Origin: Acidobacteriota bacterium
GTDB lineage: Bacteria > Acidobacteriota > UBA6911 > RPQK01 > JADFOI01
NCBI GenBank assembly: GCA_963663035.1
Contig: OY760074.1
Span: forward strand, 1,472,001 to 1,536,000
Length of the DNA stretch: 64,000 bases
Reading direction: 5' to 3'
Numbering within the stretch: position 1 is the stretch's first letter; each line of letters starts with the position of its first letter. Of this stretch, positions 1-64,000 are shown piece by piece. Below the pieces are notes generated by a model. It saw only the letters and a list, made by a program, of their open reading frames with translations. It ran no database searches and was not told where the DNA came from. A program made the position numbers and the translations under genes.

Positions 1-1393
1 CCTTTTTCAGGAATCCTTCATAGTGGCGCATAATCAACTGCGACTCGACCTGCTGAACAGTATCCATCGCGACACCGACCACGATGAGCAGTGAAGTGCC
101 ACCAAAGTAAAAGGTCACACCCAGACCTGTGGTGATGTATCCCAAGCCATATTGGACCAAGAAGTTGTCAATCGATGGCCCAATAAAAGGGATCGGCTGA
201 ACCTTGAAGCCGGTAATGAGGAACTCCGGTAAAAGACAAACCAAAACCAGATAAATGGCACCTGCCGCTGTCAGGCGGCTCAGTGCTCGATCAATGAATT
301 CGGCGGTGCGCTTCCCAGGACGGATTCCGGGTATGTATCCCCCGTACTTCCTAATGTTGTCGGCGACTTCATCGGGGTTGAAGATAATACTGACATAGAA
401 GAAGCAGAAGAAGATGATTCCCGTGATGTAAAGGAGGTTGTAAAGAGGATAACCCTGCTGGAGCTGGGTGGACATCCCTTGCATCCACGGTGTCTCAAAG
501 ACCAGACCCAGAGTGGATGGAAAGGCCACAATAGAAGCCGCAAAGATCACCGGGATCACACCTCCCGAATTGACCTTCAAGGGAAGATGAGTAGCCTGCC
601 CCCCGTACATTTTTCGTCCCACCACTTTCTTGGCATACTGGATCGGAATCCTCCGCTGGCCCCGTTCAACAAAAACCACGGCGGCCGTCACCCCAACCAT
701 CAAAATCAATAGAAAAAGGATGCTAAAGATACTGCGCTCACCCGTCCCAATGGGCGGAGGCAAGCCCTGCCCCAGGGAGATCACGGCCGGGACCAGGCCC
801 ACTACGATGCCAGCGAAAATAATCAGCGAAATTCCATTTCCAATGCCGCGCTCGGATATCTGCTCCCCGATCCACATGACAAAAGCGGTTCCCGTGGTTA
901 AGGTCAGCATGGTCATGAGGATAAAGCCCCATCCGGGATTGGGGACGATGGGAGGATCGGCAGCCGTCCGCTGCAGGGCCAGTGATGTGGCGAAGCTCTG
1001 AAACAAGGCCAGGGCAACGGTCAGATAGCGCGTGTACTGGGTGATTTTCTTTCGACCCAGCTGCCCTTCCTTGGACAAGCGCTCCAGATAGGGCCACACC
1101 ACGGTCAACAGCTGCAGGATAATGGAGGCCGTGATGTAGGGCATAATGCCCAGAGCAAAGATCGACAGACGGCTCAAGTTCCCGCCAGAAAAGATGTCCA
1201 GAAAGCCGAAGATGGTGCCTGCCTGCTGTTCAAACAGCTGCTGGAGCGCCAGCGTGTCAACCCCGGGAGTGGGAATCCAGCTCCCCATGCGATATACGGC
1301 AAGCAGCCCCAACATGAACAGGAGGCGCGTACGCAGGTCAGGGATATTAATGACGTTCCGGAGACTACTTAGCAACGGGCCCATATTTGCCAT
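1..1393 (-). CDS. secY: Preprotein translocase SecY (3' end outside window)
   Basis: Manual translation gives SIFALGIMPYITASII, GIGNGISLIIFAGIV, GGYIPGIRPG, FGGTSLLIVVGV; ATG overlaps rplO TAA; open to window edge. Confidence 0.97.
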   Translation of the reverse strand, partial: MANMGPLLSSLRNVINIPDLRTRLLFMLGLLAVYRMGSWIPTPGVDTLALQQLFEQQAGTIFGFLDIFSGGNLSRLSIFALGIMPYITASIILQLLTVVWPYLERLSKEGQLGRKKITQYTRYLTVALALFQSFATSLALQRTAADPPIVPNPGWGFILMTMLTLTTGTAFVMWIGEQISERGIGNGISLIIFAGIVVGLVPAVISLGQGLPPPIGTGERSIFSILFLLILMVGVTAAVVFVERGQRRIPIQYAKKVVGRKMYGGQATHLPLKVNSGGVIPVIFAASIVAFPSTLGLVFETPWMQGMSTQLQQGYPLYNLLYITGIIFFCFFYVSIIFNPDEVADNIRKYGGYIPGIRPGKRTAEFIDRALSRLTAAGAIYLVLVCLLPEFLITGFKVQPIPFIGPSIDNFLVQYGLGYITTGLGVTFYFGGTSLLIVVGVAMDTVQQVESQLIMRHYEGFLKK

Positions 1394-1842
1394 TAACCGA
1401 GCACCTTTACAGTGCCACCCGCCTCTTCGATCTTCTTTCGGGCCGAGTTACTGAAATGATGTGCGTGAACGGTGAGCTTCTTCTCCAGTTTCCCTTCACC
1501 TAAGATGCGCAGACCATCCTCTATTTTTTTGAGGATCCCCTTCTCCAGGAGAAGCTCAGGTGTCACCGTGGTTCCTTCATCGAAACGGTTTAAGGTCTTG
1601 ACATTGAGGATGGCATATTTCCCGGAAAAAATATTGTGAAAGCCCCGCTTTGGGAGTCGCCGGTACAGAGGCATCTGGCCCCCTTCGAAGCCGGCTCGCT
1701 GGGAGTAACCGGAACGGGACTTCTGACCCTTGTCGCCCCGACCTGAGGTCTGGCCATGACCAGATCCCGGACCCCGTCCCACACGCTTGCGCTTTCTATT
1801 GGCTCCCCGGGCGGGAGTTAACCGATGCAACTCGATGCTCAC
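1393..1842 (-). CDS. rplO: 50S ribosomal protein L15
   Basis: [29 protein letters not shown]; operon order. Confidence 0.98.
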
Positions 1843-2036
1843 TTCTCTTCCCCCTCAATAATCTGGATCAGGTGAGGAATCTTGGCGACAATGCCTCGCG
1901 TGGCCGGGTTGTCCGGACGCTCAACCACCTGGTTGAGTTTTTTGAGCCCCAGGCTCCGAAGGATTCTTCTTTGACTCTCCGGACAGCCGATTCTGCTGCG
2001 GAAATATTGGATTCGAATGGTCTTGCCTTTGGCCAT
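1839..2036 (-). CDS. rpmD: 50S ribosomal protein L30
   Basis: [22 protein letters not shown]; between rpsE and rplO. Confidence 0.96.
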
Positions 2037-2530
2037 TACAAATCCTCAATCGCAATTCCACGAGTTTTGGCCACCTGAGCTGGACTGCGCAGCTGGAGCA
2101 ACCCTTGGAACGTTGCCTTGACGATGTTGCTGGGATTGGCTGAACCCAGCGATTTGGTCACCACGTCCTTGATCCCGGCCTTCTCCATGACGGCGCGAAC
2201 TGCACCGCCAGCGATCACACCTGTTCCTTCCTGGGCTGGTTTGAGCATCACGAGTCCTGCACCAAAGGTTCCCATTACCGCGTGGGGAATGGTGGAGCCA
2301 CTCATTGGAATTTCGACCAGGGTTCTCTTGGCCTTGTCGATTCCTTTGCGAATCGCTGCCGGGACCTCCTTTGCCTTACCCATGCCATATCCCACACGTC
2401 CCTGCTGATCACCCACAACCACCAGGGCACTGAAGCTCAGATTCTTTCCACCCTTGACGACCTTGGTCACTCGATTGATCGATATGACTTGATCTGTAAC
2501 TTCTCCTCTTGCTTTCTCTTTTTCAACCAT
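2036..2530 (-). CDS. rpsE: 30S ribosomal protein S5
   Basis: [24 protein letters not shown]. Confidence 0.98.
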
Positions 2531-2539
2531 GAATTCTTC

Positions 2540-2908
2540 CTAGAACTGCAGACCGGCTTCCCGGGCGGCTTCCGCCAAGGCCTTCACGCGGCCGTGATAG
2601 AGATATCCACTGCGATCAAAAACCACCTTCTTGACCCCGCTCTCGAGCGCCTTCTGGGCAATGGCTTGACCCGCTTTCTTGGCTGCCTCCATATTGTTGC
2701 TATTTTTGAGCTTCTTACCGTCTATCTTCAACGTCGACACCCCGGCGATGACTTTTCCCTGATCATCAGCAACCAACTGCGCATACATGTGCCTGAGACT
2801 CCGAAAGACACACAGTCTGGGATGCTCCTCTGTTCCCCTGAGCTTGCTTCGAATCTTCTTGCGAACCTTCAGTCTTCTCACTCTTCTGGTTAACTGCTTG
2901 CCCATCAA
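2540..2908 (-). CDS. rplR: 50S ribosomal protein L18
   Basis: [34 protein letters not shown]. Confidence 0.98.
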
Positions 2909-3465
2909 ACCCCTTTCTTGCCGACCTTCAACCTGACCAGTTCGTCGGCATAACGGAGACCCTTTCCCTTATAGGGATCGGGGCGACGCAGCAATCGAAT
3001 TTCAGCGGCAACCTGCCCAACACGTTGTTTGTCCCTTCCGCTCACCACGATGGAGGCAACATAGTTCGAAATGGGTTTCTTGCTCCGCTGAACCTGGATT
3101 TCGATTCCCTCTGAGATGGGGAACTCGATGGTGTGGGCAAATCCCAGACTGAGGTTGAGAGCCTTGCCCTTGACCTCGGCTCGATATCCAATCCCTACAA
3201 GATCCAATTCCTTCGAAAACCCTTTGGTGACTCCCAAAACTGCATTGGCCAACAGGGAACGAGTCAATCCGTGCAGAGCCCTCGCCTGTTTTGTTTCACT
3301 GTCTCGATGGGCCACCAGTTGACCATCCGTCAACTCAACCCTGATCGAGGATGGCACAGAAGTCTTCAGGATTCCCAAAGGTCCCTCGACCCGGACATGC
3401 TCCTTCTCTATGTTGACTTTGACAGTCGACGGAATCTCAATTTCTTGTTTTCCAACACGCGACAT
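2905..3465 (-). CDS. rplF: 50S ribosomal protein L6
   Basis: [19 protein letters not shown]. Confidence 0.98.
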
Positions 3466-3479
3466 AAGTCTCTCTCTTA

Positions 3480-3752
3480 GTGCCTCGTTTCACAAATACG
3501 GTAACGTTTGTGTCGAGCGCGACGGCGTCGAGTTCGCGAAGCGACGACGACGCGATGTCTGTGCGCATCGCGGAGGAGGAGGGACAAAGGAATCGATGCC
3601 GTCCCGCCGCCACCCTTTGGGCTAAAGGGGTTGCGGGCGATCTCTGTGTCCCTTTGTCGTCGCCGATGTCCCAGCATCGCCTCCTCCTCGCTCCTTAATC
3701 TCGCCTCGCAAGCCCTTTCAGCAAACGTCATCGTATTTGTGAAGCGAGGCAC
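3480..3752. mobile_element. Family A MITE-like palindromic element, copy A1 (273 bp), between rpsH and rplF
   Basis: 31-bp terminal inverted repeats (3480-3510 / 3722-3752, 3 mismatches); flanked by TTA direct repeat (3477-3479, 3753-3755 = rpsH stop); homologous to 32352-32624 and 58657-58928. Confidence 0.85.
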
Positions 3753-4151
3753 TTAGTACACTTCACACAAGATTTCGCCGCCAACACCCTTTTCTCTGGC
3801 CTTCTTGCCCGTCAAAACACCGCTGGAGGTGGAAAGAATATTGATTCCCAGACCTCCCAATACCAGTGGGATGTCATCCTTCCTGGTGTAGACCCGCCGA
3901 CCCGGCTTGCTGACTCGCTTGAGACACCGGATGATGGGCTCTTGAGAGGCCTGGTATTTCAGGTGGACGGTCAAAGTAGCAAAAGGCTGTGTATGATTCA
4001 CTGAATGTCCAAAGATATAGCCTTCTTCCTCCAGGATCTTGACAATCTCTACCTTGGTATTGGAAAAGGGGAGTTCCACGGTCTCAAACCTGGCCATCTG
4101 GGCATTGCGAATGCGAGTCAAGAGATCGGCAATAGGATCCGTCATTGACAT
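3753..4151 (-). CDS. rpsH: 30S ribosomal protein S8
   Basis: MTDPIADLLTRIRNA, RVSKPGRRVY, GVGGEILCEVY. Confidence 0.98.
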   Translation of the reverse strand: MSMTDPIADLLTRIRNAQMARFETVELPFSNTKVEIVKILEEEGYIFGHSVNHTQPFATLTVHLKYQASQEPIIRCLKRVSKPGRRVYTRKDDIPLVLGGLGINILSTSSGVLTGKKAREKGVGGEILCEVY

Positions 4152-4169
4152 TGTTCTAGCACTCCTTTA

Positions 4170-4355
4170 CTACCAACTGGCCTTGGTGACCCCGGGGATC
4201 TCGCCTTGCAGGGCCAGTTGTCGAAAACAGATTCTGCACAGTTCAAATTTCCGTAAGTAACCTCGAGATCTTCCGCATCGCTGGCATCGCGAGTAGCCGC
4301 GAGTTGAGAACTTGGGGCGCCTCTTTTGCTTGGCGATCAGTGATTTTTTGGCCAT
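4170..4355 (-). CDS. rpsN: 30S ribosomal protein S14, 61-aa Zn-binding (type Z)
   Basis: CQRCGR...[18 protein letters not shown]. Confidence 0.98.
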
Positions 4356-4364
4356 AAATTTCCT

Positions 4365-4931
4365 CTAGATCACAGCTGCCTGGGGTTCTTCAATCCGGGC
4401 AAAGGGCATTCCCATCTGAGCCAGCAGAAAGTGGGCCTCTTTATCCACCTTGGCACTCGTCACCAGCGTGATGTTCATTCCGTGTATCTGCTCGGTTTTT
4501 CCCATATCGAGTTCCGGGAAAATGAATTGATCCGTTATTCCCAGGGTGTAGTTGCCTCTCCCGTCAAAAGCACGAGCAGAAAGACCTCGGAAGTCACGGA
4601 CCCGAGGGAGGGCAATGCTGACCAGGCGATCAAGAAACTCATACATTCGCTCCCCTCGGATGGTCACCATGACCCCAATGGGCATCCCTTGACGGAGCTT
4701 AAACGTAGCAATGGCCTGTCGGGCCATCCGGATGATCGGCTTCTGGCCAGTGATGGCGGTCAGTTCTGCCGAAGCGGCATCCAGCAGCTTGGGCTCGCGA
4801 ATGGCGGCGCCCAGACCAACATTGATGACGACTTTCACCAGCCTGGGCACTTCCATGATGCTTTTGTAGTGAAACTCCTGCATCAAAGCAGGGACGATCT
4901 TTTCCTGGTATTTCTCCGCCAGTCGTGCCAT
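4365..4931 (-). CDS. rplE: 50S ribosomal protein L5
   Basis: [21 protein letters not shown]. Confidence 0.98.
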
Positions 4932-4949
4932 GGCTCTTTCTCTCTCTGC

Positions 4950-5270
4950 CTACTTGTCGATCGTGCCCTCGCACTTCTTACAGATTCGCACCTTCTGCCC
5001 ATCTGTCAGCAGCTTGTATCCGACTCTTGTCGGTTTGCTGCACTCCCGGCAAATCACCATCAGATTGGAAAGGCGCAGCGGGGATTCTCTCTCTACAACT
5101 CCCCCCTTAAGATTCTTTTGGGGATTGGGACGAGTATGCCTTTTAAGCATGTTAAGATTCTCAACCACAGCCCGCTCCCCACCCTTGGCAATGCGCAAGA
5201 CCTTTCCCCTCTTTCCACGGTCTTTCCCGGCCAGAACAACAACCTCATCATCTCTCTTGATATGTAACAT
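4950..5270 (-). CDS. rplX: 50S ribosomal protein L24
   Basis: KOW motif [15 protein letters not shown]. Confidence 0.98.
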
Positions 5271-5276
5271 ATTCGT

Positions 5277-5645
5277 TCACAGGACTTCGGGCGCCAGCGA
5301 CACGATTTTCAAGAAGCGCCGCTCGCGTAATTCCCGGGCTACCGGCCCAAAAACACGGGTTCCAATGGGCTCTTTTTGGGCGTCAATAAGGACTGCCGCG
5401 TTCTCGTCAAACTTGATGTAGGTCCCATCCCGGCGCCGAGCATTTCTGCGCATTCGCACGATGACGGCCTTGACCACCTCTCCCTTCTTGACTGCTCCAT
5501 CCGGACTGGCCTCTTTTACAGAAGCCGTGATCACATCTCCCAACCCGGCAACCCGTCCGGTGCCGCCACCCACTGGAAGAATGCAGGCCAACTTCCGAGC
5601 ACCTGAGTTGTCCGCTACCGCTAGCTTGGTCCGCATCTGGATCAT
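5277..5645 (-). CDS. rplN: 50S ribosomal protein L14
   Basis: [27 protein letters not shown]. Confidence 0.98.
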
Positions 5646-5649
5646 ATTG

Positions 5650-5910
5650 TCACCCTTTCGCCTTCTCGAGAATCTCCGCTACAACCCAGTGTTTCCGCTT
5701 ACTCAAGGGACGAGTTTCCTCAAGCTTGACCTTATCTCCCACCTGGCAGGCGTTCTCTTCATCATGAGCCATAAACTTTCGGGTGCGACGGATCGTCTTG
5801 CCATAAAAAGGATGGGCAAAGAGTCGGTCAACAGCCACCACCACGGACTTTTCCATTCCGTCCGAAACCACTCGCCCAACTTTGGTGCTCCTCGTCTTAG
5901 GGGAACTCAT
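5650..5910 (-). CDS. rpsQ: 30S ribosomal protein S17
   Basis: [22 protein letters not shown]. Confidence 0.98.
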
Positions 5911-6107
5911 CGAGTCAGCTCCTTTTCCTTTTCCGTCAATACTGTCTTGATTCGGGCCAGGTCCCTGCGAACCTGTCCTATCTTCATCACATTCTCCAGT
6001 TGCCCGGTCGCCTTCTGAAGCCGCAGGCGGAATAGCTGTTCTGAAGAGGCTGCCGCCTCAGTCTCCAGCTCTTCCTTGGACATTTCTCTTAATTTTTCAG
6101 CTTTCAT
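5907..6107 (-). CDS. rpmC: 50S ribosomal protein L29
   Basis: [25 protein letters not shown]. Confidence 0.97.
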
Positions 6108-6520
6108 TTTGAACCGTACCGGCCCACCACCCTGGTTTTCAGTGACAGCTTCTGTGAGGCCAACCTCAGCGCCTCACGGGCAACCTCTTCAGTCAAACCG
6201 TCCACCTCGTAAAGAATCCTGCCGGGTCGAATCACCGCCACCCATCCTTCCGGAGCTCCTTTTCCTTTTCCCATCCGAGTTTCTGCAGGCTTCTTGGTAA
6301 AGGGCTTATCCGGGAAAATGCGGATCCACACCTTGCCACCTCGCTTTGCATAGCGAGTAATGGCAATTCGCGCAGCCTCAATTTGCCGATTCGAGATTCT
6401 TCCCGGTTCCAGAGCTTTCAGACCATACTCACCAAAAGCGACGGTGTATCCGCCACTGGCCTTACCCTTTGTACGACCCTTCTGCTGCTTTCGATACTTC
6501 ACCTTCTTGGGCATTAACAT
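6104..6520 (-). CDS. rplP: 50S ribosomal protein L16
   Basis: [20 protein letters not shown]. Confidence 0.98.
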
Positions 6521-6522
6521 GA

Positions 6523-7173
6523 TTAGGCCCCACTGGGTTGGTCTTGTTGCTCATAGATATCACCTTTATAGACCCAAACCTTTACGCCGATCACCCCGTA
6601 GCTGGTAAAAGCTTCAGCAAATCCATAATCGATATCCGCTCTGATCGTATGTAAGGCTAACCGGCCTTGCAGATACCACTCCGCACGGGAGATTTCCGCT
6701 CCATTGAGTCTTCCTGCACAGCGCACTTTGATGCCTTTGGCACCAAACCTCACACTCGTATCCACGGCCCGGCGCATCGCTCTTCGAAAGGCCACTCGCT
6801 TCACCAGCTGCTGGGCAATCGATTCGGCAACCAGCTGGGCTTCCAGCTCCGGCTTACGCACTTCCTGAATATTGATATACACTTCTCTTCCGGTGGTCAC
6901 CTGGAGATCACTCTTGAGCTTGTCAATCTCACTTCCCTTGCGACCAATAATGATCCCGGGGCGAGAAGTATGCACGATGACTGTCAACTTGTTGGCCGCT
7001 CGTTCGATCTCAATACGGGAGATCCCGGCGTGGAAAAAACGATGTTTCAGTTGGGCCTTGATCTTCAGGTCCTCGTGCAACAATTTCCCATAGTTTTTAG
7101 TGGCGAACCACCTGGACTTCCAGGTCAGGTGATGGCCAAGCCGAAATCCGTAAGGATGGACTTTTTGACCCAC
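6523..7173 (-). CDS. rpsC: 30S ribosomal protein S3
   Basis: [21 protein letters not shown]; GTG start. Confidence 0.98.
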
Positions 7174-7175
7174 GT

Positions 7176-7532
7176 TTACTCCTTTTCATCCTCTCCATCC
7201 GAAACTCGGATGGTGATGTGCTTTTGATGTCTTCGCTCTCGAAAGGCACGTCCCTGTGGAGCAGGCCGCATTCGCCATTTCCACTTGGTAGAGCCCAAAT
7301 TCACAAACGCCTCCTTCACGAAGAGTTCTTCCAGACTGACAGCCGCAGACTTCACCTCTGCATTGGCAATGGCCGAACGCAGGACCTTTTCAATCGCCTT
7401 GGCTGCACCTTTCGGAGAAAACTGCAGAATACCCAAGGCCTGCTCGACCTTCTTCCCTCGAATGAGATCGATGACCAATCGTGCCTTCTGTGAAGAACCT
7501 TTCACGTATTTTGCCGTGGCCGTCGCTTCCAT
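7176..7532 (-). CDS. rplV: 50S ribosomal protein L22
   Basis: [28 protein letters not shown]. Confidence 0.97.
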
Positions 7533-7549
7533 GATTTCTCACGCCCTGG

Positions 7550-7837
7550 CTATCTCAACCGGGCAGCCTTCTCCCTTTTGCCGGTATGACCCCTAAAAGT
7601 TCTGGTCGGTGAAAACTCTCCCAGTTTATGCCCCACCATGTTTTCAGTAATAAAGATGGGGATAAACTTTCTTCCGTTGTGCACCGCAATGGTATGCCCG
7701 ACCATCTCCGGAATAATGGTCGACCTCCGGGACCAGCTTTTGATGACGATCCTCTCATTGGTTTCATTTAAGTGCTTGATCTTCTTGAGAAGATGATCGT
7801 CCAGAAACGGTCCCTTTTTTACTGATCTCGGCATCAA
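7550..7837 (-). CDS. rpsS: 30S ribosomal protein S19
   Basis: [23 protein letters not shown]. Confidence 0.98.
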
Positions 7838-7844
7838 AATTCCC

Positions 7845-7870
7845 CTGTCAGTTGTCAGCTGTCAGCTGTT
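7845..7870. repeat. Heptamer tandem repeat (YTGTCAG)x3.5
   Basis: ctgtcag ttgtcag ctgtcag ctgtt in the rplB-rpsS spacer. Confidence 0.8.
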
Positions 7871-7873
7871 CTC

Positions 7874-8701
7874 TTACCTCTTCTTGCGTCTACGCACAAT
7901 AAACTGTTCCGTTCTCTTGTTGTTGCGGGTCCTGAAGCCCTTGGTTTTCCAGCCCCATGGTGAGCAGGGATGGCGTCCTCCCGATGCCTTGCCCTCACCT
8001 CCACCCATAGGATGGTCTACCGGGTTCATGGCAACACCCCGCACCGAGGGCCGTCGTCCACGCCAGCGATTTGCTCCCGCTTTTCCGAGGGTCACATTCT
8101 CATAATCCAGGTTTCCAATCTGGCCCACGCTAGCCCGGCACAGAATGTGTACCCTCCGAACTTCCCCAGAAGGCAGCTTGATCTGGACGTAGTTTCCCTC
8201 TTTCGCCACCAGCTGTGCTGATGCTCCGGCACAGCGCGCTAACTGCCCGCCTCTTCCCCGAGTCAATTCGATGTTGTGAATGATCGTCCCCAGCGGGATA
8301 CTAATCATGGGCAAATTGTTTCCGGGCACAATGTCGGAGTCGGGTCCAGACATCACCTGATCGCCCGGACTCAAGCCCAGGGGAGCCAGGATGTACCGTT
8401 TCTCCCCATCCACGTAGTGCAATCGAGCGATTCGAGCGCTCCGGTTGGGATCGTACTCGATGGCAACGATGGTGGCCGGGATTCCATCTTTATCCCGCTT
8501 GTAATCAATGAGTCGATACTTGCGTTTGTGACCTCCCCCGCGACGCCTGACCGCAATACTTCCATGGTCATTCCGACCACTGATTCTCTTTTTTCCACGA
8601 GTCAAACTCTTGAGGGGCTTGATATCAGTCAGGCCCTCCTGGTTTTGAACGGTCCGAAAGCGAGACCCCGGAGATGTGGGCTTGAAGCGCTTAATACCCA
8701 T
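7874..8701 (-). CDS. rplB: 50S ribosomal protein L2
   Basis: [25 protein letters not shown]. Confidence 0.99.
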
Positions 8702-8706
8702 AGATC

Positions 8707-9009
8707 TTACACACCTTCAAAAAACTCAATAGACTTTTGGCCCGGTTTCAAGGTGACATAGGCCTTCTTCCAACCCGGTCGTCGACCTGAAGTTTGTCCC
8801 TGTCTCTTTATTTTTCCCAGAAAATTGGCCGTCCTCACCTTCTCCACCTTAACCTCAAAGATCTGCTCAACCGCCTCTTTGATGCGTTGCTTGTTAGCAC
8901 TTTTGCGCACCTGAAAGGCAATGACCCGGCCATCGCTCTGTTCTTTTCTGAGTGTGCTTTTCTCCGTTACGTGCGGATAACGCAGAATGTCGAAAGGTCC
9001 TTCCGTCAT
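8707..9009 (-). CDS. rplW: 50S ribosomal protein L23
   Basis: [15 protein letters not shown]. Confidence 0.97.
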
Positions 9010-9644
9010 CTCTGCAGCACCTCCTGAAGTGCCAAGATGGCACGTTTGGTGACCAGAAAGTGTCGGCAGTTCAAGAGATCATAAACGTTCAATCCCCCCG
9101 TAGCCACCAACTTCATCCCAGGCACATTTCGAGAGCTCAAGTAGAGATTCCGATTCTCGCGATCATCCATCAGCAACACTTTCTTATCCAGCTTAAAGTT
9201 CTCCAGGATGCCTAAGAAGTCCTTGGTTCGATGAGACTCTAAAGAGAAATCTTCCAGGACCGTTAGACTCTCGCTTCTCAATTTATCGCTGAGCACGAGT
9301 TTCATGGCACCGCGTCGTTTCTTCTTGGGAAAAGCCTGTGTGTAATCGCGGGGAGTCGGCCCATGAGTTATCCCCCCTGCCCTCCAAAGAGGGCTGCGGA
9401 TCGTTCCTGCTCGAGCCCGGCCTGTCCCTTTTTGTCTCCAGGGCTTTCTTCCCCCGCCCCGCACCTGTCCACGCCCCTTGGTGGCATGAGTCCCTTTGCG
9501 CTGGGCTGCCAGATAGGCTCTCACCGCTTCCCAGACAAGCGTCTCACTGGCGCTATAGTCGAATACCTGATCGGCTAGCTCCAACTTTTCGACCACCTTG
9601 TTTTCCAGATTCTTCACTTCAACTTCGGCCATACTCTTTGCCAC
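9006..9644 (-). CDS. rplD: 50S ribosomal protein L4
   Basis: KPWRQKGTGRARAG; start may be 9632. Confidence 0.98.
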   Translation of the reverse strand: MAKSMAEVEVKNLENKVVEKLELADQVFDYSASETLVWEAVRAYLAAQRKGTHATKGRGQVRGGGRKPWRQKGTGRARAGTIRSPLWRAGGITHGPTPRDYTQAFPKKKRRGAMKLVLSDKLRSESLTVLEDFSLESHRTKDFLGILENFKLDKKVLLMDDRENRNLYLSSRNVPGMKLVATGGLNVYDLLNCRHFLVTKRAILALQEVLQR

Positions 9645-10310
9645 TTATTCAGCAGATCCGGTTTCTTTTGACGGTCCTTCCAGGGAAGGAGTGATAGACA
9701 CATAGCCGCCACGGCTACCGGGAATTGCTCCTTTGACCAACAACAGATGATCTTCTTCCCAAATTTCAACCACTTTCAAATTGCGGACCGTGCAACGCTT
9801 GTTCCCCATCCTCCCGGGCATTTTCATGCCCGGCATAACCCGGCTGGGATAAGCACTGGCGCCGATGGATCCGGGCGCCCGGTGAAACATGGAACCATGG
9901 GTAGCCTTCCCCCCGTGGTGCCCGTGGCGTTTCATCACGCCTTGAAATCCGCGCCCAATGGTTTGGCCCATGACATCCACCACGTCATTCGCTTGAAAGA
10001 GGTTTTGAACCAGGACCTGATCACCGACGTTGACCTGGTCCTCTTTGCTCTCAGTAAAGGAGAACTCTTTCAAAAGGCGCGTCGGGGGGACGCCGGCCTT
10101 CTTGAAGTGGCCCTCCAACGGCTTGGTGATGTGTCGTTTCTTGCGCTCTACCAAACCTAGCTGAACTGAGTCGTAGCCCTCCTTCTCCAAGGTCTTCTTT
10201 TGTACTACGATGCAGGGTCCGGCCTGAATCACAGTCACAGGAATGGCGTTGCCGTCTTCGTCAAAGATCTGCGTCATTCCCAGCTTTTTCCCGAGTAGGC
10301 CTTCCACCAT
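9645..10310 (-). CDS. rplC: 50S ribosomal protein L3
   Basis: [29 protein letters not shown]. Confidence 0.98.
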
Positions 10311-10313
10311 GGC

Positions 10314-10640
10314 TTATTCCTTTTCCGTTCCGAAAGCTTTAATCTCCACATCGATGGCTGCCGGGAGATCCAACTTCATCAGTGCATCCACTGTTTGAGG
10401 AGTCGGCTCTAGAATGTCCACCAGTCGTTTATGCGTCCGAATCTCGAATTGCTCTCGTGACTTCTTGTCCACATGAGGCGAGCGCAGGACAGTATATCGG
10501 CTGATGGTTGTGGGCAAGGGCACGGGTCCGGAGACGCGTGCGCCCGTCCGCTTGGCGATTGCCACGATCTCAGTGGCCGATCGATCCAACACTCGATGAT
10601 CGTATGCTTTCAATCGAATTCTTATTTTCTCGTCAAGCAT
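10314..10640 (-). CDS. rpsJ: 30S ribosomal protein S10
   Basis: [24 protein letters not shown]. Confidence 0.99.
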
Positions 10641-10718
10641 GGGTCTTCAGGATCCTAGGATTTACAATCCCCTTCTATAGATTCTGGATTCTCTCTCCTG
10701 CCTCCTGACTCCTACCTC

Positions 10719-11906
10719 CTATTCCACTATTTGGGCAATGGTTCCGGCTCCCACCGTGTGCCCGCCCTCACGGATGGCAAAGCGCAGCCCTTTTTCCATG
10801 GCGATGGGCGTGATCAGTTGCACATCCACCGAAACGTTGTCTCCCGGCATGACCATCTCCGTTCCGCCCTCCAGCTCCACTGAGCCCGTCACGTCCGTGG
10901 TTCGAAAATAAAACTGGGGCCGATACCCCGTAAAAAAGGGCGTGTGGCGTCCCCCTTCTTCCTTCGTCAAAATATAGGCTTCCCCTTTGAAGTGCTTATG
11001 GGGATTGATGCTTCCCGGCGCCGCCATCACCTGGCCCCGCTCCACGTCATCCTTGTCCGTCCCTCGCAGCAGCAGTCCCACGTTGTCTCCCGCCTGGCCC
11101 TCGTCCAGCATCTTCTTGAACATCTCCACTCCCGTGACCACTCGCTTGAAGGTGTCTCGGATTCCCACGATCTCCATCTCCTCTCCCACCTTCACCTGCC
11201 CTCGCTCCACTCGGCCCGTCACCACCGTCCCTCGTCCGCTGATGGTAAAAATATCCTCAACCGGCATCAAAAACGGCTTGTCTATATCCCGCTCCGGTAC
11301 CGGTATATACTCATCCACCGCTGCTAACAACTCCAGCACTTGCTTCTCCTCTTCCTCTCCCCCTTCCAGCGCCTTCAGTGCACTGCCCCGCACGATCGGG
11401 ATATCATCTCCAGGAAACTCGTACTTGGAGAGCAGCTCCCTCACTTCCAGTTCCACCAGATCCAGCAGCTCCGGATCATCCACCATGTCCACCTTATTCA
11501 AGAACACCACGATATAGGGCACTCCCACCTGCCGCGCCAGCAGGATGTGCTCCCGCGTCTGCGGCATCGGTCCATCCGCAGCCGACACCACCAGTATGGC
11601 CCCGTCCATCTGGGCCGCTCCCGTGATCATGTTCTTCACATAGTCCGCGTGTCCCGGGCAGTCCACGTGCGCATAGTGCCGATTCTCCGTCTCGTACTCC
11701 ACATGCGCTGTCGCTATCGTGATCCCTCGCTCCCTCTCCTCCGGTGCATTGTCGATGGAATCAAACGTTCGCACCTCTATCTTCGAGTTCGCCTTGGCCA
11801 AAATGTGGGTGATGGCCGCCGTCAGCGTTGTCTTCCCGTGATCCACATGCCCGATCGTCCCGACGTTCACATGCGGCTTCGTTCGCTCAAATTTCTGTTT
11901 TGCCAT
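10719..11906 (-). CDS. tuf: Elongation factor Tu
   Basis: [28 protein letters not shown]. Confidence 0.99.
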
Positions 11907-11953
11907 AACTCAGTCTCCCAAGATACTTAGGTTAAACTTCCCTTCAAAGGCTT

Positions 11954-14053
11954 CTATCCAGATTTACCCACTAACTTGCCCTGGCTGCTGGCTACGATCT
12001 CATTTGCGATCTGGTTAGGCAACTGCCGATAGCAATCGAAGTGCATGCTATAATTTGCCCGCCCCTGACTCAAGGAGCGAACTGCTGTCGCATACCCAAA
12101 CATTTCCGCAAGAGGCACAACGGAAGCGATCACCTGGTTATCGCCCCGCGCCTCCATATGACTGATTCGCCCACGACGACCATTGAGATCTCCTACCACA
12201 TCTCCCATATATTCCTTGGGCACCACGACCTCGACTCGCATGACGGGCTCCAGAATCACGGGTTTGGCCTTTCTGGCCGCCTCTTTGAAAGCCATCGAGC
12301 CGGAGATCTTGAAAGCGAGCTCAGAGGAGTCCACCTCGTGAAAGGATCCATCATAGAGAGTGACCTTCACGTCTTCCATCTCATATCCAGCCAGGATCCC
12401 GCTTTCCATGGCTTCCCGAACTCCACTCTCAACGTTGGAGATAAACTCTCGCGGAATGGCGCCACCCACAATCTTGTTTTCAAAGACACACCCATCCCCG
12501 GGTTCAGTCGGTTCAACCTTGAGCTTGACATGACCGTATTGGCCGCGACCACCACTTTGGCGAATATACTTCCCTTCGCCTTGAGCTTCTCTGGTGATGC
12601 TTTCCTTGTAAGCCACCTGCGGTTTGCCCACATTGGCACCCACTCCGAACTCGCGCAGCAAACGATCGACGATGATCTCCAGATGCAGTTCACCCATTCC
12701 GGAAATGATGGTTTGACCCGTATCAGGCTCCACGTGAACTTTAAAAGTCGGGTCCTCCTGCATCAGTTTCCCCATAGAAAATCCTAGTTTTTCCTGATCT
12801 TCTCTGGTCTTCGGCTCGATGGCGATAGAGATGACGGGCGCCGGAAAGTCCATGGATTCAAGGATGACCGGATGCTTCATGTCACAAATGGTGTCCCCGG
12901 TTCTCACATCCTTCATCCCGACTGCAGCCGCAATGTCACCCGAGAAAACCTTCTTGATTTCCTCTCGCTTGTCGGCATGCATCTTGAGAAGTCGTCCTAT
13001 CCGCTCATTACGGTTGTGAGTCGGGTTGAAAACGGTGGAACCTGACTCCAGTATTCCCGAGTACACTCGCAGGAAGGCCAACTGCCCCACAAATGGATCG
13101 GTCATGATCTTAAAGATCAGCGCCGAAAAGGGTGCATCATCGGAAGCCTTGCGTTCAACCGGGTCTTGCGTTCCGGGAACAAGGCCCAGGACGGGCGGAA
13201 CGTCTAGTGGAGAGGGCAGGCAGGTGACGATAGCGTCAAGGAGCGGCTGCACTCCTTTATTCTTAAAGGCAGCCCCACACAAACAGGGAGTAAATTGGAG
13301 GGCACATGTGCCCTTACGAAGTCCAGCTTGCAACTCCTCGGTCTCAATGACTTCTCCCGACAGGTATTTCTCCAGAAGTGCATCATCGACCTCCGCTATC
13401 ATCTCCACCATCTTCTCGCGCCACTCCTTGGCCTGCTCCAAAGATTCGGCTGGGATCTCGATTTCCGTGAACTCTGCCCCCAACGTATCCATCTCATAGA
13501 CAAAGGCCTTCATGCTGACCAGATCGATCACTCCCTCAAAAATCTCTTTTCTGATGAGCGGAATCTGAATGGGGACGGGCGTGGCAGCCAGGCGTTTTTT
13601 CATGGATTCCATGGAGGCAAAGAAATCTGCTCCGGGACGGTCCATCTTATTCATGAACGCGATACGTGGAACAAGATACTTGTCGGCCTGACGCCAGACT
13701 GTTTCGGACTGAGGCTCCACACCGGCAACGGAATCAAAAACAGCTACAGCGCCGTCCAACACTCTTAAAGAGCGCTCGACTTCGGCAGTAAAGTCCACGT
13801 GCCCGGGAGTGTCAATGAGATTAATTCGGATGTCCTTCCAGACACAGGTGGTAGCTGCCGATGTAATCGTAATCCCACGCTCCTGCTCCTGAACCATCCA
13901 ATCCATGGTGGCGGTTCCTTCGTGCACCTCACCCAGTTTGTAGGTGATTCCCGTGTAGTACAGGATGCGTTCGGTAGTGGTGGTCTTGCCGGCATCGATA
14001 TGCGCCATGATACCGATGTTGCGGGTTCTCTCTAGTGAATTTTCCCTTGCCAC
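11954..14053 (-). CDS. fusA: Elongation factor G
   Basis: [17 protein letters not shown]; GTG start at 14053 chosen because the longer ORF overlaps rpsG. Confidence 0.98.
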
Positions 14054-14096
14054 AATCTTCTCTTCAGTCCTTAAAAGGGTTGTCAGCGGTTCTTCC

Positions 14097-14567
14097 TCAC
14101 CACCGATAGTGAGCAAAAGCCTTGTTCGCTTCTGCCATGCGACGGATGTCCTCTCTTTTCCTGACAGCCCCGCCGCGACTGTTGGAGGCGTCCAAAACCT
14201 CATTGGCCAGCCTTTCAGCCATTAGTCTTTCTCCCCGGTCGCGGGCATATCTGACAATCCAGCGAATGCCCAACGAATTTCTGCGGTGTGGACTCACTTC
14301 AATGGGCACCTGATAGGTTGACCCTCCGACACGGCGCGACTTGGTCTCCAAAATGGGCTTCACGTTATCGAGCGCCTTTTTGAGAACTTTCATGGGGTCT
14401 TCCTCTGTCTCCTTTTCAATGAGCGTCATGGCCCCATAAAAAATGCTCTCAGCCACGTTCTTCTTTCCCCGCTCCATAATCTTGTTGACAAAGCGGGTGG
14501 CTAACTCGCTCTTATACACAGGATCAGGAGACACCTTTCTTTTTGGAACTTCTCTCCGTCTTGGCAT
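14097..14567 (-). CDS. rpsG: 30S ribosomal protein S7
   Basis: [25 protein letters not shown]. Confidence 0.99.
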
Positions 14568-14647
14568 TTAGTACACCAGCCTCCTCCACATACAAAAAAG
14601 CTGCAAAGAACAGAATCCATGCAGCTTTTCACAAACCAGTTAGGTCC

Positions 14648-15022
14648 CTACGCCTTGGGCCTTTTCGTCCCGTACTTGGAGCGAGCGTTGTGGCGGCCCT
14701 CCACACCCAAGGCATCCAGAGTGCCCCGGATAACGTGGTAGCGAACGCCAGGAAGGTCTTTCACGCGGCCACCCCTTATGAGCACGATCGAGTGCTCCTG
14801 AAGATTGTGTCCGACACCTGGGATGTACGTGGTGACTTCAATCCCATTGGTTAATCGCACACGAGCCACCTTCCGCAGTGCGGAGTTTGGCTTCTTGGGG
14901 GTCTGCGTGTAAACGCGAACACAGACGCCTCTCCTCTGTGGACAGCCCTGTAGCGCTGGGCTCTTCGTCTTGACCTTAATCCTCTTGCGCCCTTTGCGAA
15001 CTAACTGATTGAATGTTGGCAC
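14648..15022 (-). CDS. rpsL: 30S ribosomal protein S12
   Basis: [23 protein letters not shown]; GTG start. Confidence 0.99.
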
Positions 15023-15037
15023 TCCTCTGTTCTCCCT

Positions 15038-15069
15038 AAAAAAAAAAGATGATGCCGAGGCATCATCTT
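15038..15069 (-). terminator. Intrinsic terminator-like hairpin plus U-run inside the rpsL leader
   Basis: Minus strand AAGATGATGCC-TC-GGCATCATCTT followed by a T run (A10 at 15038-15047 on + strand). Confidence 0.6.
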
Positions 15070-15104
15070 GTAAAAAGAAACCAGCCTAAGATAACGAGCC
15101 TCAC

Positions 15105-15133
15105 AACTTAGCTTGCAGATACACCTCTGTCAA
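15105..15133 (-). promoter_or_regulatory. Sigma70-type promoter of the str operon
   Basis: Minus strand TTGACA (15133-15128), 17-nt spacer, TAAGTT (15110-15105). Confidence 0.65.
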
Positions 15134-15248
15134 GCAGTTGAGCCGGTAAGTCTACCAATCTTTTCTGAAAACTACAAAAGTTTTTCAACCCTCCCTCGGA
15201 TGGTTGAAGCCACCCATCCCGCGAGTATAGGATTAGACTTTTCAGTCA

Positions 15249-16568
15249 ATGCTTCGCACCTGGCTCTGGCTCTACTCGATTCTCTATACTTTCCTCCTTT
15301 TTCTCTACCTGCCTGTCTGGATTTACCAGGTCATCTTTCACCACAAAAGTCCCTTGGTTCTGTGGAAGCGGACAGGTGTTCATCCCCTCAGGAGTTCAAC
15401 TCACCCGAGGCAGCCTTCCCTGTGGATTCACGCTGTCTCAGTAGGGGAGGTCAAGGCAATCGAGCCTTTGGTTGAGGCGCTCGCCTTGAGTCGTGACCAA
15501 CTTTTCATCTCCACGGTTACCGACACAGGCCAGCTGCTCGCCAAGAGCAGATTCCAGGACCGGGCTGACGTGTTCTACCTGCCCCTGGACTGGAAATGGC
15601 TCTGCCGCCGATACCTGCGAGCACTTTCTCCCTCCTGCGTACTCCTGGCTGAAACCGAAATCTGGCCAGGTTTTATCAGCGCTGCTCAATCCCTCGAGAT
15701 TCCCGTTATACTCATCAATGGCAGGATTTCAGACCATTCCTTTCGTCGCTATCGGCGAATCCGTTTTTTGCTGCGGCCTCTCTTGCAATGTTTCTCCCAT
15801 CTCTGCATGCAGACAGGACAGGATAAGCAACGCATCATAGAGCTGGGAGCAGCCCCTTCTCGGGTCAGTCAAATGGGCAATCTCAAGTACGACTACCAGC
15901 TGGCCCAGCTTCCTGAGAAAGTACAAATGGTGGAGCGCTTACAGAACTTCATGAAACCACATGAGGACGACCTGCTCTGGGTTTGCGGCAGTACTCGGGA
16001 AGGAGAAGAAGAAGCCCTGCTGAAGGTTTTTGAGATTCTCAGCAGCGAGTTTCCATCCCTGCGGTTGCTCCTGGCACCACGACACCCCCAGCGAGTCGAC
16101 CAGGTCGCCAGGCGGATAGAAGCTCGTGGATTGACTTACCTGAAACGCTCTCAGCTGAATTCTGACACGTCTGACTGTCCTGCAATTTTGCTTCTGGATA
16201 CTATTGGCGAGTTGGCCTACTGTTATCAGCTGGCAGATGTCGTCTTTGTGGGAGGAAGTCTGGTCCCCACCGGGGGACACAACATTATAGAAGCGGCCTA
16301 TTTCTCCAAACCGATCCTCTTCGGTCCCCATATGGAGAACTTTCAGGAAATCTCCGCCTCCTTCCTGGAGTCGTATGCAGCCCTTCAAGTGCAAACAGAA
16401 GAGGAGCTGACTGCAAAAGTTCGTGATCTGTTGACCAATCCTCAAACCAGACAATGGCTGGGGCGAAACGCCCGCAAGGTGATCCGCGACAATCAAGGGG
16501 CGGTCGGTCGCACAGCCAAGATCGTGAAGGAGGAGCTGAAGCAGGAAAAGCTGACGATTGACCACTGA
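15249..16568 (+). CDS. waaA: Kdo transferase
   Basis: WIHAVSVGE, ETEIWP, LAPRHPQR, GGHNIIEAA. Confidence 0.95.
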   Translation: MLRTWLWLYSILYTFLLFLYLPVWIYQVIFHHKSPLVLWKRTGVHPLRSSTHPRQPSLWIHAVSVGEVKAIEPLVEALALSRDQLFISTVTDTGQLLAKSRFQDRADVFYLPLDWKWLCRRYLRALSPSCVLLAETEIWPGFISAAQSLEIPVILINGRISDHSFRRYRRIRFLLRPLLQCFSHLCMQTGQDKQRIIELGAAPSRVSQMGNLKYDYQLAQLPEKVQMVERLQNFMKPHEDDLLWVCGSTREGEEEALLKVFEILSSEFPSLRLLLAPRHPQRVDQVARRIEARGLTYLKRSQLNSDTSDCPAILLLDTIGELAYCYQLADVVFVGGSLVPTGGHNIIEAAYFSKPILFGPHMENFQEISASFLESYAALQVQTEEELTAKVRDLLTNPQTRQWLGRNARKVIRDNQGAVGRTAKIVKEELKQEKLTIDH

Positions 16569-16642
16569 CCGCTGACAGGTTTTGAATTTTGACTTTTGAA
16601 TTTTCTGTGATCTGTTGTCAGGTGTCAGCTGTCAGGTGTCAG
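16551..16642. repeat. Inverted heptamer arrays (YTGACNN x4 / NTGTCAG x4) around a TTTTGAM array
   Basis: ctgacga ttgacca ctgaccg ctgacag; ttttgaa ttttgac ttttgaa; ttgtcag gtgtcag ctgtcag gtgtcag. Confidence 0.8.
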
Positions 16643-16650
16643 TTTCCGAT

Positions 16651-17688
16651 ATGAAATATTTACTTTCAAAACTCTATGGCCTGATCGTTTCACTACGGGT
16701 CTTCCTCTACCGAAGAGGAATTTTGGGATCTCACCAGTTAAAACATCCCGTCATCAGTGTGGGAAACCTGACCGTGGGCGGGACTGGCAAGACTCCCCTG
16801 GTGGGATTCCTGGCTCAAATCCTGAAGAAGGCCGGTTACCAGCCCGTCATTTTGAGTCGTGGATACAAGGGAACAAGTAAGAGTCCAGCGCTGCTGGTCA
16901 GCGATGGGCAAAAGGTCTTTTGCGGGCCGGAGGAATGTGGAGATGAGCCTTATCTTCTGGCCCGCGAACTTGAGGGAGTCCCGGTCGTGGTGGGGAAAAG
17001 TCGCTATCAGGCCGGTCGATCTCTGGAAGATCGTTACCCAAAATTGATTTATCTGCTGGATGACGGCTACCAGCACCTTCAGCTCAAACGCAATCTGAAC
17101 ATTCTTGTCCTGGATGCCACTGATCCGTTTGGTGGCAGCCAGCTGCTGCCGGCAGGCAGGCTGCGGGAGTCCATCAAAGGTCTCTCCCGAGCTGATACCA
17201 TCGTCATTACCCGATCCCACATGGCTTCACCGATAGAGAACCTGGAGGAACAGATCCGCAGATGGAACCGGGCGGTAGCCATCTCCTATTTCCATCATGA
17301 CGTCACCGCCCTTTCCGATCTCAAGACGGGAAGGCGGTTGCAGGCGCGAGATTTTCTGGGAGCACCTGTGATAGCGCTGGCCGCCATTGGAAACCCTCAG
17401 ATCTTTCTACACGATCTGGAGCACTATCAGATGAAAATCTCGGACCGGTTCCTTTTCCGTGACCATCACCCGTTCAGCCAGTCACAACTGGATCGTGTCC
17501 TGAAACGCTGCCAGAAAGTTCAGGCCCAGGCTGTCGTGACCACGGAAAAGGATGCGGTTCGTCTGGAAAAACTGGAGTTCAAGGAGGGACAGATCTTTGT
17601 TCTTCACATTGAACCCCAGCCCGAGGATCCCCAGGAATTTAAAAAGGAATTCCTCAATGAGGTAGAGTTCTTGGCGGACGCACGATGA
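16651..17688 (+). CDS. lpxK: Tetraacyldisaccharide 4'-kinase
   Basis: SVGNLTVGGTGKTP, LSRGY, GDEP, LDDGYQH, TTEKDAVR. Confidence 0.96.
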   Translation: MKYLLSKLYGLIVSLRVFLYRRGILGSHQLKHPVISVGNLTVGGTGKTPLVGFLAQILKKAGYQPVILSRGYKGTSKSPALLVSDGQKVFCGPEECGDEPYLLARELEGVPVVVGKSRYQAGRSLEDRYPKLIYLLDDGYQHLQLKRNLNILVLDATDPFGGSQLLPAGRLRESIKGLSRADTIVITRSHMASPIENLEEQIRRWNRAVAISYFHHDVTALSDLKTGRRLQARDFLGAPVIALAAIGNPQIFLHDLEHYQMKISDRFLFRDHHPFSQSQLDRVLKRCQKVQAQAVVTTEKDAVRLEKLEFKEGQIFVLHIEPQPEDPQEFKKEFLNEVEFLADAR

Positions 17689-18743
17689 GCCAAGACAACC
17701 GCATCCTGATCCGCGGGACCAACTGGATCGGTGACTCCGTCATGTCACTGCCAGCGCTGCGCGAGCTGCGGCGACTGTTCCCCCACCATCATCTGACCCT
17801 CCTGGTGCGACCTTGGGTCTCAGGTCTGTTTGAAAAACAGGAAGTCGTGGATGAGATTGTCGAACTGGAAGCCACTCCATCCACTTTTCAACTTCTGATC
17901 CAGCTGCCTAGAAAAATTCGCCATTTCGACACGGCGGTTCTCTTTCAGAATGCTTTCCAGGCGGCTCTGATCACTCGTATAGCCGGGATTCCTGAGAGAA
18001 TCGGCTACAATACGGACGGAAGAGCACTTCTGCTCACGCGTCGCGCTAGGCCCCGGATCAAGGAACTGCAGCGACACCAGGTCTACTATTATCTGGATCT
18101 TCTCTATCAAACCGGCCTCTCTCCTCATGATTACCTCAACGACCCCCACTTCAAGCCGGACATCCACCTCAATCCAAGTGCGGCAGGAGTCCGGCAAGCC
18201 CAGCAGCTGCTCCAAAAAGCCGGTGTTGCTGAACATCACCCCCTGATCTTAATCAACCCGGGCGCTTACTATGGCTCCGCCAAGCGCTGGTTTACCGATC
18301 GCTATGCAGCCCTGGCTGACCGCCTTCTCAAGGAGGATAACGCTGCCGTGCTCCTCATCGGATCTGCAGGTGAGGCACCCATCGCCGAGGAAATTCAGAG
18401 TCTCATGAAACACCGCCTGACAAGTCTGATGGGACAAACCGATCTGCCCACTCTGATAGGACTCTTGAGCCGTTGTGACCTGTTGCTGACAAACGATTCT
18501 GGGCCCATGCATTTGGCGGCGGCCCTGGACACTCCACAGATCGCCATTCTGGGATCCACCGACGAGGTCGCCACCGGTCCCCGTAGTCCCAGAGCCCAGG
18601 TCATCCACAAACATGTTGAATGCAGCCCTTGCCTTTTGCGAGAATGCCCTATCGATTTGCGCTGCTTTTCGCGCATCGAGGTAGAAGAAGTCTATGAGTC
18701 CGCAAGAGCCATCCTGCAAACCCGCCATCTTTCTGGATCGTGA
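17685..18743 (+). CDS. waaF: LPS heptosyltransferase II (GT9)
   Basis: NWIGDSVM, NPGAYYGSAKRW, NDSGPMHLAAA. Confidence 0.93.
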   Translation: MSQDNRILIRGTNWIGDSVMSLPALRELRRLFPHHHLTLLVRPWVSGLFEKQEVVDEIVELEATPSTFQLLIQLPRKIRHFDTAVLFQNAFQAALITRIAGIPERIGYNTDGRALLLTRRARPRIKELQRHQVYYYLDLLYQTGLSPHDYLNDPHFKPDIHLNPSAAGVRQAQQLLQKAGVAEHHPLILINPGAYYGSAKRWFTDRYAALADRLLKEDNAAVLLIGSAGEAPIAEEIQSLMKHRLTSLMGQTDLPTLIGLLSRCDLLLTNDSGPMHLAAALDTPQIAILGSTDEVATGPRSPRAQVIHKHVECSPCLLRECPIDLRCFSRIEVEEVYESARAILQTRHLSGS

Positions 18744-19338
18744 TGGAACCTTGATCGAGGAGATAGGCTATTTGCGTCGCCCGCAAGACATCCGGATCTG
18801 CCCCACCGCCGTTGAAGCCGTGGAGAAGATCAACCAGAAAGGAGTCCCGGCCATCGTGATCACGAACCAGTCGGCCATTGCCCGTGGTCTCATGAAAGAG
18901 GAGGACCTGCAACACCTGCACCGTTTCCTCCAAGACACCTTTCAGGAGAAAGGGGCTCGTATCGACGCCTTCTACTACTGCCCCCATCATCCACGGGCCG
19001 GAACGGGAGCCCATACGCAAACCTGCAGTTGTCGAAAACCCGAGCCCGGACTTTTCCTGCGCGCAGCACGGGAGCTTCAGCTTGACCTCAGCACAAGCCA
19101 CATGATTGGAGATACACTGCGGGATGTCGAAGCTGGACACCGGGCAGGCTGCCAGTCCATCCTGATCAAGACCGGCTATGGCCAGGATGAGCTCCTCCTG
19201 CTGGGCAAGAAAGACAGCGCAAGTTCCGCCTCCAGCAACCCTCTGCAGCAACCCGAGCACGTTGCTGAAAATGTTCTGGAGGCCGTGAACTGGATCCTGG
19301 AGCACTATTTTGAAGGACAATCTGAAGCAGCTCATTGA
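18694..19338 (+). CDS. gmhB: D-glycero-D-manno-heptose 1,7-bisphosphate phosphatase
   Basis: FLDRDGTL, TNQS, YCPHHP, CRKPEPG, MIGD. Confidence 0.93.
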   Translation: MSPQEPSCKPAIFLDRDGTLIEEIGYLRRPQDIRICPTAVEAVEKINQKGVPAIVITNQSAIARGLMKEEDLQHLHRFLQDTFQEKGARIDAFYYCPHHPRAGTGAHTQTCSCRKPEPGLFLRAARELQLDLSTSHMIGDTLRDVEAGHRAGCQSILIKTGYGQDELLLLGKKDSASSASSNPLQQPEHVAENVLEAVNWILEHYFEGQSEAAH

Positions 19339-20302
19339 GCAGTTTTCCCATCTCAAGATCCTCGTACTTGGGGATTTCCTTCTGGATGAGTTCATCTTCG
19401 GGGAAATCTCCCGCGTGTCTCGCGAAGCCCCGGTGTTGATCCTGAACTACCAGAGCACCCAAACTGTTCCCGGGGGAGGGGCTAATACGGTTGCCAATGT
19501 GGCGAGCCTGGGTGCGGAAGTCATTCCTCTGGGTTTTCTGGGAGACGATCCTGCAGCTGATCTGCTTTTCTCCAACTGGCCTGAAAATCTGGACAAGCGC
19601 TATGTCTTTCGGGACTCCGCATTTCAAACCACTCGAAAATCACGACTGCTGGCCGGATCCTTCCACTCCTTTCGCCAGCAGGTCGTGCGCATGGACTACG
19701 AGTATCCATGTCTCCTTCAAGAGCACCACGAAGAAAAACTGCTCGAGTGTCTGGCTGAACTCATCACTCAGGTGGATGCTCTCATCCTCTCTGACTACAG
19801 CCTGGGGAATATTAACCAGCGAGTGCGGGAATCCGCTCTGGCGCTGGCGAAGCAGAATGACAAGATTGTGGTGGTGGATTCCAGGGACAGCCCCGCTATT
19901 TGCAAAGGTGCCACTTCGGTCACTCCCAACATCACGGAAATCGAAGCGACTCTCTCCATCCGTATCGGAAATGACCTGTCGGCTCTGGAAAGAGTTGGTA
20001 CTCAATTGTTGAAGGAATGGCAGCTGCAGGCCCTGCTGGTCACTCGAGGAAAACTGGGGATGTCTCTTTTCGTCCAGGACGGGGTCACACACATCCCGAT
20101 TTATGGGACGGATGAAGTGGTTGATGTCACCGGTGCTGGTGATACCGTGACGGCAAGTTATTGCACCTCCCTGGCCGCCGGAGGATCATTCCAACAGGCG
20201 GCCCGATTAGCCAATTACGCAGCGGGCATCGTGGTGATGAAAAGAGGAACTGCCACGGTCTCGCAGACCGAGCTCCTCCATGCCATTGAGGAAGATTCGT
20301 GA
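19310..20302 (+). CDS. rfaE1: Heptose-7-phosphate kinase (RfaE domain I, PfkB family)
   Basis: [24 protein letters not shown]. Confidence 0.9.
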
Positions 20303-20805
20303 AGACCAAAGTGAAGGCTCTCGAAGAGATCACTGCCATCGTTTCCCAACACCAAAGATCTGGTAGAAAGGTCGTTTTTGCCAACGGCTGCTTCGATCTT
20401 CTGCACGTGGGACACATTCGCTACCTCGAGGCCGCCCGTGCTCTGGGAGACGTTCTGGTCCTAGGATTGAACGGGGATGAATCGGTTCGACTCTTAAAAG
20501 GACCAGGACGCCCCTTGATGAAGCAGGAAGAGCGCGCTGAAGTTCTCTCAGCACTGGAGTTTGTGGATTACCTTGTCCTGTTCGATGATCTCACCGCCCA
20601 CGGCATTCTTGAAAAGCTCCAACCCGACTTTCACGCCAAAGGGACTGACTATACCCGGGAGACGGTTCCAGAAAGGGATACCGTGCTCTCTTACGGAGGC
20701 TCCATAGCGATTGTGGGAGACCCGAAGGACCACTCCACTCAAGATTTGATGCGACGAATCGCCCAGAGTAAATCACCGACTCCATCCAAAAGCGGTTCAA
20801 AATGA
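20299..20805 (+). CDS. rfaE2: Heptose-1-phosphate adenylyltransferase (RfaE domain II)
   Basis: [27 protein letters not shown]. Confidence 0.92.
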
Positions 20806-21839
20806 ATAGCGATCGCCTGAAAATCCTGATCGTCAAGCTGGGCTCCCTGGGCGATATCATGCATACCATCCCCGCCCAGCAGCGGATCGCTCAAGAAGTT
20901 CCTGGAGCAGAGATCCACTGGCTCACGGAACCTCCCTACGAGGAGTTCCTGCGACGTATCTCGGGTCTGTCGCGGGTGTGGCTGGCCGATACCAAGAAAT
21001 GGCGAAAGACAATCTTCTCTCTGCCTGAGGTCATTCACTTGATTCGATCTCTTCGCCGTCAGAAGTTCCACATAGCCCTGGATTTCCAGGGTCTGGTCAA
21101 ATCGGCCCTGCTGGCCAGATTGTCGGGGGCGGGGCGGGTGGTCGGCTTTGTTCCCCACCAATCCCGGGAACCGGCTTCTCGGCACTTTTATTCTGAAATG
21201 GTCCTGGGAGATGACGGGTCCCAACCCCACGTCATCGAAATCAATCTCCAGCTGGCTCGAACCCTGGGGTGCGCTTCAAAGGGAGCCAGCCCTTTAATAC
21301 CTCTGGATATTCCATCCGAAGCGTTCGATTATGTGGAGGACCAACTGAGTCAAAGGAAAATCGTGAAGCCGATTCTGGTCAATCCGGGGGCCGGCTGGGT
21401 GACCAAGCTTTGGCCACTCAAAGATTACGCCGCTCTACTGCTTCGCATTCAGGAAGAATTGGGCTGTGCCACTCTTCTCACCTACGGGCCGGGGGAGGAA
21501 GATATGGTGGAAGAGATTCGAACCATCCTGGCACCCCATCCCCTGGAAGCCTTTCCCACCACCCTTTTACAACTGGCCGCGCTGTGCCGTCGCTCACGGC
21601 TGCTCATCGCCGGGGATACCGGACCACTGCACCTGGCAGTAGCCATGGGAACCCCGACTGTCGCCATACTGGGTCCCACTTCCCCCTGGCGCAATGGACC
21701 CTTCAACCAGGAGGACCAGATTGTCAAACGTTATCTGCCCTGCTCCAACTCCTACAAACGAACCTGTAATGAGTTCATTTGCATGGATATCCCGGTAAAG
21801 GATGTCTTTGATGCGGTAACTCGGCGTCTTGACTCATGA
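20802..21839 (+). CDS. waaC: LPS heptosyltransferase I (GT9)
   Basis: [28 protein letters not shown]. Confidence 0.88.
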
Positions 21840-22390
21840 CTTTGGTCCAGAGAAGCCGCGTTCCCGCCGGCTTCTTCTTTGCCTGTATATACCTTTACTT
21901 TTCCCAGCCTCGACTGGGCTTTTTCGCGGCTGGGCTGGCCGTGGCAGCCTCGGGTCTGGCCCTTCGTATCTGGGCATCGGGCCATCTGGAAAAAGGGATT
22001 CGACTGGCCGTCCAGGGCCCCTATCAAAGGACGAGAAATCCACTTTACCTGGGATCCTTTCTGATGGGTCTTGGCTTCACCCTGGCGGCGGCTACCCCAT
22101 GGCTCCTGGCCTTCTTTCTTGTTCTCTTTCCGACCATTTATATTCCCGTGATGCGACGAGAAGAGCAGGAACTCGAACAGGCTTTCGGCCACGATTTCGA
22201 AGTCTATCGTCTCCGAGTCCCTCTGTTTGTGCCCCGTCTCAAGACTCGTGGCCCCGCTCAAGAGTTGTTAGAAGCGGGTGCCGAGCGCAACTTTCAGTGG
22301 CACCGTGTAATCTTAAACCGTGAGTACAAGGCGGTGATCGGATTTCTGATCGTTTCCATTTGGGTGGGAGTGAAAATGCTATGGACCTGA
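21836..22390 (+). CDS. Isoprenylcysteine carboxyl methyltransferase/PEMT-family membrane protein
   Basis: GPYQRTRNPLYLGS, EEQEL...FG..F..Y...VP. Confidence 0.85.
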   Translation: MTLVQRSRVPAGFFFACIYLYFSQPRLGFFAAGLAVAASGLALRIWASGHLEKGIRLAVQGPYQRTRNPLYLGSFLMGLGFTLAAATPWLLAFFLVLFPTIYIPVMRREEQELEQAFGHDFEVYRLRVPLFVPRLKTRGPAQELLEAGAERNFQWHRVILNREYKAVIGFLIVSIWVGVKMLWT

Positions 22391-23238
22391 GTCGAGGCTC
22401 TGTTTGTATGCTGGCCGCGTGTCTCTCCCTGGCCATGATCATTGAGGTTGGGTCCCAGAGCGATCCCCTGCCCCTGTTGAGTGAGAAACAAGACTATTCG
22501 GTGCCCTTTCAGGAGGGGGAAACACTTCGCTACGAGGTCAATTGGAAGCCTCTCTTTCTCATTCCGGCTTTTAAAGCCGGTGAGCTGACCTTTAAAATCC
22601 ATGAGTCCGAATACAAGGAGCACCCGACCTACACCATCTCCGCCTCGGCCTTCTCAGCTGGTTTGCTCAGTTCCATTACTGGTATGGAAGTACGGGATTA
22701 CTTCGAGTCCAACATCGATCGCGAAACCTTTCGTTCCTACCGGCTATTGAGACAGGTTCGCCAAAACAAGCGCAAAAGAGACCTGGAAGTTTTCTTTGAG
22801 TATGAACACAACACCATCCAGGTGCATGAGACCAATCTGGCGATGGATCCACCTGAGGAGGTTCACAAGACGATTGAGGGAATCCCCGGACCCATCACCG
22901 ACATACTCTCGGTCTTCTATGTGGCCCGGCTGCACCAAATGGAGCCCGGTCAGGAGTACCTGCTCCACTTGAGTGAGCGAGGAGAAGCCAAGCAGGTCCG
23001 AATCCAGGTCCAGCAATACGAAAAGGTGCAAACCGCCGTCGGCGAGTATGACTCCGTTCGGATCAGCACGGTGGGTGGACTCTTCCGGGATGGAGGGGAC
23101 TTTCGCATCTGGTATTCCAAAGATCAGCTGCGCATTCCTGTTCAATTCGAAGCTGAAGTGAAGTTCGGCAAAATTTACGGAACGGTTATCGGTATAGAAA
23201 CGCCCCAAATGAGCCGCACTGTGATTGAGATCGAGTAG
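22381..23238 (+). CDS. Secreted DUF3108-like protein
   Basis: Signal peptide; PFQEGETLRYEV, IWYSKDQLRIPV. Confidence 0.7.
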   Translation: MDLSRGSVCMLAACLSLAMIIEVGSQSDPLPLLSEKQDYSVPFQEGETLRYEVNWKPLFLIPAFKAGELTFKIHESEYKEHPTYTISASAFSAGLLSSITGMEVRDYFESNIDRETFRSYRLLRQVRQNKRKRDLEVFFEYEHNTIQVHETNLAMDPPEEVHKTIEGIPGPITDILSVFYVARLHQMEPGQEYLLHLSERGEAKQVRIQVQQYEKVQTAVGEYDSVRISTVGGLFRDGGDFRIWYSKDQLRIPVQFEAEVKFGKIYGTVIGIETPQMSRTVIEIE

Positions 23239-23262
23239 GAGGGGAAACTTCCAGTTATGGCG

Positions 23263-23271
23263 TGGTACAAT
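23263..23271 (+). promoter_or_regulatory. Extended -10 promoter of rnpB
   Basis: TGGTACAAT just upstream of the rnpB P1 helix. Confidence 0.5.
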
Positions 23272-23284
23272 AAGGGATTCGAAC

Positions 23285-23672
23285 CCGGCAAGTAGAGAGG
23301 GTGATCGCCTTTCGGGCCCGGCCTGGAAGGAGGAAAGTCCGAGCACCACAGGGCAGCGTGCTTCCTAACGGGAAGGGGGGGTGACCCTACGGAAAGTGCC
23401 ACAGAAAACATACCGCCTGAGAATTCTTAGGTAAGGGTGAAAAGGTGGGGTAAGAGCCCACCGCTTCGATGGTGACATCGAAGGCACGGTAAACCCCACG
23501 CGGTGCAAGGCCAAATAGGCTCCGTGTTGTACTGGCCCGGTTAGTCCATCGAGTTTACTCGATGGAGGCGGAGCGGGTAAGCCGCTTGAGGATTGGGGCG
23601 ACTCAATCCCTAGAGGAATGATCACCGCCCTGAAAAGGGATACAGGACTCGGCTTACATCTCTACTTGCCGG
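23285..23672 (+). ncRNA. rnpB: RNase P RNA (bacterial type A)
   Basis: GAGGAAAGTCC, AAGTGCCACAGAAA, GGTAAACCCC, ACAGGACTCGGCTTAC; terminal P1 CCGGCAAGTAGAGA/TCTCTACTTGCCGG. Confidence 0.97.
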
Positions 23673-23737
23673 AAACTTCTGACCGGCCGATCGGTCGGCG
23701 GACATGTCTTTTCGCGACTGTCACTTTTCTCCTCCGA

Positions 23738-23746
23738 TGATACAAT
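23738..23746 (+). promoter_or_regulatory. Extended -10 promoter of tRNA-Ala
   Basis: TGATACAAT 16 nt upstream of the tRNA. Confidence 0.45.
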
Positions 23747-23762
23747 ACAGCCTCTCTTGGGT

Positions 23763-23839
23763 GGGGACGTAGCTCAGTCCGGAAGAGCGCCTGACTCGCA
23801 CTTAGGAGGTCGAGGGTTCGAATCCCTTCGTCTCCACCA
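23763..23839 (+). tRNA. tRNA-Ala(CGC)
   Basis: Acceptor GGGGACG/CGTCTCC with G3:U70; anticodon arm CCTGA-CTCGCAC-TTAGG; GGTTCGAATCC; encoded CCA. Confidence 0.97.
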
Positions 23840-23850
23840 CCCTTGCTTGG

Positions 23851-25145
23851 TGCATTCCGGACACATAGGTTACAGTTTATTCCGAAGACATAGGTAACAC
23901 CTTTGCACCAAAAGGGTTATTTATAGGTTCAAACCTTCTACTGTCTTCGTCAAAGTAACCGAGGTCGTATTCCATAAACGACACCAGCCAAATTTTCTCT
24001 TTGACCTCTTTGATTCCAACATCTTGACCAGCAAACACCGTGCTGAAGTTGATCTTTTGACTTTTCATACAGATTCTGCCGCAGCTGGTGACGGTCACGG
24101 TGCGATCGTGCATGGGGTACTCGACGCGCCCGATTCCTCGGTAGGGACAAGATGCGGGAGTATAGACCTCGGACGGAAACTTCATGCCCAGGGCCTCATG
24201 AGGTCTCTCAGTATTGTATTCCGCCTGAAAGGCATTAAACCTCTCTTGCTGCTGAAGAAGGTTGTGGGCAGCGGGAACGACTGTGGCCTTCTTGAGGGTG
24301 AGATGAAGGCGCTCATGCCTTCCGTTCTGCTCGGGATGGCCGGGCTTGATCCTCTCGATTCGGATTCCTAGCCTAAGCCACCAGACGGCCAGTCGACTGA
24401 GTCCAAACAATCCGTTGGGTGATGCAAAAGGGACTCCGTTGTCCGTGCGGATCGCTTCCGGCAAACCTAACTCTTGAAAGGTTCTCTCGAATACGGGGAA
24501 AGCACCTCTTTCCTTAACACTGTCGAGAGCCTCGATGGCGAGCAGATAACGGCTGGCGTGATCGCTCACGGTGAGAGGATAACAGTACCGTTTGTCTCCC
24601 AGCATGAACTCTCCTTTGAAGTCGGCAGACCAAAGGTCATTGGGATTCTGGCTGCTGGACAATCGAGTCCCCTCTGCCTTGAACCGTCGCCGTTTTCTAC
24701 AGTTCACCAGGCCGTTGCGATCCAGAACCGCGTGAACTGTGCTCACCGCAGGCGGCCGTACATTCGGAAACCTACGAATCAGGAGCGCCCGAATCTTGGG
24801 AGCTCCCCAATACGGCTTCTCTCGCTTTAGCCTGACCAGGGTCCGTTCCACCTGTTCGGGCAGTTGGTTTCCGTAACGATGCGGCTTGCGGCTCCGATCC
24901 ACCAGGGCGTAAGCGCCGGTGTTTTGATAGCGGTTCCAAATCTTGTAGCCCGTCTTTCTGGATATCCCAAACTCCTCACACAGACGGCTCATGGACTCCC
25001 CATCCAACAGCTTCGCTATAAATCTCATTCTCTCGTCCATCACACAGATCTCCTTCCATGGCATCTCTGGGCACCTCCCAGAAGAAGCCTATAAGTGTTA
25101 CCCATGTGTCCGGTATAATTTGTTACCCATCTTTCGGAATGGGCA
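23851..25145 (-). mobile_element. IS481-family insertion sequence
   Basis: Imperfect inverted ends, each with two tandem ~25-bp motifs (TTCCG-A-A-AT-GGT-ACA); CTTGG direct repeat at 23846-23850 and 25146-25150; exact left end uncertain by ~2 nt. Confidence 0.88.
23877..25064 (-). CDS. IS481-family DDE transposase
   Basis: MPWKE start, HTH (FGISRKTGYK), rve core WSADFKG, IRTDNG, PEQNGRHER. Confidence 0.95.
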   Translation of the reverse strand: MPWKEICVMDERMRFIAKLLDGESMSRLCEEFGISRKTGYKIWNRYQNTGAYALVDRSRKPHRYGNQLPEQVERTLVRLKREKPYWGAPKIRALLIRRFPNVRPPAVSTVHAVLDRNGLVNCRKRRRFKAEGTRLSSSQNPNDLWSADFKGEFMLGDKRYCYPLTVSDHASRYLLAIEALDSVKERGAFPVFERTFQELGLPEAIRTDNGVPFASPNGLFGLSRLAVWWLRLGIRIERIKPGHPEQNGRHERLHLTLKKATVVPAAHNLLQQQERFNAFQAEYNTERPHEALGMKFPSEVYTPASCPYRGIGRVEYPMHDRTVTVTSCGRICMKSQKINFSTVFAGQDVGIKEVKEKIWLVSFMEYDLGYFDEDSRRFEPINNPFGAKVLPMSSE

Positions 25146-25263
25146 CTTGGTGCCACGGATCTGATAGCATTAGGTCGGAGTCCAATTTCGACAGGTGGTT
25201 TGCCGGTGGCTGTCCGGTTGCCGGTCGCCTCCAGAAGCCGAACCCTTCAGCTAGGAGAAGAAT

Positions 25264-25656
25264 ATGGCTTGCCAACACCATCATAAATGCTCCCCTGTCA
25301 TGTTTGCAGCGCTACTCGTGATCACCAGTGCTTTCGTGACTTTCGGTCAAGGTCGGGAGGTCTACGCAAAGCGCTTTGAGATTCTGGATCTGATGAACTT
25401 GAAGCCCGGAATGAATGTGGCCGAGATCAAGAAGGCACTGCGACCGGACGGTCTCTTTTTGCTGATTGATGCCGAGCGGATCACGGGTCTTACCTCGGAA
25501 GGCCGTATGGAGATGGTGCGGTCCGGCAAAGGCACCTTCACCGACGAAATGATCAATGCGGGCTTCAAGTTGGAGGAGGAAATTGACCTGTTCGAGCTCG
25601 ACTACGTCCTCAAGTTCCGCCACCGGCAGATTCAGGAAACGTCGGATACCATGTAG
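25264..25656 (+). pseudogene. Internally deleted class I SAM methyltransferase
   Basis: ILDLMNLKPGMNVAEI runs directly into KKALRPDGLFLLID; the GxGxG motif and central core are missing. Confidence 0.6.
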
Positions 25657-25711
25657 CATTGAAGTATATGCATTTTCTCCGAACAGGGAGAAAGTGGGAT
25701 TGGAGGCAAAA

Positions 25712-26189
25712 ATGAATCGTGGTGCCGCGCGCATGCGAATGACACTGATTGGTGCAGTCCTCACACTTATTGCGAGCATGACCTTATCGGGTCAACGGTT
25801 TCCAACCCAGGAACCCGGTCATTGTCTACAAGAGCCCGACCTGAGGGTGCTGCGTCAAGTGGGTGGGTCACCTACAATCCAAGAATTTTAAGGTCAATAC
25901 GCTTGCAGCGACGAATACCCAGATCAACACCATTAAGGACAAGTATGGGGTGCCGCGGAATCTCCGCTCCTGCCACACCGGACTGGTGGAAAACTATGTG
26001 ATCGAGGGCCACGTACCGGGAGATGTAATCCTTCGTCTATTGATAGAGAAGCCGGCTATAGTCGGAATTGCGGTTCCAGGTATGCCGGTGGGTTCCCCGG
26101 GGATGGAAGGTCCGAATCCTCAACCCTACAGTGTCTATTCGTTCGACAAAGAGGGCCGCGTGAAGGTCTACGCCCAAATTAATCCCTGA
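25712..26189 (+). CDS. DUF411-like secreted metal-binding protein with frameshift and in-frame TGA (candidate selenoprotein or pseudogene)
   Basis: Signal peptide from ATG 25712 in one frame; VIVYKSPT*GCCVKW...SCHT...IEGHVP...AVPGMPVGSPGME in another; TGA at 25842-25844 replaces the first Cys of CGCC. Confidence 0.75.
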
Positions 26190-26206
26190 ACTAGTTTACC
26201 TTCGTT

Positions 26207-26242
26207 TAGCCCGCATTTCTCACACCAGGTCGCCACGGAGCG
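26207..26242. repeat. Solo terminal fragment of family B element
   Basis: TAGCCCGCATTTCTCACACCAGGTCG matches reverse complement of the right end of 33347-33583 with 1 mismatch. Confidence 0.7.
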
Positions 26243-26333
26243 AGGGTAAGCGGGCGAAAAGACACTATCCGGATAGGCCGCTTCGTCGATGGGGCTGTGA
26301 GCTGGTCTGTTGCAGGTTACGGGTGACTTTCGA

Positions 26334-26723
26334 TCAGTCCTCGAAGCCGTCCCAAAGAGCCTCCCCATACTTATTGGGCTCAGCCTTTCCGGGCAGTAAG
26401 GCGAGAAACAGTGGGCTTATGAATCCGACCAACGGAATAGCCAGGGTGAGGTTCATCCACCCAGACCAGCCAATGTCGTGCCACCGTTTTGTGAAAATCG
26501 CTAGCGACATCCATATGCTTACGCCAAGGATAATCACCATAGGAGCAATCAGGGGAGCAACCAGGAGAAGATTGGGGTCCCCAGTAAGTGGAATGAGACC
26601 TCCAATCTCGATAATTAAGCCCAGCAACATCACTGCGAATATGATCACTGAAAAGTGTGCTACCCAAAATGTGCCAAGATCTATGCGACCCTTAAATGAA
26701 AATAAGATTTCACCGACTGACAT
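26334..26723 (-). CDS. DUF805-family membrane protein
   Basis: LFSFKGRI, KRWHDIGWSGW, PG...PNKYG. Confidence 0.9.
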   Translation of the reverse strand: MSVGEILFSFKGRIDLGTFWVAHFSVIIFAVMLLGLIIEIGGLIPLTGDPNLLLVAPLIAPMVIILGVSIWMSLAIFTKRWHDIGWSGWMNLTLAIPLVGFISPLFLALLPGKAEPNKYGEALWDGFED

Positions 26724-26782
26724 GGAACACCTCCATTACCTGTGTATTCTTTCCAGATAATACCGCCAGTAGAAGGGCATAA

Positions 26783-26936
26783 GCAGTGATCGCAGTCACT
26801 ATCGTGAAGGAGAGTTATCGGTGGCTCTACAGGTCCGTAAGCGGTCCATAAAAAAAAAGGGTTTCACCCGAAATCACCCACCTCGCACAGGTAAAACATG
26901 CAATATCACGGTACTGGGCAGTGATCGCAGTCACTA
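26783..26936. promoter_or_regulatory. Two identical CRP/FNR-family-like palindromic sites
   Basis: GCAGTGATCGCAGTCACTA at 26783-26801 and 26918-26936 (core AGTGA-N6-TCACT). Confidence 0.55.
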
Positions 26937-27177
26937 GTACTAAAAAATGCAAAGGTAAACTGTGAATGAGCGCAGGGATTTACTATAGCTCTGCTGCTTG
27001 CCATAGAGGCAAGTCCTTCTTCTTTAGAGGGCTTGCCTTTTTTTCTGCCAACCTTTGATTGAAACAATTTTGAGCCAAGTTGATCTAAGAGGAAAGGTAG
27101 AACAGGTTCGGCATATCGTCAGAGAACTTCTATAGACTTTATCCTGGGTTTTTTTGCAAGGAAAAGGAGGGATTGTC

Positions 27178-28185
27178 ATGAAACTCAACAAGTACAACGC
27201 AATCTTTGTTCTCCTGGTGTTCTCTTTCAGCACCCCGGTGATGCTTTGGGCTGCACAGGAGACAGGCACCTTGCCCACCATTCAGGCTCCCCCTGGAATG
27301 ATGGAAACCAAAGGTGTGGTGGTCGAACGCTTACCTGACGGCTTCACCTTGCGCAATGAGCGGGGTTTAGAACTCGCCGTCACCGTCACGGATCTAACCG
27401 TCATCAAGGAAAAGAAACGCAATTTTTTTCGTAAGGCCATCGACTATTCCTCACAACAGCTTCACCTGGGTCTCAAGGTCCAAGTGGAGGGCCATGGTGA
27501 CCGCTGGGGTGCTCTGGTGGCACACGAGATTAAGTTCACTCAGGACGACCTCAAGATTGCCCAGATCATCTCTTCACGGGTTTCACCTGTAGAGATGCGT
27601 GTGCAGGAGGCTCATCTTCGTCAAGACCGTCTCGAGGAACAGAGTGAGGTCATGTCAGGCCACATAACGGAATTGAATGAGGCTTTCGGGATAGCACGAG
27701 GTGAAGCCCAGGATGCTCGAAGTACTGCCGATCGAGCGCTTTCCCGTGTCGATCGCACAGATGACCGCATTTCCGCACTTGACGAGTACACGGAGATGCA
27801 GTTTCTCAGCATCCAGTTTGACTTCAATAGTGCAAACCTTTCACCGAATGCCACAGCAAAGCTCGATGCACTTGGCAGTCAGGTAAAGGGTGTCAAAGGG
27901 TTTCTGATCGAGGTGAGAGGATTTGCTTCATCGGACGGAGACAGTGACTACAACATTCGCCTGAGCGAGCGTCGAGCTGAGTTGGTGGTGCGGTACCTGG
28001 TCGAGAACCTCCAGGTTCCCTTACGACGAGTCGTCACACCACACGGATTCGGAGAGATGAGCCCAGTGGCCGAGAACTCGAGTCTTCAGGGACGCAGAGA
28101 GAATCGCCGGGTGGAAGTTCGCGTGCTCCTCAATCAGGGCCTGGAGTCAGCCCATCTGGATGCCATGTACAAACCCCTGAAGTAG
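27178..28185 (+). CDS. OmpA-family protein (N-terminal beta domain, coiled coil, C-terminal peptidoglycan-binding domain)
   Basis: Signal peptide; FDFNSANL, YNIRLSERRA, GFGE, GRRENRRVEV. Confidence 0.9.
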   Translation: MKLNKYNAIFVLLVFSFSTPVMLWAAQETGTLPTIQAPPGMMETKGVVVERLPDGFTLRNERGLELAVTVTDLTVIKEKKRNFFRKAIDYSSQQLHLGLKVQVEGHGDRWGALVAHEIKFTQDDLKIAQIISSRVSPVEMRVQEAHLRQDRLEEQSEVMSGHITELNEAFGIARGEAQDARSTADRALSRVDRTDDRISALDEYTEMQFLSIQFDFNSANLSPNATAKLDALGSQVKGVKGFLIEVRGFASSDGDSDYNIRLSERRAELVVRYLVENLQVPLRRVVTPHGFGEMSPVAENSSLQGRRENRRVEVRVLLNQGLESAHLDAMYKPLK

Positions 28186-28240
28186 ACCCACCTTCTATAC
28201 GCCCATAGGCAGCTGATACACTTTGACGGCAAGAGCGAGC

Positions 28241-28293
28241 AGCCGGGATTACTCATAATCCCGGCTAGCCCGGCTTGTGCATCATCCGGGCTA
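28241..28293. repeat. Two adjacent collapsed hairpins made of family B terminal repeats
   Basis: AGCCGGGATTA-CTCA-TAATCCCGGCT then AGCCCGG-CTTGTGCATCAT-CCGGGCT; arms match the ends of 45367-45579. Confidence 0.65.
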
Positions 28294-28319
28294 GCAGTGA
28301 AAAGCGTCGTGAATGCCCT

Positions 28320-29951
28320 ATGGGAAAAAGTGTTTTAGGGAAAAAGCTTTTTGCCCTTTTTTCTCTGGGCTTGTTTTCTGCCCTTATCTTTGGTTACTTG
28401 TGGTGGGGAAGATTTCAGTACTATCACGACCGCTACATCTTTATAGTCTTTGCAGGCGGGCTATTCCTCGTTGCCGCTAACCACCTCTACCACCGCGACA
28501 CCCTCAGAAGGCTGGGTCTTCGAATGGACAATTTTCGAAGGGCTGCCCTTTGGTACGGGGGAACCACACTGGTCCTGGGAGCCGGCATTGCTGCGCTGGG
28601 GTGGCTCAGTGGGGATTTGCGGCTGGATCGCTGGAGTGATCTGGTCACCTATTTCGCCTGGGCAGCAATCCAGCAGTACCTCCTTCAAAACTTCCTGCGA
28701 CTGCGCAGTGAGGATCTGATCGGTTCAGCGAAGACATCTTCTTCTGCTGTTGGAGGCTCCCTCATGCCAGTCTTCCTCACCGCAACGCTTTTCGCACTCT
28801 ATCACCTGCCCAACTATCCTCTGGTCTGCATGACATTTGTGGGTGGATTGTTTTGGTGCTTCTTATATGCTCTGATACCCAACTTCTATTGGGCTTGGCT
28901 GTCACAGGCTTTCCTGGTCACCATCGTTACCGTCTTTTTCAAGTATGACGTAGCGAACCAGTTTCAGGTCGGGTTGCCAGGATACGGCTACCCCTTTTAT
29001 GGAAGCGGGGTCAAAGTAGCGGCCGGTTATGACGCCGACAAGAACCCTGTCATCGCCACTCTTCCCGGTGCCGACAAAGGAACGAAGGCTCGCGTCAAAA
29101 TCTTCACTGTTGGAGGGCTTGCTCTGGCAGAATGGGATGCTTTTGAGGAACTGGAATTCTCGGGCGAGATCTCGGTGGGGGAGCTTGGATTCGGCCCGGG
29201 AGATGAAGTGGCCATTGCAGCGGGACCCGGTCCCAACAACCCTCCTCTGGTTCGCATTTTTGACCTCGATGGCAAGCTTCTTGGTCAGTTTAGGGTGGAA
29301 GACATGGATCGGGGATTCGGGGCCTGGGCCTCGATTGACTGCGGAAAATTATATGTCTCGCCTGGGCCTGGTCCGGGGCGGCCCCAGCAGGTTCTTGAAT
29401 TCAGCCCAGCGGGCCAACTTCTCAGGCAATGGGACTTTGACGACCTGGGCCTGGTCAACGGACTGCGGTCGGCGGCACTCTGTTCGGACACCGCTCTTTC
29501 AGAGAACGGCTCTCCTGTTCCTCAAGGAGAAACAAGTCATCTGCTGATGTGGGCATCGGACATCTCGGTAAACCACTCCACGTTATTTATTTACGATCTC
29601 GTCCAGAGTTCACTCCGATCAATAGAAACACTGGGGACAGACTTTGGAGTCAACCTCACCCTGGTTCAGCTTGCAGAAAATCGCCTGGGGGTGGGGGTGG
29701 CTCCAGGCCCCCTGCACGGCTATCCTCCTCTGATCCAGGGCTTTGATCTGAAGGGGGAAAAACTGTGGGCTTTCTTCGGCTTTGAGGACCCCGACAGTTA
29801 CGGCAGCAACATCGCTGCTGTTGATATCGACGGCGACGGTGAGGATGAACTGGTCCTTGGCGAGGGAATTGGTCCTGAGCGCCCTCCCATGGTTCGCATC
29901 GTCAGGCTCAATGGGCAGCTCGTGACCTCTTGGAGAGCCTACCCAGAATGA
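28320..29951 (+). CDS. CPBP/Abi-like membrane domain fused to FG-GAP-like repeat domain
   Basis: Multiple TM segments with QQYLLQNF and FALYHLPN; C-terminal GPGP...P.VRIFD repeats and VDIDGDGEDELVLG. Confidence 0.7.
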   Translation: MGKSVLGKKLFALFSLGLFSALIFGYLWWGRFQYYHDRYIFIVFAGGLFLVAANHLYHRDTLRRLGLRMDNFRRAALWYGGTTLVLGAGIAALGWLSGDLRLDRWSDLVTYFAWAAIQQYLLQNFLRLRSEDLIGSAKTSSSAVGGSLMPVFLTATLFALYHLPNYPLVCMTFVGGLFWCFLYALIPNFYWAWLSQAFLVTIVTVFFKYDVANQFQVGLPGYGYPFYGSGVKVAAGYDADKNPVIATLPGADKGTKARVKIFTVGGLALAEWDAFEELEFSGEISVGELGFGPGDEVAIAAGPGPNNPPLVRIFDLDGKLLGQFRVEDMDRGFGAWASIDCGKLYVSPGPGPGRPQQVLEFSPAGQLLRQWDFDDLGLVNGLRSAALCSDTALSENGSPVPQGETSHLLMWASDISVNHSTLFIYDLVQSSLRSIETLGTDFGVNLTLVQLAENRLGVGVAPGPLHGYPPLIQGFDLKGEKLWAFFGFEDPDSYGSNIAAVDIDGDGEDELVLGEGIGPERPPMVRIVRLNGQLVTSWRAYPE

Positions 29952-31402
29952 GATTTCCCTTCAACCCCCCGGATTCGGAGAATTGGGAAGCGAAGCTCTT
30001 CTCTCTTATCCTGGCCTTTGGGGCACTGTTGAGGTTCTCCAACCTGGGACAGAGCCAGCTCTGGGTAGACGAGATCATACAACTGCAAACCTTCTCACAG
30101 GCAAGCTTCAGAGAAAGCCTTGCTGAGGTGACCAGGATCGTAGCTGCCACCCCCCTCGATTTTATGGTCCAACAGCTTTTCGTGACCATATTTGGTCAGT
30201 CAGAATTCGGTGCCAGGTTCCACGCAGCCCTCTTTGGCAGCCTCTCCCTTCCCTTGCTCTATTTGATCGGCAAGAGATTCTTCTCGACTCAGGTCGCTCT
30301 TTTGGGAATGCTCCTTTTCGCCCTCTATCCTCTGCACCATCAATACTCTCAGGAGGGCCGCAACTATGCGCTTTTCTGTTTTTTATCCCTGTCCTGTTAC
30401 TACGTCCTTGCCCGGGCAGTGGGAAGCAGTAGGCCCGGCTGGTGGATCTTGTTTACTGTCGTGGCCACTCTCCTTCTGTATACCAATTACTTTGGAGGGG
30501 TCCTGTTGGTATCGCAGACTGCCTTCCTGCTTTGCCTCAGATCAGAACGAATCAGGCGTTCCCTGAACTTTCCACTCGGCGCTTCATGGCTACGGATTTT
30601 TCTGTTATTCCTGCTGTGTGGAGGCGCGGCTGCAGTCTCCTTTCTCCCCTGGTTGTTGACCACACTGGACAGGACAGTCTGGGACTCTGCAAACCTCTTC
30701 TCAGAGTTGGGGCTTTGGCTGCGCATCGTGAAAGAAATCAGCGGCAGCGGATACCCACTTTCTCTTTTGTTATTGGCGTTTTACGCACTTGGCCTTAAGC
30801 AACTTCTGAGCAGTAGACAGTGGGCGGGAGCGAGCTTGCTACTCGCTTGGTTCCTACTTCCCTTCCCCATCATCCTGTTTCTCGACTGGTCTCGCCAGTA
30901 CTTTTTCCCGATTCGCCAGTTGCTCTTTACAACACCGGCTTTATACCTTGGGCTTGCCGTCGGCATTTATCATTTGCCTCGCTTCTTTCGCAACCAGACA
31001 ACAGGTCAGAGAATCCGCCTCACAAGCCTCTTACTGATCGCCGCCCTGTCTGTCGGCACCATCTACACTCACGTGGGGAGAGAACAGGCAGACTGGAAGG
31101 GTCTGGCTGAATACATGAGGGAAAAGGTTGGAGGCGATGACCTCGTGTCCGCCCCCAGCACCTGGAACCTGATCTCCTACTATTATCCGGAAATGGTGGA
31201 CCGCAACCTGCACATCGAAGAGCTGGTCGAACCGCAAGAAGCCTCCCTGAACCGGCCGGAACAGAACATCTACTTGATCGAATCGATCTACATGACTGCC
31301 CAACAAAGCGAAATGGTCAACGATTTCCTGTCGGCTCACAGTGTGAGCCAGGTGCACCAACTGCCGGGTTTCAAGGTCCATCACTTGAAGGAAGTGCGAT
31401 GA
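29948..31402 (+). CDS. GT-C fold (GT39/PMT-like) membrane glycosyltransferase
   Basis: SQLWVDE, YSQEGRNYAL, many TM helices; ATGA-coupled to the upstream gene. Confidence 0.85.
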   Translation: MRFPFNPPDSENWEAKLFSLILAFGALLRFSNLGQSQLWVDEIIQLQTFSQASFRESLAEVTRIVAATPLDFMVQQLFVTIFGQSEFGARFHAALFGSLSLPLLYLIGKRFFSTQVALLGMLLFALYPLHHQYSQEGRNYALFCFLSLSCYYVLARAVGSSRPGWWILFTVVATLLLYTNYFGGVLLVSQTAFLLCLRSERIRRSLNFPLGASWLRIFLLFLLCGGAAAVSFLPWLLTTLDRTVWDSANLFSELGLWLRIVKEISGSGYPLSLLLLAFYALGLKQLLSSRQWAGASLLLAWFLLPFPIILFLDWSRQYFFPIRQLLFTTPALYLGLAVGIYHLPRFFRNQTTGQRIRLTSLLLIAALSVGTIYTHVGREQADWKGLAEYMREKVGGDDLVSAPSTWNLISYYYPEMVDRNLHIEELVEPQEASLNRPEQNIYLIESIYMTAQQSEMVNDFLSAHSVSQVHQLPGFKVHHLKEVR

Positions 31403-31419
31403 TGCCACTCCAGCCGTCT

Positions 31420-31497
31420 GGCCCGTGGGCTAAAGCCCACGGCTCTGACTACTTTGGGCTCAGCATCAACAGAGCCGTAGGCTTTAGCCTGCGGGCC
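31420..31497. repeat. Inverted REP pair (REPIN-like)
   Basis: GGCCCGTGGGCTAAAGCCCACGGCTCTG ... CAGAGCCGTAGGCTTTAGCCTGCGGGCC. Confidence 0.75.
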
Positions 31498-31638
31498 CAC
31501 TGTCGGTTTCCCGACATCCAGTAGCGGATTGTGCCAACCATCACCGTCACACTCTTTTGTTACCCATATCATTGAGCATTGGTTTCTCTACAAAAATCAT
31601 TGGGAAGTGGTTTGAATACTGGAAAGAGAGGGAAATGA

Positions 31639-32352
31639 ATGAAAAATATAATGAAAAAGAAATTCCTCGTGTTGCTTGGCTGCACGCTCCTGGTTGCCCT
31701 TGTGGCTATCCCCAACGCTCTCGGGAATCCCAATCCACGGGTGACGGTCCTCTTTGGAGGCTCATTTTTAAATGGGGAGCGAGCCTTTGATATCAGTGGT
31801 GATTCCTTTACCTCCAAATTCCTGAAGGGAGGCAAAACGCGCCTGCGGGGCAGTTTGGACCTCACTGAGCATTGGACTTTGGAAGGAGACTACAGCTTTG
31901 GTCATAATGACCAACGCATCACGGACCTGTCGGGAGTCACACCCGTCGAGACCGATTTCGGGGTCTCTGTGGGCCAGTTTCACTTCAACATGATACGCTT
32001 TTTAACCTCCTCGGAGAGCCGGATAAGGCCGCTCTTCAGTGTTAGCCTTGGAGCAACTCGCTTCAACCCCACGGATGAAGCCAAGGAGGCAGCTCTCAAT
32101 GACAATTTTCTGCGCGACCCGACCCAACTGGAGTCCTCGGTCCAGCTCAGTGTCGCTGTAGGAGGAGGGTTTGAGGCGCGCCTCAGTCGCTGGTTGGGAC
32201 TCCGCTTCGACGTCAAGGATTACATCAGTCCGATTCCGCGCTTTGGCCTGAGCGAAACATCTTCCGGTCAGGGAGGCGTCTTTTTCCCCATCAGTGGCGT
32301 GGTGCACAACATCGAGACTGAAGGGGGAATCATCTTCTATTTCTTGCCCTAG
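31639..32352 (+). CDS. Outer membrane beta-barrel protein
   Basis: Signal peptide, amphipathic strands (GGGFEARLSRWLGLRFDVKDY), aromatic C-terminus. Confidence 0.75.
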   Translation: MKNIMKKKFLVLLGCTLLVALVAIPNALGNPNPRVTVLFGGSFLNGERAFDISGDSFTSKFLKGGKTRLRGSLDLTEHWTLEGDYSFGHNDQRITDLSGVTPVETDFGVSVGQFHFNMIRFLTSSESRIRPLFSVSLGATRFNPTDEAKEAALNDNFLRDPTQLESSVQLSVAVGGGFEARLSRWLGLRFDVKDYISPIPRFGLSETSSGQGGVFFPISGVVHNIETEGGIIFYFLP

Positions 32353-32624
32353 TGTCTCGTCCCATGAATACCGTGACGTTTGTGGCGAGCGCGACGGCGT
32401 CGAGTTCGCGAAGCGACGACGACGCGATGCCAATGTGTATCGCGGAGGAGGAGCGACAAAGAAATTGATGCCGTCCCGCCGCCACCCTTCGGGCTGAAGG
32501 GGGTTGCGGGCGGTCTCTGCGTCGCTCGTCGTCGTCGATGTCCCTGCATCACCTCCTCCTCGCTCCTTGATCTCCCCTCGCAAGACCCTTCAGCAAACAT
32601 CTGGGTATACATGGGACGAGACAC
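32352..32624. mobile_element. Family A element, copy A2 (273 bp)
   Basis: Ends GTGTCTCGTCCCATG / CATGGGACGAGACAC, TA on both sides; left end overlaps the upstream TAG stop; core homologous to A1. Confidence 0.85.
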
Positions 32625-32811
32625 TACCCTCTGGTGATAGCAATCACAGTTTTCCTCCAGTTTGATGGGTACACTCTTGCCCAGTTATGGCTGTTTCTTC
32701 AGGGTCTGTCGGTTGGCGTTTTCGACAACCTTCAGGCCCCCTTCCCTTTCTAGAATTTCAGCAAAGCCTGGCCAGGCATGGAAAGCCTCGCCCCGCCCAA
32801 GGACATCTATC

Positions 32812-33297
32812 ATGAACAACAAATGCAGCTTGATCGACAAGTGCCTGTTCATTGGCATTTTTATTGGACTTCTTGCCCTGACTGGTGGTCCTCTTCACGC
32901 CCAGGGAAAGAACGGGCTGCGGGTGGGACTGAGTCTCGATCCCGACCAGGTCTATCTGGGTGGTCACATCGAAACCGGACCGCTCATGAAAAAACTGTGG
33001 TTTCGCCCAAGCCTGGAGGTAGGCATGGGAAGTGACCTAACTATCGTTGGAATCAACCTTGAGTTTGCCTACTGGCTACCGCTGGAGAACAGGATGTGGA
33101 AGGCTTATGCCGGCGCCGGTCCAGCCATTAACGTCTTTATCTTCGACACGGGCGGCCCTGGAGGGCGCACGAGTAATCTTGAACCAGGCTTCAACCTTCT
33201 CATGGCGCTGGCCCACCGCGACGGATTTTTCACGGAAGTAAAGCTCGGGGCGATGGACAGCCCAGACCTCAAACTCGGAATCGGGTATTCGTGGTGA
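32812..33297 (+). CDS. Small outer membrane beta-barrel protein
   Basis: Signal peptide ending LHA-Q, amphipathic strands, C-terminal GIGYSW. Confidence 0.7.
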   Translation: MNNKCSLIDKCLFIGIFIGLLALTGGPLHAQGKNGLRVGLSLDPDQVYLGGHIETGPLMKKLWFRPSLEVGMGSDLTIVGINLEFAYWLPLENRMWKAYAGAGPAINVFIFDTGGPGGRTSNLEPGFNLLMALAHRDGFFTEVKLGAMDSPDLKLGIGYSW

Positions 33298-33346
33298 TGA
33301 CGTCCGGACGGCAGCTCTCCCGAGCGCCCTTTTAGCCCTTCATAGT

Positions 33347-33583
33347 TAGGCCGCACTTCTCACACCCTCTCTACTGCATCGGCGCAATGATCCGACCTGA
33401 CTGCGTTGCACCTCGGTGTACTGAGACGTTTGCGGCGGCCTCGGTCGCGCGCCTTGGCAGGCCGGCCCTCGGTCGGCCTCCTCAACGTACTCAAGAGTAC
33501 GTTTGCGGCGGCCTCGGTCGCGCGCCTTGGCAGGCCGGCCCTTCCGCCGCTTCGCGACGACCTGGTGTGAGAAATGCGGCCTA
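33347..33583. mobile_element. Family B MITE-like element, copy B1
   Basis: 20-bp TIR TAGGCCGCAYTTCTCACACC; 13-bp direct repeat TAGCCCTTCATAG at 33333-33345 and 33582-33594; internal 44-bp duplication (33426-33469, 33499-33542). Confidence 0.8.
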
Positions 33584-33667
33584 GCCCTTCATAGAAATCT
33601 TCCCTAACTGACAAGATTGCGTAGCGTCTGCTTGTGAGGACCTATACTCTGCACAAGGAGACGCTTT

Positions 33668-34945
33668 TTGAGCTCAACTGCAACCCAGAGCCGCGGTCCA
33701 GTTGGCTACGGTGCGCTGATACGTGGCAATGCCAACTTTCGCAACCTGTGGCTCGGTCAGATCATCAGTCTGCTGGGCGATTGGTTCAACCTGATTGCCT
33801 CAGCCACCCTGATTGCAGAACTGAGCCAATCCGGCTTCGCCGTCGGGGGCCTCTTTGTCGTGCGCATGCTGGCCCCCTTTGTCGTTAGCCCCATTGCCGG
33901 GGTCGTAGCAGACCGCTATAACCGTAAGCATATCCTCATCCTGACCGATATTCTTCGGGCCATCATCGTTCTTGGCTTCTTCCTGGTGAGGGAACCTCAA
34001 CACATCTGGCTTCTGTACACTCTGACCGCCATCCAGCTTGCTTTGAGCGGATTCTTTTTCCCGACGCGAGGTGCCATCCTGCCCGAACTTGTTTCTCCCA
34101 GTGAGTTGGGTAGCGCCAACGCCCTCAGTGCCACTACCTGGTCCGTCATGCTGGCACTGGGTGCCGCTCTGGGCGGAATCGTCTCCGGAACGTGGGGCAT
34201 CTATCCAGCCTTTGCCATTGACGCCCTGACCTTTCTCCTCTCAGCCTTCTTCATCATCCAGATCGGGTACGACCTGCCAGGCCCCCTTGACGCATCAGAG
34301 ATGACCATCAGCTCGGCACTCCGCCAGTATCTGGACGGGTTGCGCTACCTGGGTCAACACGTCGACATTCTGGTGATCGCCCTGCAGAAAGCGCTTGCCG
34401 CCCTGTTCTTTACTTCCGGACTTCAGGTCATCCAGGTCGCTATTGCCCAGAGTATCTTTTCGATTGGCGAAGCCGGGGGAATCAGTCTTGGACTGATGTT
34501 CGCCATTGCTGGCGTGGGAACGGGTATCGGCCCCATTTTGGCCCGCCGCTTTACGGGAGACCGCAACCGGCCCCTGCGGGTAGCCATTCTTCTGGGATAT
34601 CTTTTGAGTACTCTGGGTATGGTCATCACTGCCCCCCTGTTCAACTTCGAAACGGTCCTCTTGGGAATCCTCCTGCGAGCCATTGGGGGCGGAATTCTCT
34701 GGGTGTTCTCAACCCAGCTTCTGCTGCAATTGGTGCCCAATCACCTTCGAGGCCGGGTCTTTTCTACCGAGTTTGCCATGTTTACCCTGATGAGCGCCGC
34801 CGGTGCCTCCCTTGCCGGTGGAGGTCTCGACTCATCACTGGGCATTAGCGGGACGCTCTGGTGGATGACCGGTCTCACCCTGATTCCCTGCGCCCTGTGG
34901 GCCCTCTGGTTCCAAGCCCGGCTTCTGCAGAGGTTCTCGTCATGA
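33668..34945 (+). CDS. MFS transporter (DHA3-like)
   Basis: NFRNLWLGQIISLLGDW, GVVADRYNRK, VPNHLRGRVFS. Confidence 0.92.
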   Translation: MSSTATQSRGPVGYGALIRGNANFRNLWLGQIISLLGDWFNLIASATLIAELSQSGFAVGGLFVVRMLAPFVVSPIAGVVADRYNRKHILILTDILRAIIVLGFFLVREPQHIWLLYTLTAIQLALSGFFFPTRGAILPELVSPSELGSANALSATTWSVMLALGAALGGIVSGTWGIYPAFAIDALTFLLSAFFIIQIGYDLPGPLDASEMTISSALRQYLDGLRYLGQHVDILVIALQKALAALFFTSGLQVIQVAIAQSIFSIGEAGGISLGLMFAIAGVGTGIGPILARRFTGDRNRPLRVAILLGYLLSTLGMVITAPLFNFETVLLGILLRAIGGGILWVFSTQLLLQLVPNHLRGRVFSTEFAMFTLMSAAGASLAGGGLDSSLGISGTLWWMTGLTLIPCALWALWFQARLLQRFSS

Positions 34946-35020
34946 GGCAATCTGAAAGTCCGAAGCTCCCAATTTTCTCGGCTGTAGATGCGTTTTCCTG
35001 CTATTATTTTCCGGTGGATC

Positions 35021-35845
35021 ATGGTCAAACAAAGCTCAGCTGAGCAGAAACTCACCGAACTTCTGGGTATGCCCCTGCAGGCCCTTCAGGAGGAGTTCAT
35101 CCTGGTGGCAGCAATGCAGCGGCAGATTATGCCGGACCCGGAACGGGTCGAGGTCTTCTGCGACTATGATATTCATGGAAAGACCCTGCCGACTGCCGTT
35201 GCCGGTGGAGACTTTTACGATTTTATTGATCTGAGCCGCTTCGACATCAAGGACAAAATGGGGATTGCGGTGGCAGACGCATCCGGGCACGCCATAGCAG
35301 CCACCATGCTGATCCGGGACTTCAACACCGCCCTCTACATGGGGATTTCTTTTCAGTCCTACTACGCCAAGGAAACAACTGATCTGCTCTTCACAAAGAT
35401 GAACCGCAGGATGTGCCGTTCCTCTCAGCACAACCAGTTCATTTCCTGTTTCTATGCAGAGTTGCAGAAAAAAGGAGTTCTCCGCTTCGTCAACGCCGGT
35501 CACCCCAGCCCCCTCCTCTTCAAAAGAGATCAGCTCATGACGCTGGATGTGGGTGGAGCCGTGCTGGGGGCTTTCAGGGAACCTCCGATGCCCTACCAGG
35601 TAGGTGAGGTGCGAATGGAACAGGATGACATCCTGGTCTGTTTCACAGACGGAATTCTAGAGACAGTCAACAACCAGGATGAGGAATTTGGACGGGAACG
35701 CATCATCGCAGTCGTCGAAAAGAACCGGCACCGCAAAGCCCTTGACCTTTTCAACCTCATCATGGAAGAGGTAGGAGAATTCAGTCAAGATCAGGATCTG
35801 GCAGATGACCAGACCCTCGTCGTGATCAAAAAAGGCTTGCCATGA
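35021..35845 (+). CDS. SpoIIE/RsbU-type PP2C phosphatase
   Basis: GGDFYDF, ADASGH, VNAGHP, FTDGILE, DDQTLVV. Confidence 0.92.
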   Translation: MVKQSSAEQKLTELLGMPLQALQEEFILVAAMQRQIMPDPERVEVFCDYDIHGKTLPTAVAGGDFYDFIDLSRFDIKDKMGIAVADASGHAIAATMLIRDFNTALYMGISFQSYYAKETTDLLFTKMNRRMCRSSQHNQFISCFYAELQKKGVLRFVNAGHPSPLLFKRDQLMTLDVGGAVLGAFREPPMPYQVGEVRMEQDDILVCFTDGILETVNNQDEEFGRERIIAVVEKNRHRKALDLFNLIMEEVGEFSQDQDLADDQTLVVIKKGLP

Positions 35846-37170
35846 AAGAAGGAACGACCTCACCGCCGCTGAGCAAAAGACAGGAGGTCAAGAGGGGACA
35901 CCAGGAGTTCATCTTCCCCTGTGCCTCAACCTATTATCAGGAACCGCTGGTCCTGGTGGAAGGGCGCGGCTCGATCGTGGTGGACTCGGAGGGGCGTGAA
36001 TTCCTCGACTTCTTCAGCGGAATTCTCACCACTTCACTGGGACACTGCCATCCGGAAGTTGTCGAGCGGGTCCGCCAACAGATGGGCGTGCTCGGGCACA
36101 CTTCGACGCTCTATCTCACCGAACATCAGGTGGAGACGGCGCGGCAGCTTGCCAACCTGGCCCCCGGGGCCCTCAAGCGATCATTCTTCACCAATAGCGG
36201 CACCGAAGCCGTGGAGACGGCCGTTCTGTTCGCCTGCTCCTATACGGGTAGAAGCGAAGTGATCGCCATGCGCTACGGTTATTCGGGGCGAAGCTTGCTG
36301 GGCACGAACCTGACCGGGAACGGTTTCTGGCGTCCCCTTCCCAGCTCAATTCCGGGGATCAAGCACGTGATATCACCCTATCCCTACCGCTGCCCCTTCC
36401 GCAGCCCCTGTGACGAAAGCTGCCTGGATGCCTTTGCCCGCGACCTGGAAGAGCTGATCCAGACCACCACCAGCGGCCGCCCGGCGGCCTTCATCGCCGA
36501 GACGATCCAGGGAGTGGGAGGCTATATCGTCCCGCCCCCGGGATACTTCCAGCGAACCATCGAGATCATTCACAAGTATGGGGGTCTCTTTATCTGTGAT
36601 GAGGTCCAGACGGGCTTCGGCCGCACCGGAGAGAAGTGGTTCGGAATTGAGCACTGGGATGTTGAGCCTGACATCATGGTTATGGCCAAGGGGATCGCCA
36701 ACGGCTTTCCTGTCGGTGCCACCATGACCCGCGATGAGATCGCAGAGGCCTGGGCAGCCAAGGGAATTTCCACCTTTGGCGGGAACCCGGTGGCCATGGC
36801 CGCAACCAGCGCCACGCTGGATGTGATGGTCAGGGAGGATACGCCTGGCCGTTCAGCCCGGCAAGGGAAACAACTCCGAGAAGGGCTGGACCTGCTTGGA
36901 GAGAAGTATGAGTGGATCGGAGAAGTGCGGGGCATGGGACTGATGCAGGCTCTCGAGCTGGTCGAGGATGGGGAGACCAAGGAAGCCAGCTCAGCTCTAG
37001 CCCAAGCACTGATGGAGGCCACCAAGGCCGAGGGACTCCTGATGGGTCTGGGTGGTTTGCAGGGACATGTGATTCGCCTGGGCCCGTCCATGTTGGTCAC
37101 GGAGGACGAGGTGGCAGATGCCCTGGAACGCCTCGGCCGAGCCTGCCGGAGCGTAGAGGAGGGCCGGTGA
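35842..37170 (+). CDS. Class III PLP aminotransferase
   Basis: FTNSGTEA, ETIQGVGG, DEVQTGFGRTG, MAKGIANG, STFGGNP. Confidence 0.95.
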   Translation: MKEGTTSPPLSKRQEVKRGHQEFIFPCASTYYQEPLVLVEGRGSIVVDSEGREFLDFFSGILTTSLGHCHPEVVERVRQQMGVLGHTSTLYLTEHQVETARQLANLAPGALKRSFFTNSGTEAVETAVLFACSYTGRSEVIAMRYGYSGRSLLGTNLTGNGFWRPLPSSIPGIKHVISPYPYRCPFRSPCDESCLDAFARDLEELIQTTTSGRPAAFIAETIQGVGGYIVPPPGYFQRTIEIIHKYGGLFICDEVQTGFGRTGEKWFGIEHWDVEPDIMVMAKGIANGFPVGATMTRDEIAEAWAAKGISTFGGNPVAMAATSATLDVMVREDTPGRSARQGKQLREGLDLLGEKYEWIGEVRGMGLMQALELVEDGETKEASSALAQALMEATKAEGLLMGLGGLQGHVIRLGPSMLVTEDEVADALERLGRACRSVEEGR

Positions 37171-37307
37171 TTGCTGGACTCCCCTGGACAGCCTGGCTCC
37201 TGTTGATTGCTGCAGTAGGACTGGGGCTCGTGGTGGAGTTGATTTTCTACTTCCGCCACCGTGGAAGGCGCACGCTGACGCCACCTGGCCGGGAGCAACC
37301 GGAGTGA
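37167..37307 (+). CDS. 46-aa single-pass membrane protein
   Basis: GTGA-coupled on both sides; MIAGLPWTAWLLLIAAVGLGLVVELIFYFRHR. Confidence 0.6.
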   Translation: MIAGLPWTAWLLLIAAVGLGLVVELIFYFRHRGRRTLTPPGREQPE

Positions 37308-38788
37308 GCCAGGGACCCACCATCATCACAGTTCTTGTCCTCTATTTGATGGTCCTCCTGGCCATTGGCTGGTGGGGACGTCGTGAGTCGGGGAGCATGG
37401 CCGGTTACTATGTGGCCGGGAAAAAGCTCCCTGGCTGGGTTATCGCCTTCAGCTCCAACGCCACCGGGGAGAGCGGGTGGCTGCTGCTCGGTCTCACCGG
37501 CATGGGGTATCTGGTGGGGATCCACGCCCTCTGGATCGTCTTGGGAGAAGTCCTGGGAGTGGCGCTCACTTGGGTGCTGGTGGCTCGTCCTTTCAAGGAA
37601 TACACAGACCGATACGCTTCCATCACCGTTCCCGATTATCTGGAGGCTCGATTCCGGGATTCGCAGCACGTGATCCGGGTCCTGAGTGTCCTGATCATCT
37701 TCACCATGGTGATTGCCTATACAGCTGCCCAGCTCACCGCATCCGGGAAAGCCTTCAGCTCGTTCCTGGGTACCAGCTATGGCACGGGTGTCTTGATTGG
37801 AACCGTGGTGATTCTCTTTTACACCACGGTGGGCGGCTACAAGGCAGTAGCTTACAGCGACCTGCTTCAGGGAATTCTCATGTTCCTGGGCCTGCTGAGC
37901 CTTCCTCTGGTGGGGATCGCTGCTGCGGGAGGCTGGACTTCCCTGATGTCGCAGCTCCAATCCACGGATCCCAACCTTTTGTTACCCATGGGCGAACTCG
38001 GGCTCTCCTTGGCAGGCGTGGTGAGTGCCCTCAGCTTTGCCAGCATTGGATTTGCCTTTCTGGGCGTCCCCCAGGTGCTCACCCGTTTTATCGCGGCACG
38101 GAACCAGGACCAGCTAGTGACCGGAAGCCTGCTGGCCGTGATTTGCATCATCGTCTTTGAAACCGGAGCGGTGTTCTCCGGAATGGCCGGCCGAGCCCTC
38201 TTTCCCAACCTGAGCGATCCGGAAACGATTCTGCCCACCATGAGCACGGAGCTTTTCCCCGCCCTCTTCGCTGCCATCTTCCTGGTGATCGTTCTGGCCG
38301 CCATCATGTCAACAGCCGATTCCCTTCTGATCCTGGCCTCCTCGGCCGTGGTTCGCGATGTGCTTCAGAAGATTATTGACCCCAATCTCTCCCAACAGCG
38401 CCTCTCCTTCTACGGTAAGCTCACCACCGTGGTCATTGGGGCGGGCGCTCTGGCTTTCGCGCTGGCTGAGGTGAGAGTGATTTTTTGGTTCGTGCTCTTT
38501 GCCTGGTCGGGGCTGGCTTCGGCCTTTACGCCCGTGATTGTGTGTTCCCTCTTTTGGAGAAGAACAACTCGGGCCGGAGCCATTGCAGGGATGGCAGGAG
38601 GCTTTCTGACCAGCGTCATCTGGCTGCTGGTGTTGAAGGAGTGGTCATACCATTTGTACGAGATGATACCAGGCCTCCTGGTGGGATTCGCCCTGACCCT
38701 GGGGGTGAGCCTGTTCACCGAAGCTCCCGAAGGGGCCGGGGAGGAGTTCGACGCGGTTCACCGTGCCTTGGACACTGGTGTGACTTGA
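37304..38788 (+). CDS. Sodium:solute symporter (PutP-like)
   Basis: ESGWLLLGL, GGYKAVAYSDLLQG, LAAIMSTADSLL. Confidence 0.92.
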   Translation: MSQGPTIITVLVLYLMVLLAIGWWGRRESGSMAGYYVAGKKLPGWVIAFSSNATGESGWLLLGLTGMGYLVGIHALWIVLGEVLGVALTWVLVARPFKEYTDRYASITVPDYLEARFRDSQHVIRVLSVLIIFTMVIAYTAAQLTASGKAFSSFLGTSYGTGVLIGTVVILFYTTVGGYKAVAYSDLLQGILMFLGLLSLPLVGIAAAGGWTSLMSQLQSTDPNLLLPMGELGLSLAGVVSALSFASIGFAFLGVPQVLTRFIAARNQDQLVTGSLLAVICIIVFETGAVFSGMAGRALFPNLSDPETILPTMSTELFPALFAAIFLVIVLAAIMSTADSLLILASSAVVRDVLQKIIDPNLSQQRLSFYGKLTTVVIGAGALAFALAEVRVIFWFVLFAWSGLASAFTPVIVCSLFWRRTTRAGAIAGMAGGFLTSVIWLLVLKEWSYHLYEMIPGLLVGFALTLGVSLFTEAPEGAGEEFDAVHRALDTGVT

Positions 38789-38813
38789 TAACTGGACAAT
38801 AGGAGGAAGACTC

Positions 38814-40623
38814 GTGCTAAAAGAGACAGTTCTTGGGTTTTTAGGCAGTTTTCTTACTCTGCTCCTCTCCATCAGCTGCGGGTCATCCACCCAACAGGGC
38901 TCATCCCAGGCAGTGATCTCGTTGGCACCCGCCTTCTCGGCGGAGGAGTTCAGCGCTACACCCAGGGACGGGTGGATGACCAATGGGGGCAGCGTCTTCA
39001 ACCAGCGATTTTCCCCTTTGACCCAAATCACACCAGAAAATGTGGGGAACCTCAAAGCGGTCTGGCGGGTTCACCTGGGTTCCGGCCTGGAAGCAAAGTA
39101 CTCCGGCGAGGCTCAGCCAATCGTTCACCAAGGGGTGATCTACATCGTCACCGGCGCTGATGAAGTCTCCGCTGTCGGAGTCAAGTCGGGTCAGGTGATC
39201 TGGACGTATAAAGCCAATCTGGACCCCTCGATTCACTCGGTCTGCTGTGGCTGGACCAGCCGGGGTTGGCACTGGGAGACGGAAAAGTCTATGTCGGTCA
39301 GCTGGATGGCCAGCTGGTGGCCCTGGATCAACAGACCGGAGAGCCCCTTTGGTCGACTCAGGTGGGCCGCTGGCAGGAGGGCTACACCATTACCAGTGCT
39401 CCGCTTTATTACGGGGGCCTGGTGATCACTGGCACAGCTGGTGGGGACCGAGGAGTCAGAGGCCACGTCACAGCCTACGATGCCAAAAACGGCCAGCAGG
39501 TGTGGAGATTTTACACCATACCCGGTCCGGGCGAGATGGGTCATGACAGCTGGCCCCAGGACTCGGAGGCGTGGAAAAAGGGCGGGGCGGCGGTCTGGCA
39601 CGCACCTGCCGTAGATCCTGAATTGGGGTTGCTCTACTTCTCTACCAGCAATCCGGGTCCAGATTTCAACGGGAGCGTCAGGGCCGGTGACAACCTCTTC
39701 TCCTCCTCCATCCTGGCCATCGAGGTCACGACCGGAAAATATCGATGGCACTTCCAGGAAGTCCACCATGATCTCTGGGACTATGACGCCTCCAATCCAG
39801 TGGTTCTGTTTAACCTGGAGATCGATGGAGTGATGCGCCAGGCGGCTGCCCACGCAGGGAAGACCGGCTGGGTCTATATCCTGGATCGGATCAACGGAGA
39901 GCCCTTGCTGGGAATTGAGGAACGGCCCGTCCTCCAGGAACCGCGGCAAATAACCTCTCCCACCCAACCCTATCCCCAAGGGGACGCTTTCGTGCCCCAG
40001 GAGGTGACCGAGCCGGTTGAGGGATACACTCTGGTGAACCAGGGCCGCATTTTCACTCCTTTCTGGACAGAAAGTATACTGGGCAGACCCGCCTCCCGGG
40101 GAGGGGCAAATTGGCCACCCAGTTCTTATGACCCTTCAACCCACACTCTCTTTCTGTGCGCAAGTGATCGGATCTCCATATTCACAGGTGGCGAAAATGA
40201 TATGGAGGTGCTCCCCCCCCCCCGGGTGAGAGCTATATCGGCAGCAGCTTTGGCAGCAGTCCGGTGCAGCCTGAGTTCCCGGGAATTTTTGCTGCCATGG
40301 ATATGCAGACAAACCGTCTTGTCTGGCAGCAAAAATGGACAGAGTATTGTTACAGCGGATCGGTGGTGACGGCCAGTGGCCTGGTCTTTGTGGGTAGGAG
40401 TGACGGTAGATTTCTCGCCCTTCAGGCCAGCAATGACCGACAGGTGTGGGAGTTTCAGACCGATGCCGGAGTGAACGCGCCAGCAACCGTCTTCGAACAG
40501 GACGATCAGCAATACATCACGGTTCTATCGGCAGGAAATCTCTTTGGGAACGGCCCACGTGGAGACAGCCTGTGGCTGTTTTCCCTGCAAGGGACACTGG
40601 GCCCCACCGAGCCACCCCAGTAG
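38814..40623 (+). pseudogene. PQQ-dependent alcohol dehydrogenase-like lipoprotein, split by two frameshifts
   Basis: RFSPLTQITPENV, VCCG, HHDLWDYD, GGANWPPSSYDP across three ORFs; shifts near 39265 and at C11 run 40213-40223. Confidence 0.8.
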
Positions 40624-40643
40624 GACTGATCAATCGACCCGTC

Positions 40644-40718
40644 TTCGCGGCCTGAGGCCGCTCCTACATTCTCCAATCCGCAAGGACGAGCAGGTGGGAG
40701 CCGCCTCAGTGCGGCGAA
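40644..40718. repeat. Inverted GTAG/GTGG-type REP pair between convergent genes
   Basis: TTCGCGGCCTGAGGCCGCTCCTAC ... GTGGGAGCCGCCTCAGTGCGGCGAA. Confidence 0.75.
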
Positions 40719-40746
40719 TTGAGGTCTTGAGGAGAATCTGTAACCG

Positions 40747-41418
40747 TCATAAAGTTCCCAGGCGGCCCCACATGATCATGTGCCGATCGCTGACCTCTTC
40801 CACGCAAAAATGCGCCAGCTGAGCCTCCTGGAGCTGAGACTTGACTTCATGGGGCCGGTAGGCAGCCAGCAAGGAGTGGTAAAAATCCTGCTTGAGAACC
40901 TCCGCCTCTCCGGCGGCATGGGTTTCGGTTAAATCTTTGGCCTGCGCCCTGTCTGCCGGGCGCGTCAAGTCCATGATGAAGATGGGCGCTCGAGGGCTGG
41001 CAAACTGGTTGATACTCTGCCAAAGCACCTGGGGATCCCCCAGATGGTGAAGAAGGCTGTTGCTGATCACCACATCATACTTCTTGCGTGGCAACTGGGT
41101 GGCTGGCAGATAGCGGTGAATCAGTTGAACCCGCTCCTCCAGTCCTTCCCGGCTGACGGCCTGCTTTCCAAACTTCAACATGGCCTCGGACCCATCCACG
41201 CCATGGATGAGGGAGTCCGGGTAGCCTCGTGCAAAGCGCAATGAGATGTCAGCCGGCCCGCAGCCAAGGTCCAAGACATAGCCGGCTGCGGCTTCTTCGG
41301 GAAAGCTTCTGGCAAAGAGCTCAATAAAGCAGCTGTGAGGCTCTTGAAAATCCGCCTCGGCATAGGCGCGGGCTTGCTCTTCCCCCAACATGAGTTCCGG
41401 TTCCGGTGTGCGACGCAC
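40747..41418 (-). CDS. Class I SAM-dependent methyltransferase
   Basis: RTPEPELM, VLDLGCGPAD, SNSLLHH. Confidence 0.9.
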   Translation of the reverse strand: MRRTPEPELMLGEEQARAYAEADFQEPHSCFIELFARSFPEEAAAGYVLDLGCGPADISLRFARGYPDSLIHGVDGSEAMLKFGKQAVSREGLEERVQLIHRYLPATQLPRKKYDVVISNSLLHHLGDPQVLWQSINQFASPRAPIFIMDLTRPADRAQAKDLTETHAAGEAEVLKQDFYHSLLAAYRPHEVKSQLQEAQLAHFCVEEVSDRHMIMWGRLGTL

Positions 41419-41441
41419 AGAAAAAGGGTCCTACGCTGATT

Positions 41442-42680
41442 TTATAAGACTGTGATCTCGATCTTGGCCACACCGTTCCACTCATAACCCGAGGGGTTCC
41501 AGTGAATGGAACCGTCCAGAGGCTGAGTCCGTCCGGCGGCATCAACTGCCCGTGCCCAAACCTCATGCTGACCGGGAGAGAGTTGAAAAGGAGCCGTCCA
41601 GTGGTACCAGGCAAAGGGGCTGGAAGGAGTCTCCAGCTGGGCTCGCTGCCAACTTTCCCCGGCGTTGATGGACACTTCCACCGTCTCGATCCTGACCAGT
41701 CCGTCATTCCAGGCGACCCCTTGAACTTCAGAGCCTTCATCCCCCACCGAATCGCCATCCAGTGGAACCCAGATAAGGCTGTTGATCCTTTGGCGCCAGG
41801 TGGGGCTGGTGTTCTCCAGGGTAATGGGTGGGCTCGTCCCGGGCCCGATGGGTTTGTTGAAGGTTCGATAGCGCGGTATGTGATTGTAGTTGTTGGTTTC
41901 CTGACCTTCGAAGCGCAGTCGAGTGAGCCACTTGACATTCATGGTGCCGTAGTAGCCGGGGACAATGAGTCGGACGGGACCACCATGAACTGCCGGGATG
42001 GCTTCTCCGTTCATCTCCACAGCCAAGATCGCGTTCTCGAGTACGTCCTCCAGCGGAAGACTGTGTTCGAAGTCGGCGGCCTCAGGCGTAGGCGGTGCGT
42101 CTTTTCCCTCTGCCGCTATGAACCTGGCTGCCTGATCAACCTCCAACTTCAGATCCTCGATCAAAACCTTGAGCGGAACACCCTTCCAGCGCACGTTGCC
42201 CAGGCCGCCATTGTTCCACTGGGTTCCTCTGGTCCTGACGGTCTGGGCATAGTGGGCTCGGCCGTTACCCGAGCACTGCAAGACCATCTCCACCTCCGTC
42301 TGCTCGAACCCAGCCAGGTCCTCACCCTTGATGACCCGAGGGTATTTGACCAGGCCGATCATCTCCACAGTCCAATCTTCCAGAGGAAGCGGCCGCATGC
42401 TCAGAGCACCGTTCATGATCTGGTTATTGCGAACGAACAGGAGGTCTTTTGGTGTGATGTGATGCTCACGCAGAAGCTCCAGTGGAGTCTCGGCCACTCC
42501 CGGCTGCCAGTTGTGCACGATCATCCGCCTGTCTTTGCTAATTGCAGCCAGGAAAGAATCGGCTTGGCCCTGCGGGTGGGGTAGCGTCCCTATCGCTGGC
42601 ATCACCCCCGCAGCAGCCGTTCCCAGCGCTGTCTGCTGCAAGAAGGCGCGGCGATTGAGCTTGATTTTGTCTTTACTCAC
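41442..42680 (-). CDS. Tat-exported sulfite oxidase-family molybdoenzyme
   Basis: NRRAFL Tat motif, LQCSGNGR, HGGPVRLIVPGYYG, VKWL; GTG start at 42680. Confidence 0.9.
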   Translation of the reverse strand: MSKDKIKLNRRAFLQQTALGTAAAGVMPAIGTLPHPQGQADSFLAAISKDRRMIVHNWQPGVAETPLELLREHHITPKDLLFVRNNQIMNGALSMRPLPLEDWTVEMIGLVKYPRVIKGEDLAGFEQTEVEMVLQCSGNGRAHYAQTVRTRGTQWNNGGLGNVRWKGVPLKVLIEDLKLEVDQAARFIAAEGKDAPPTPEAADFEHSLPLEDVLENAILAVEMNGEAIPAVHGGPVRLIVPGYYGTMNVKWLTRLRFEGQETNNYNHIPRYRTFNKPIGPGTSPPITLENTSPTWRQRINSLIWVPLDGDSVGDEGSEVQGVAWNDGLVRIETVEVSINAGESWQRAQLETPSSPFAWYHWTAPFQLSPGQHEVWARAVDAAGRTQPLDGSIHWNPSGYEWNGVAKIEITVL

Positions 42681-43521
42681 TTGGATCCTCTCCGCTGCCG
42701 CCTCGGTTCCCGCTGGCGGCCGGCCTGAAAAATGGCATAGCCAATATCTTTGGCAGTGTCTGCCAGGTACGATCTCGGAAACTCTTGAGCCCGATGACCA
42801 TCTCCTGATGCCCCTTCGCCGGCTGATCCCGATAGGTGCCCAACAGCCAGTCCCAGCAGGAGAGATTGAAGCCGAAGTTAGAGTTGTGTTCCCCATGGTC
42901 CACGGAGTGATGGACTCGATGCATGTCGGGCGTGACGATGAACCAGCGCAGAACTCGGTCCAGCGGCAGCGGGATACGGACGTTGGCGTGGTTGAACATG
43001 GCCAGTGCGTTGAGCAACACCTCAAAAATAATGACGGCCAGGACAGGAGGTCCCAGGACCGAGACCGCCGCCAGCTTTATGAATACGGATATGACGATCT
43101 CAATGGGGTGGAAGCGGATGCCGGTTGTCACGTCGATGTCCAGGTCGGCGTGGTGGACCAGGTGCAGCCGCCATAGCGCCGGAATGGCGTGAAACATCAC
43201 GTGCTGGACGTAAATAACGCAGTCCAGCACAACCACCGAAACCAGCACCGCGACCCAGTAGGGCACAGAAAAGAGGTTGAACATGCCCCAGCCAAGCTCC
43301 TCGACCATCAAGGCCACTCCCACCACCGCCGCCGGGAAGAGCAGTCGTACCATAAGGGCATCCAACAGAATCACCCCCAGGTTGCCGAACCAGCGCCTGC
43401 TCTTGCTTGCCGTGAGCTCACGGCGGGCAGCCGCCACCTCCCAGATCGCCAAGAGACCGAAGATCCCGAAGAAGAAACCCAGACGAATTACTGACCCGTT
43501 GCTCATGATCCAGTCCGTCAT
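42673..43521 (-). CDS. Sterol desaturase/fatty acid hydroxylase family protein
   Basis: His boxes QHVMFH, HLVHH, FNHAN, HRVHH. Confidence 0.92.
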   Translation of the reverse strand: MTDWIMSNGSVIRLGFFFGIFGLLAIWEVAAARRELTASKSRRWFGNLGVILLDALMVRLLFPAAVVGVALMVEELGWGMFNLFSVPYWVAVLVSVVVLDCVIYVQHVMFHAIPALWRLHLVHHADLDIDVTTGIRFHPIEIVISVFIKLAAVSVLGPPVLAVIIFEVLLNALAMFNHANVRIPLPLDRVLRWFIVTPDMHRVHHSVDHGEHNSNFGFNLSCWDWLLGTYRDQPAKGHQEMVIGLKSFRDRTWQTLPKILAMPFFRPAASGNRGGSGEDPSE

Positions 43522-43609
43522 AAAGTTACTCCTCTTCCTTCCGGAAAAGCATATCAAATCAGAGCCCGCATTATGAATAAGTTTTCTGCTACAGTTGACC
43601 TTCTGCGTC

Positions 43610-45364
43610 ATGATGAAGAAAAAGGCCAACAGACCGTCACTCACAACCATAAAATATGCATTCAGGACCATTGTCTGGCCCAGAAGAAAGCTGCTTTTCC
43701 TGGGACTCGTTTTGATCGTCATCAATCGACTTGCCGGTCTGGTTCTGCCCGGCTCAAGCAAATTCGTAATTGACAATGCCATCACTCAAGGGGATCTCTC
43801 GCTCTTGAAGCTGATTCTTCTGGTTGTGGCCTGTGCCATTCTCGTGCAGGCATCGACATCCTTTTTCCTGACCCGGCTCCTGGCTGTCGAGGCGCAGAAC
43901 TTGATCTCTCTTTTGCGGGCCAGGGTTCAGAAACACATCATCTACCTGCCGGTGCGTTATTTTGACAATACGAAATCGGGTGAGCTGGTTTCTCGCATTA
44001 TGACCGACGTGACAGGCGTCCGTAACCTGGTCGGTACAGGCCTGGTCCAGCTGGTGGGAGGGACTCTGACGGCCGTGGTGGCCCTTGTACTGTTGATTCG
44101 AATCAATGCCTTGATGACTCTCTATGTCGTGGTGCCCCTTGCGGCTTTCGGCGTGATCTCTCTGAAAGCATTTGGCTACATCCGGCCGGTTTTTCGGGAG
44201 CGGGGCCAGATCAATGCGGAGGTCACAGGCCGCCTCACGGAGTCATTAGGAGGGATACGAGTTATCAAGGGTTTTAACGCGGAGACACACGAGGTTCAAG
44301 TCTTCGAACACGGCGTGGAACGGCTCTTCCAGAATGTGAAGAAGTCCTTGACTGCCACCAGCCTGGTGACCGGCTCCGCTTCCCTGCTGCTGGGCCTGGC
44401 GGCCGTTGTGATCATGGGCATTGGGGGTTCGATGATCATGGAGGGCGAAATGACTCTGGGAGAGTTCTTCGCTTTCACCATGTACCTGGGATTCCTGATC
44501 TCCCCCATCATCCAAATGAGCAACATTGGCAGCCAGATGACCGAAGCCTTCGCTGGGCTGGACAGAACGGCAGAGCTTCTCAACACGGATCGAGAGATAG
44601 ACGACATCCAGAGAACTCTCGTCCTTCCCGATGTGACAGGAGATATTGCATTTGAGAACGTAAGCTTCTCCTATCAGGAGGAGGTCGAAGTGCTCAACGA
44701 CATCAGCTTCCAGGCTCCAGCCGGCACCGTCACCGCTCTGGTGGGCAGTTCAGGTTCTGGAAAGACCACCATAGCCGGACTGGCAGCTTGCTTCATGAAG
44801 CCCACGACGGGAATAGTCAAAGTCGACGGACAGGACTTGGCCACGGTGACCCTTGACAGCTATCGACGTCACCTGGGCGTTGTTCTGCAGGACGATTTCC
44901 TGTTCGATGGAACCATCCGCGAAAACATACAGTTCGGTAAGCCCCAAGCCAGCCATCAAGAACTGGAAGAGGCTGTTCGGGCTGCCCATGTGAAGGAGTT
45001 TACAGACCGCCTTCCCGAAGCTGTTGAAACGATTATCGGCGAACGCGGCGTCAAACTCTCGGGAGGACAGCGCCAGCGTGTTGCCATCGCCCGGGCCCTG
45101 GTGGCAAACCCAAGGATTCTCATCCTGGACGAGGCCACCTCCAATCTGGATGCGGAAAGCGAGCAGTACATCCAGGAAAGCCTGAAAACCTTAATGAGAG
45201 GACGGACCACACTTGTCATCGCTCACCGCTTGAGCACGATCCGACAGGCCCATCAGATTCTCGTGATAGAAGCAGGCCAGATCGTGGAACGCGGAACTCA
45301 CGACGAGCTGATCAAAAAAGAGGGCCGCTATCATCAGCTCTACACCTACCAGGCCAGAATCTGA
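43610..45364 (+). CDS. MsbA/MdlB-like ABC exporter (fused TMD-NBD)
   Basis: GSSGSGKTT, LSGGQRQR, ILDEATS, IAHRLST. Confidence 0.95.
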   Translation: MMKKKANRPSLTTIKYAFRTIVWPRRKLLFLGLVLIVINRLAGLVLPGSSKFVIDNAITQGDLSLLKLILLVVACAILVQASTSFFLTRLLAVEAQNLISLLRARVQKHIIYLPVRYFDNTKSGELVSRIMTDVTGVRNLVGTGLVQLVGGTLTAVVALVLLIRINALMTLYVVVPLAAFGVISLKAFGYIRPVFRERGQINAEVTGRLTESLGGIRVIKGFNAETHEVQVFEHGVERLFQNVKKSLTATSLVTGSASLLLGLAAVVIMGIGGSMIMEGEMTLGEFFAFTMYLGFLISPIIQMSNIGSQMTEAFAGLDRTAELLNTDREIDDIQRTLVLPDVTGDIAFENVSFSYQEEVEVLNDISFQAPAGTVTALVGSSGSGKTTIAGLAACFMKPTTGIVKVDGQDLATVTLDSYRRHLGVVLQDDFLFDGTIRENIQFGKPQASHQELEEAVRAAHVKEFTDRLPEAVETIIGERGVKLSGGQRQRVAIARALVANPRILILDEATSNLDAESEQYIQESLKTLMRGRTTLVIAHRLSTIRQAHQILVIEAGQIVERGTHDELIKKEGRYHQLYTYQARI

Positions 45365-45366
45365 TC

Positions 45367-45579
45367 TAGCCGGGTTTATGCATAGGTTTTCGTGACGAAG
45401 TGCCGCAGGCGCCGCGATGACAAGGCGTGTGAGAGGTACCCGCTTGCGGGTCGAGCCCCGCAGGCGTACTCATGCAGTACGCCGAGGAGCCCAAGGGGTA
45501 CCCGCTTGCGGGTCGCACAACGCAGTCAGCGTGGATGATTGCGGCACTGCAGTAGAAAACTTATGCATAATCCCGGCTA
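45367..45579. mobile_element. Family B MITE-like element, copy B2
   Basis: 25-bp TIR TAGCCGGGWTTATGCATARGTTTTC; right end supplies the TAG stop of the OPT gene; internal GGTACCCGCTTGCGGGTCG twice; core shared with B1. Confidence 0.8.
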
Positions 45580-47472
45580 CGGCTTGGGCTGTGAGAAACG
45601 ATAAAAAGCGACCAGCACGGCCACTGCTCCTGCCACCGTTAACACCGTTATCAACGTCTCAGGCAGACCCAGGGCCAAACGGGCGATCCCCAGGCTGGCC
45701 AGCAGCGCAATTCCCACGCCCGTCAGCGATTCTCCTGCGATTATGCCCGAGGCAAAGAGAACGCCGCGATGCAGTCGCCGGTCAGCAGCAGCTTCCTTCT
45801 CGCCAGCACTCACCACATGGGCAAGCAGACCTCCCAGGAGAATTGGCGTTGTCAGTCCGAAGGGCAGATACATGCCCACGGCAATGGGCATAACGTGCAT
45901 GCGAAAGGAGGTATTTTTGCGCTCCAGGATCTTGTCAGCCACCAGGATCACACCCCCAACGGCCACTCCAATGCCAACCATTGGCCAGGGCAGATTGCCC
46001 TGGCCAAAAAGACCTTCCACCAGGCTCTTGAAGAGACTCGCCTGGGGCGCCGATAACTCGCGCCCGCCGATGCCACCGGGGGTGTTGTTGTGGAGCAACT
46101 GCAACACCGGGGCCATCACCAGTGAGGCCGTGGCCACACCCAGGACCTGCATGATCTGCTGTCGGAATGGAGAGGCCCCCACCAGGGAACCGGTCTTGAG
46201 GTCATTACACACATCACCTGATGTACATGCAGCGCAACAGACTATGGCGGCAACACCGAGTGTCGCCACCATGCCCTCCATCCCGCTGAAACCAAAGAGG
46301 AGCAGCAGGCCACCGGTAAAGAGCACGGCCGTGATGGTCATGCCCGAAACCGGACTGTTGGAATTGCCCACCAGCCCCACGATGTAGCTGGCAACCGCCG
46401 TGAAAAAAAAGGCCATGATAATCATGATCACGGTGGTGGCAAGGCTGATGAGTATGTTGCCGGTCAAGACGTAGTACACCACCCCGATCAAGAGCACGAC
46501 CACTATGCTCAGCCCCAGAATCACTCTTGGTGAGATATCCCGGTCTCGCCCGGCAGAATCGTCTGGCCTGTCGGCACCCGTCCCGAGGCGTCTGATTTCG
46601 CGAAGCGCTTGCAAGAGACCGAATCGCACCCTGATGATGGAGGCAACCCCGCCCACAATCATCGCTCCCACCCCGATATAGCGGATCTGGGTGCTCCAGA
46701 GTGTCCAGGCCGCTTCCAGGGAATCACCACCGGAGGATTGGGCACTCAAGAGCGGTATCCCAATAATCCAGGCCAGGGAGCCTCCCATGAAAATCAACAC
46801 CGCAATATTGAGCCGTACAATAAAACCTACAGCCACCAGGGCTGGCGAGATATCGCCGCCAAAGTAGAAAATCCGATCACCCAGCCCAACAACAGCATCC
46901 TCGAGGACCCCCTTTATGACCCCGAAAAAACTGACCAAGGCCTTGAAGATCCCGCCGATGACGGCCCCTAGAACAACACCCCTGGCCTCTGATCCAGTGG
47001 ACTCACCGGCCTTGAGAACCGACGCGCAGGCCACCCCCTCAGGAAACTTCAACTCCGCGCTCGTTTGGACCACGAAGACACGGCGCATCGGTATCATGAA
47101 CAAGACTCCCAACAGCCCACCCGTAAAGGCAATGATGGTCGTCATCAGCAGGTCAAACTCCTGCCAGGCGCCGATGAGCAACAAGGCGGGCATGGTAAAG
47201 ATGATTCCCGCAGCCAGTGACTCGCCGGCAGAAGCCGCTGTTTGCACCTGATTGGCCTCGAGAATGGTCCCACCCCGGAAAAGGCGGCGCAGAATCAACA
47301 TGGCCATGACCGCCGCTGGAATGGAGGCCGACACCGTCATGCCGGCCTTCAGCCCCAGGTACACGTTGGCTGCTCCCATCACCATGGAAAGTACGATGCC
47401 AACAAGGACAGCGCGTAGCGTCAGCTCTTTCATCGGGGTTGTTCGAGAATCCATATCTGCACCAGGTCCCAT
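45577..47472 (-). CDS. OPT/YSL-family oligopeptide transporter
   Basis: ELTLRA, NVYLGLKAG, FPEGVACA, DLKTG, APQASL. Confidence 0.93.
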   Translation of the reverse strand: MGPGADMDSRTTPMKELTLRAVLVGIVLSMVMGAANVYLGLKAGMTVSASIPAAVMAMLILRRLFRGGTILEANQVQTAASAGESLAAGIIFTMPALLLIGAWQEFDLLMTTIIAFTGGLLGVLFMIPMRRVFVVQTSAELKFPEGVACASVLKAGESTGSEARGVVLGAVIGGIFKALVSFFGVIKGVLEDAVVGLGDRIFYFGGDISPALVAVGFIVRLNIAVLIFMGGSLAWIIGIPLLSAQSSGGDSLEAAWTLWSTQIRYIGVGAMIVGGVASIIRVRFGLLQALREIRRLGTGADRPDDSAGRDRDISPRVILGLSIVVVLLIGVVYYVLTGNILISLATTVIMIIMAFFFTAVASYIVGLVGNSNSPVSGMTITAVLFTGGLLLLFGFSGMEGMVATLGVAAIVCCAACTSGDVCNDLKTGSLVGASPFRQQIMQVLGVATASLVMAPVLQLLHNNTPGGIGGRELSAPQASLFKSLVEGLFGQGNLPWPMVGIGVAVGGVILVADKILERKNTSFRMHVMPIAVGMYLPFGLTTPILLGGLLAHVVSAGEKEAAADRRLHRGVLFASGIIAGESLTGVGIALLASLGIARLALGLPETLITVLTVAGAVAVLVAFYRFSQPKP

Positions 47473-47687
47473 CGATGTGGGTGTAATTTCTGCTCAATGC
47501 TAAGTCTTGAGACGCCGTGAAGGCAATCAAAATCACCAGCTGTGCTTGTATCAGAGGAAATCACAGTGACTATTCCCTTCTTTTTTTCACTTTCTTGATG
47601 ATAGAATCCACGTAACAAATGGTGGTCTCATTTCCAATGGACTATTACGAATCTCATCACAACATCTGAACTGGAGGGCTTTCTATC

Positions 47688-49454
47688 ATGCATCTCTACC
47701 TTTCCTTCCTCGTTTCCTTCTTTCTGGCTATAGGACTGGGTTCGGCTCAAGGTGTGCAGAGCTTGCCACCTGAACTCATCGCCTATTCCGACATCGTCTT
47801 TTACAACGGGAAGATCCTGACAGTTGATGACCAGTTCTCCATCGTCGAGGCTGTGGCCATTCGGGATGGGAAATTTCTGGCCGTGGGAGATGACCAGAGG
47901 ATTCTATCCCTGGCGGGACCCCAGACGCGGCGAGTCGATCTACAGGGCCGCAGCGTGGTTCCCGGCTTTATCGACACCCACCTGCACATGGCCTTTGTGG
48001 GAAATCAATCCAAGGCGGGCACCGGCGAAGAGATCCTGTTCAGGGATGTGGCCAGTGGTCTAGAGGAACTTCGGGCGATTACAGCCAAGTACCCTGCGGG
48101 TATGGAGCTGTACATCGGGGGTCCCAGCAACAAGCCCCTGCTGCTGGACGTGACGCTGGCGGAACTGGACGCTGCGACACCCAATCATCCCGTCGCCATC
48201 ACCTGTCCCAACAACCAGGTGGTCGTCAACAGCCTGATGCTGAAAAAGGTTGCGCTCGATACCCCTGGCGTCCTGAAGGATGAGACTGGCAAGCCCACCG
48301 GTCAGCTTCGGGGTGGGGCTTCAGGAGACATCATCTACGCGGCCATGACCTGGCCCGATATCGAAGACGAGATGGCCCGCCAGATACAGGAGTTCCGGTA
48401 CTATACCTCCCAGGGCCTGACCACCTTCATGGGAAAGACAGAGGGCTTGGCGTTTAGCATCTTCCGGGGCCTCTGGGTCAAAGGCAAGCTGGAACCGCGG
48501 GTTCGGGTCATTCACCAGTTCCTGCGCCAAAATGCCAACCCGGAAGCTTACCTGAAGCGGCTGGGGAACATGACGGACTTCGGGGATGATAAGTTGAAGA
48601 TTACCGCCGTCACGGTGCAGGTCGTCGACGGCTCGAGCGGCACCGGCTCAGCGCGCACCTCAATGTCCAAGCTGATGAACCGTCCTGCCCAGGACCCCGC
48701 TTCGCAATCAGATGCTGGTCGCAGGTTCTACTCTCCTGAGTTGGATCCCTATGGCCCCTACGGCCAGAATAAGTGGGAAGAAACCGGCGACGTCAGCACC
48801 AGCGACCGCCGTAACATCCTCCTGGCTAACCGCTACGGGTGGACTGTTGCCGGGCTGCACAGCAGCGGCGACATGAGCAACACTATCCTGCTTGAAGCTT
48901 TCGAGGAAGCTCACCGCGAGAAATCGCTGGTGGGTCGGCATTTTGGCATCGACCATGGCCTGATGTGGAAACCGGAGCATTTTTCCAAGCTTAAAGAGAT
49001 GGACATTACCCCCAGCGTTTACAGCAAGGCTATGTACGACAACGACGGATTGGTCCAGATGTATGGCGCCGACCAGGTGTACTGGATGCAGCCGGTAAAA
49101 TCGCTGATTGACTTCGGGATCAAACCGGCTGCCGAAGCCGATGACCGTCCACCCTATTCGGCACCGCTTTTCCATATCCAGAATTGGGTGACACGTATCG
49201 ACGACACGGGAAGGCAGCTTGATCCGTCTGAGAAGGTGGACCGCAAGGAAGCGCTGCTGATGTACACTCGCTGGGCGGCGCGCTACAGCGGTGAAGAGCA
49301 CCTCCTAGGATCGATTGAACCGGGCAAGCTGGGTGACCTGGTGGTCCTGGGCGGCGACTATCTGACCTTTCCCGAGAATGAGCTGGACAAGCTTCGCGTC
49401 TTGATGACCGTGGTAGGAGGAAAAGTGATTCACGAGGTAGCGGGTGCTTTTTAG
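47688..49454 (+). CDS. Secreted amidohydrolase 3 (YtcJ-like) protein
   Basis: Signal peptide; PGFIDTHLH, GSIEPGKLGDLVVL. Confidence 0.9.
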   Translation: MHLYLSFLVSFFLAIGLGSAQGVQSLPPELIAYSDIVFYNGKILTVDDQFSIVEAVAIRDGKFLAVGDDQRILSLAGPQTRRVDLQGRSVVPGFIDTHLHMAFVGNQSKAGTGEEILFRDVASGLEELRAITAKYPAGMELYIGGPSNKPLLLDVTLAELDAATPNHPVAITCPNNQVVVNSLMLKKVALDTPGVLKDETGKPTGQLRGGASGDIIYAAMTWPDIEDEMARQIQEFRYYTSQGLTTFMGKTEGLAFSIFRGLWVKGKLEPRVRVIHQFLRQNANPEAYLKRLGNMTDFGDDKLKITAVTVQVVDGSSGTGSARTSMSKLMNRPAQDPASQSDAGRRFYSPELDPYGPYGQNKWEETGDVSTSDRRNILLANRYGWTVAGLHSSGDMSNTILLEAFEEAHREKSLVGRHFGIDHGLMWKPEHFSKLKEMDITPSVYSKAMYDNDGLVQMYGADQVYWMQPVKSLIDFGIKPAAEADDRPPYSAPLFHIQNWVTRIDDTGRQLDPSEKVDRKEALLMYTRWAARYSGEEHLLGSIEPGKLGDLVVLGGDYLTFPENELDKLRVLMTVVGGKVIHEVAGAF

Positions 49455-49480
49455 CTTCCATATCTTCTGAAACGGAAGAA

Positions 49481-49504
49481 AGGGACAGCCTCTGGGCTGT
49501 CCCT
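49481..49504. terminator. Hairpin downstream of amidohydrolase
   Basis: AGGGACAGCC-TCTG-GGCTGTCCCT; no clear U-run on + strand. Confidence 0.4.
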
Positions 49505-49536
49505 AAACTTGAACAAGAAGACGCTCGAGTTCTACA

Positions 49537-49902
49537 ATGAGCACAATGATTAAAGTTGGAAGTCTTGCTCTCACGCTCTTCCTTGCATTCGGTCTGCTGG
49601 GCATTGGCCTTTCTGTGTGCCGCAACTTCATGGACCTGGAGTGCGCAACTGAAATGGCTGGAGCTTCTCAAAATATGGATCGTTGCGAAAAGATGTGCCA
49701 GTTGGGACAAGACCAATCCCCCGTGGTTCTTGAAAAGGCACAGCCGAAAGTCCCTTCCGATACCGTTGCCGCTTTAGTTCTGCCTACAGTGCCACCTCTC
49801 AGTACTCATCTTCATGGGATTCATGAGACTTCGAGATTCGAAGTTCACAACACCCTCCCTAAAGGAGAAGTGTATCTCCTGAACGCCTCTCTTCTGATTT
49901 AG
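49537..49902 (+). CDS. Small Cys/His/Met-rich membrane-anchored protein upstream of metal efflux operon
   Basis: N-terminal hydrophobic segment, four Cys, C-terminal VYLLNASLLI. Confidence 0.6.
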   Translation: MSTMIKVGSLALTLFLAFGLLGIGLSVCRNFMDLECATEMAGASQNMDRCEKMCQLGQDQSPVVLEKAQPKVPSDTVAALVLPTVPPLSTHLHGIHETSRFEVHNTLPKGEVYLLNASLLI

Positions 49903-49969
49903 TCTCTCTCCTGTTTTTTGATTCCCTTCCCGTCTCAGGACAACTGTTCTCCAACGCGAGAAAGGTTTC

Positions 49970-51307
49970 GTGAGGAATATGAGTAAGAAGTTATCTATCA
50001 GTCTAGTCCTTGTCTGTATCGTCCTGGCTAGTGCCCTTATCTTTTTCTGGAACCAGGCACCAGCATCGTGGTTACAGGAAACATTTACGGGTGAGCATCA
50101 GCTTTTTCCCGTCACAGGCGAGGACGGGGAGATTGAGTACTGGACGTGCACCATGCACCCTTCGGTGAGGCTGATGGAAGCGGGGACGTGTCCCATCTGT
50201 GCGATGGACCTGGTTCCTGTTATGAAGAGCCCGCCTGCAACTTCGGACAATGGGTCGGAGAACTCCGCCCAGCAAATCGCAGGTGATGACTCCACTTTCA
50301 CTGTCGATCCTCGCCGCCAGCAGCTGATCAATGTTCAGACCACTGAGGTCGAAGTTCGTTCTCTGGAGAAAGTCATTCGAACGGTGGCAACCCTGGAGCT
50401 GGACGAGACCAGGATCGAATACGTTCACCCCAGGATTCAAGGTTGGATCGAGGAGGTATTCGTGGACTTCACACTTCAACACGTGAATCAGGGGGATCCT
50501 CTTTTTTCAATTTACAGCCCGGAATTGGTTTCGACTCAAGAGGAGTATTTACTGGCTTTAAAGACTGCTGAGAACCTGGCAGATAGTCCTTTTGAACACG
50601 TATCTGATGGAGCTCGATCTTTGTTTGAGGCCACTCGCCGCAGACTGGAACTCCTCGATGTCACTGACGAGCAAATAGAACAACTCGAGAAAAGCGGGCA
50701 GGTGCAGAAACACTTGATGGTCTATTCCCCGGTCAGCGGCCATGTCATGGAGAGAAACGCCTTTCCCAACATGTATGTCACTCCCGAAACCAAGGTCTAT
50801 ACCATTGCCGACCACACCCAAATATGGGCCTACGTTCAGATCTACGAAAATGAGATTTCTTACGTCCATAAAGGTCAACCCGTCGTGATGAGTACCGCTG
50901 CCTACCCAGGAGAGGCCTTCCGCGGAAACATTACTTATGTCTATCCGCACCTGAATGCAGAGACGCGTACTCTGAGGGTGCGTCTGGAGTTTCCCAATCC
51001 AGACTTGAGGCTCAAACCAGGGATGTACTCCAACATCGAACTCCAGGTGTCTCTTGGGGCTACTCTGGCCGTTCCGGAAAGTGCTGTCTTGAGAACCGGC
51101 AAGCGAGACCTGGTTTTTGTGGATCTGGGATCAGGACAAATGCAGTTACGGCAGGTGGAAATCGGAGCAACGGCAGGCGGCTACTACGAGATTTTAAAAG
51201 GCCTGACAGCCGGTGAGCGAGTCGTCTCTGCTGCCAACTTCTTGATTGATGCCGAAAGCAAGGTGCAGGGAGTGGAGGCGAGCTGGGAAACGCCGAAACC
51301 ACGCTGA
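49970..51307 (+). CDS. cusB: CusB-type RND periplasmic adaptor with heavy-metal-binding domain
   Basis: WTCTMHP...CPICAMDL, YSPELVSTQEEYL, LKPGMY, FLIDAES. Confidence 0.88.
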   Translation: MRNMSKKLSISLVLVCIVLASALIFFWNQAPASWLQETFTGEHQLFPVTGEDGEIEYWTCTMHPSVRLMEAGTCPICAMDLVPVMKSPPATSDNGSENSAQQIAGDDSTFTVDPRRQQLINVQTTEVEVRSLEKVIRTVATLELDETRIEYVHPRIQGWIEEVFVDFTLQHVNQGDPLFSIYSPELVSTQEEYLLALKTAENLADSPFEHVSDGARSLFEATRRRLELLDVTDEQIEQLEKSGQVQKHLMVYSPVSGHVMERNAFPNMYVTPETKVYTIADHTQIWAYVQIYENEISYVHKGQPVVMSTAAYPGEAFRGNITYVYPHLNAETRTLRVRLEFPNPDLRLKPGMYSNIELQVSLGATLAVPESAVLRTGKRDLVFVDLGSGQMQLRQVEIGATAGGYYEILKGLTAGERVVSAANFLIDAESKVQGVEASWETPKPR

Positions 51308-51323
51308 TCGCGAGTTGAAACCA

Positions 51324-54300
51324 ATGATCGAGAAAATCATTCAGTACAGCGCCAGAAACCGGTTCCTGGTCTTTCTGGTCATGACCTTCGCCACAGCCTG
51401 GGGGGTATGGGCCCTCTCCAACATCACGCTGGACGCGATTCCGGATCTCTCTGATGTGCAGGTCATTGTCTTTACAGAATGGCCGGGGCGCAGCCCTGAT
51501 CTGGTGGAAGACCAAATCACCTATCCGATCGTGGCAGCCATGCTGGCCGCACCCAACGTCCAGCTCGTCCGCGGCATCTCCAACTTTGGTTTTTCCTACG
51601 TCTACATCATCTTTGAAGATGGCACCGACATGTATTGGGCCAGAAGCCGGGTCTTGGAATACCTGCAAAAGATCAACGGGCAATTACCCGAAGGAACCAC
51701 CGCCATACTGGGCCCCGATGCTACCGGAGTGGGATGGGTATTTGAATACGCACTGGTTGACGAAACCGGGCGCTACAACCTGGCTCAACTTCGCTCCTTT
51801 CAGGATTGGTATCTGCGTTACTGGTTGGAGTCTGTGCCTGGTGTCGCTGAAGTGGCCAGTGTGGGAGGCTTCGTCAAGCAATATCAGGTAGAACTCGATC
51901 CCAACAAGCTTCTGGCTTACAACATCCCGCTTGAGAAAGTCATCGACGCCATCCGCGACAGTAACAACGATGTAGGTGGCCGGGTGCTCGAGATCGCCGG
52001 CACCGAGTATATGGTGCGGGGACGTGGGTATATCCAGTCGCTCCAGGATATCGAGTCAGTGCCTGTAGTAACCGATGGAAAAGGCACCACGATTCACGTC
52101 CGAGATCTGGGGCGGGTCCAATTCGGACCGGATATGCGCCGGGGCATTGCAGAATTGGATGGTAAAGGGGAGGTGGTGGGCGCCATTGTGATCATGCGCT
52201 ATGCGGAAAACGCCCTGACCGTCATCGATCGAGTTAAAACTAGGTTGAAGGAAGTGGAAGGCTCCCTGCCCGAGGGCGTCAAACTGGTCGTGACCTACGA
52301 TCGTTCCGAGCTGATCTTGAGAGCCGTTGAAACGTTACAGGAAAAGCTGACCGAGGAAATGATTGTCGTCAGTGTCGTCATTATGGTCTTTTTGCTTCAT
52401 TTGCGCAGTGCCTTCATTCCAATTCTGGCTTTACCCCTGGCCATCATCATGGCCTTTATCCCCATGTATTACATGAAGGTCACCGCCAATATCATGTCTC
52501 TGGGAGGAATCGCTATCGCCATCGGGGCCATGGTAGATGCTTCCATTGTTCTGATCGAGAACGCCCACAAAAAGCTGGACGAATGGAAATCTCAGGGAAG
52601 ATCTGGGAACAGAGTCGAGGTTCTCATCCAGTCATTTTGCGAAGTGGGACCTTCCATCTTTGTCTCCTTGCTCGTGATCACGGTTTCCTTTCTCCCGGTG
52701 TTCACTCTGCAAGCCCAGGAAGGCCGACTTTTCAAACCGCTGGCCTATACCAAAACTTTCTCCATGTTCTTTGCGGCTCTGCTGGCCATCACCCTGGTGC
52801 CCGCTCTGGGAGCCCTGCTCATACGGGGTAAGATCCGCCCTGAGGAAAAGCATCCGATCAGCCGCATCCTCCAGGCGATTTATACCCCCATACTGACTTT
52901 CATTCTGCGCTTTCCCAAGAGCTTCATGTTTGTAAGCTTCCTGCTGGTACTGTCCACGGTCCCGGCGTTCAGGCAGCTTGGATCGGAGTTTATGCCTCCT
53001 TTAAATGAAGGGTCCTTGCTTTTTATGCCCACTGCGGTCCCCGGAATGCCGGTCACGGAGGCCGCCAGAATCCTTCAGACACAGGATAAACTTCTGAGCC
53101 AATTCCCCGAAGTGGAGAGGGTGTTTGGAAAGATCGGAAGAGCCGATACATCCACCGATCCAGCTCCTTTGAGCATGGTTGAAACCGTGGTGCTGTTGAA
53201 GCCTCAGGAAGACTGGGAACGGGTGCACGAGGAACGCTGGTACTCCAGCTGGATGCCAGACGGGGTCCAACCCATCTTCAGAAGCATTTGGCCTGAGGAG
53301 CGCCCCAAGTCGTGGGAGGAACTGGTTCAGGAGATGGATGCCCAATTGAAATTTCCTGGGATGGCCAACATTTGGTGGATGCCTGTTCAAACTCGGACCG
53401 AGATGCTCTCCACCGGCATGCGCAGTAATCTTGGAGTCAAGGTCTTCGGCCCCGACCTGGAGAAAATCGAGGAGATCGCGGTTCAGATCGAGAAGGTCCT
53501 CCAGGACGTACCCGGTACGCGCAGTGCTTTCGCAGACCGGGTGATGGGAGGCTACTATTTTGATTTCATAATCAACCGGGAAGAAGCAGCCCGTTATGGA
53601 CTGACCGTCGGAGCTGTGGAGGACATCATAGAGACGGCTATCGGGGGCAAGAACATTGGCTATACCATCGAAGGCAGAGAGCGCTACCCCATCAGCGTTC
53701 GCTATCCACGGGAGCTTCGCGACGATATCGATGGGTTGGGAAGAGTACTGATTCCCACCCCCTCCGGTGCCCAGATCCCCATTTCACTGCTGGCTGACAT
53801 GGAATACACGCAGGGACCACCCATGATTCGGAACGAAGATGGCCAGTTGGTGGGATACGTGTTCATCGATGTCACCCACGAGGACTACGAGGGCTACGTC
53901 GAGCAAGCTCAACAGATCGTTGCAACCCAGGTTGAAGTACCGGCTGGTTATCGTCTCGAGTGGGCGGGACAGTACAAGTATCTGGTGCGTATGAAGCAGC
54001 GGCTGGCTTATGTTATTCCCATCACACTTTTTATCATCTTCGTCCTGCTCTACCTGAACTTTGGGTCCTGGAAGGAACCCCTTATCGTGTTCCTGGCGGT
54101 TCCCTTTTCGCTTATTGGATCGTTCTGGTTCCTGTCCTTCTTGAACTACAATCTCAGCATCGCGGTGTGGGTGGGGATCATTGCTTTGGCAGGCCTTGAG
54201 GCCGAGATGGGAGTGGTATTACTGCTGTACCTGCAGCTGGCTTACCAGAAGTGGCAGAGAGAGGGCAGGATGCGTCATGTGGCTGATCTCAAGGAGGCCA

Positions 54301-55082
54301 TTCACTACGGTGCGGTCCAGCGACTGCGCCCCAAGCTCATGACCGTGTTGACAACAGTTGTGGGTCTGCTTCCCATCATGTGGGCATCGACCTACGAAAC
54401 CGGGGCCGACGTGATGAAACGCATGGCCGCTCCCATGGTGGGAGGATTGACCACCTCCTTCATTTTAGGACTCACCATTTATCCGGCCGTCTTCTTCGTC
54501 TGGAAGCGCTACGAGATGGAAGGACTGGCCGCTACCCTGCGCGACTTGATCCCCTTCAGCAATCGGCTGCCCCACTCCGCTGATGAGATCGACGGCATAC
54601 CAGCCAGACAGTCACGTGTTCGTCTGCTCTGGATCTTTTTAGCCGTCCTGCTGATTTTCCTACTGCTCTGGGGTCTTTGGGGCTGGAGACAAAGCCTGAT
54701 TGTGGCAGGACCCTTACAACCGGTTGCCCTGCAAGAAGTGGACGGCATCCATATCGAAGTTTCCGCCCCAGAAGAAAGGTTCCCTGTCGGCCAGAGTCGC
54801 TTTCACCTGACCTTCCGAAACCCCGGCGGCGACCCAGTTGAAATTGAGAACGTTGACGTCCAATTTTATATGCCGGCTATGGCCACCATGCCTGCCATGT
54901 TGATCGGAACCGAAATCACTCCGATCGCTCCCAACGCGATAGAGGGAAACCTGGACCTCACTATGTCCGGGGAATGGCAGATGAGGATCACCTTTGACAC
55001 CCCGGCAGGGAGCGCTACTTCCGCAGGGAGCGCCACTCCTGCAAGGAGCCGAAACGCCCGAATTAGCATCAGCACACAGTGA
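51324..55082 (+). CDS. cusA: CusA-type Cu/Ag RND permease with C-terminal YtkA/FixH-like domain
   Basis: DAIPDLSDVQV, GPDATGVGW, GSEFMPPLNEG, RLRPKLMT; extra TM and soluble tail (FYMPAMATMPAM, MSGEWQM). Confidence 0.92.
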   Translation: MIEKIIQYSARNRFLVFLVMTFATAWGVWALSNITLDAIPDLSDVQVIVFTEWPGRSPDLVEDQITYPIVAAMLAAPNVQLVRGISNFGFSYVYIIFEDGTDMYWARSRVLEYLQKINGQLPEGTTAILGPDATGVGWVFEYALVDETGRYNLAQLRSFQDWYLRYWLESVPGVAEVASVGGFVKQYQVELDPNKLLAYNIPLEKVIDAIRDSNNDVGGRVLEIAGTEYMVRGRGYIQSLQDIESVPVVTDGKGTTIHVRDLGRVQFGPDMRRGIAELDGKGEVVGAIVIMRYAENALTVIDRVKTRLKEVEGSLPEGVKLVVTYDRSELILRAVETLQEKLTEEMIVVSVVIMVFLLHLRSAFIPILALPLAIIMAFIPMYYMKVTANIMSLGGIAIAIGAMVDASIVLIENAHKKLDEWKSQGRSGNRVEVLIQSFCEVGPSIFVSLLVITVSFLPVFTLQAQEGRLFKPLAYTKTFSMFFAALLAITLVPALGALLIRGKIRPEEKHPISRILQAIYTPILTFILRFPKSFMFVSFLLVLSTVPAFRQLGSEFMPPLNEGSLLFMPTAVPGMPVTEAARILQTQDKLLSQFPEVERVFGKIGRADTSTDPAPLSMVETVVLLKPQEDWERVHEERWYSSWMPDGVQPIFRSIWPEERPKSWEELVQEMDAQLKFPGMANIWWMPVQTRTEMLSTGMRSNLGVKVFGPDLEKIEEIAVQIEKVLQDVPGTRSAFADRVMGGYYFDFIINREEAARYGLTVGAVEDIIETAIGGKNIGYTIEGRERYPISVRYPRELRDDIDGLGRVLIPTPSGAQIPISLLADMEYTQGPPMIRNEDGQLVGYVFIDVTHEDYEGYVEQAQQIVATQVEVPAGYRLEWAGQYKYLVRMKQRLAYVIPITLFIIFVLLYLNFGSWKEPLIVFLAVPFSLIGSFWFLSFLNYNLSIAVWVGIIALAGLEAEMGVVLLLYLQLAYQKWQREGRMRHVADLKEAIHYGAVQRLRPKLMTVLTTVVGLLPIMWASTYETGADVMKRMAAPMVGGLTTSFILGLTIYPAVFFVWKRYEMEGLAATLRDLIPFSNRLPHSADEIDGIPARQSRVRLLWIFLAVLLIFLLLWGLWGWRQSLIVAGPLQPVALQEVDGIHIEVSAPEERFPVGQSRFHLTFRNPGGDPVEIENVDVQFYMPAMATMPAMLIGTEITPIAPNAIEGNLDLTMSGEWQMRITFDTPAGSATSAGSATPARSRNARISISTQ

Positions 55083-55092
55083 GGTTTGTATT

Positions 55093-56409
55093 ATGAACGG
55101 AACAACATGTCGGAAAGCCCATTTAGTGGTCTTCATTCTGATGGGGAGCTTCCTCTGGACCTCTCTGGCTCTGGGCGCTCAAGATTTACCTCCTGCAGCA
55201 CAGCCCGAACAATCGTTCGAAGTGCTCAACCGCCTGGTCGAAGAAGCTCTACGTTCCAGCCCTTCCATCCAGGCAACTCGAAAAGAGTGGGAAGTCTCTA
55301 CCAAGAGGCCCTCGCAGGTCGCCTCACTTCCCAACCCGGAACTCAGTTTTGGTTCGATGAGTTCGGGAAATATCTTGCCTTACTCTACAATTGGCAACGG
55401 TCCGCTCTCCTGGGCTTCCTTCATGTTCAAGCAGAAGATTCCCTGGCCCGGTAAGTTGAATCTCAAGGGGGATATCGCGGAAACCGAGGCGGCTCAAAAG
55501 GCGCACCTCTACCAGGCGGCGACTTTCCAGGTCATTGGTCAATTGAAGACGGCCTACTTTGAGTTGACCTACGTCGATCAGGCGACAAGGATCCTGAGTC
55601 GATATCAAGATCTTTTGCAAAGGCTTTCCCGGATCGCCGAAGCCAGGTACAGCGTGGGAAAGGGTCTTCAGGCTGATGTGCTCAGGTCCCAGGTAGAGAT
55701 CTCACTCATCATAGAACGCCTTGAGTTGTTGGGTCAGCAACGGGAAAGTGCTCAAGCTCAAATCAACAGCCTTCTCAATCGATCTCCGGACGTTGTTCTC
55801 CCCCAGCTGGAACCGGTAGAGGACACTTCCGTGGAGTTGCCCTTTTCTTTGGAGAGTCTCTATCTCACAGCGAGAGAACAGAATCCTGAAATTGCGGCGG
55901 AAAGATTAGGGATTCAGAAAGCTTCCCTGCAGCTCGATCTGTCCAAGAAACAGTCTTTCCCCGATTTGAACGTTTCGACGACCTATATGCTGCGCGGAGG
56001 TCCCTTTGACAATATGTATGAATATCGCTTGGGTCTGGAGATACCCCTCTATTTCTGGAGAAAGGAACGCTTTGGGGTAGAGGAGAATGTAGAAGAGATC
56101 GAGAGATCAAGGCATAGTTACCAGAGTAAGCTTCAGCAGGTCACCTTCAAGATTAAGGATGCTTATATCGGAGTTCGCACAGCACAGAGCCTGATACGGC
56201 TGTATCGACAGGGAATCATTCCTCAAGCCACTGCATCCCTGGACTCGGCACTATCAGCCTATGAGGTGGGCAGCATCGACTTTCTCAACTTGATCGACAA
56301 CGCGCTCACCGTACTGAACTATGAGCTTCGATACCACGAAGAAACCGGTGATTATTTTCAGAACCTGGTCCGACTGGAGGAGCTGTTGGGCTTTGTTTTT
56401 GTGAAGTGA
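55093..56409 (+). CDS. TolC/CusC-family outer membrane efflux protein
   Basis: QKIPWPGKL, ARYSVGKG, SAYEVGSIDF. Confidence 0.9.
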   Translation: MNGTTCRKAHLVVFILMGSFLWTSLALGAQDLPPAAQPEQSFEVLNRLVEEALRSSPSIQATRKEWEVSTKRPSQVASLPNPELSFGSMSSGNILPYSTIGNGPLSWASFMFKQKIPWPGKLNLKGDIAETEAAQKAHLYQAATFQVIGQLKTAYFELTYVDQATRILSRYQDLLQRLSRIAEARYSVGKGLQADVLRSQVEISLIIERLELLGQQRESAQAQINSLLNRSPDVVLPQLEPVEDTSVELPFSLESLYLTAREQNPEIAAERLGIQKASLQLDLSKKQSFPDLNVSTTYMLRGGPFDNMYEYRLGLEIPLYFWRKERFGVEENVEEIERSRHSYQSKLQQVTFKIKDAYIGVRTAQSLIRLYRQGIIPQATASLDSALSAYEVGSIDFLNLIDNALTVLNYELRYHEETGDYFQNLVRLEELLGFVFVK

Positions 56410-56436
56410 AGAGCAACTGACCTGGAGAATAAGCGC

Positions 56437-57153
56437 ATGAAAATCTTCCTTTTTCTCGTTTTGGCTATCCCTCTATCCTTTTGCTGGCCTGTGACGGCCA
56501 GCGCCGATACTGTTTTCCAGTTTTCCGTTCAGCACGACCACTTCTGGGGAAAAGGCTCTGGGGACCTAACGATTGACCAGGAGGGCATCACCTATACCTC
56601 AGAAAAGGACGACGATCACAGTATTGACTGGTCTTATTCCGACATCCAGGAACTGAAGATCGAGTCGCCACAGAAAGTCTACGTCCGCACTTATAGAGAT
56701 GTCTGGTGGAAGCTGAATCGCGATCGGACACTTGAATTTGAGTTAGTCGAAGGAGAGATGAGCGCCGAAGTCGTGGACTTTTTGCGTGAAAAGCTTCCCA
56801 ATGCTCTCGTGTCCGCCGTTTTCACGTTTCCAGATGATGCAGCGTACCGGGTTCCGGTCAAGCATACGCATGCCCTCGGACAAGGATGTGAGGGCCAACT
56901 GCTATTCAGCGAGAGGGGCATATACTACAGTGCCTCCAGGTCCGACCACAGTCGTTTCTGGCCCATGGAAGACATTGAGAGCCTGGGTCGCATGTCCGGA
57001 TCCCATATCCGTATTGCTGCGCGGGAGCACTCTCACTCGGGCAGTGTCAGGAACTTCCAGTTCCAGCTCAAGCAACCGATGGATGGCGAGACCTACCAAC
57101 GCCTGTGGCGAAAGATTTACGAACCAGAATCCTGGCTGGATAAACTGGAGTGA
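56437..57153 (+). CDS. Secreted hypothetical protein with two tandem His-motif beta domains
   Basis: Signal peptide ASA-D; VQHDH..G...G.L...DHS repeated as VKHTH...G...G.L...DHS. Confidence 0.7.
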   Translation: MKIFLFLVLAIPLSFCWPVTASADTVFQFSVQHDHFWGKGSGDLTIDQEGITYTSEKDDDHSIDWSYSDIQELKIESPQKVYVRTYRDVWWKLNRDRTLEFELVEGEMSAEVVDFLREKLPNALVSAVFTFPDDAAYRVPVKHTHALGQGCEGQLLFSERGIYYSASRSDHSRFWPMEDIESLGRMSGSHIRIAAREHSHSGSVRNFQFQLKQPMDGETYQRLWRKIYEPESWLDKLE

Positions 57154-57165
57154 GTTGGAGTTGGT

Positions 57166-58530
57166 TTATCGGGGGCACTCTTCGGGCACAGTCGTTCTGT
57201 CGAAACGGACGTCAGAGACAGAGACTAGCTGGGTGACATGGCGCTGGGGAGAGGGAAGCGAGAGCGTCAGGGGGCGATGTAAATTACCCCCCGGGAGTTG
57301 CCCAACCCAACCCGGCATTCTTTCTACCAGCGCTTGACTGGGAGTGTGGCAGCGGGGGTTTACTTCCGCCGTAGAAGAGGCCCACTCCACGGGAGAGTTC
57401 ACAGAAACATGCTTCAAGGCTTTCTGGGTGTACCGAGCGCGAGTATTCCACAGCATCCAGCCTTTCCCGCCCCCATCCAACACGCCCTTTAGCTGATCCC
57501 GCATTTCCTGGGGGGAAAACTTCCGCCGGTCAAAGGCATAATCGCGAAAGTCCTGAATCCACGGACGCACAACCGTACCTGTACCCTGCAGACGTTCAAC
57601 AGCTCGCTTGGTACTTTCATTCACCAGTTCATAAATATGGTCCATCGCTACCGGATAGCCGGGGATCCCCAGGTGAAAGGATGAAGGATAAAGCATGGGT
57701 GAGAGAACATCGACATACGGTGCAATGTCCTCGATATTCTGACCGATTCCAGTGTCGGCCGCTCCCCAAACCGTGTACCCAAAGACATCCACGGCAATCT
57801 TGACCCCGAATGGTGACAAAGCCTTTCGTGCGCGCCTCAAGAATCCCGTTATCGCCGCACGCCGCTCCTTCTCTGTACTCCGTCGTGAAAAAAGAGCCGC
57901 CCCTATTTCACCATCTGACGGAAAACGAATGTAGTCAAACTGAATCTCGTCAAAGCCCTTTTTCGCCGCCTCTATGGCAATGGCAATATTGTAGTCCCAG
58001 ACCTTTTCATTAAAGGGATCGGTCCAAGCGAGTCCCTCCCAGTCCCGCCAGGGATGACCAGTGCGCTTGTCGATCACCGCAAGTTCAGGATAGGTGGCAG
58101 CAAGGGGATCGTCTTTAAAGACAACAATTCGGGCGATAGTGTAAACGCACCGATCCTTGAACCACTTCATGAACTGTGGCCAATCTTTGACCCTGATCTG
58201 TTCCTGGGCCCCCACCTCAATCGCCAGCGGAATGGTGCTTCGATAGGGAATCAAGCCCCGATCCCCCTTAACATCCATAATGACGGTATTCACTTCCGTC
58301 TGTTCGACCAATCGCTTGATACGGCCCAGCAACCCATGGTGGCCCAAGGTGTAAAATGTGGCATAAACGCCCTTCAGCGGTGGAGGTTCTGGAAGTTCCA
58401 ACTCATCCGTAGTCTGCACCGGGTGTGTCAGTTCGGTTGCAGCTTCCTGCGCTTCCGCCACCGTCGGATTGGTTAGAAATAAGAGAAGGCTTGTTGTGAC
58501 GAGAATCAATCTTGAAGGAATGCTTACCAT
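57166..58530 (-). CDS. Putative glycoside hydrolase (DUF4015-like TIM barrel)
   Basis: IARIVVFKD, GFDEIQFDYIRFP, SPMLYPS, RPWIQDF. Confidence 0.85.
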   Translation of the reverse strand: MVSIPSRLILVTTSLLLFLTNPTVAEAQEAATELTHPVQTTDELELPEPPPLKGVYATFYTLGHHGLLGRIKRLVEQTEVNTVIMDVKGDRGLIPYRSTIPLAIEVGAQEQIRVKDWPQFMKWFKDRCVYTIARIVVFKDDPLAATYPELAVIDKRTGHPWRDWEGLAWTDPFNEKVWDYNIAIAIEAAKKGFDEIQFDYIRFPSDGEIGAALFSRRSTEKERRAAITGFLRRARKALSPFGVKIAVDVFGYTVWGAADTGIGQNIEDIAPYVDVLSPMLYPSSFHLGIPGYPVAMDHIYELVNESTKRAVERLQGTGTVVRPWIQDFRDYAFDRRKFSPQEMRDQLKGVLDGGGKGWMLWNTRARYTQKALKHVSVNSPVEWASSTAEVNPRCHTPSQALVERMPGWVGQLPGGNLHRPLTLSLPSPQRHVTQLVSVSDVRFDRTTVPEECPR

Positions 58531-58656
58531 AGGTCTTAACTATGGAACATTCGCTTCACCTAAGTCAGTAATCAGAGTCACCACATCTACATCGCCGGAG
58601 TGTTGGCTTCAGACGTGAATCAAAATGAAGGGAATCCAGAGAAGGGGTCGTCCTGG

Positions 58657-58928
58657 GTACTCCCTTTCATAAATACGGTAACGTTTGCGGATGGGGCTTG
58701 CGAGGCGAGGTCGCGAAGGGAGGAGGAGGCGATGTCAGGGACATCGTCGACGACGAGAGACAAAGAGATCGCCCGCAACCCCCTTGCGCCCGAGGGGTTG
58801 GAGCGGGACGGGCCCATTTCTTTGTTGCTTCTCCTCGCCGATGTCACTGACATCGACTCGTCGTCGCGCCTCGATCTGGGCTCCGTCGCGCTCCCAACAA
58901 ACGTCACCGTATTTATGAAAGTGAGTAC
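58657..58928. mobile_element. Family A element, copy A3 (272 bp, opposite orientation)
   Basis: 31-bp TIR GTACTCMCTTTCATAAATACGGTRACGTTTG; core homologous to the reverse complement of A1/A2; 9 bp from the glutaminase stop. Confidence 0.85.
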
Positions 58929-58937
58929 TGAGTTATC

Positions 58938-60944
58938 TTATTGGTCGACGCCGCGATAGACGCTCAGCTTTTCCGTTCGTGAGATCTCTTCAATGATACG
59001 GCGTCCGAAGACGCTGGTGCCCTTATCATCAACGGCAGAACAGAAGGCGGCCAGGCCGAGCTTCCCGGGAGCGACAGCCATGATGCCCCCCGAAACACCC
59101 GTTTTGGAGGGTAATCCCACCGAAAAAGCATACTCGCCTGAGCCGTTATAAAGGCCGCACGTAGCCATCAGTGTCACCACCTGATTCACCTGGTCAGCAG
59201 AAAGGCGGAGTTCAGAGACTGCCGGCGCGTCCCCGCGAGCGGCGAGCAGCGCAGCAAAGGTTGCCAGATTGTCACAGCTCACCTTGAGCGAGCAGGCGTA
59301 GAAATAATCGGAGAGAATGGCTTCAACGTAGTCCACCCGCGTTTTCCTGGTTCGCCGAGGCCGATGCTCGAAGCATCCACGGTGAAGTAACTCCCAGGCG
59401 AGTCCGCGGTTCTTTTCGCCAAATTCGCTTTCCGACTTATGAACGCTGGTGTCAACATCGATATGGTCATCTTTACAGGCCTTCCGAACGAAAGCGAGAA
59501 AGTTCTCACGGCGTGCCTCGGCAGTTTCCTCCGGCAACATCGAAGCCATCAGGATGGCACCTGCATTGATAACCGGGTTGAAGGGCACTTGCTTGTTGTC
59601 GACCTCGAGCCATTTCGGGTCAGCATCGAATGGATCACCCGTGGGTTCCCGCCCCATCCTGGAAAACACGAATCCAATGCCTCGACGGTGAAGAATGTAA
59701 GCCAGCAGGAAGGGCACGCAGACTGCTTGAGTGGTGAACCTGAAATCCGTGTTTTGACCACCTCCTACTATCACTCCATCAAGTGTACAAAGGCTCACCC
59801 CACGGTTTTCGGGCAAGACTTTGGCAAGTTCGGGAATGTATGAAGCCACGTGACCGGAAGTGGCCTTGAGACCTGTCTGTTCCACCAACTCGTCAAGCGA
59901 CTTCGGACTCTCGTAGGTTTTGAGGGAAAATTGAAGCTGAGGCCGGCAAAGAATGCCAAGCTCTTCATCCCGTGAAATTCTTTCCAACGCGTAGACTCCG
60001 AAGCACGAGTTTCCGGCGGAATCGAGAGCGGGACCGTATGTGGCGATTCCCATTTTCCCGGGCACCGCGGTGAGAATTCCACCGGCTACACCGGACTTGG
60101 CAGGGATCCCGATCTTGGAGGCAAAGGTACCAGACCCATCATACAAGCCGCAGCTCGCCATGAGTGCAATGACCATCGTGATGTTTTCCTCGGACGCCTG
60201 TCGGTCCCCACTCTCGGGATCGACTCCCAGATTAGCGAGGAGCATTCCAAAACGGGCGAGATCAAGGGTCGTCACCCCGATGGAGCACTGTTGGAAGTAC
60301 ACATCGAGAACTCCTTCGATAAACTCAACGGCAGCAATGTTGCTCTTGTACGAGAACACGCGACGGTCGTTCATGATCCAGGCCAGGGAACGGTTGTTGT
60401 GACCCGTCAGTTTCTCCGAGCGATAGACGGCTTCGTCAACCTCGAGGTCGGGATTGCCGCAAACCTTGCGACAAAAGCTCAAGAACCCCGCGAATTGCTC
60501 CTGAGTATTACTTCCTGGGAACATCGAGCTCACAACAATGGCGCCGGCGTTGATCATGGGATTCAATGGCCGCTTGCTGGCGACCTGAAAGCGCAATCCC
60601 GAGTTGAAGGGTTCACCCGTAGGCTCCTTGCCCACTCGTGAAAAGACCTGTCTGGGCCCGATCGATTCGAGGGCATAGAGCAGTGCAATCGTCTTGGAGA
60701 TGGACTGGATCGTGAACTGTTCTTCGCAGGAACCGGCCGAGAGAATGGTTCCGTCCAGGTAGCAGATGGAGATACCTCGGTCATCTGCGTTGGCCCGGCT
60801 GAGCTCCGGAATGTAATCGGCAACTCGTCCTTTGGGAGCTTCAAATTCGGCCTCATCCAGCAAAATCTGAAGGTCCGACTCGGTCCCATATTGTGTCAGC
60901 TTCGGCGATCGAGGAAACTGGGGATTCAACACATTCGATTTCAA
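58938..60944 (-). CDS. glsA: Tandem double-domain glutaminase
   Basis: Two repeats of VAxYIPEL...GxEPTGxPF...NPxINAGAI...CGLYxGSG...KxGVxGG; TTG start at 60944 with AGGAGG. Confidence 0.9.
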   Translation of the reverse strand: MKSNVLNPQFPRSPKLTQYGTESDLQILLDEAEFEAPKGRVADYIPELSRANADDRGISICYLDGTILSAGSCEEQFTIQSISKTIALLYALESIGPRQVFSRVGKEPTGEPFNSGLRFQVASKRPLNPMINAGAIVVSSMFPGSNTQEQFAGFLSFCRKVCGNPDLEVDEAVYRSEKLTGHNNRSLAWIMNDRRVFSYKSNIAAVEFIEGVLDVYFQQCSIGVTTLDLARFGMLLANLGVDPESGDRQASEENITMVIALMASCGLYDGSGTFASKIGIPAKSGVAGGILTAVPGKMGIATYGPALDSAGNSCFGVYALERISRDEELGILCRPQLQFSLKTYESPKSLDELVEQTGLKATSGHVASYIPELAKVLPENRGVSLCTLDGVIVGGGQNTDFRFTTQAVCVPFLLAYILHRRGIGFVFSRMGREPTGDPFDADPKWLEVDNKQVPFNPVINAGAILMASMLPEETAEARRENFLAFVRKACKDDHIDVDTSVHKSESEFGEKNRGLAWELLHRGCFEHRPRRTRKTRVDYVEAILSDYFYACSLKVSCDNLATFAALLAARGDAPAVSELRLSADQVNQVVTLMATCGLYNGSGEYAFSVGLPSKTGVSGGIMAVAPGKLGLAAFCSAVDDKGTSVFGRRIIEEISRTEKLSVYRGVDQ

Positions 60945-61054
60945 AAGCACCCTCCTACTGGGCCCCGATGAGCAACCTTTTCCAGCTGGGATAGTATACA
61001 TCGATTTCTGCCTTTGTCTTTTCACACCCAGGCATTCATAATCAGAGCGCCACC

Positions 61055-62554
61055 ATGCTGACGTTGTTGGTCAACCTTGCAGTCCTGGTTTTCATCGCGA
61101 TAATGGCTGTATTCATTATCCGCCAGCGTCGCCTGCGGGAATCAGGAAAAAGCGGAATCTCCCCTATTCCCTTCACCGCTCGATTATCTGACTTGTGGCG
61201 CTGGGACGGCACAGTAGATCGTGGAACTTATGCCCTGATCGGCTTGGTGGGGTTTGCCCTCAAACACAATCTGGATCGGTTGGCGACAAGCTGGGTCTTT
61301 GATCGACCTTGGGGATTGTTCAATTACTGGATTCCACCCAGTGAAATTCTCCAGGAGGAGCCGCTCTTTCTCTCCTTCATGCTCATTCTCTCGCTACCCT
61401 TTATCTGGGTCGGCGTGGTACTCACCCTGAGACGGCTGCGGGACGTCAAGCTGCCATCGGCGTTGGTGATCGTCTTTTTCCTACCCCTGGTAAACCTGGC
61501 GTTTTTCCTCCTCTTGAGTGTCCTGCCCTCTCGTCAGGAGGAGGTTTTCCCAGAGAAAACTGGGTCGCTGAAACCCTTTTTCGACAAAGTCATTCCCCGA
61601 GATCCATGGGGAAGCGCGGCCTTCTCCCTTTTGATCATCACTCTGGTGGGGGTTGCAGCTACGGGCCTCGCCGTTCTGATTTTCGGAGAATATGGCTGGA
61701 GCCTATTTGTGGGGCTGCCCTTCTGCCTTGGGCTCGGTTCGGTGCTGATCCATAGCTATCATGCTCACCGAGATTACCTCAGTTGCTTCATCGTGGCCAC
61801 TCTGGCAACTGTGCTCCTTTCCCTGGCCCTGGTTGCCGTGGCTATCGAAGGTGTTTTGTGTGTCCTCATGGCGGCACCGATCGCCTGGGTGCTTGCAATC
61901 TTGGGAGCTTCCATCGGCTATCTGATTCAAAGGCGGCCGTTGAACCAGCTTGATGTACCCCCAGTGATGCTGTCCTTGTTGTTGTTTCTTCCATCGGTGA
62001 TGGCTCTCGAGTCTCTGAGTCCTGGGGACCCGGTGCAGGTCGCCGTCCATACCTCAATCTCCATTCAGGCCTCTCCGGAACAGGTATGGGAGAACCTTAT
62101 CTCTTTTCCCAGACTCGAGGAACCAAAGGAATGGTTGTTTCGTCTGGGTGTCTCCTATCCAATACTGGCCACGATCGAGGGTGAGGGAGTGGGCGCGGTT
62201 CGCCGGTGCCTGTTTTCAACGGGCACTTTCGTTGAGCCCATAGAAGTCTGGGAGGAGTTCCGCCTACTTCGATTCTCGGTATCGGAACAGGCTCCGCCCC
62301 TACAGGAACTCTCCCCTTACGGAGAAATTAGCGCGCCTCATCTGGATGGTTATTTCCACCCCGAAAGAGCCCAGTTCACGCTCACACCGCTCCCCCAGGG
62401 AGGGACGCATTTGGAAGGGATCAGTTGGTATCGAAATGATATTTGGCCTGCCAGCTACTGGCGCTGGTGGTCCGACTGGATGGTCCACAAGATTCATCTG
62501 AGAGTCTTTGAGCACATTAAGCGTCTGGCCGAGGAAGCTCCAACCGGGCTTTAA
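61055..62554 (+). CDS. DUF805-like membrane protein with C-terminal SRPBCC/START-like domain
   Basis: LTLRRLRD, EGVLCVLMAAP, IQASPEQVW, IHLRVFEHIK. Confidence 0.7.
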   Translation: MLTLLVNLAVLVFIAIMAVFIIRQRRLRESGKSGISPIPFTARLSDLWRWDGTVDRGTYALIGLVGFALKHNLDRLATSWVFDRPWGLFNYWIPPSEILQEEPLFLSFMLILSLPFIWVGVVLTLRRLRDVKLPSALVIVFFLPLVNLAFFLLLSVLPSRQEEVFPEKTGSLKPFFDKVIPRDPWGSAAFSLLIITLVGVAATGLAVLIFGEYGWSLFVGLPFCLGLGSVLIHSYHAHRDYLSCFIVATLATVLLSLALVAVAIEGVLCVLMAAPIAWVLAILGASIGYLIQRRPLNQLDVPPVMLSLLLFLPSVMALESLSPGDPVQVAVHTSISIQASPEQVWENLISFPRLEEPKEWLFRLGVSYPILATIEGEGVGAVRRCLFSTGTFVEPIEVWEEFRLLRFSVSEQAPPLQELSPYGEISAPHLDGYFHPERAQFTLTPLPQGGTHLEGISWYRNDIWPASYWRWWSDWMVHKIHLRVFEHIKRLAEEAPTGL

Positions 62555-62568
62555 TCCGCCTTCCAACC

Positions 62569-63159
62569 TCAGTGCAGGTAAAAAAAGCAGATGATGACTG
62601 CAGGAGTGGAGCCGAGCAGTTCAATCTCACCGTCCCGGCCCGTCACCGGCTCGACGGGACTGGGTGGGACACTGGTATCCAAAGCACGGGCCACGTTTCT
62701 GAGCTTGAGCGTTTCATGCCCTGGAGCCTCGTCAGTGATCTTGAAGACTATGAAGGCGGCGACACCGTTGGGAAGGGTCTCACCGGGTTTAGCGGTCACC
62801 GTGACCTGGACGATCGTATTGTCCTCGTTCTCTGCATCCTCCTTTAAGCTCGCCGTTACCTCGGCTTCAGCAAAGGCGCCGGGCCGCACCTCCTCGAACT
62901 GGAGGTACTGGGCTGGGAACGCCACTTCGTTGACCGTGGTTCCCACCTGGATGCCTTCAGGAGCGTTCAGCTGGATGGGCAGCGAAACCGTGAGGCCTGG
63001 CTCTCCCATGTCGAAACCGACGTCGACGGTGGTCTCCCGGTCGCCTCCTTCCTGGGGCATTGCGACGAGCTGTCCAGTCCCACTGGCAACAAGCCACAGA
63101 AAGAGTGAGGCTACACCAGTGCTTCTGCGAAGAAGACACACAAGTCTGAGACTACTCAT
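62569..63159 (-). CDS. Secreted cohesin-like beta-sandwich protein ending CFFYLH
   Basis: Signal-like N-terminus; GEPGLTVSLPI, LPNGVAAFIVFKI; 3 bp after the amidohydrolase stop. Confidence 0.6.
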   Translation of the reverse strand: MSSLRLVCLLRRSTGVASLFLWLVASGTGQLVAMPQEGGDRETTVDVGFDMGEPGLTVSLPIQLNAPEGIQVGTTVNEVAFPAQYLQFEEVRPGAFAEAEVTASLKEDAENEDNTIVQVTVTAKPGETLPNGVAAFIVFKITDEAPGHETLKLRNVARALDTSVPPSPVEPVTGRDGEIELLGSTPAVIICFFYLH

Positions 63160-63162
63160 TCC

Positions 63163-64000
63163 TTATTCCTTCAGGCGGTCGTAGACAATCTTTCCACCGA
63201 CAAACGTCAAATCAACATGCAGGTCGCTAATCTTATCTTCAGGGACCGTCATATAATCTCCGTCCAGCACCACCATGTCCGCCAGCTTACCCACCTCAAT
63301 CGACCCCACGAGATCCTCGTCACCCGTGTAGCCCGCGTTCCAGATCGTCGCCATGCGCAGGCCTTCCTCGCGGCTGATCGCCTGCCGTGCTCCCCACACC
63401 CGTCCCTGTTCATCAGTCCGGGTTACGAAGCGCTGAATTGCCACCAGTGCCCCTACCCTGTCTGAGTCAAGAGCCCCTTCCAACTCCAGGCCCGGCTTGA
63501 CATTAAACAAGACAGCGCTTTTGACGGGAGAAAAATTGCGATGCAACTCTTCTCCAAACATATAGATCTGGCCGCGATTACCGGGTCCGAAAACATAGCC
63601 TGAATGAAAGCTGTTGCTCACATCCAGGCGAGCCGCCCTCTGCAGATCTTCGTCCTCGCGAATCATCCCGTGATCGAAACCGAAGTGGCGACCCTGAAGT
63701 GACCGTTCCTGGTTCGCTTCCTCGAAGGCCTCCAGAACCATCTTTGCACCAATATCGCCCTGTGTATGCATCCCCGCGATGCTCCAGCCGTAGTGGTTGG
63801 CCAGTATGATCGTTTCATACTCCGTCCCTGGGCCTTTCCAATCCAGGTCCTGCCTCGAGAGGGCCCACTTGTTTTCGCCGGCCAGATACCGGTCCTCGCC
63901 GAACATATCCCAGGGAACACCGCCCTCCTGGTCCAGCATGCGACGCGGGACGACGGTGCTCATGGAACCGCCTTCATTGGTCTGACCGTCGGGAGCGCTC
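63163..64000 (-). CDS. Amidohydrolase 3-family protein (5' end outside window)
   Basis: ANHYGWSIAGMH, GRHFGFDHG, GSIEVGKLADMVVL; paralog of 47688-49454. Confidence 0.9.
   Translation of the reverse strand, partial: SAPDGQTNEGGSMSTVVPRRMLDQEGGVPWDMFGEDRYLAGENKWALSRQDLDWKGPGTEYETIILANHYGWSIAGMHTQGDIGAKMVLEAFEEANQERSLQGRHFGFDHGMIREDEDLQRAARLDVSNSFHSGYVFGPGNRGQIYMFGEELHRNFSPVKSAVLFNVKPGLELEGALDSDRVGALVAIQRFVTRTDEQGRVWGARQAISREEGLRMATIWNAGYTGDEDLVGSIEVGKLADMVVLDGDYMTVPEDKISDLHVDLTFVGGKIVYDRLKE

What the first reader, a model, noticed from the sequence alone, without database searches (positions are those of the whole stretch)
3480..58928. Family A: three ~273-bp transposase-less elements with copy-specific but self-complementary terminal stems
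Seen: copies at 3480-3752, 32352-32624 and 58657-58928 (273, 273, 272 bp). The outer arms differ between copies (GTGCCTCGTTTCACA, GTGTCTCGTCCCATG, GTACTCCCTTTCATA), yet each pairs with its own other end. Inner stems also covary: GAGGGAC/GTCCCTT in A1 vs GAGCGAC/GTCGCTC in A2, and apical CCCTTTG-GGC-TAAAGGG vs CCCTTCG-GGC-TGAAGGG. All lie at or within 9 bp of a stop codon. Known: classical MITE ends are conserved in sequence because a DDE transposase reads them. Inference: conserved length and pairing with drifting end sequence point to selection on a single-stranded fold, either a mobile structured RNA/ssDNA element or a 3'-UTR module. No cognate enzyme is visible in the window.
Basis: partly seen in the sequence, partly recalled or inferred. 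Interest (0 to 1): 0.82.

Follow-up and report, generated by a model that had tools for sequence, protein, structure and literature searches.

The report
Structured miniature transposon family in Acidobacteriota
The three repeats are copies of a roughly 270-base non-coding mobile element found across the phylum Acidobacteriota, and it is unusual because its interior, not its ends, is conserved and keeps a branched fold through matched mutations.

Summary
The three copies are real. They belong to a family with about 38 full-length copies in this 3.6-Mb genome. The family occurs in 26 of 41 related genomes and in 59 of 401 genomes sampled across the phylum. The scan met it before on other DNA (e1-4498628).

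The end sequences are shared by subfamilies of 5-14 copies; they are not specific to single copies. The elements are mobile DNA. Sister genomes have empty sites. Copies carry a real 2-3-base target duplication (TA or TWA) inside C-T(W)A-G. That target explains why they sit on stop codons.

The fold is a 30-bp terminal stem closing a three-way junction with two ~105-nt hairpin arms. It is kept by compensatory changes: 90-92% of cells pair, and the covariation score is 0.21-0.43 against 0.03-0.09 when partners are slid.

Resident copies decay neutrally, show no bias in orientation to genes, and show no G·U excess. Selection therefore acts on propagation, not on a host RNA function.

No autonomous partner was found. 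IS630-type transposases are the best candidate driver, but this is unproven.

The parts
3480..3752 (+). Copy A1, 273 bp, GTGCCTCG tip type
   Evidence: It is absent from the orthologous site in four sister genomes.
3477..3479 (.). Left copy of the A1 target duplication (TTA)
3753..3755 (.). Right copy of the A1 target duplication (TTA). It is also the TAA stop of ORF 3753-4151 on the minus strand.
3480..3509 (+). A1 terminal stem P1, 5' arm (the left terminal inverted repeat)
   Evidence: Alignment columns 1-30 pair with columns 256-285. 91-95% of cells pair, and 23-28 of 30 pairs show changes on both sides.
3510..3613 (+). A1 left hairpin domain. Its closing helix is alignment columns 31-56 with 114-138. 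It contains the small hairpin hp1 and purine-rich internal loops (GACGACGAC and GGAGGAGGAG).
   Evidence: 15 of 23 and 17 of 23 pairs show changes on both sides.
3614..3620 (+). A1 central CC-TTY-GG mini-hairpin at the junction
3621..3722 (+). A1 right hairpin domain. Its closing helix is alignment columns 146-166 with 233-255. It contains hp2 and pyrimidine-rich internal loops (GTCGTCGTCG and CCTCCTCCTC).
   Evidence: 11 of 20 and 15 of 20 pairs show changes on both sides.
3723..3752 (+). A1 terminal stem P1, 3' arm (the right terminal inverted repeat)
32352..32624 (+). Copy A2, 273 bp, GTGTCTCG tip type. The sub-parts are P1 at 32352-32381 and 32595-32624, the left domain at 32382-32485, the centre at 32486-32492 and the right domain at 32493-32594.
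   Evidence: Sister genomes carry no copy at this site, and one has an independent insertion nearby.
32350..32351 (.). TA flank of A2. Together with the element's first G it forms the TAG stop of ORF 31639-32352(+).
32625..32626 (.). TA flank of A2 on the right side
58657..58928 (-). Copy A3, 272 bp, GTACTCAC tip type, inverted relative to A1 and A2. Its flanks, TCA and CCA in element orientation, are a decayed duplication.

Best explanation
Family A is an old family of roughly 270-bp non-autonomous DNA transposons (MITEs) spread across the phylum Acidobacteriota.

Shown:
- It inserts into the palindromic word C-T(W)A-G and duplicates the central TA or TWA. A stop codon hit by an insertion is therefore regenerated, and insertions on stop codons survive.
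- The 30-bp terminal stem is the pair of terminal inverted repeats. Its sequence and the duplication length (2 or 3 bp) differ by subfamily.
- Inside the terminal stem, two roughly 105-nt hairpin arms form a three-way junction. The arm stems are kept by compensatory change between lineages, while the internal-loop sequences stay constant.
- Resident copies in this genome decay neutrally.

Inferred:
- Each lineage follows its own DDE transposase acting in trans. IS630/Tc1-mariner-type enzymes are the best candidate.
- The fold is needed for propagation, not by the host. The most likely route is that the arms extrude on both DNA strands, as a cruciform or as transient single strands, and bring the two ends and the flanking target together for the transposase.
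- The copies in this genome, which has no IS630-type gene, are relics.
For: Family and spread:
- BLAST of the three copies against the genome gives 53 places, 38 of them about 250-274 bp.
- The family is present in 26 of 41 related genomes, and in 59 of 401 genomes and 38 of 227 genera sampled across the phylum.

Mobility:
- A1 is missing at the orthologous site in 4 of 4 sister genomes that retain the locus.
- A copy in genome G002 is missing at the orthologous site in this genome.

Target duplication:
- 15 of 58 copies have an exact 3-bp repeat (7 TTA, 7 TAA, 1 GTA), against a shuffle mean of 8.2. Only 14 of 5000 shuffles reach 15.
- A further 7 of 58 copies have TA/TA.
- The middle base W agrees in 14 cases and disagrees in 0.
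- The flank consensus is C-T-W-A|G...C|T-W-A-G.
- Duplication length tracks subfamily.

Fold:
- On 57 sequences, 92.4% of cells pair, 52 of 106 pairs show changes on both sides, and the covariation score is 0.212. Slid controls give 0.033-0.065, and 0 of 500 shuffles reach the observed value.
- On 27 phylum-wide sequences, 90.4% of cells pair, 68 of 106 pairs show changes on both sides, and the score is 0.430 against 0.054-0.093.

Level at which selection acts:
- Copy-private substitutions occur at 3.28% in paired columns and 3.36% in unpaired columns (p = 0.82). Of 184 scorable private changes in stems, 100 break the pair.
- G·T mismatches number 167 and A·C mismatches 157. This fits folding of both strands.

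IS630-type link:
- All 6 IS630-like lineages examined in this order sit in CTAG with a TA duplication and start GT(G/A)C, as family A does.
- In genome G029, where copies reach 99.3% identity, 3 of 3 inspected junctions show an IS630-like element joined to a family A end through one shared TA.
Against: - No autonomous element with family A ends was found. The searches covered this genome, 30 IS1380-like loci and 30 IS630-like loci. The IS630-like ends share only the GT(G/A)C tip and a loose A/T-rich box.
- IS630-type elements duplicate TA. Most family A copies duplicate three bases (TWA). By recall this is typical of IS5/Harbinger-type enzymes.
- The IS427/IS1031-type domain was found in only 3 of 41 genomes, and only 1 hit passed the family cut-off. 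The Harbinger-type domain was found in only 2 of 41.
- No DDE_3 gene is in this genome or in five of its six genus mates, and the sixth has only a weak hit. Yet the A1 insertion is younger than the split from a sister species whose flanking DNA is about 90% identical.
- Nothing tested here shows that a DDE transposase needs the internal fold. That step is inference.
- Thermodynamics alone does not single out the junction fold. It is more stable than the rival central hairpin in 35 of 57 sequences as RNA and in 28 of 57 as DNA.
Confidence: 0.55

Rival explanations
1. The conserved interior is a host-useful RNA module carried by a MITE shell. It would be a 3'-UTR or intercistronic structure, such as a processing site, a stabiliser or a terminator.
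For: - About 20 of 38 copies abut a stop codon within 10 bp, and 26 of 38 lie between co-directional ORFs (crude ORF-based gene calls).
- Contigs 90-95% identical to the element occur in two metatranscriptome libraries.
- The stems covary and the loops are conserved, which is the usual signature of a structured RNA.
- Passages of a review (PMC10969869, read as passages) report RNase III cleavage of transcripts carrying Correia elements and RNase E effects of ERIC elements.
Against: - Private substitutions are no rarer in stems than in loops: 3.28% against 3.36%.
- Orientation to flanking genes is 10 sense to 16 antisense.
- There is no overall G·U excess: 167 against 157.
- The position on stop codons is explained by the TWA/CTAG target.
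- The RNA-library contigs cannot show transcription, strand or RNA ends.
- Rfam has no match. The best weak hit has E = 0.84.
Confidence: 0.15
2. The element moves as folded single-stranded DNA through a structure-reading enzyme that recognises shape rather than end sequence. Candidates are an HUH/Y1 transposase of the IS200/IS605 or RAYT kind, or a tyrosine recombinase acting as integron integrases do on attC sites.
For: - The terminal stem sequence is free to drift, while pairing, length and internal loops are conserved across the phylum.
- Two Y1_Tnp genes exist in the genome.
- No DDE partner was found.
Against: - There is a true target duplication, with the middle base concordant in 14 cases and discordant in 0. 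By recall, HUH and tyrosine-recombinase mechanisms make no duplication.
- The terminal inverted repeats are perfect, unlike the asymmetric subterminal hairpins of those families.
- Element orientation does not follow the replichores defined by GC skew: 8 plus to 4 minus in one, 12 plus to 12 minus in the other.
- No link between the Y1 genes and family A was tested.
Confidence: 0.12
3. The matched changes are not selected. They result from concerted evolution of inverted repeats, for example through mismatch repair or template switching within extruded hairpins.
For: - The element is built entirely of nested inverted repeats.
- There is no strand asymmetry.
- Copies decay neutrally.
Against: - Within resident copies, 100 of 184 scorable private stem changes leave the pair broken and uncorrected. 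Homogenisation in place is therefore weak.
- The rival central inverted repeats are not kept when they vary.
- Length and loop sequences are conserved across the phylum.
Confidence: 0.1
4. The element is an RNA-mediated retroelement, a small structured RNA that is copied back into DNA.
For: The boundaries coincide with the base of a long closing stem, and the fold looks RNA-like.
Against: - No reverse transcriptase domain is in this 96.6%-complete single-contig genome.
- The duplication is a fixed 2-3 bp at a palindromic target.
- There is no strand bias.
Confidence: 0.03

Closest known systems
IS630/Tc1-mariner-derived MITEs. Examples are MITEEc1, listed as IS630-related in passages of PMC11602168, and plant Stowaway elements (recalled).
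   Same: - Small, non-coding and multi-copy, with terminal inverted repeats.
- Insertion at TA within CTAG.
- Strong hairpin potential.
- The IS630-like elements of this order share the CTAG/TA target and the GT(G/A)C tip.
   Different: - Most copies duplicate TWA (3 bp), not TA.
- The interior is more conserved than the ends.
- The fold is a covarying three-way junction, not a simple foldback.
- No parent IS with the same ends was found.
Correia elements (CREE/NEMIS) of Neisseria
   Same: - A transposon-like repeat without a known transposase.
- By recall, flanked by a TA duplication.
- Often co-transcribed with neighbouring genes.
- Forms a stem of its inverted repeats. Passages of PMC10969869 describe RNase III cleavage at the repeats.
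   Different: - Correia elements are shorter (the review gives 204 bp for the first one described) and limited to one genus.
- Their inverted repeats are conserved in sequence, and they carry promoters and an IHF site.
- Family A spans a phylum, has variable ends and has a conserved branched interior.
- No promoter or IHF site was tested here.
REPINs and their RAYT transposases
   Same: Hairpin-forming repeats whose stem sequence differs between lineages, located between genes.
   Different: - REPINs are pairs of 20-40-bp REPs (abstract of PMC3733652, seen in the listings).
- By recall they have no target duplication and depend on a single-copy Y1 gene.
- Family A has a true duplication and is about 270 bp long.
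Integron attC sites and the T-shaped parvoviral terminal repeats. These are analogies of logic only, and both are recalled.
   Same: Structure is conserved while stem sequence drifts. The parvoviral repeat has the same topology: one stem closing two small arms.
   Different: There is no sequence or mechanistic relation. Those sites are read by tyrosine recombinases or by Rep, and they make no TA/TWA duplication.

Membership tests
MITE (miniature inverted-repeat transposable element) | Small size, with no coding capacity | tested here: met
   Lengths are 264-276 bp and are not restricted to multiples of three. The best frame is free of stop codons in only 30 of 57 copies.
MITE (miniature inverted-repeat transposable element) | Terminal inverted repeats | tested here: met
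   The terminal 30 bp pair in 91-95% of cells.
MITE (miniature inverted-repeat transposable element) | Target site duplication | tested here: met
   15 of 58 copies have an exact 3-bp repeat (14 of 5000 shuffles reach this), 7 of 58 have TA/TA, and the middle base agrees 14 to 0.
MITE (miniature inverted-repeat transposable element) | Many copies, with presence/absence polymorphism | tested here: met
   53 places in the genome, and empty sites in sister genomes.
MITE (miniature inverted-repeat transposable element) | A cognate autonomous IS with the same ends | tested here: not met
   None was found in this genome, nor among 30 IS1380-like loci or 30 IS630-like loci from 40 relatives.
IS630/Tc1-mariner-mobilised element | TA duplication at a CTAG-type target | tested here: inconclusive
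   Some subfamilies show TA within CTAG: the GTGTCTCG type here and the GTACTCCCTGCC type in G029. Most others duplicate TWA.
IS630/Tc1-mariner-mobilised element | Ends matching a resident IS630-family element | tested here: not met
   Only the GT(G/A)C tip and a loose A/T-rich box are shared. BLAST of whole elements against 30 IS630-like loci found only true MITE copies.
IS630/Tc1-mariner-mobilised element | Presence of a DDE_3 transposase in genomes that carry copies | tested here: not met
   There is none in this genome or in five of its six genus mates, and the sixth has only a weak hit, although all carry at least 18 matches. The gene is present in many other carrier genomes. MAG incompleteness applies.
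IS1380-derived MITE (as earlier notes propose for other repeats of this genome) | Ends matching IS1380-family ends, with a 4-bp CTAG duplication | tested here: not met
   The resident IS ends are CTAG|CCGCAATTATTCATAAG and CTAG|CCCGGATTATTCATAAAT. They share only a 9-nt TTCATAAAT box, offset by one base. The outer C and G of the target are present in only 53% and 50% of copies, so they are not duplicated.
IS5 (IS427/IS1031) or Harbinger-type element (TWA duplication, recalled) | Presence of a DDE_Tnp_1_2 or DDE_Tnp_4 transposase | tested here: not met
   PF13586 was found in 3 of 41 genomes, with only 1 hit over the cut-off. PF13359 was found in 2 of 41. Neither is in this genome.
IS200/IS605-RAYT (HUH) dependent repeat | No target duplication, asymmetric ends, and orientation tied to replication | tested here: not met
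   The duplication is real, the inverted ends are symmetric, and orientation does not follow the GC-skew replichores.
Known structured RNA family (Rfam 15) | A match to a curated covariance model | tested here: not met
   There is no hit on the copies at gathering score. The best weak hit is CcsR1 with E = 0.84.

The most novel reading that the evidence does not exclude
Family A may not derive from any insertion sequence. It may be a mobile element that is read by its shape. Its enzyme would recognise the conserved internal loops and the three-way junction of a folded strand or an extruded cruciform. The terminal stem would then only need to pair, which leaves it free to drift. The logic resembles integron attC sites or parvoviral T-shaped ends, here combined with a staggered cut at C-T(W)A-G. 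On this reading the element has persisted across a whole phylum.
Probability: 0.2. Interest if true: 0.85.

Novelty: new variant of a known kind. Interest (0 to 1): 0.6.

Why it matters
In textbook MITEs the ends are conserved because a transposase reads them, and the middle is filler. Here the reverse holds across a phylum. The ends are replaced completely between lineages, while the length, two hairpin arms and the loop sequences persist through compensatory change.

If the fold is needed for movement, this family offers a tractable case for how DNA secondary structure takes part in cut-and-paste transposition. It would also mark an unknown or unusually flexible transposase.

On the practical side, the family explains many insertions that sit exactly on stop codons, and many contig breaks, in Acidobacteriota genomes assembled from metagenomes.

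Tried and rejected
Searches for a longer copy carrying a gene
- Pairing all end matches in this genome gave only about 270-bp and about 160-bp elements, a few solo 21-25-nt ends next to ordinary genes, and one copy split by an IS3-like element.
- The same pairing in G029 gave elements of 46-292 bp and some unpaired ends. It gave no pair 1-2 kb apart. Ends with more than 2 mismatches were not listed.
- Three half-length matches in relatives all lie at contig ends.

Candidate partner elements
- The ends of the IS1380-like, IS481-like, IS3-like and 325-aa DDE_Tnp_1 elements of this genome do not match.

Fold details
- Pairing between the internal loops of the two arms (GACGACGAC with GTCGTCGTCG, and GGAGGAGGAG with CCTCCTCCTC) has no covariation. 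It breaks in the phylum-wide set, where 80% and 83% of cells pair.
- The long central hairpin breaks when it varies.

Coding
- No frame is kept open.

Orientation
- In co-directional contexts the copies are 10 sense and 16 antisense to flanking ORFs.
- An apparent switch of element orientation near 2.15 Mb does not coincide with the GC-skew turning points at 1.22 and 3.20 Mb. The breakpoint was chosen after seeing the data.

RNA evidence
- Four RNA libraries held as contigs were laid on A1. They hold family sequences and the neighbouring gene, but no contig bridges the two. They show no ends and no strand. I draw no conclusion from them.

Naming
- The named records that hold the core are all uncultured MAGs. 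One is labelled Candidatus Binatia. This gave no finer taxonomy.

Literature
- Two full-text searches found no description of this family. The terms were 'miniature inverted-repeat transposable' with 'Acidobacteria', and Acidobacteria / repetitive / palindromic / MITE.
- The supplementary MITE lists of PMC11602168 were not opened and may contain it.

Full report
**1. The observation**

The three stretches exist as described: 273, 273 and 272 bp, with the quoted ends. The third copy is inverted relative to the first two. A1 folds far better than shuffled sequence, with z = -8.6.

BLAST of the three copies against the whole 3.59-Mb single-contig genome gives 53 places. Of these, 38 are about 250-274 bp long. 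The rest are derivatives of about 160 bp or fragments.

The ends are not specific to single copies. Among 37 aligned copies of this genome, four tip types are shared by 14, 13, 5 and 5 copies. I left the copy at genome position 1223112 out of this alignment because it carries an internal deletion.

**2. It is mobile DNA with a real target duplication**

- A1 is absent from the orthologous site in the 4 of 5 sister genomes that retain the locus.
- The closest sister genome reads ...CATAA|TTAGTACAC... at that site. This genome has TTA-[element]-TTA there, and the right TTA is the stop codon of the neighbouring gene.
- A copy in G002 is absent from the orthologous site of this genome.
- One sister genome has an independent insertion behind a terminator hairpin near the A2 site.

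Over 58 copies (38 from this genome and 20 from relatives), the flank consensus is C-T-W-A|G...C|T-W-A-G. Fifteen copies have an exact 3-bp repeat (7 TTA, 7 TAA, 1 GTA) against a shuffle mean of 8.2. Only 14 of 5000 shuffles reach 15. Seven more copies have TA/TA. TTA never faces TAA.

The outer C and G are present in only 53% and 50% of copies. They are therefore a target preference and are not duplicated.

Duplication length follows subfamily. The GTGTCTCG type here and the GTACTCCCTGCC type in G029 sit as C-TA|...|TA-G. The other types duplicate TWA.

The target TWA or CTAG contains stop codons on either strand. That explains why about 20 of 38 copies abut a stop within 10 bp (crude ORF calls).

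**3. The fold**

RNAalifold on 57 copies did not return one long hairpin. It returned a terminal stem closing two long hairpin domains. I extended this by hand to 106 pairs and counted them.

| Measure | 57 copies, this order | 27 sequences across the phylum |
|---|---|---|
| Cells that pair | 92.4% | 90.4% |
| Pairs with changes on both sides | 52 of 106 | 68 of 106 |
| Covariation score | 0.212 | 0.430 |
| Score with partners slid | 0.033-0.065 | 0.054-0.093 |
| Shuffles reaching the observed value | 0 of 500 | 0 of 500 |
| Terminal stem, pairs changed on both sides | 23 of 30 | 28 of 30 |
| Left-arm helix | 15 of 23 | 17 of 23 |
| Right-arm helix | 11 of 20 | 15 of 20 |

The 57-copy set was drawn from 16 genomes. 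I dropped partial copies, copies with uncertain ends, duplicates and the unpublished G017 locus.

The 27-sequence set comprised 12 representatives of the first set plus 15 distant copies. I dropped two further G106 copies and three loci whose ends I could not find.

In distant lineages the terminal stem sequence is wholly different. GTGTGCTGTCTCCAACATAGC and GGAGTGTGTCCGAGTAATGGG replace GTGCCTCGTTTCATAAATACGG. It still pairs in 95% of cells, and the element stays 260-278 bp long.

Three of their pairs are unpaired in 23-26 of 57 sequences.

Pairing between the conserved internal loops of the two arms has no covariation and breaks in the phylum-wide set.

Energy alone does not decide between the two folds. 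The junction fold is the more stable in 35 of 57 sequences as RNA and in 28 of 57 as DNA.

**4. Where selection acts**

- Substitutions private to one or two copies of a subfamily are as frequent in paired columns (210 of 6410, 3.28%) as in unpaired columns (122 of 3628, 3.36%; p = 0.82).
- Of 184 scorable private stem changes, 100 break the pair. Resident copies therefore decay without regard to the fold, while lineages keep it.
- G·T (167) and A·C (157) mismatches are equal overall.
- Orientation to flanking ORFs is 10 sense to 16 antisense.
- No reading frame is kept open.
- Rfam has no match.

Together these results argue against a strand-specific host RNA. They favour a requirement during propagation that either strand can meet.

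**5. The driver**

This genome holds:
- about 30 copies of an IS1380-like element;
- about 47 copies of an IS3-like element;
- about 10 copies of an IS481-like element;
- 4 copies of a 325-aa DDE_Tnp_1 element;
- 2 Y1_Tnp genes.

It holds no DDE_3, DDE_Tnp_1_2 or DDE_Tnp_4 gene and no reverse transcriptase. None of the resident elements has family A ends.

Among 40 relatives, 30 IS1380-like and 30 IS630-like loci gave no match to the family's ends. IS427/IS1031-type and Harbinger-type domains are nearly absent.

All 6 IS630-like lineages whose ends I could define sit in CTAG with a TA duplication and begin GT(G/A)C, as family A does.

In G029, some copies are 99.3% identical. There, 3 of 3 inspected junctions show an IS630-like element joined to a family A end through one shared TA. 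This shows at least a shared target, because the element's last C, the TA and the next G recreate CTAG. I regard IS630-type enzymes as the best candidate and as unproven.

**6. Distribution and prior notes**

The family is found in 26 of 41 relatives, and in 59 of 401 genomes and 38 of 227 genera sampled across the phylum. These counts include the unpublished G017.

All named records holding the core are uncultured MAGs.

I agree with that. I do not reproduce its co-orientation with genes.

Earlier notes on IS1380-type MITEs in this genome led me to test IS1380 ends. For family A they do not fit.

Two literature searches found no description. I read passages of two papers for background. I did not open the supplements of PMC11602168.

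**7. Verdict**

This is a real, widespread family of MITE type with an unusual architecture: variable ends and a conserved, covarying branched interior. The mechanism that needs the fold and the enzyme that moves the element remain open.

Noticed in passing
window about 23804-25147 (genome 1495804-1497147), and 8 further genome copies: A 1.34-kb IS481-like element (395-aa transposase with rve and LZ_Tnp_IS481 domains) sits about 10-15 bases downstream of a tRNA gene. This holds in 7 of the 8 copies whose left junction was printed. The window copy lies directly behind the tRNA at 23763-23836. This looks like strict targeting of tRNA 3' flanks.
   Followed up: partly
genome 480086-480577, 497852-498343, 501667-502158, 642531-643128, 1592316-1592806, 3030363-3030854, 3277040-3277530 and others: Family A copies sit exactly at the centre of a second MITE of about 125 bp (ends GCGGGTGTCCAGGAAGG...CCTTCCTGAACACCCGC). 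The flanks outside that shell differ, so the composite has spread as a unit. One shell carries a different family A subtype at the same central site, which suggests a preference for palindrome centres.
   Followed up: partly
genome 2250214-2250375, 3171642-3171803, 3227755-3227911, 3261187-3261349, 3538901-3539064; also 162-bp forms in G029: Short forms of family A, about 160 bp, keep the terminal stem and the outer halves of both arms. They lack the centre, as if deleted between the two similar small hairpins (CGATG...CATCG). G029 also has a 46-bp form made of two ends only.
   Followed up: no
genome 540830, 773211, 2568809, 3193015, 3271516: Solo 21-25-nt matches to family A tips lie next to ordinary genes, with no second end within 3 kb. 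Their origin is unexplained. Possibilities are deletion remnants, one-ended events or another element with the same tips.
   Followed up: partly
genome 3446405-3447947: One family A copy is split by a 1267-bp IS3-like element (ends TGACCTTGCCCCC). That element has about 47 copies in the genome, which also holds about 30 copies of a 1647-bp IS1380-like element flanked by CTAG. The genome is very rich in insertion sequences.
   Followed up: partly
genome 662883-663387: Four hits of the GTAG-tagged motif CTACGCCTGCGGTCGAAGGG are spaced exactly 168 bases apart, which indicates a tandem array of the shell repeat.
   Followed up: no
whole genome: Family A copies are mostly in plus orientation between 0.42 and 2.12 Mb (17 of 23) and mostly in minus orientation between 2.17 and 3.49 Mb (11 of 15). 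The switch does not coincide with the GC-skew turning points at 1.22 and 3.20 Mb. The breakpoint was chosen after seeing the data, so this may be chance or a past rearrangement.
   Followed up: partly
G002 locus L047 around 1988/1989, compared with window 3468-3479: The sister genome that lacks A1 also lacks 9 bases of the 11-base spacer that this genome and three other sister genomes keep at that site. This may be an unrelated deletion or the footprint of an imprecise excision.
   Followed up: no
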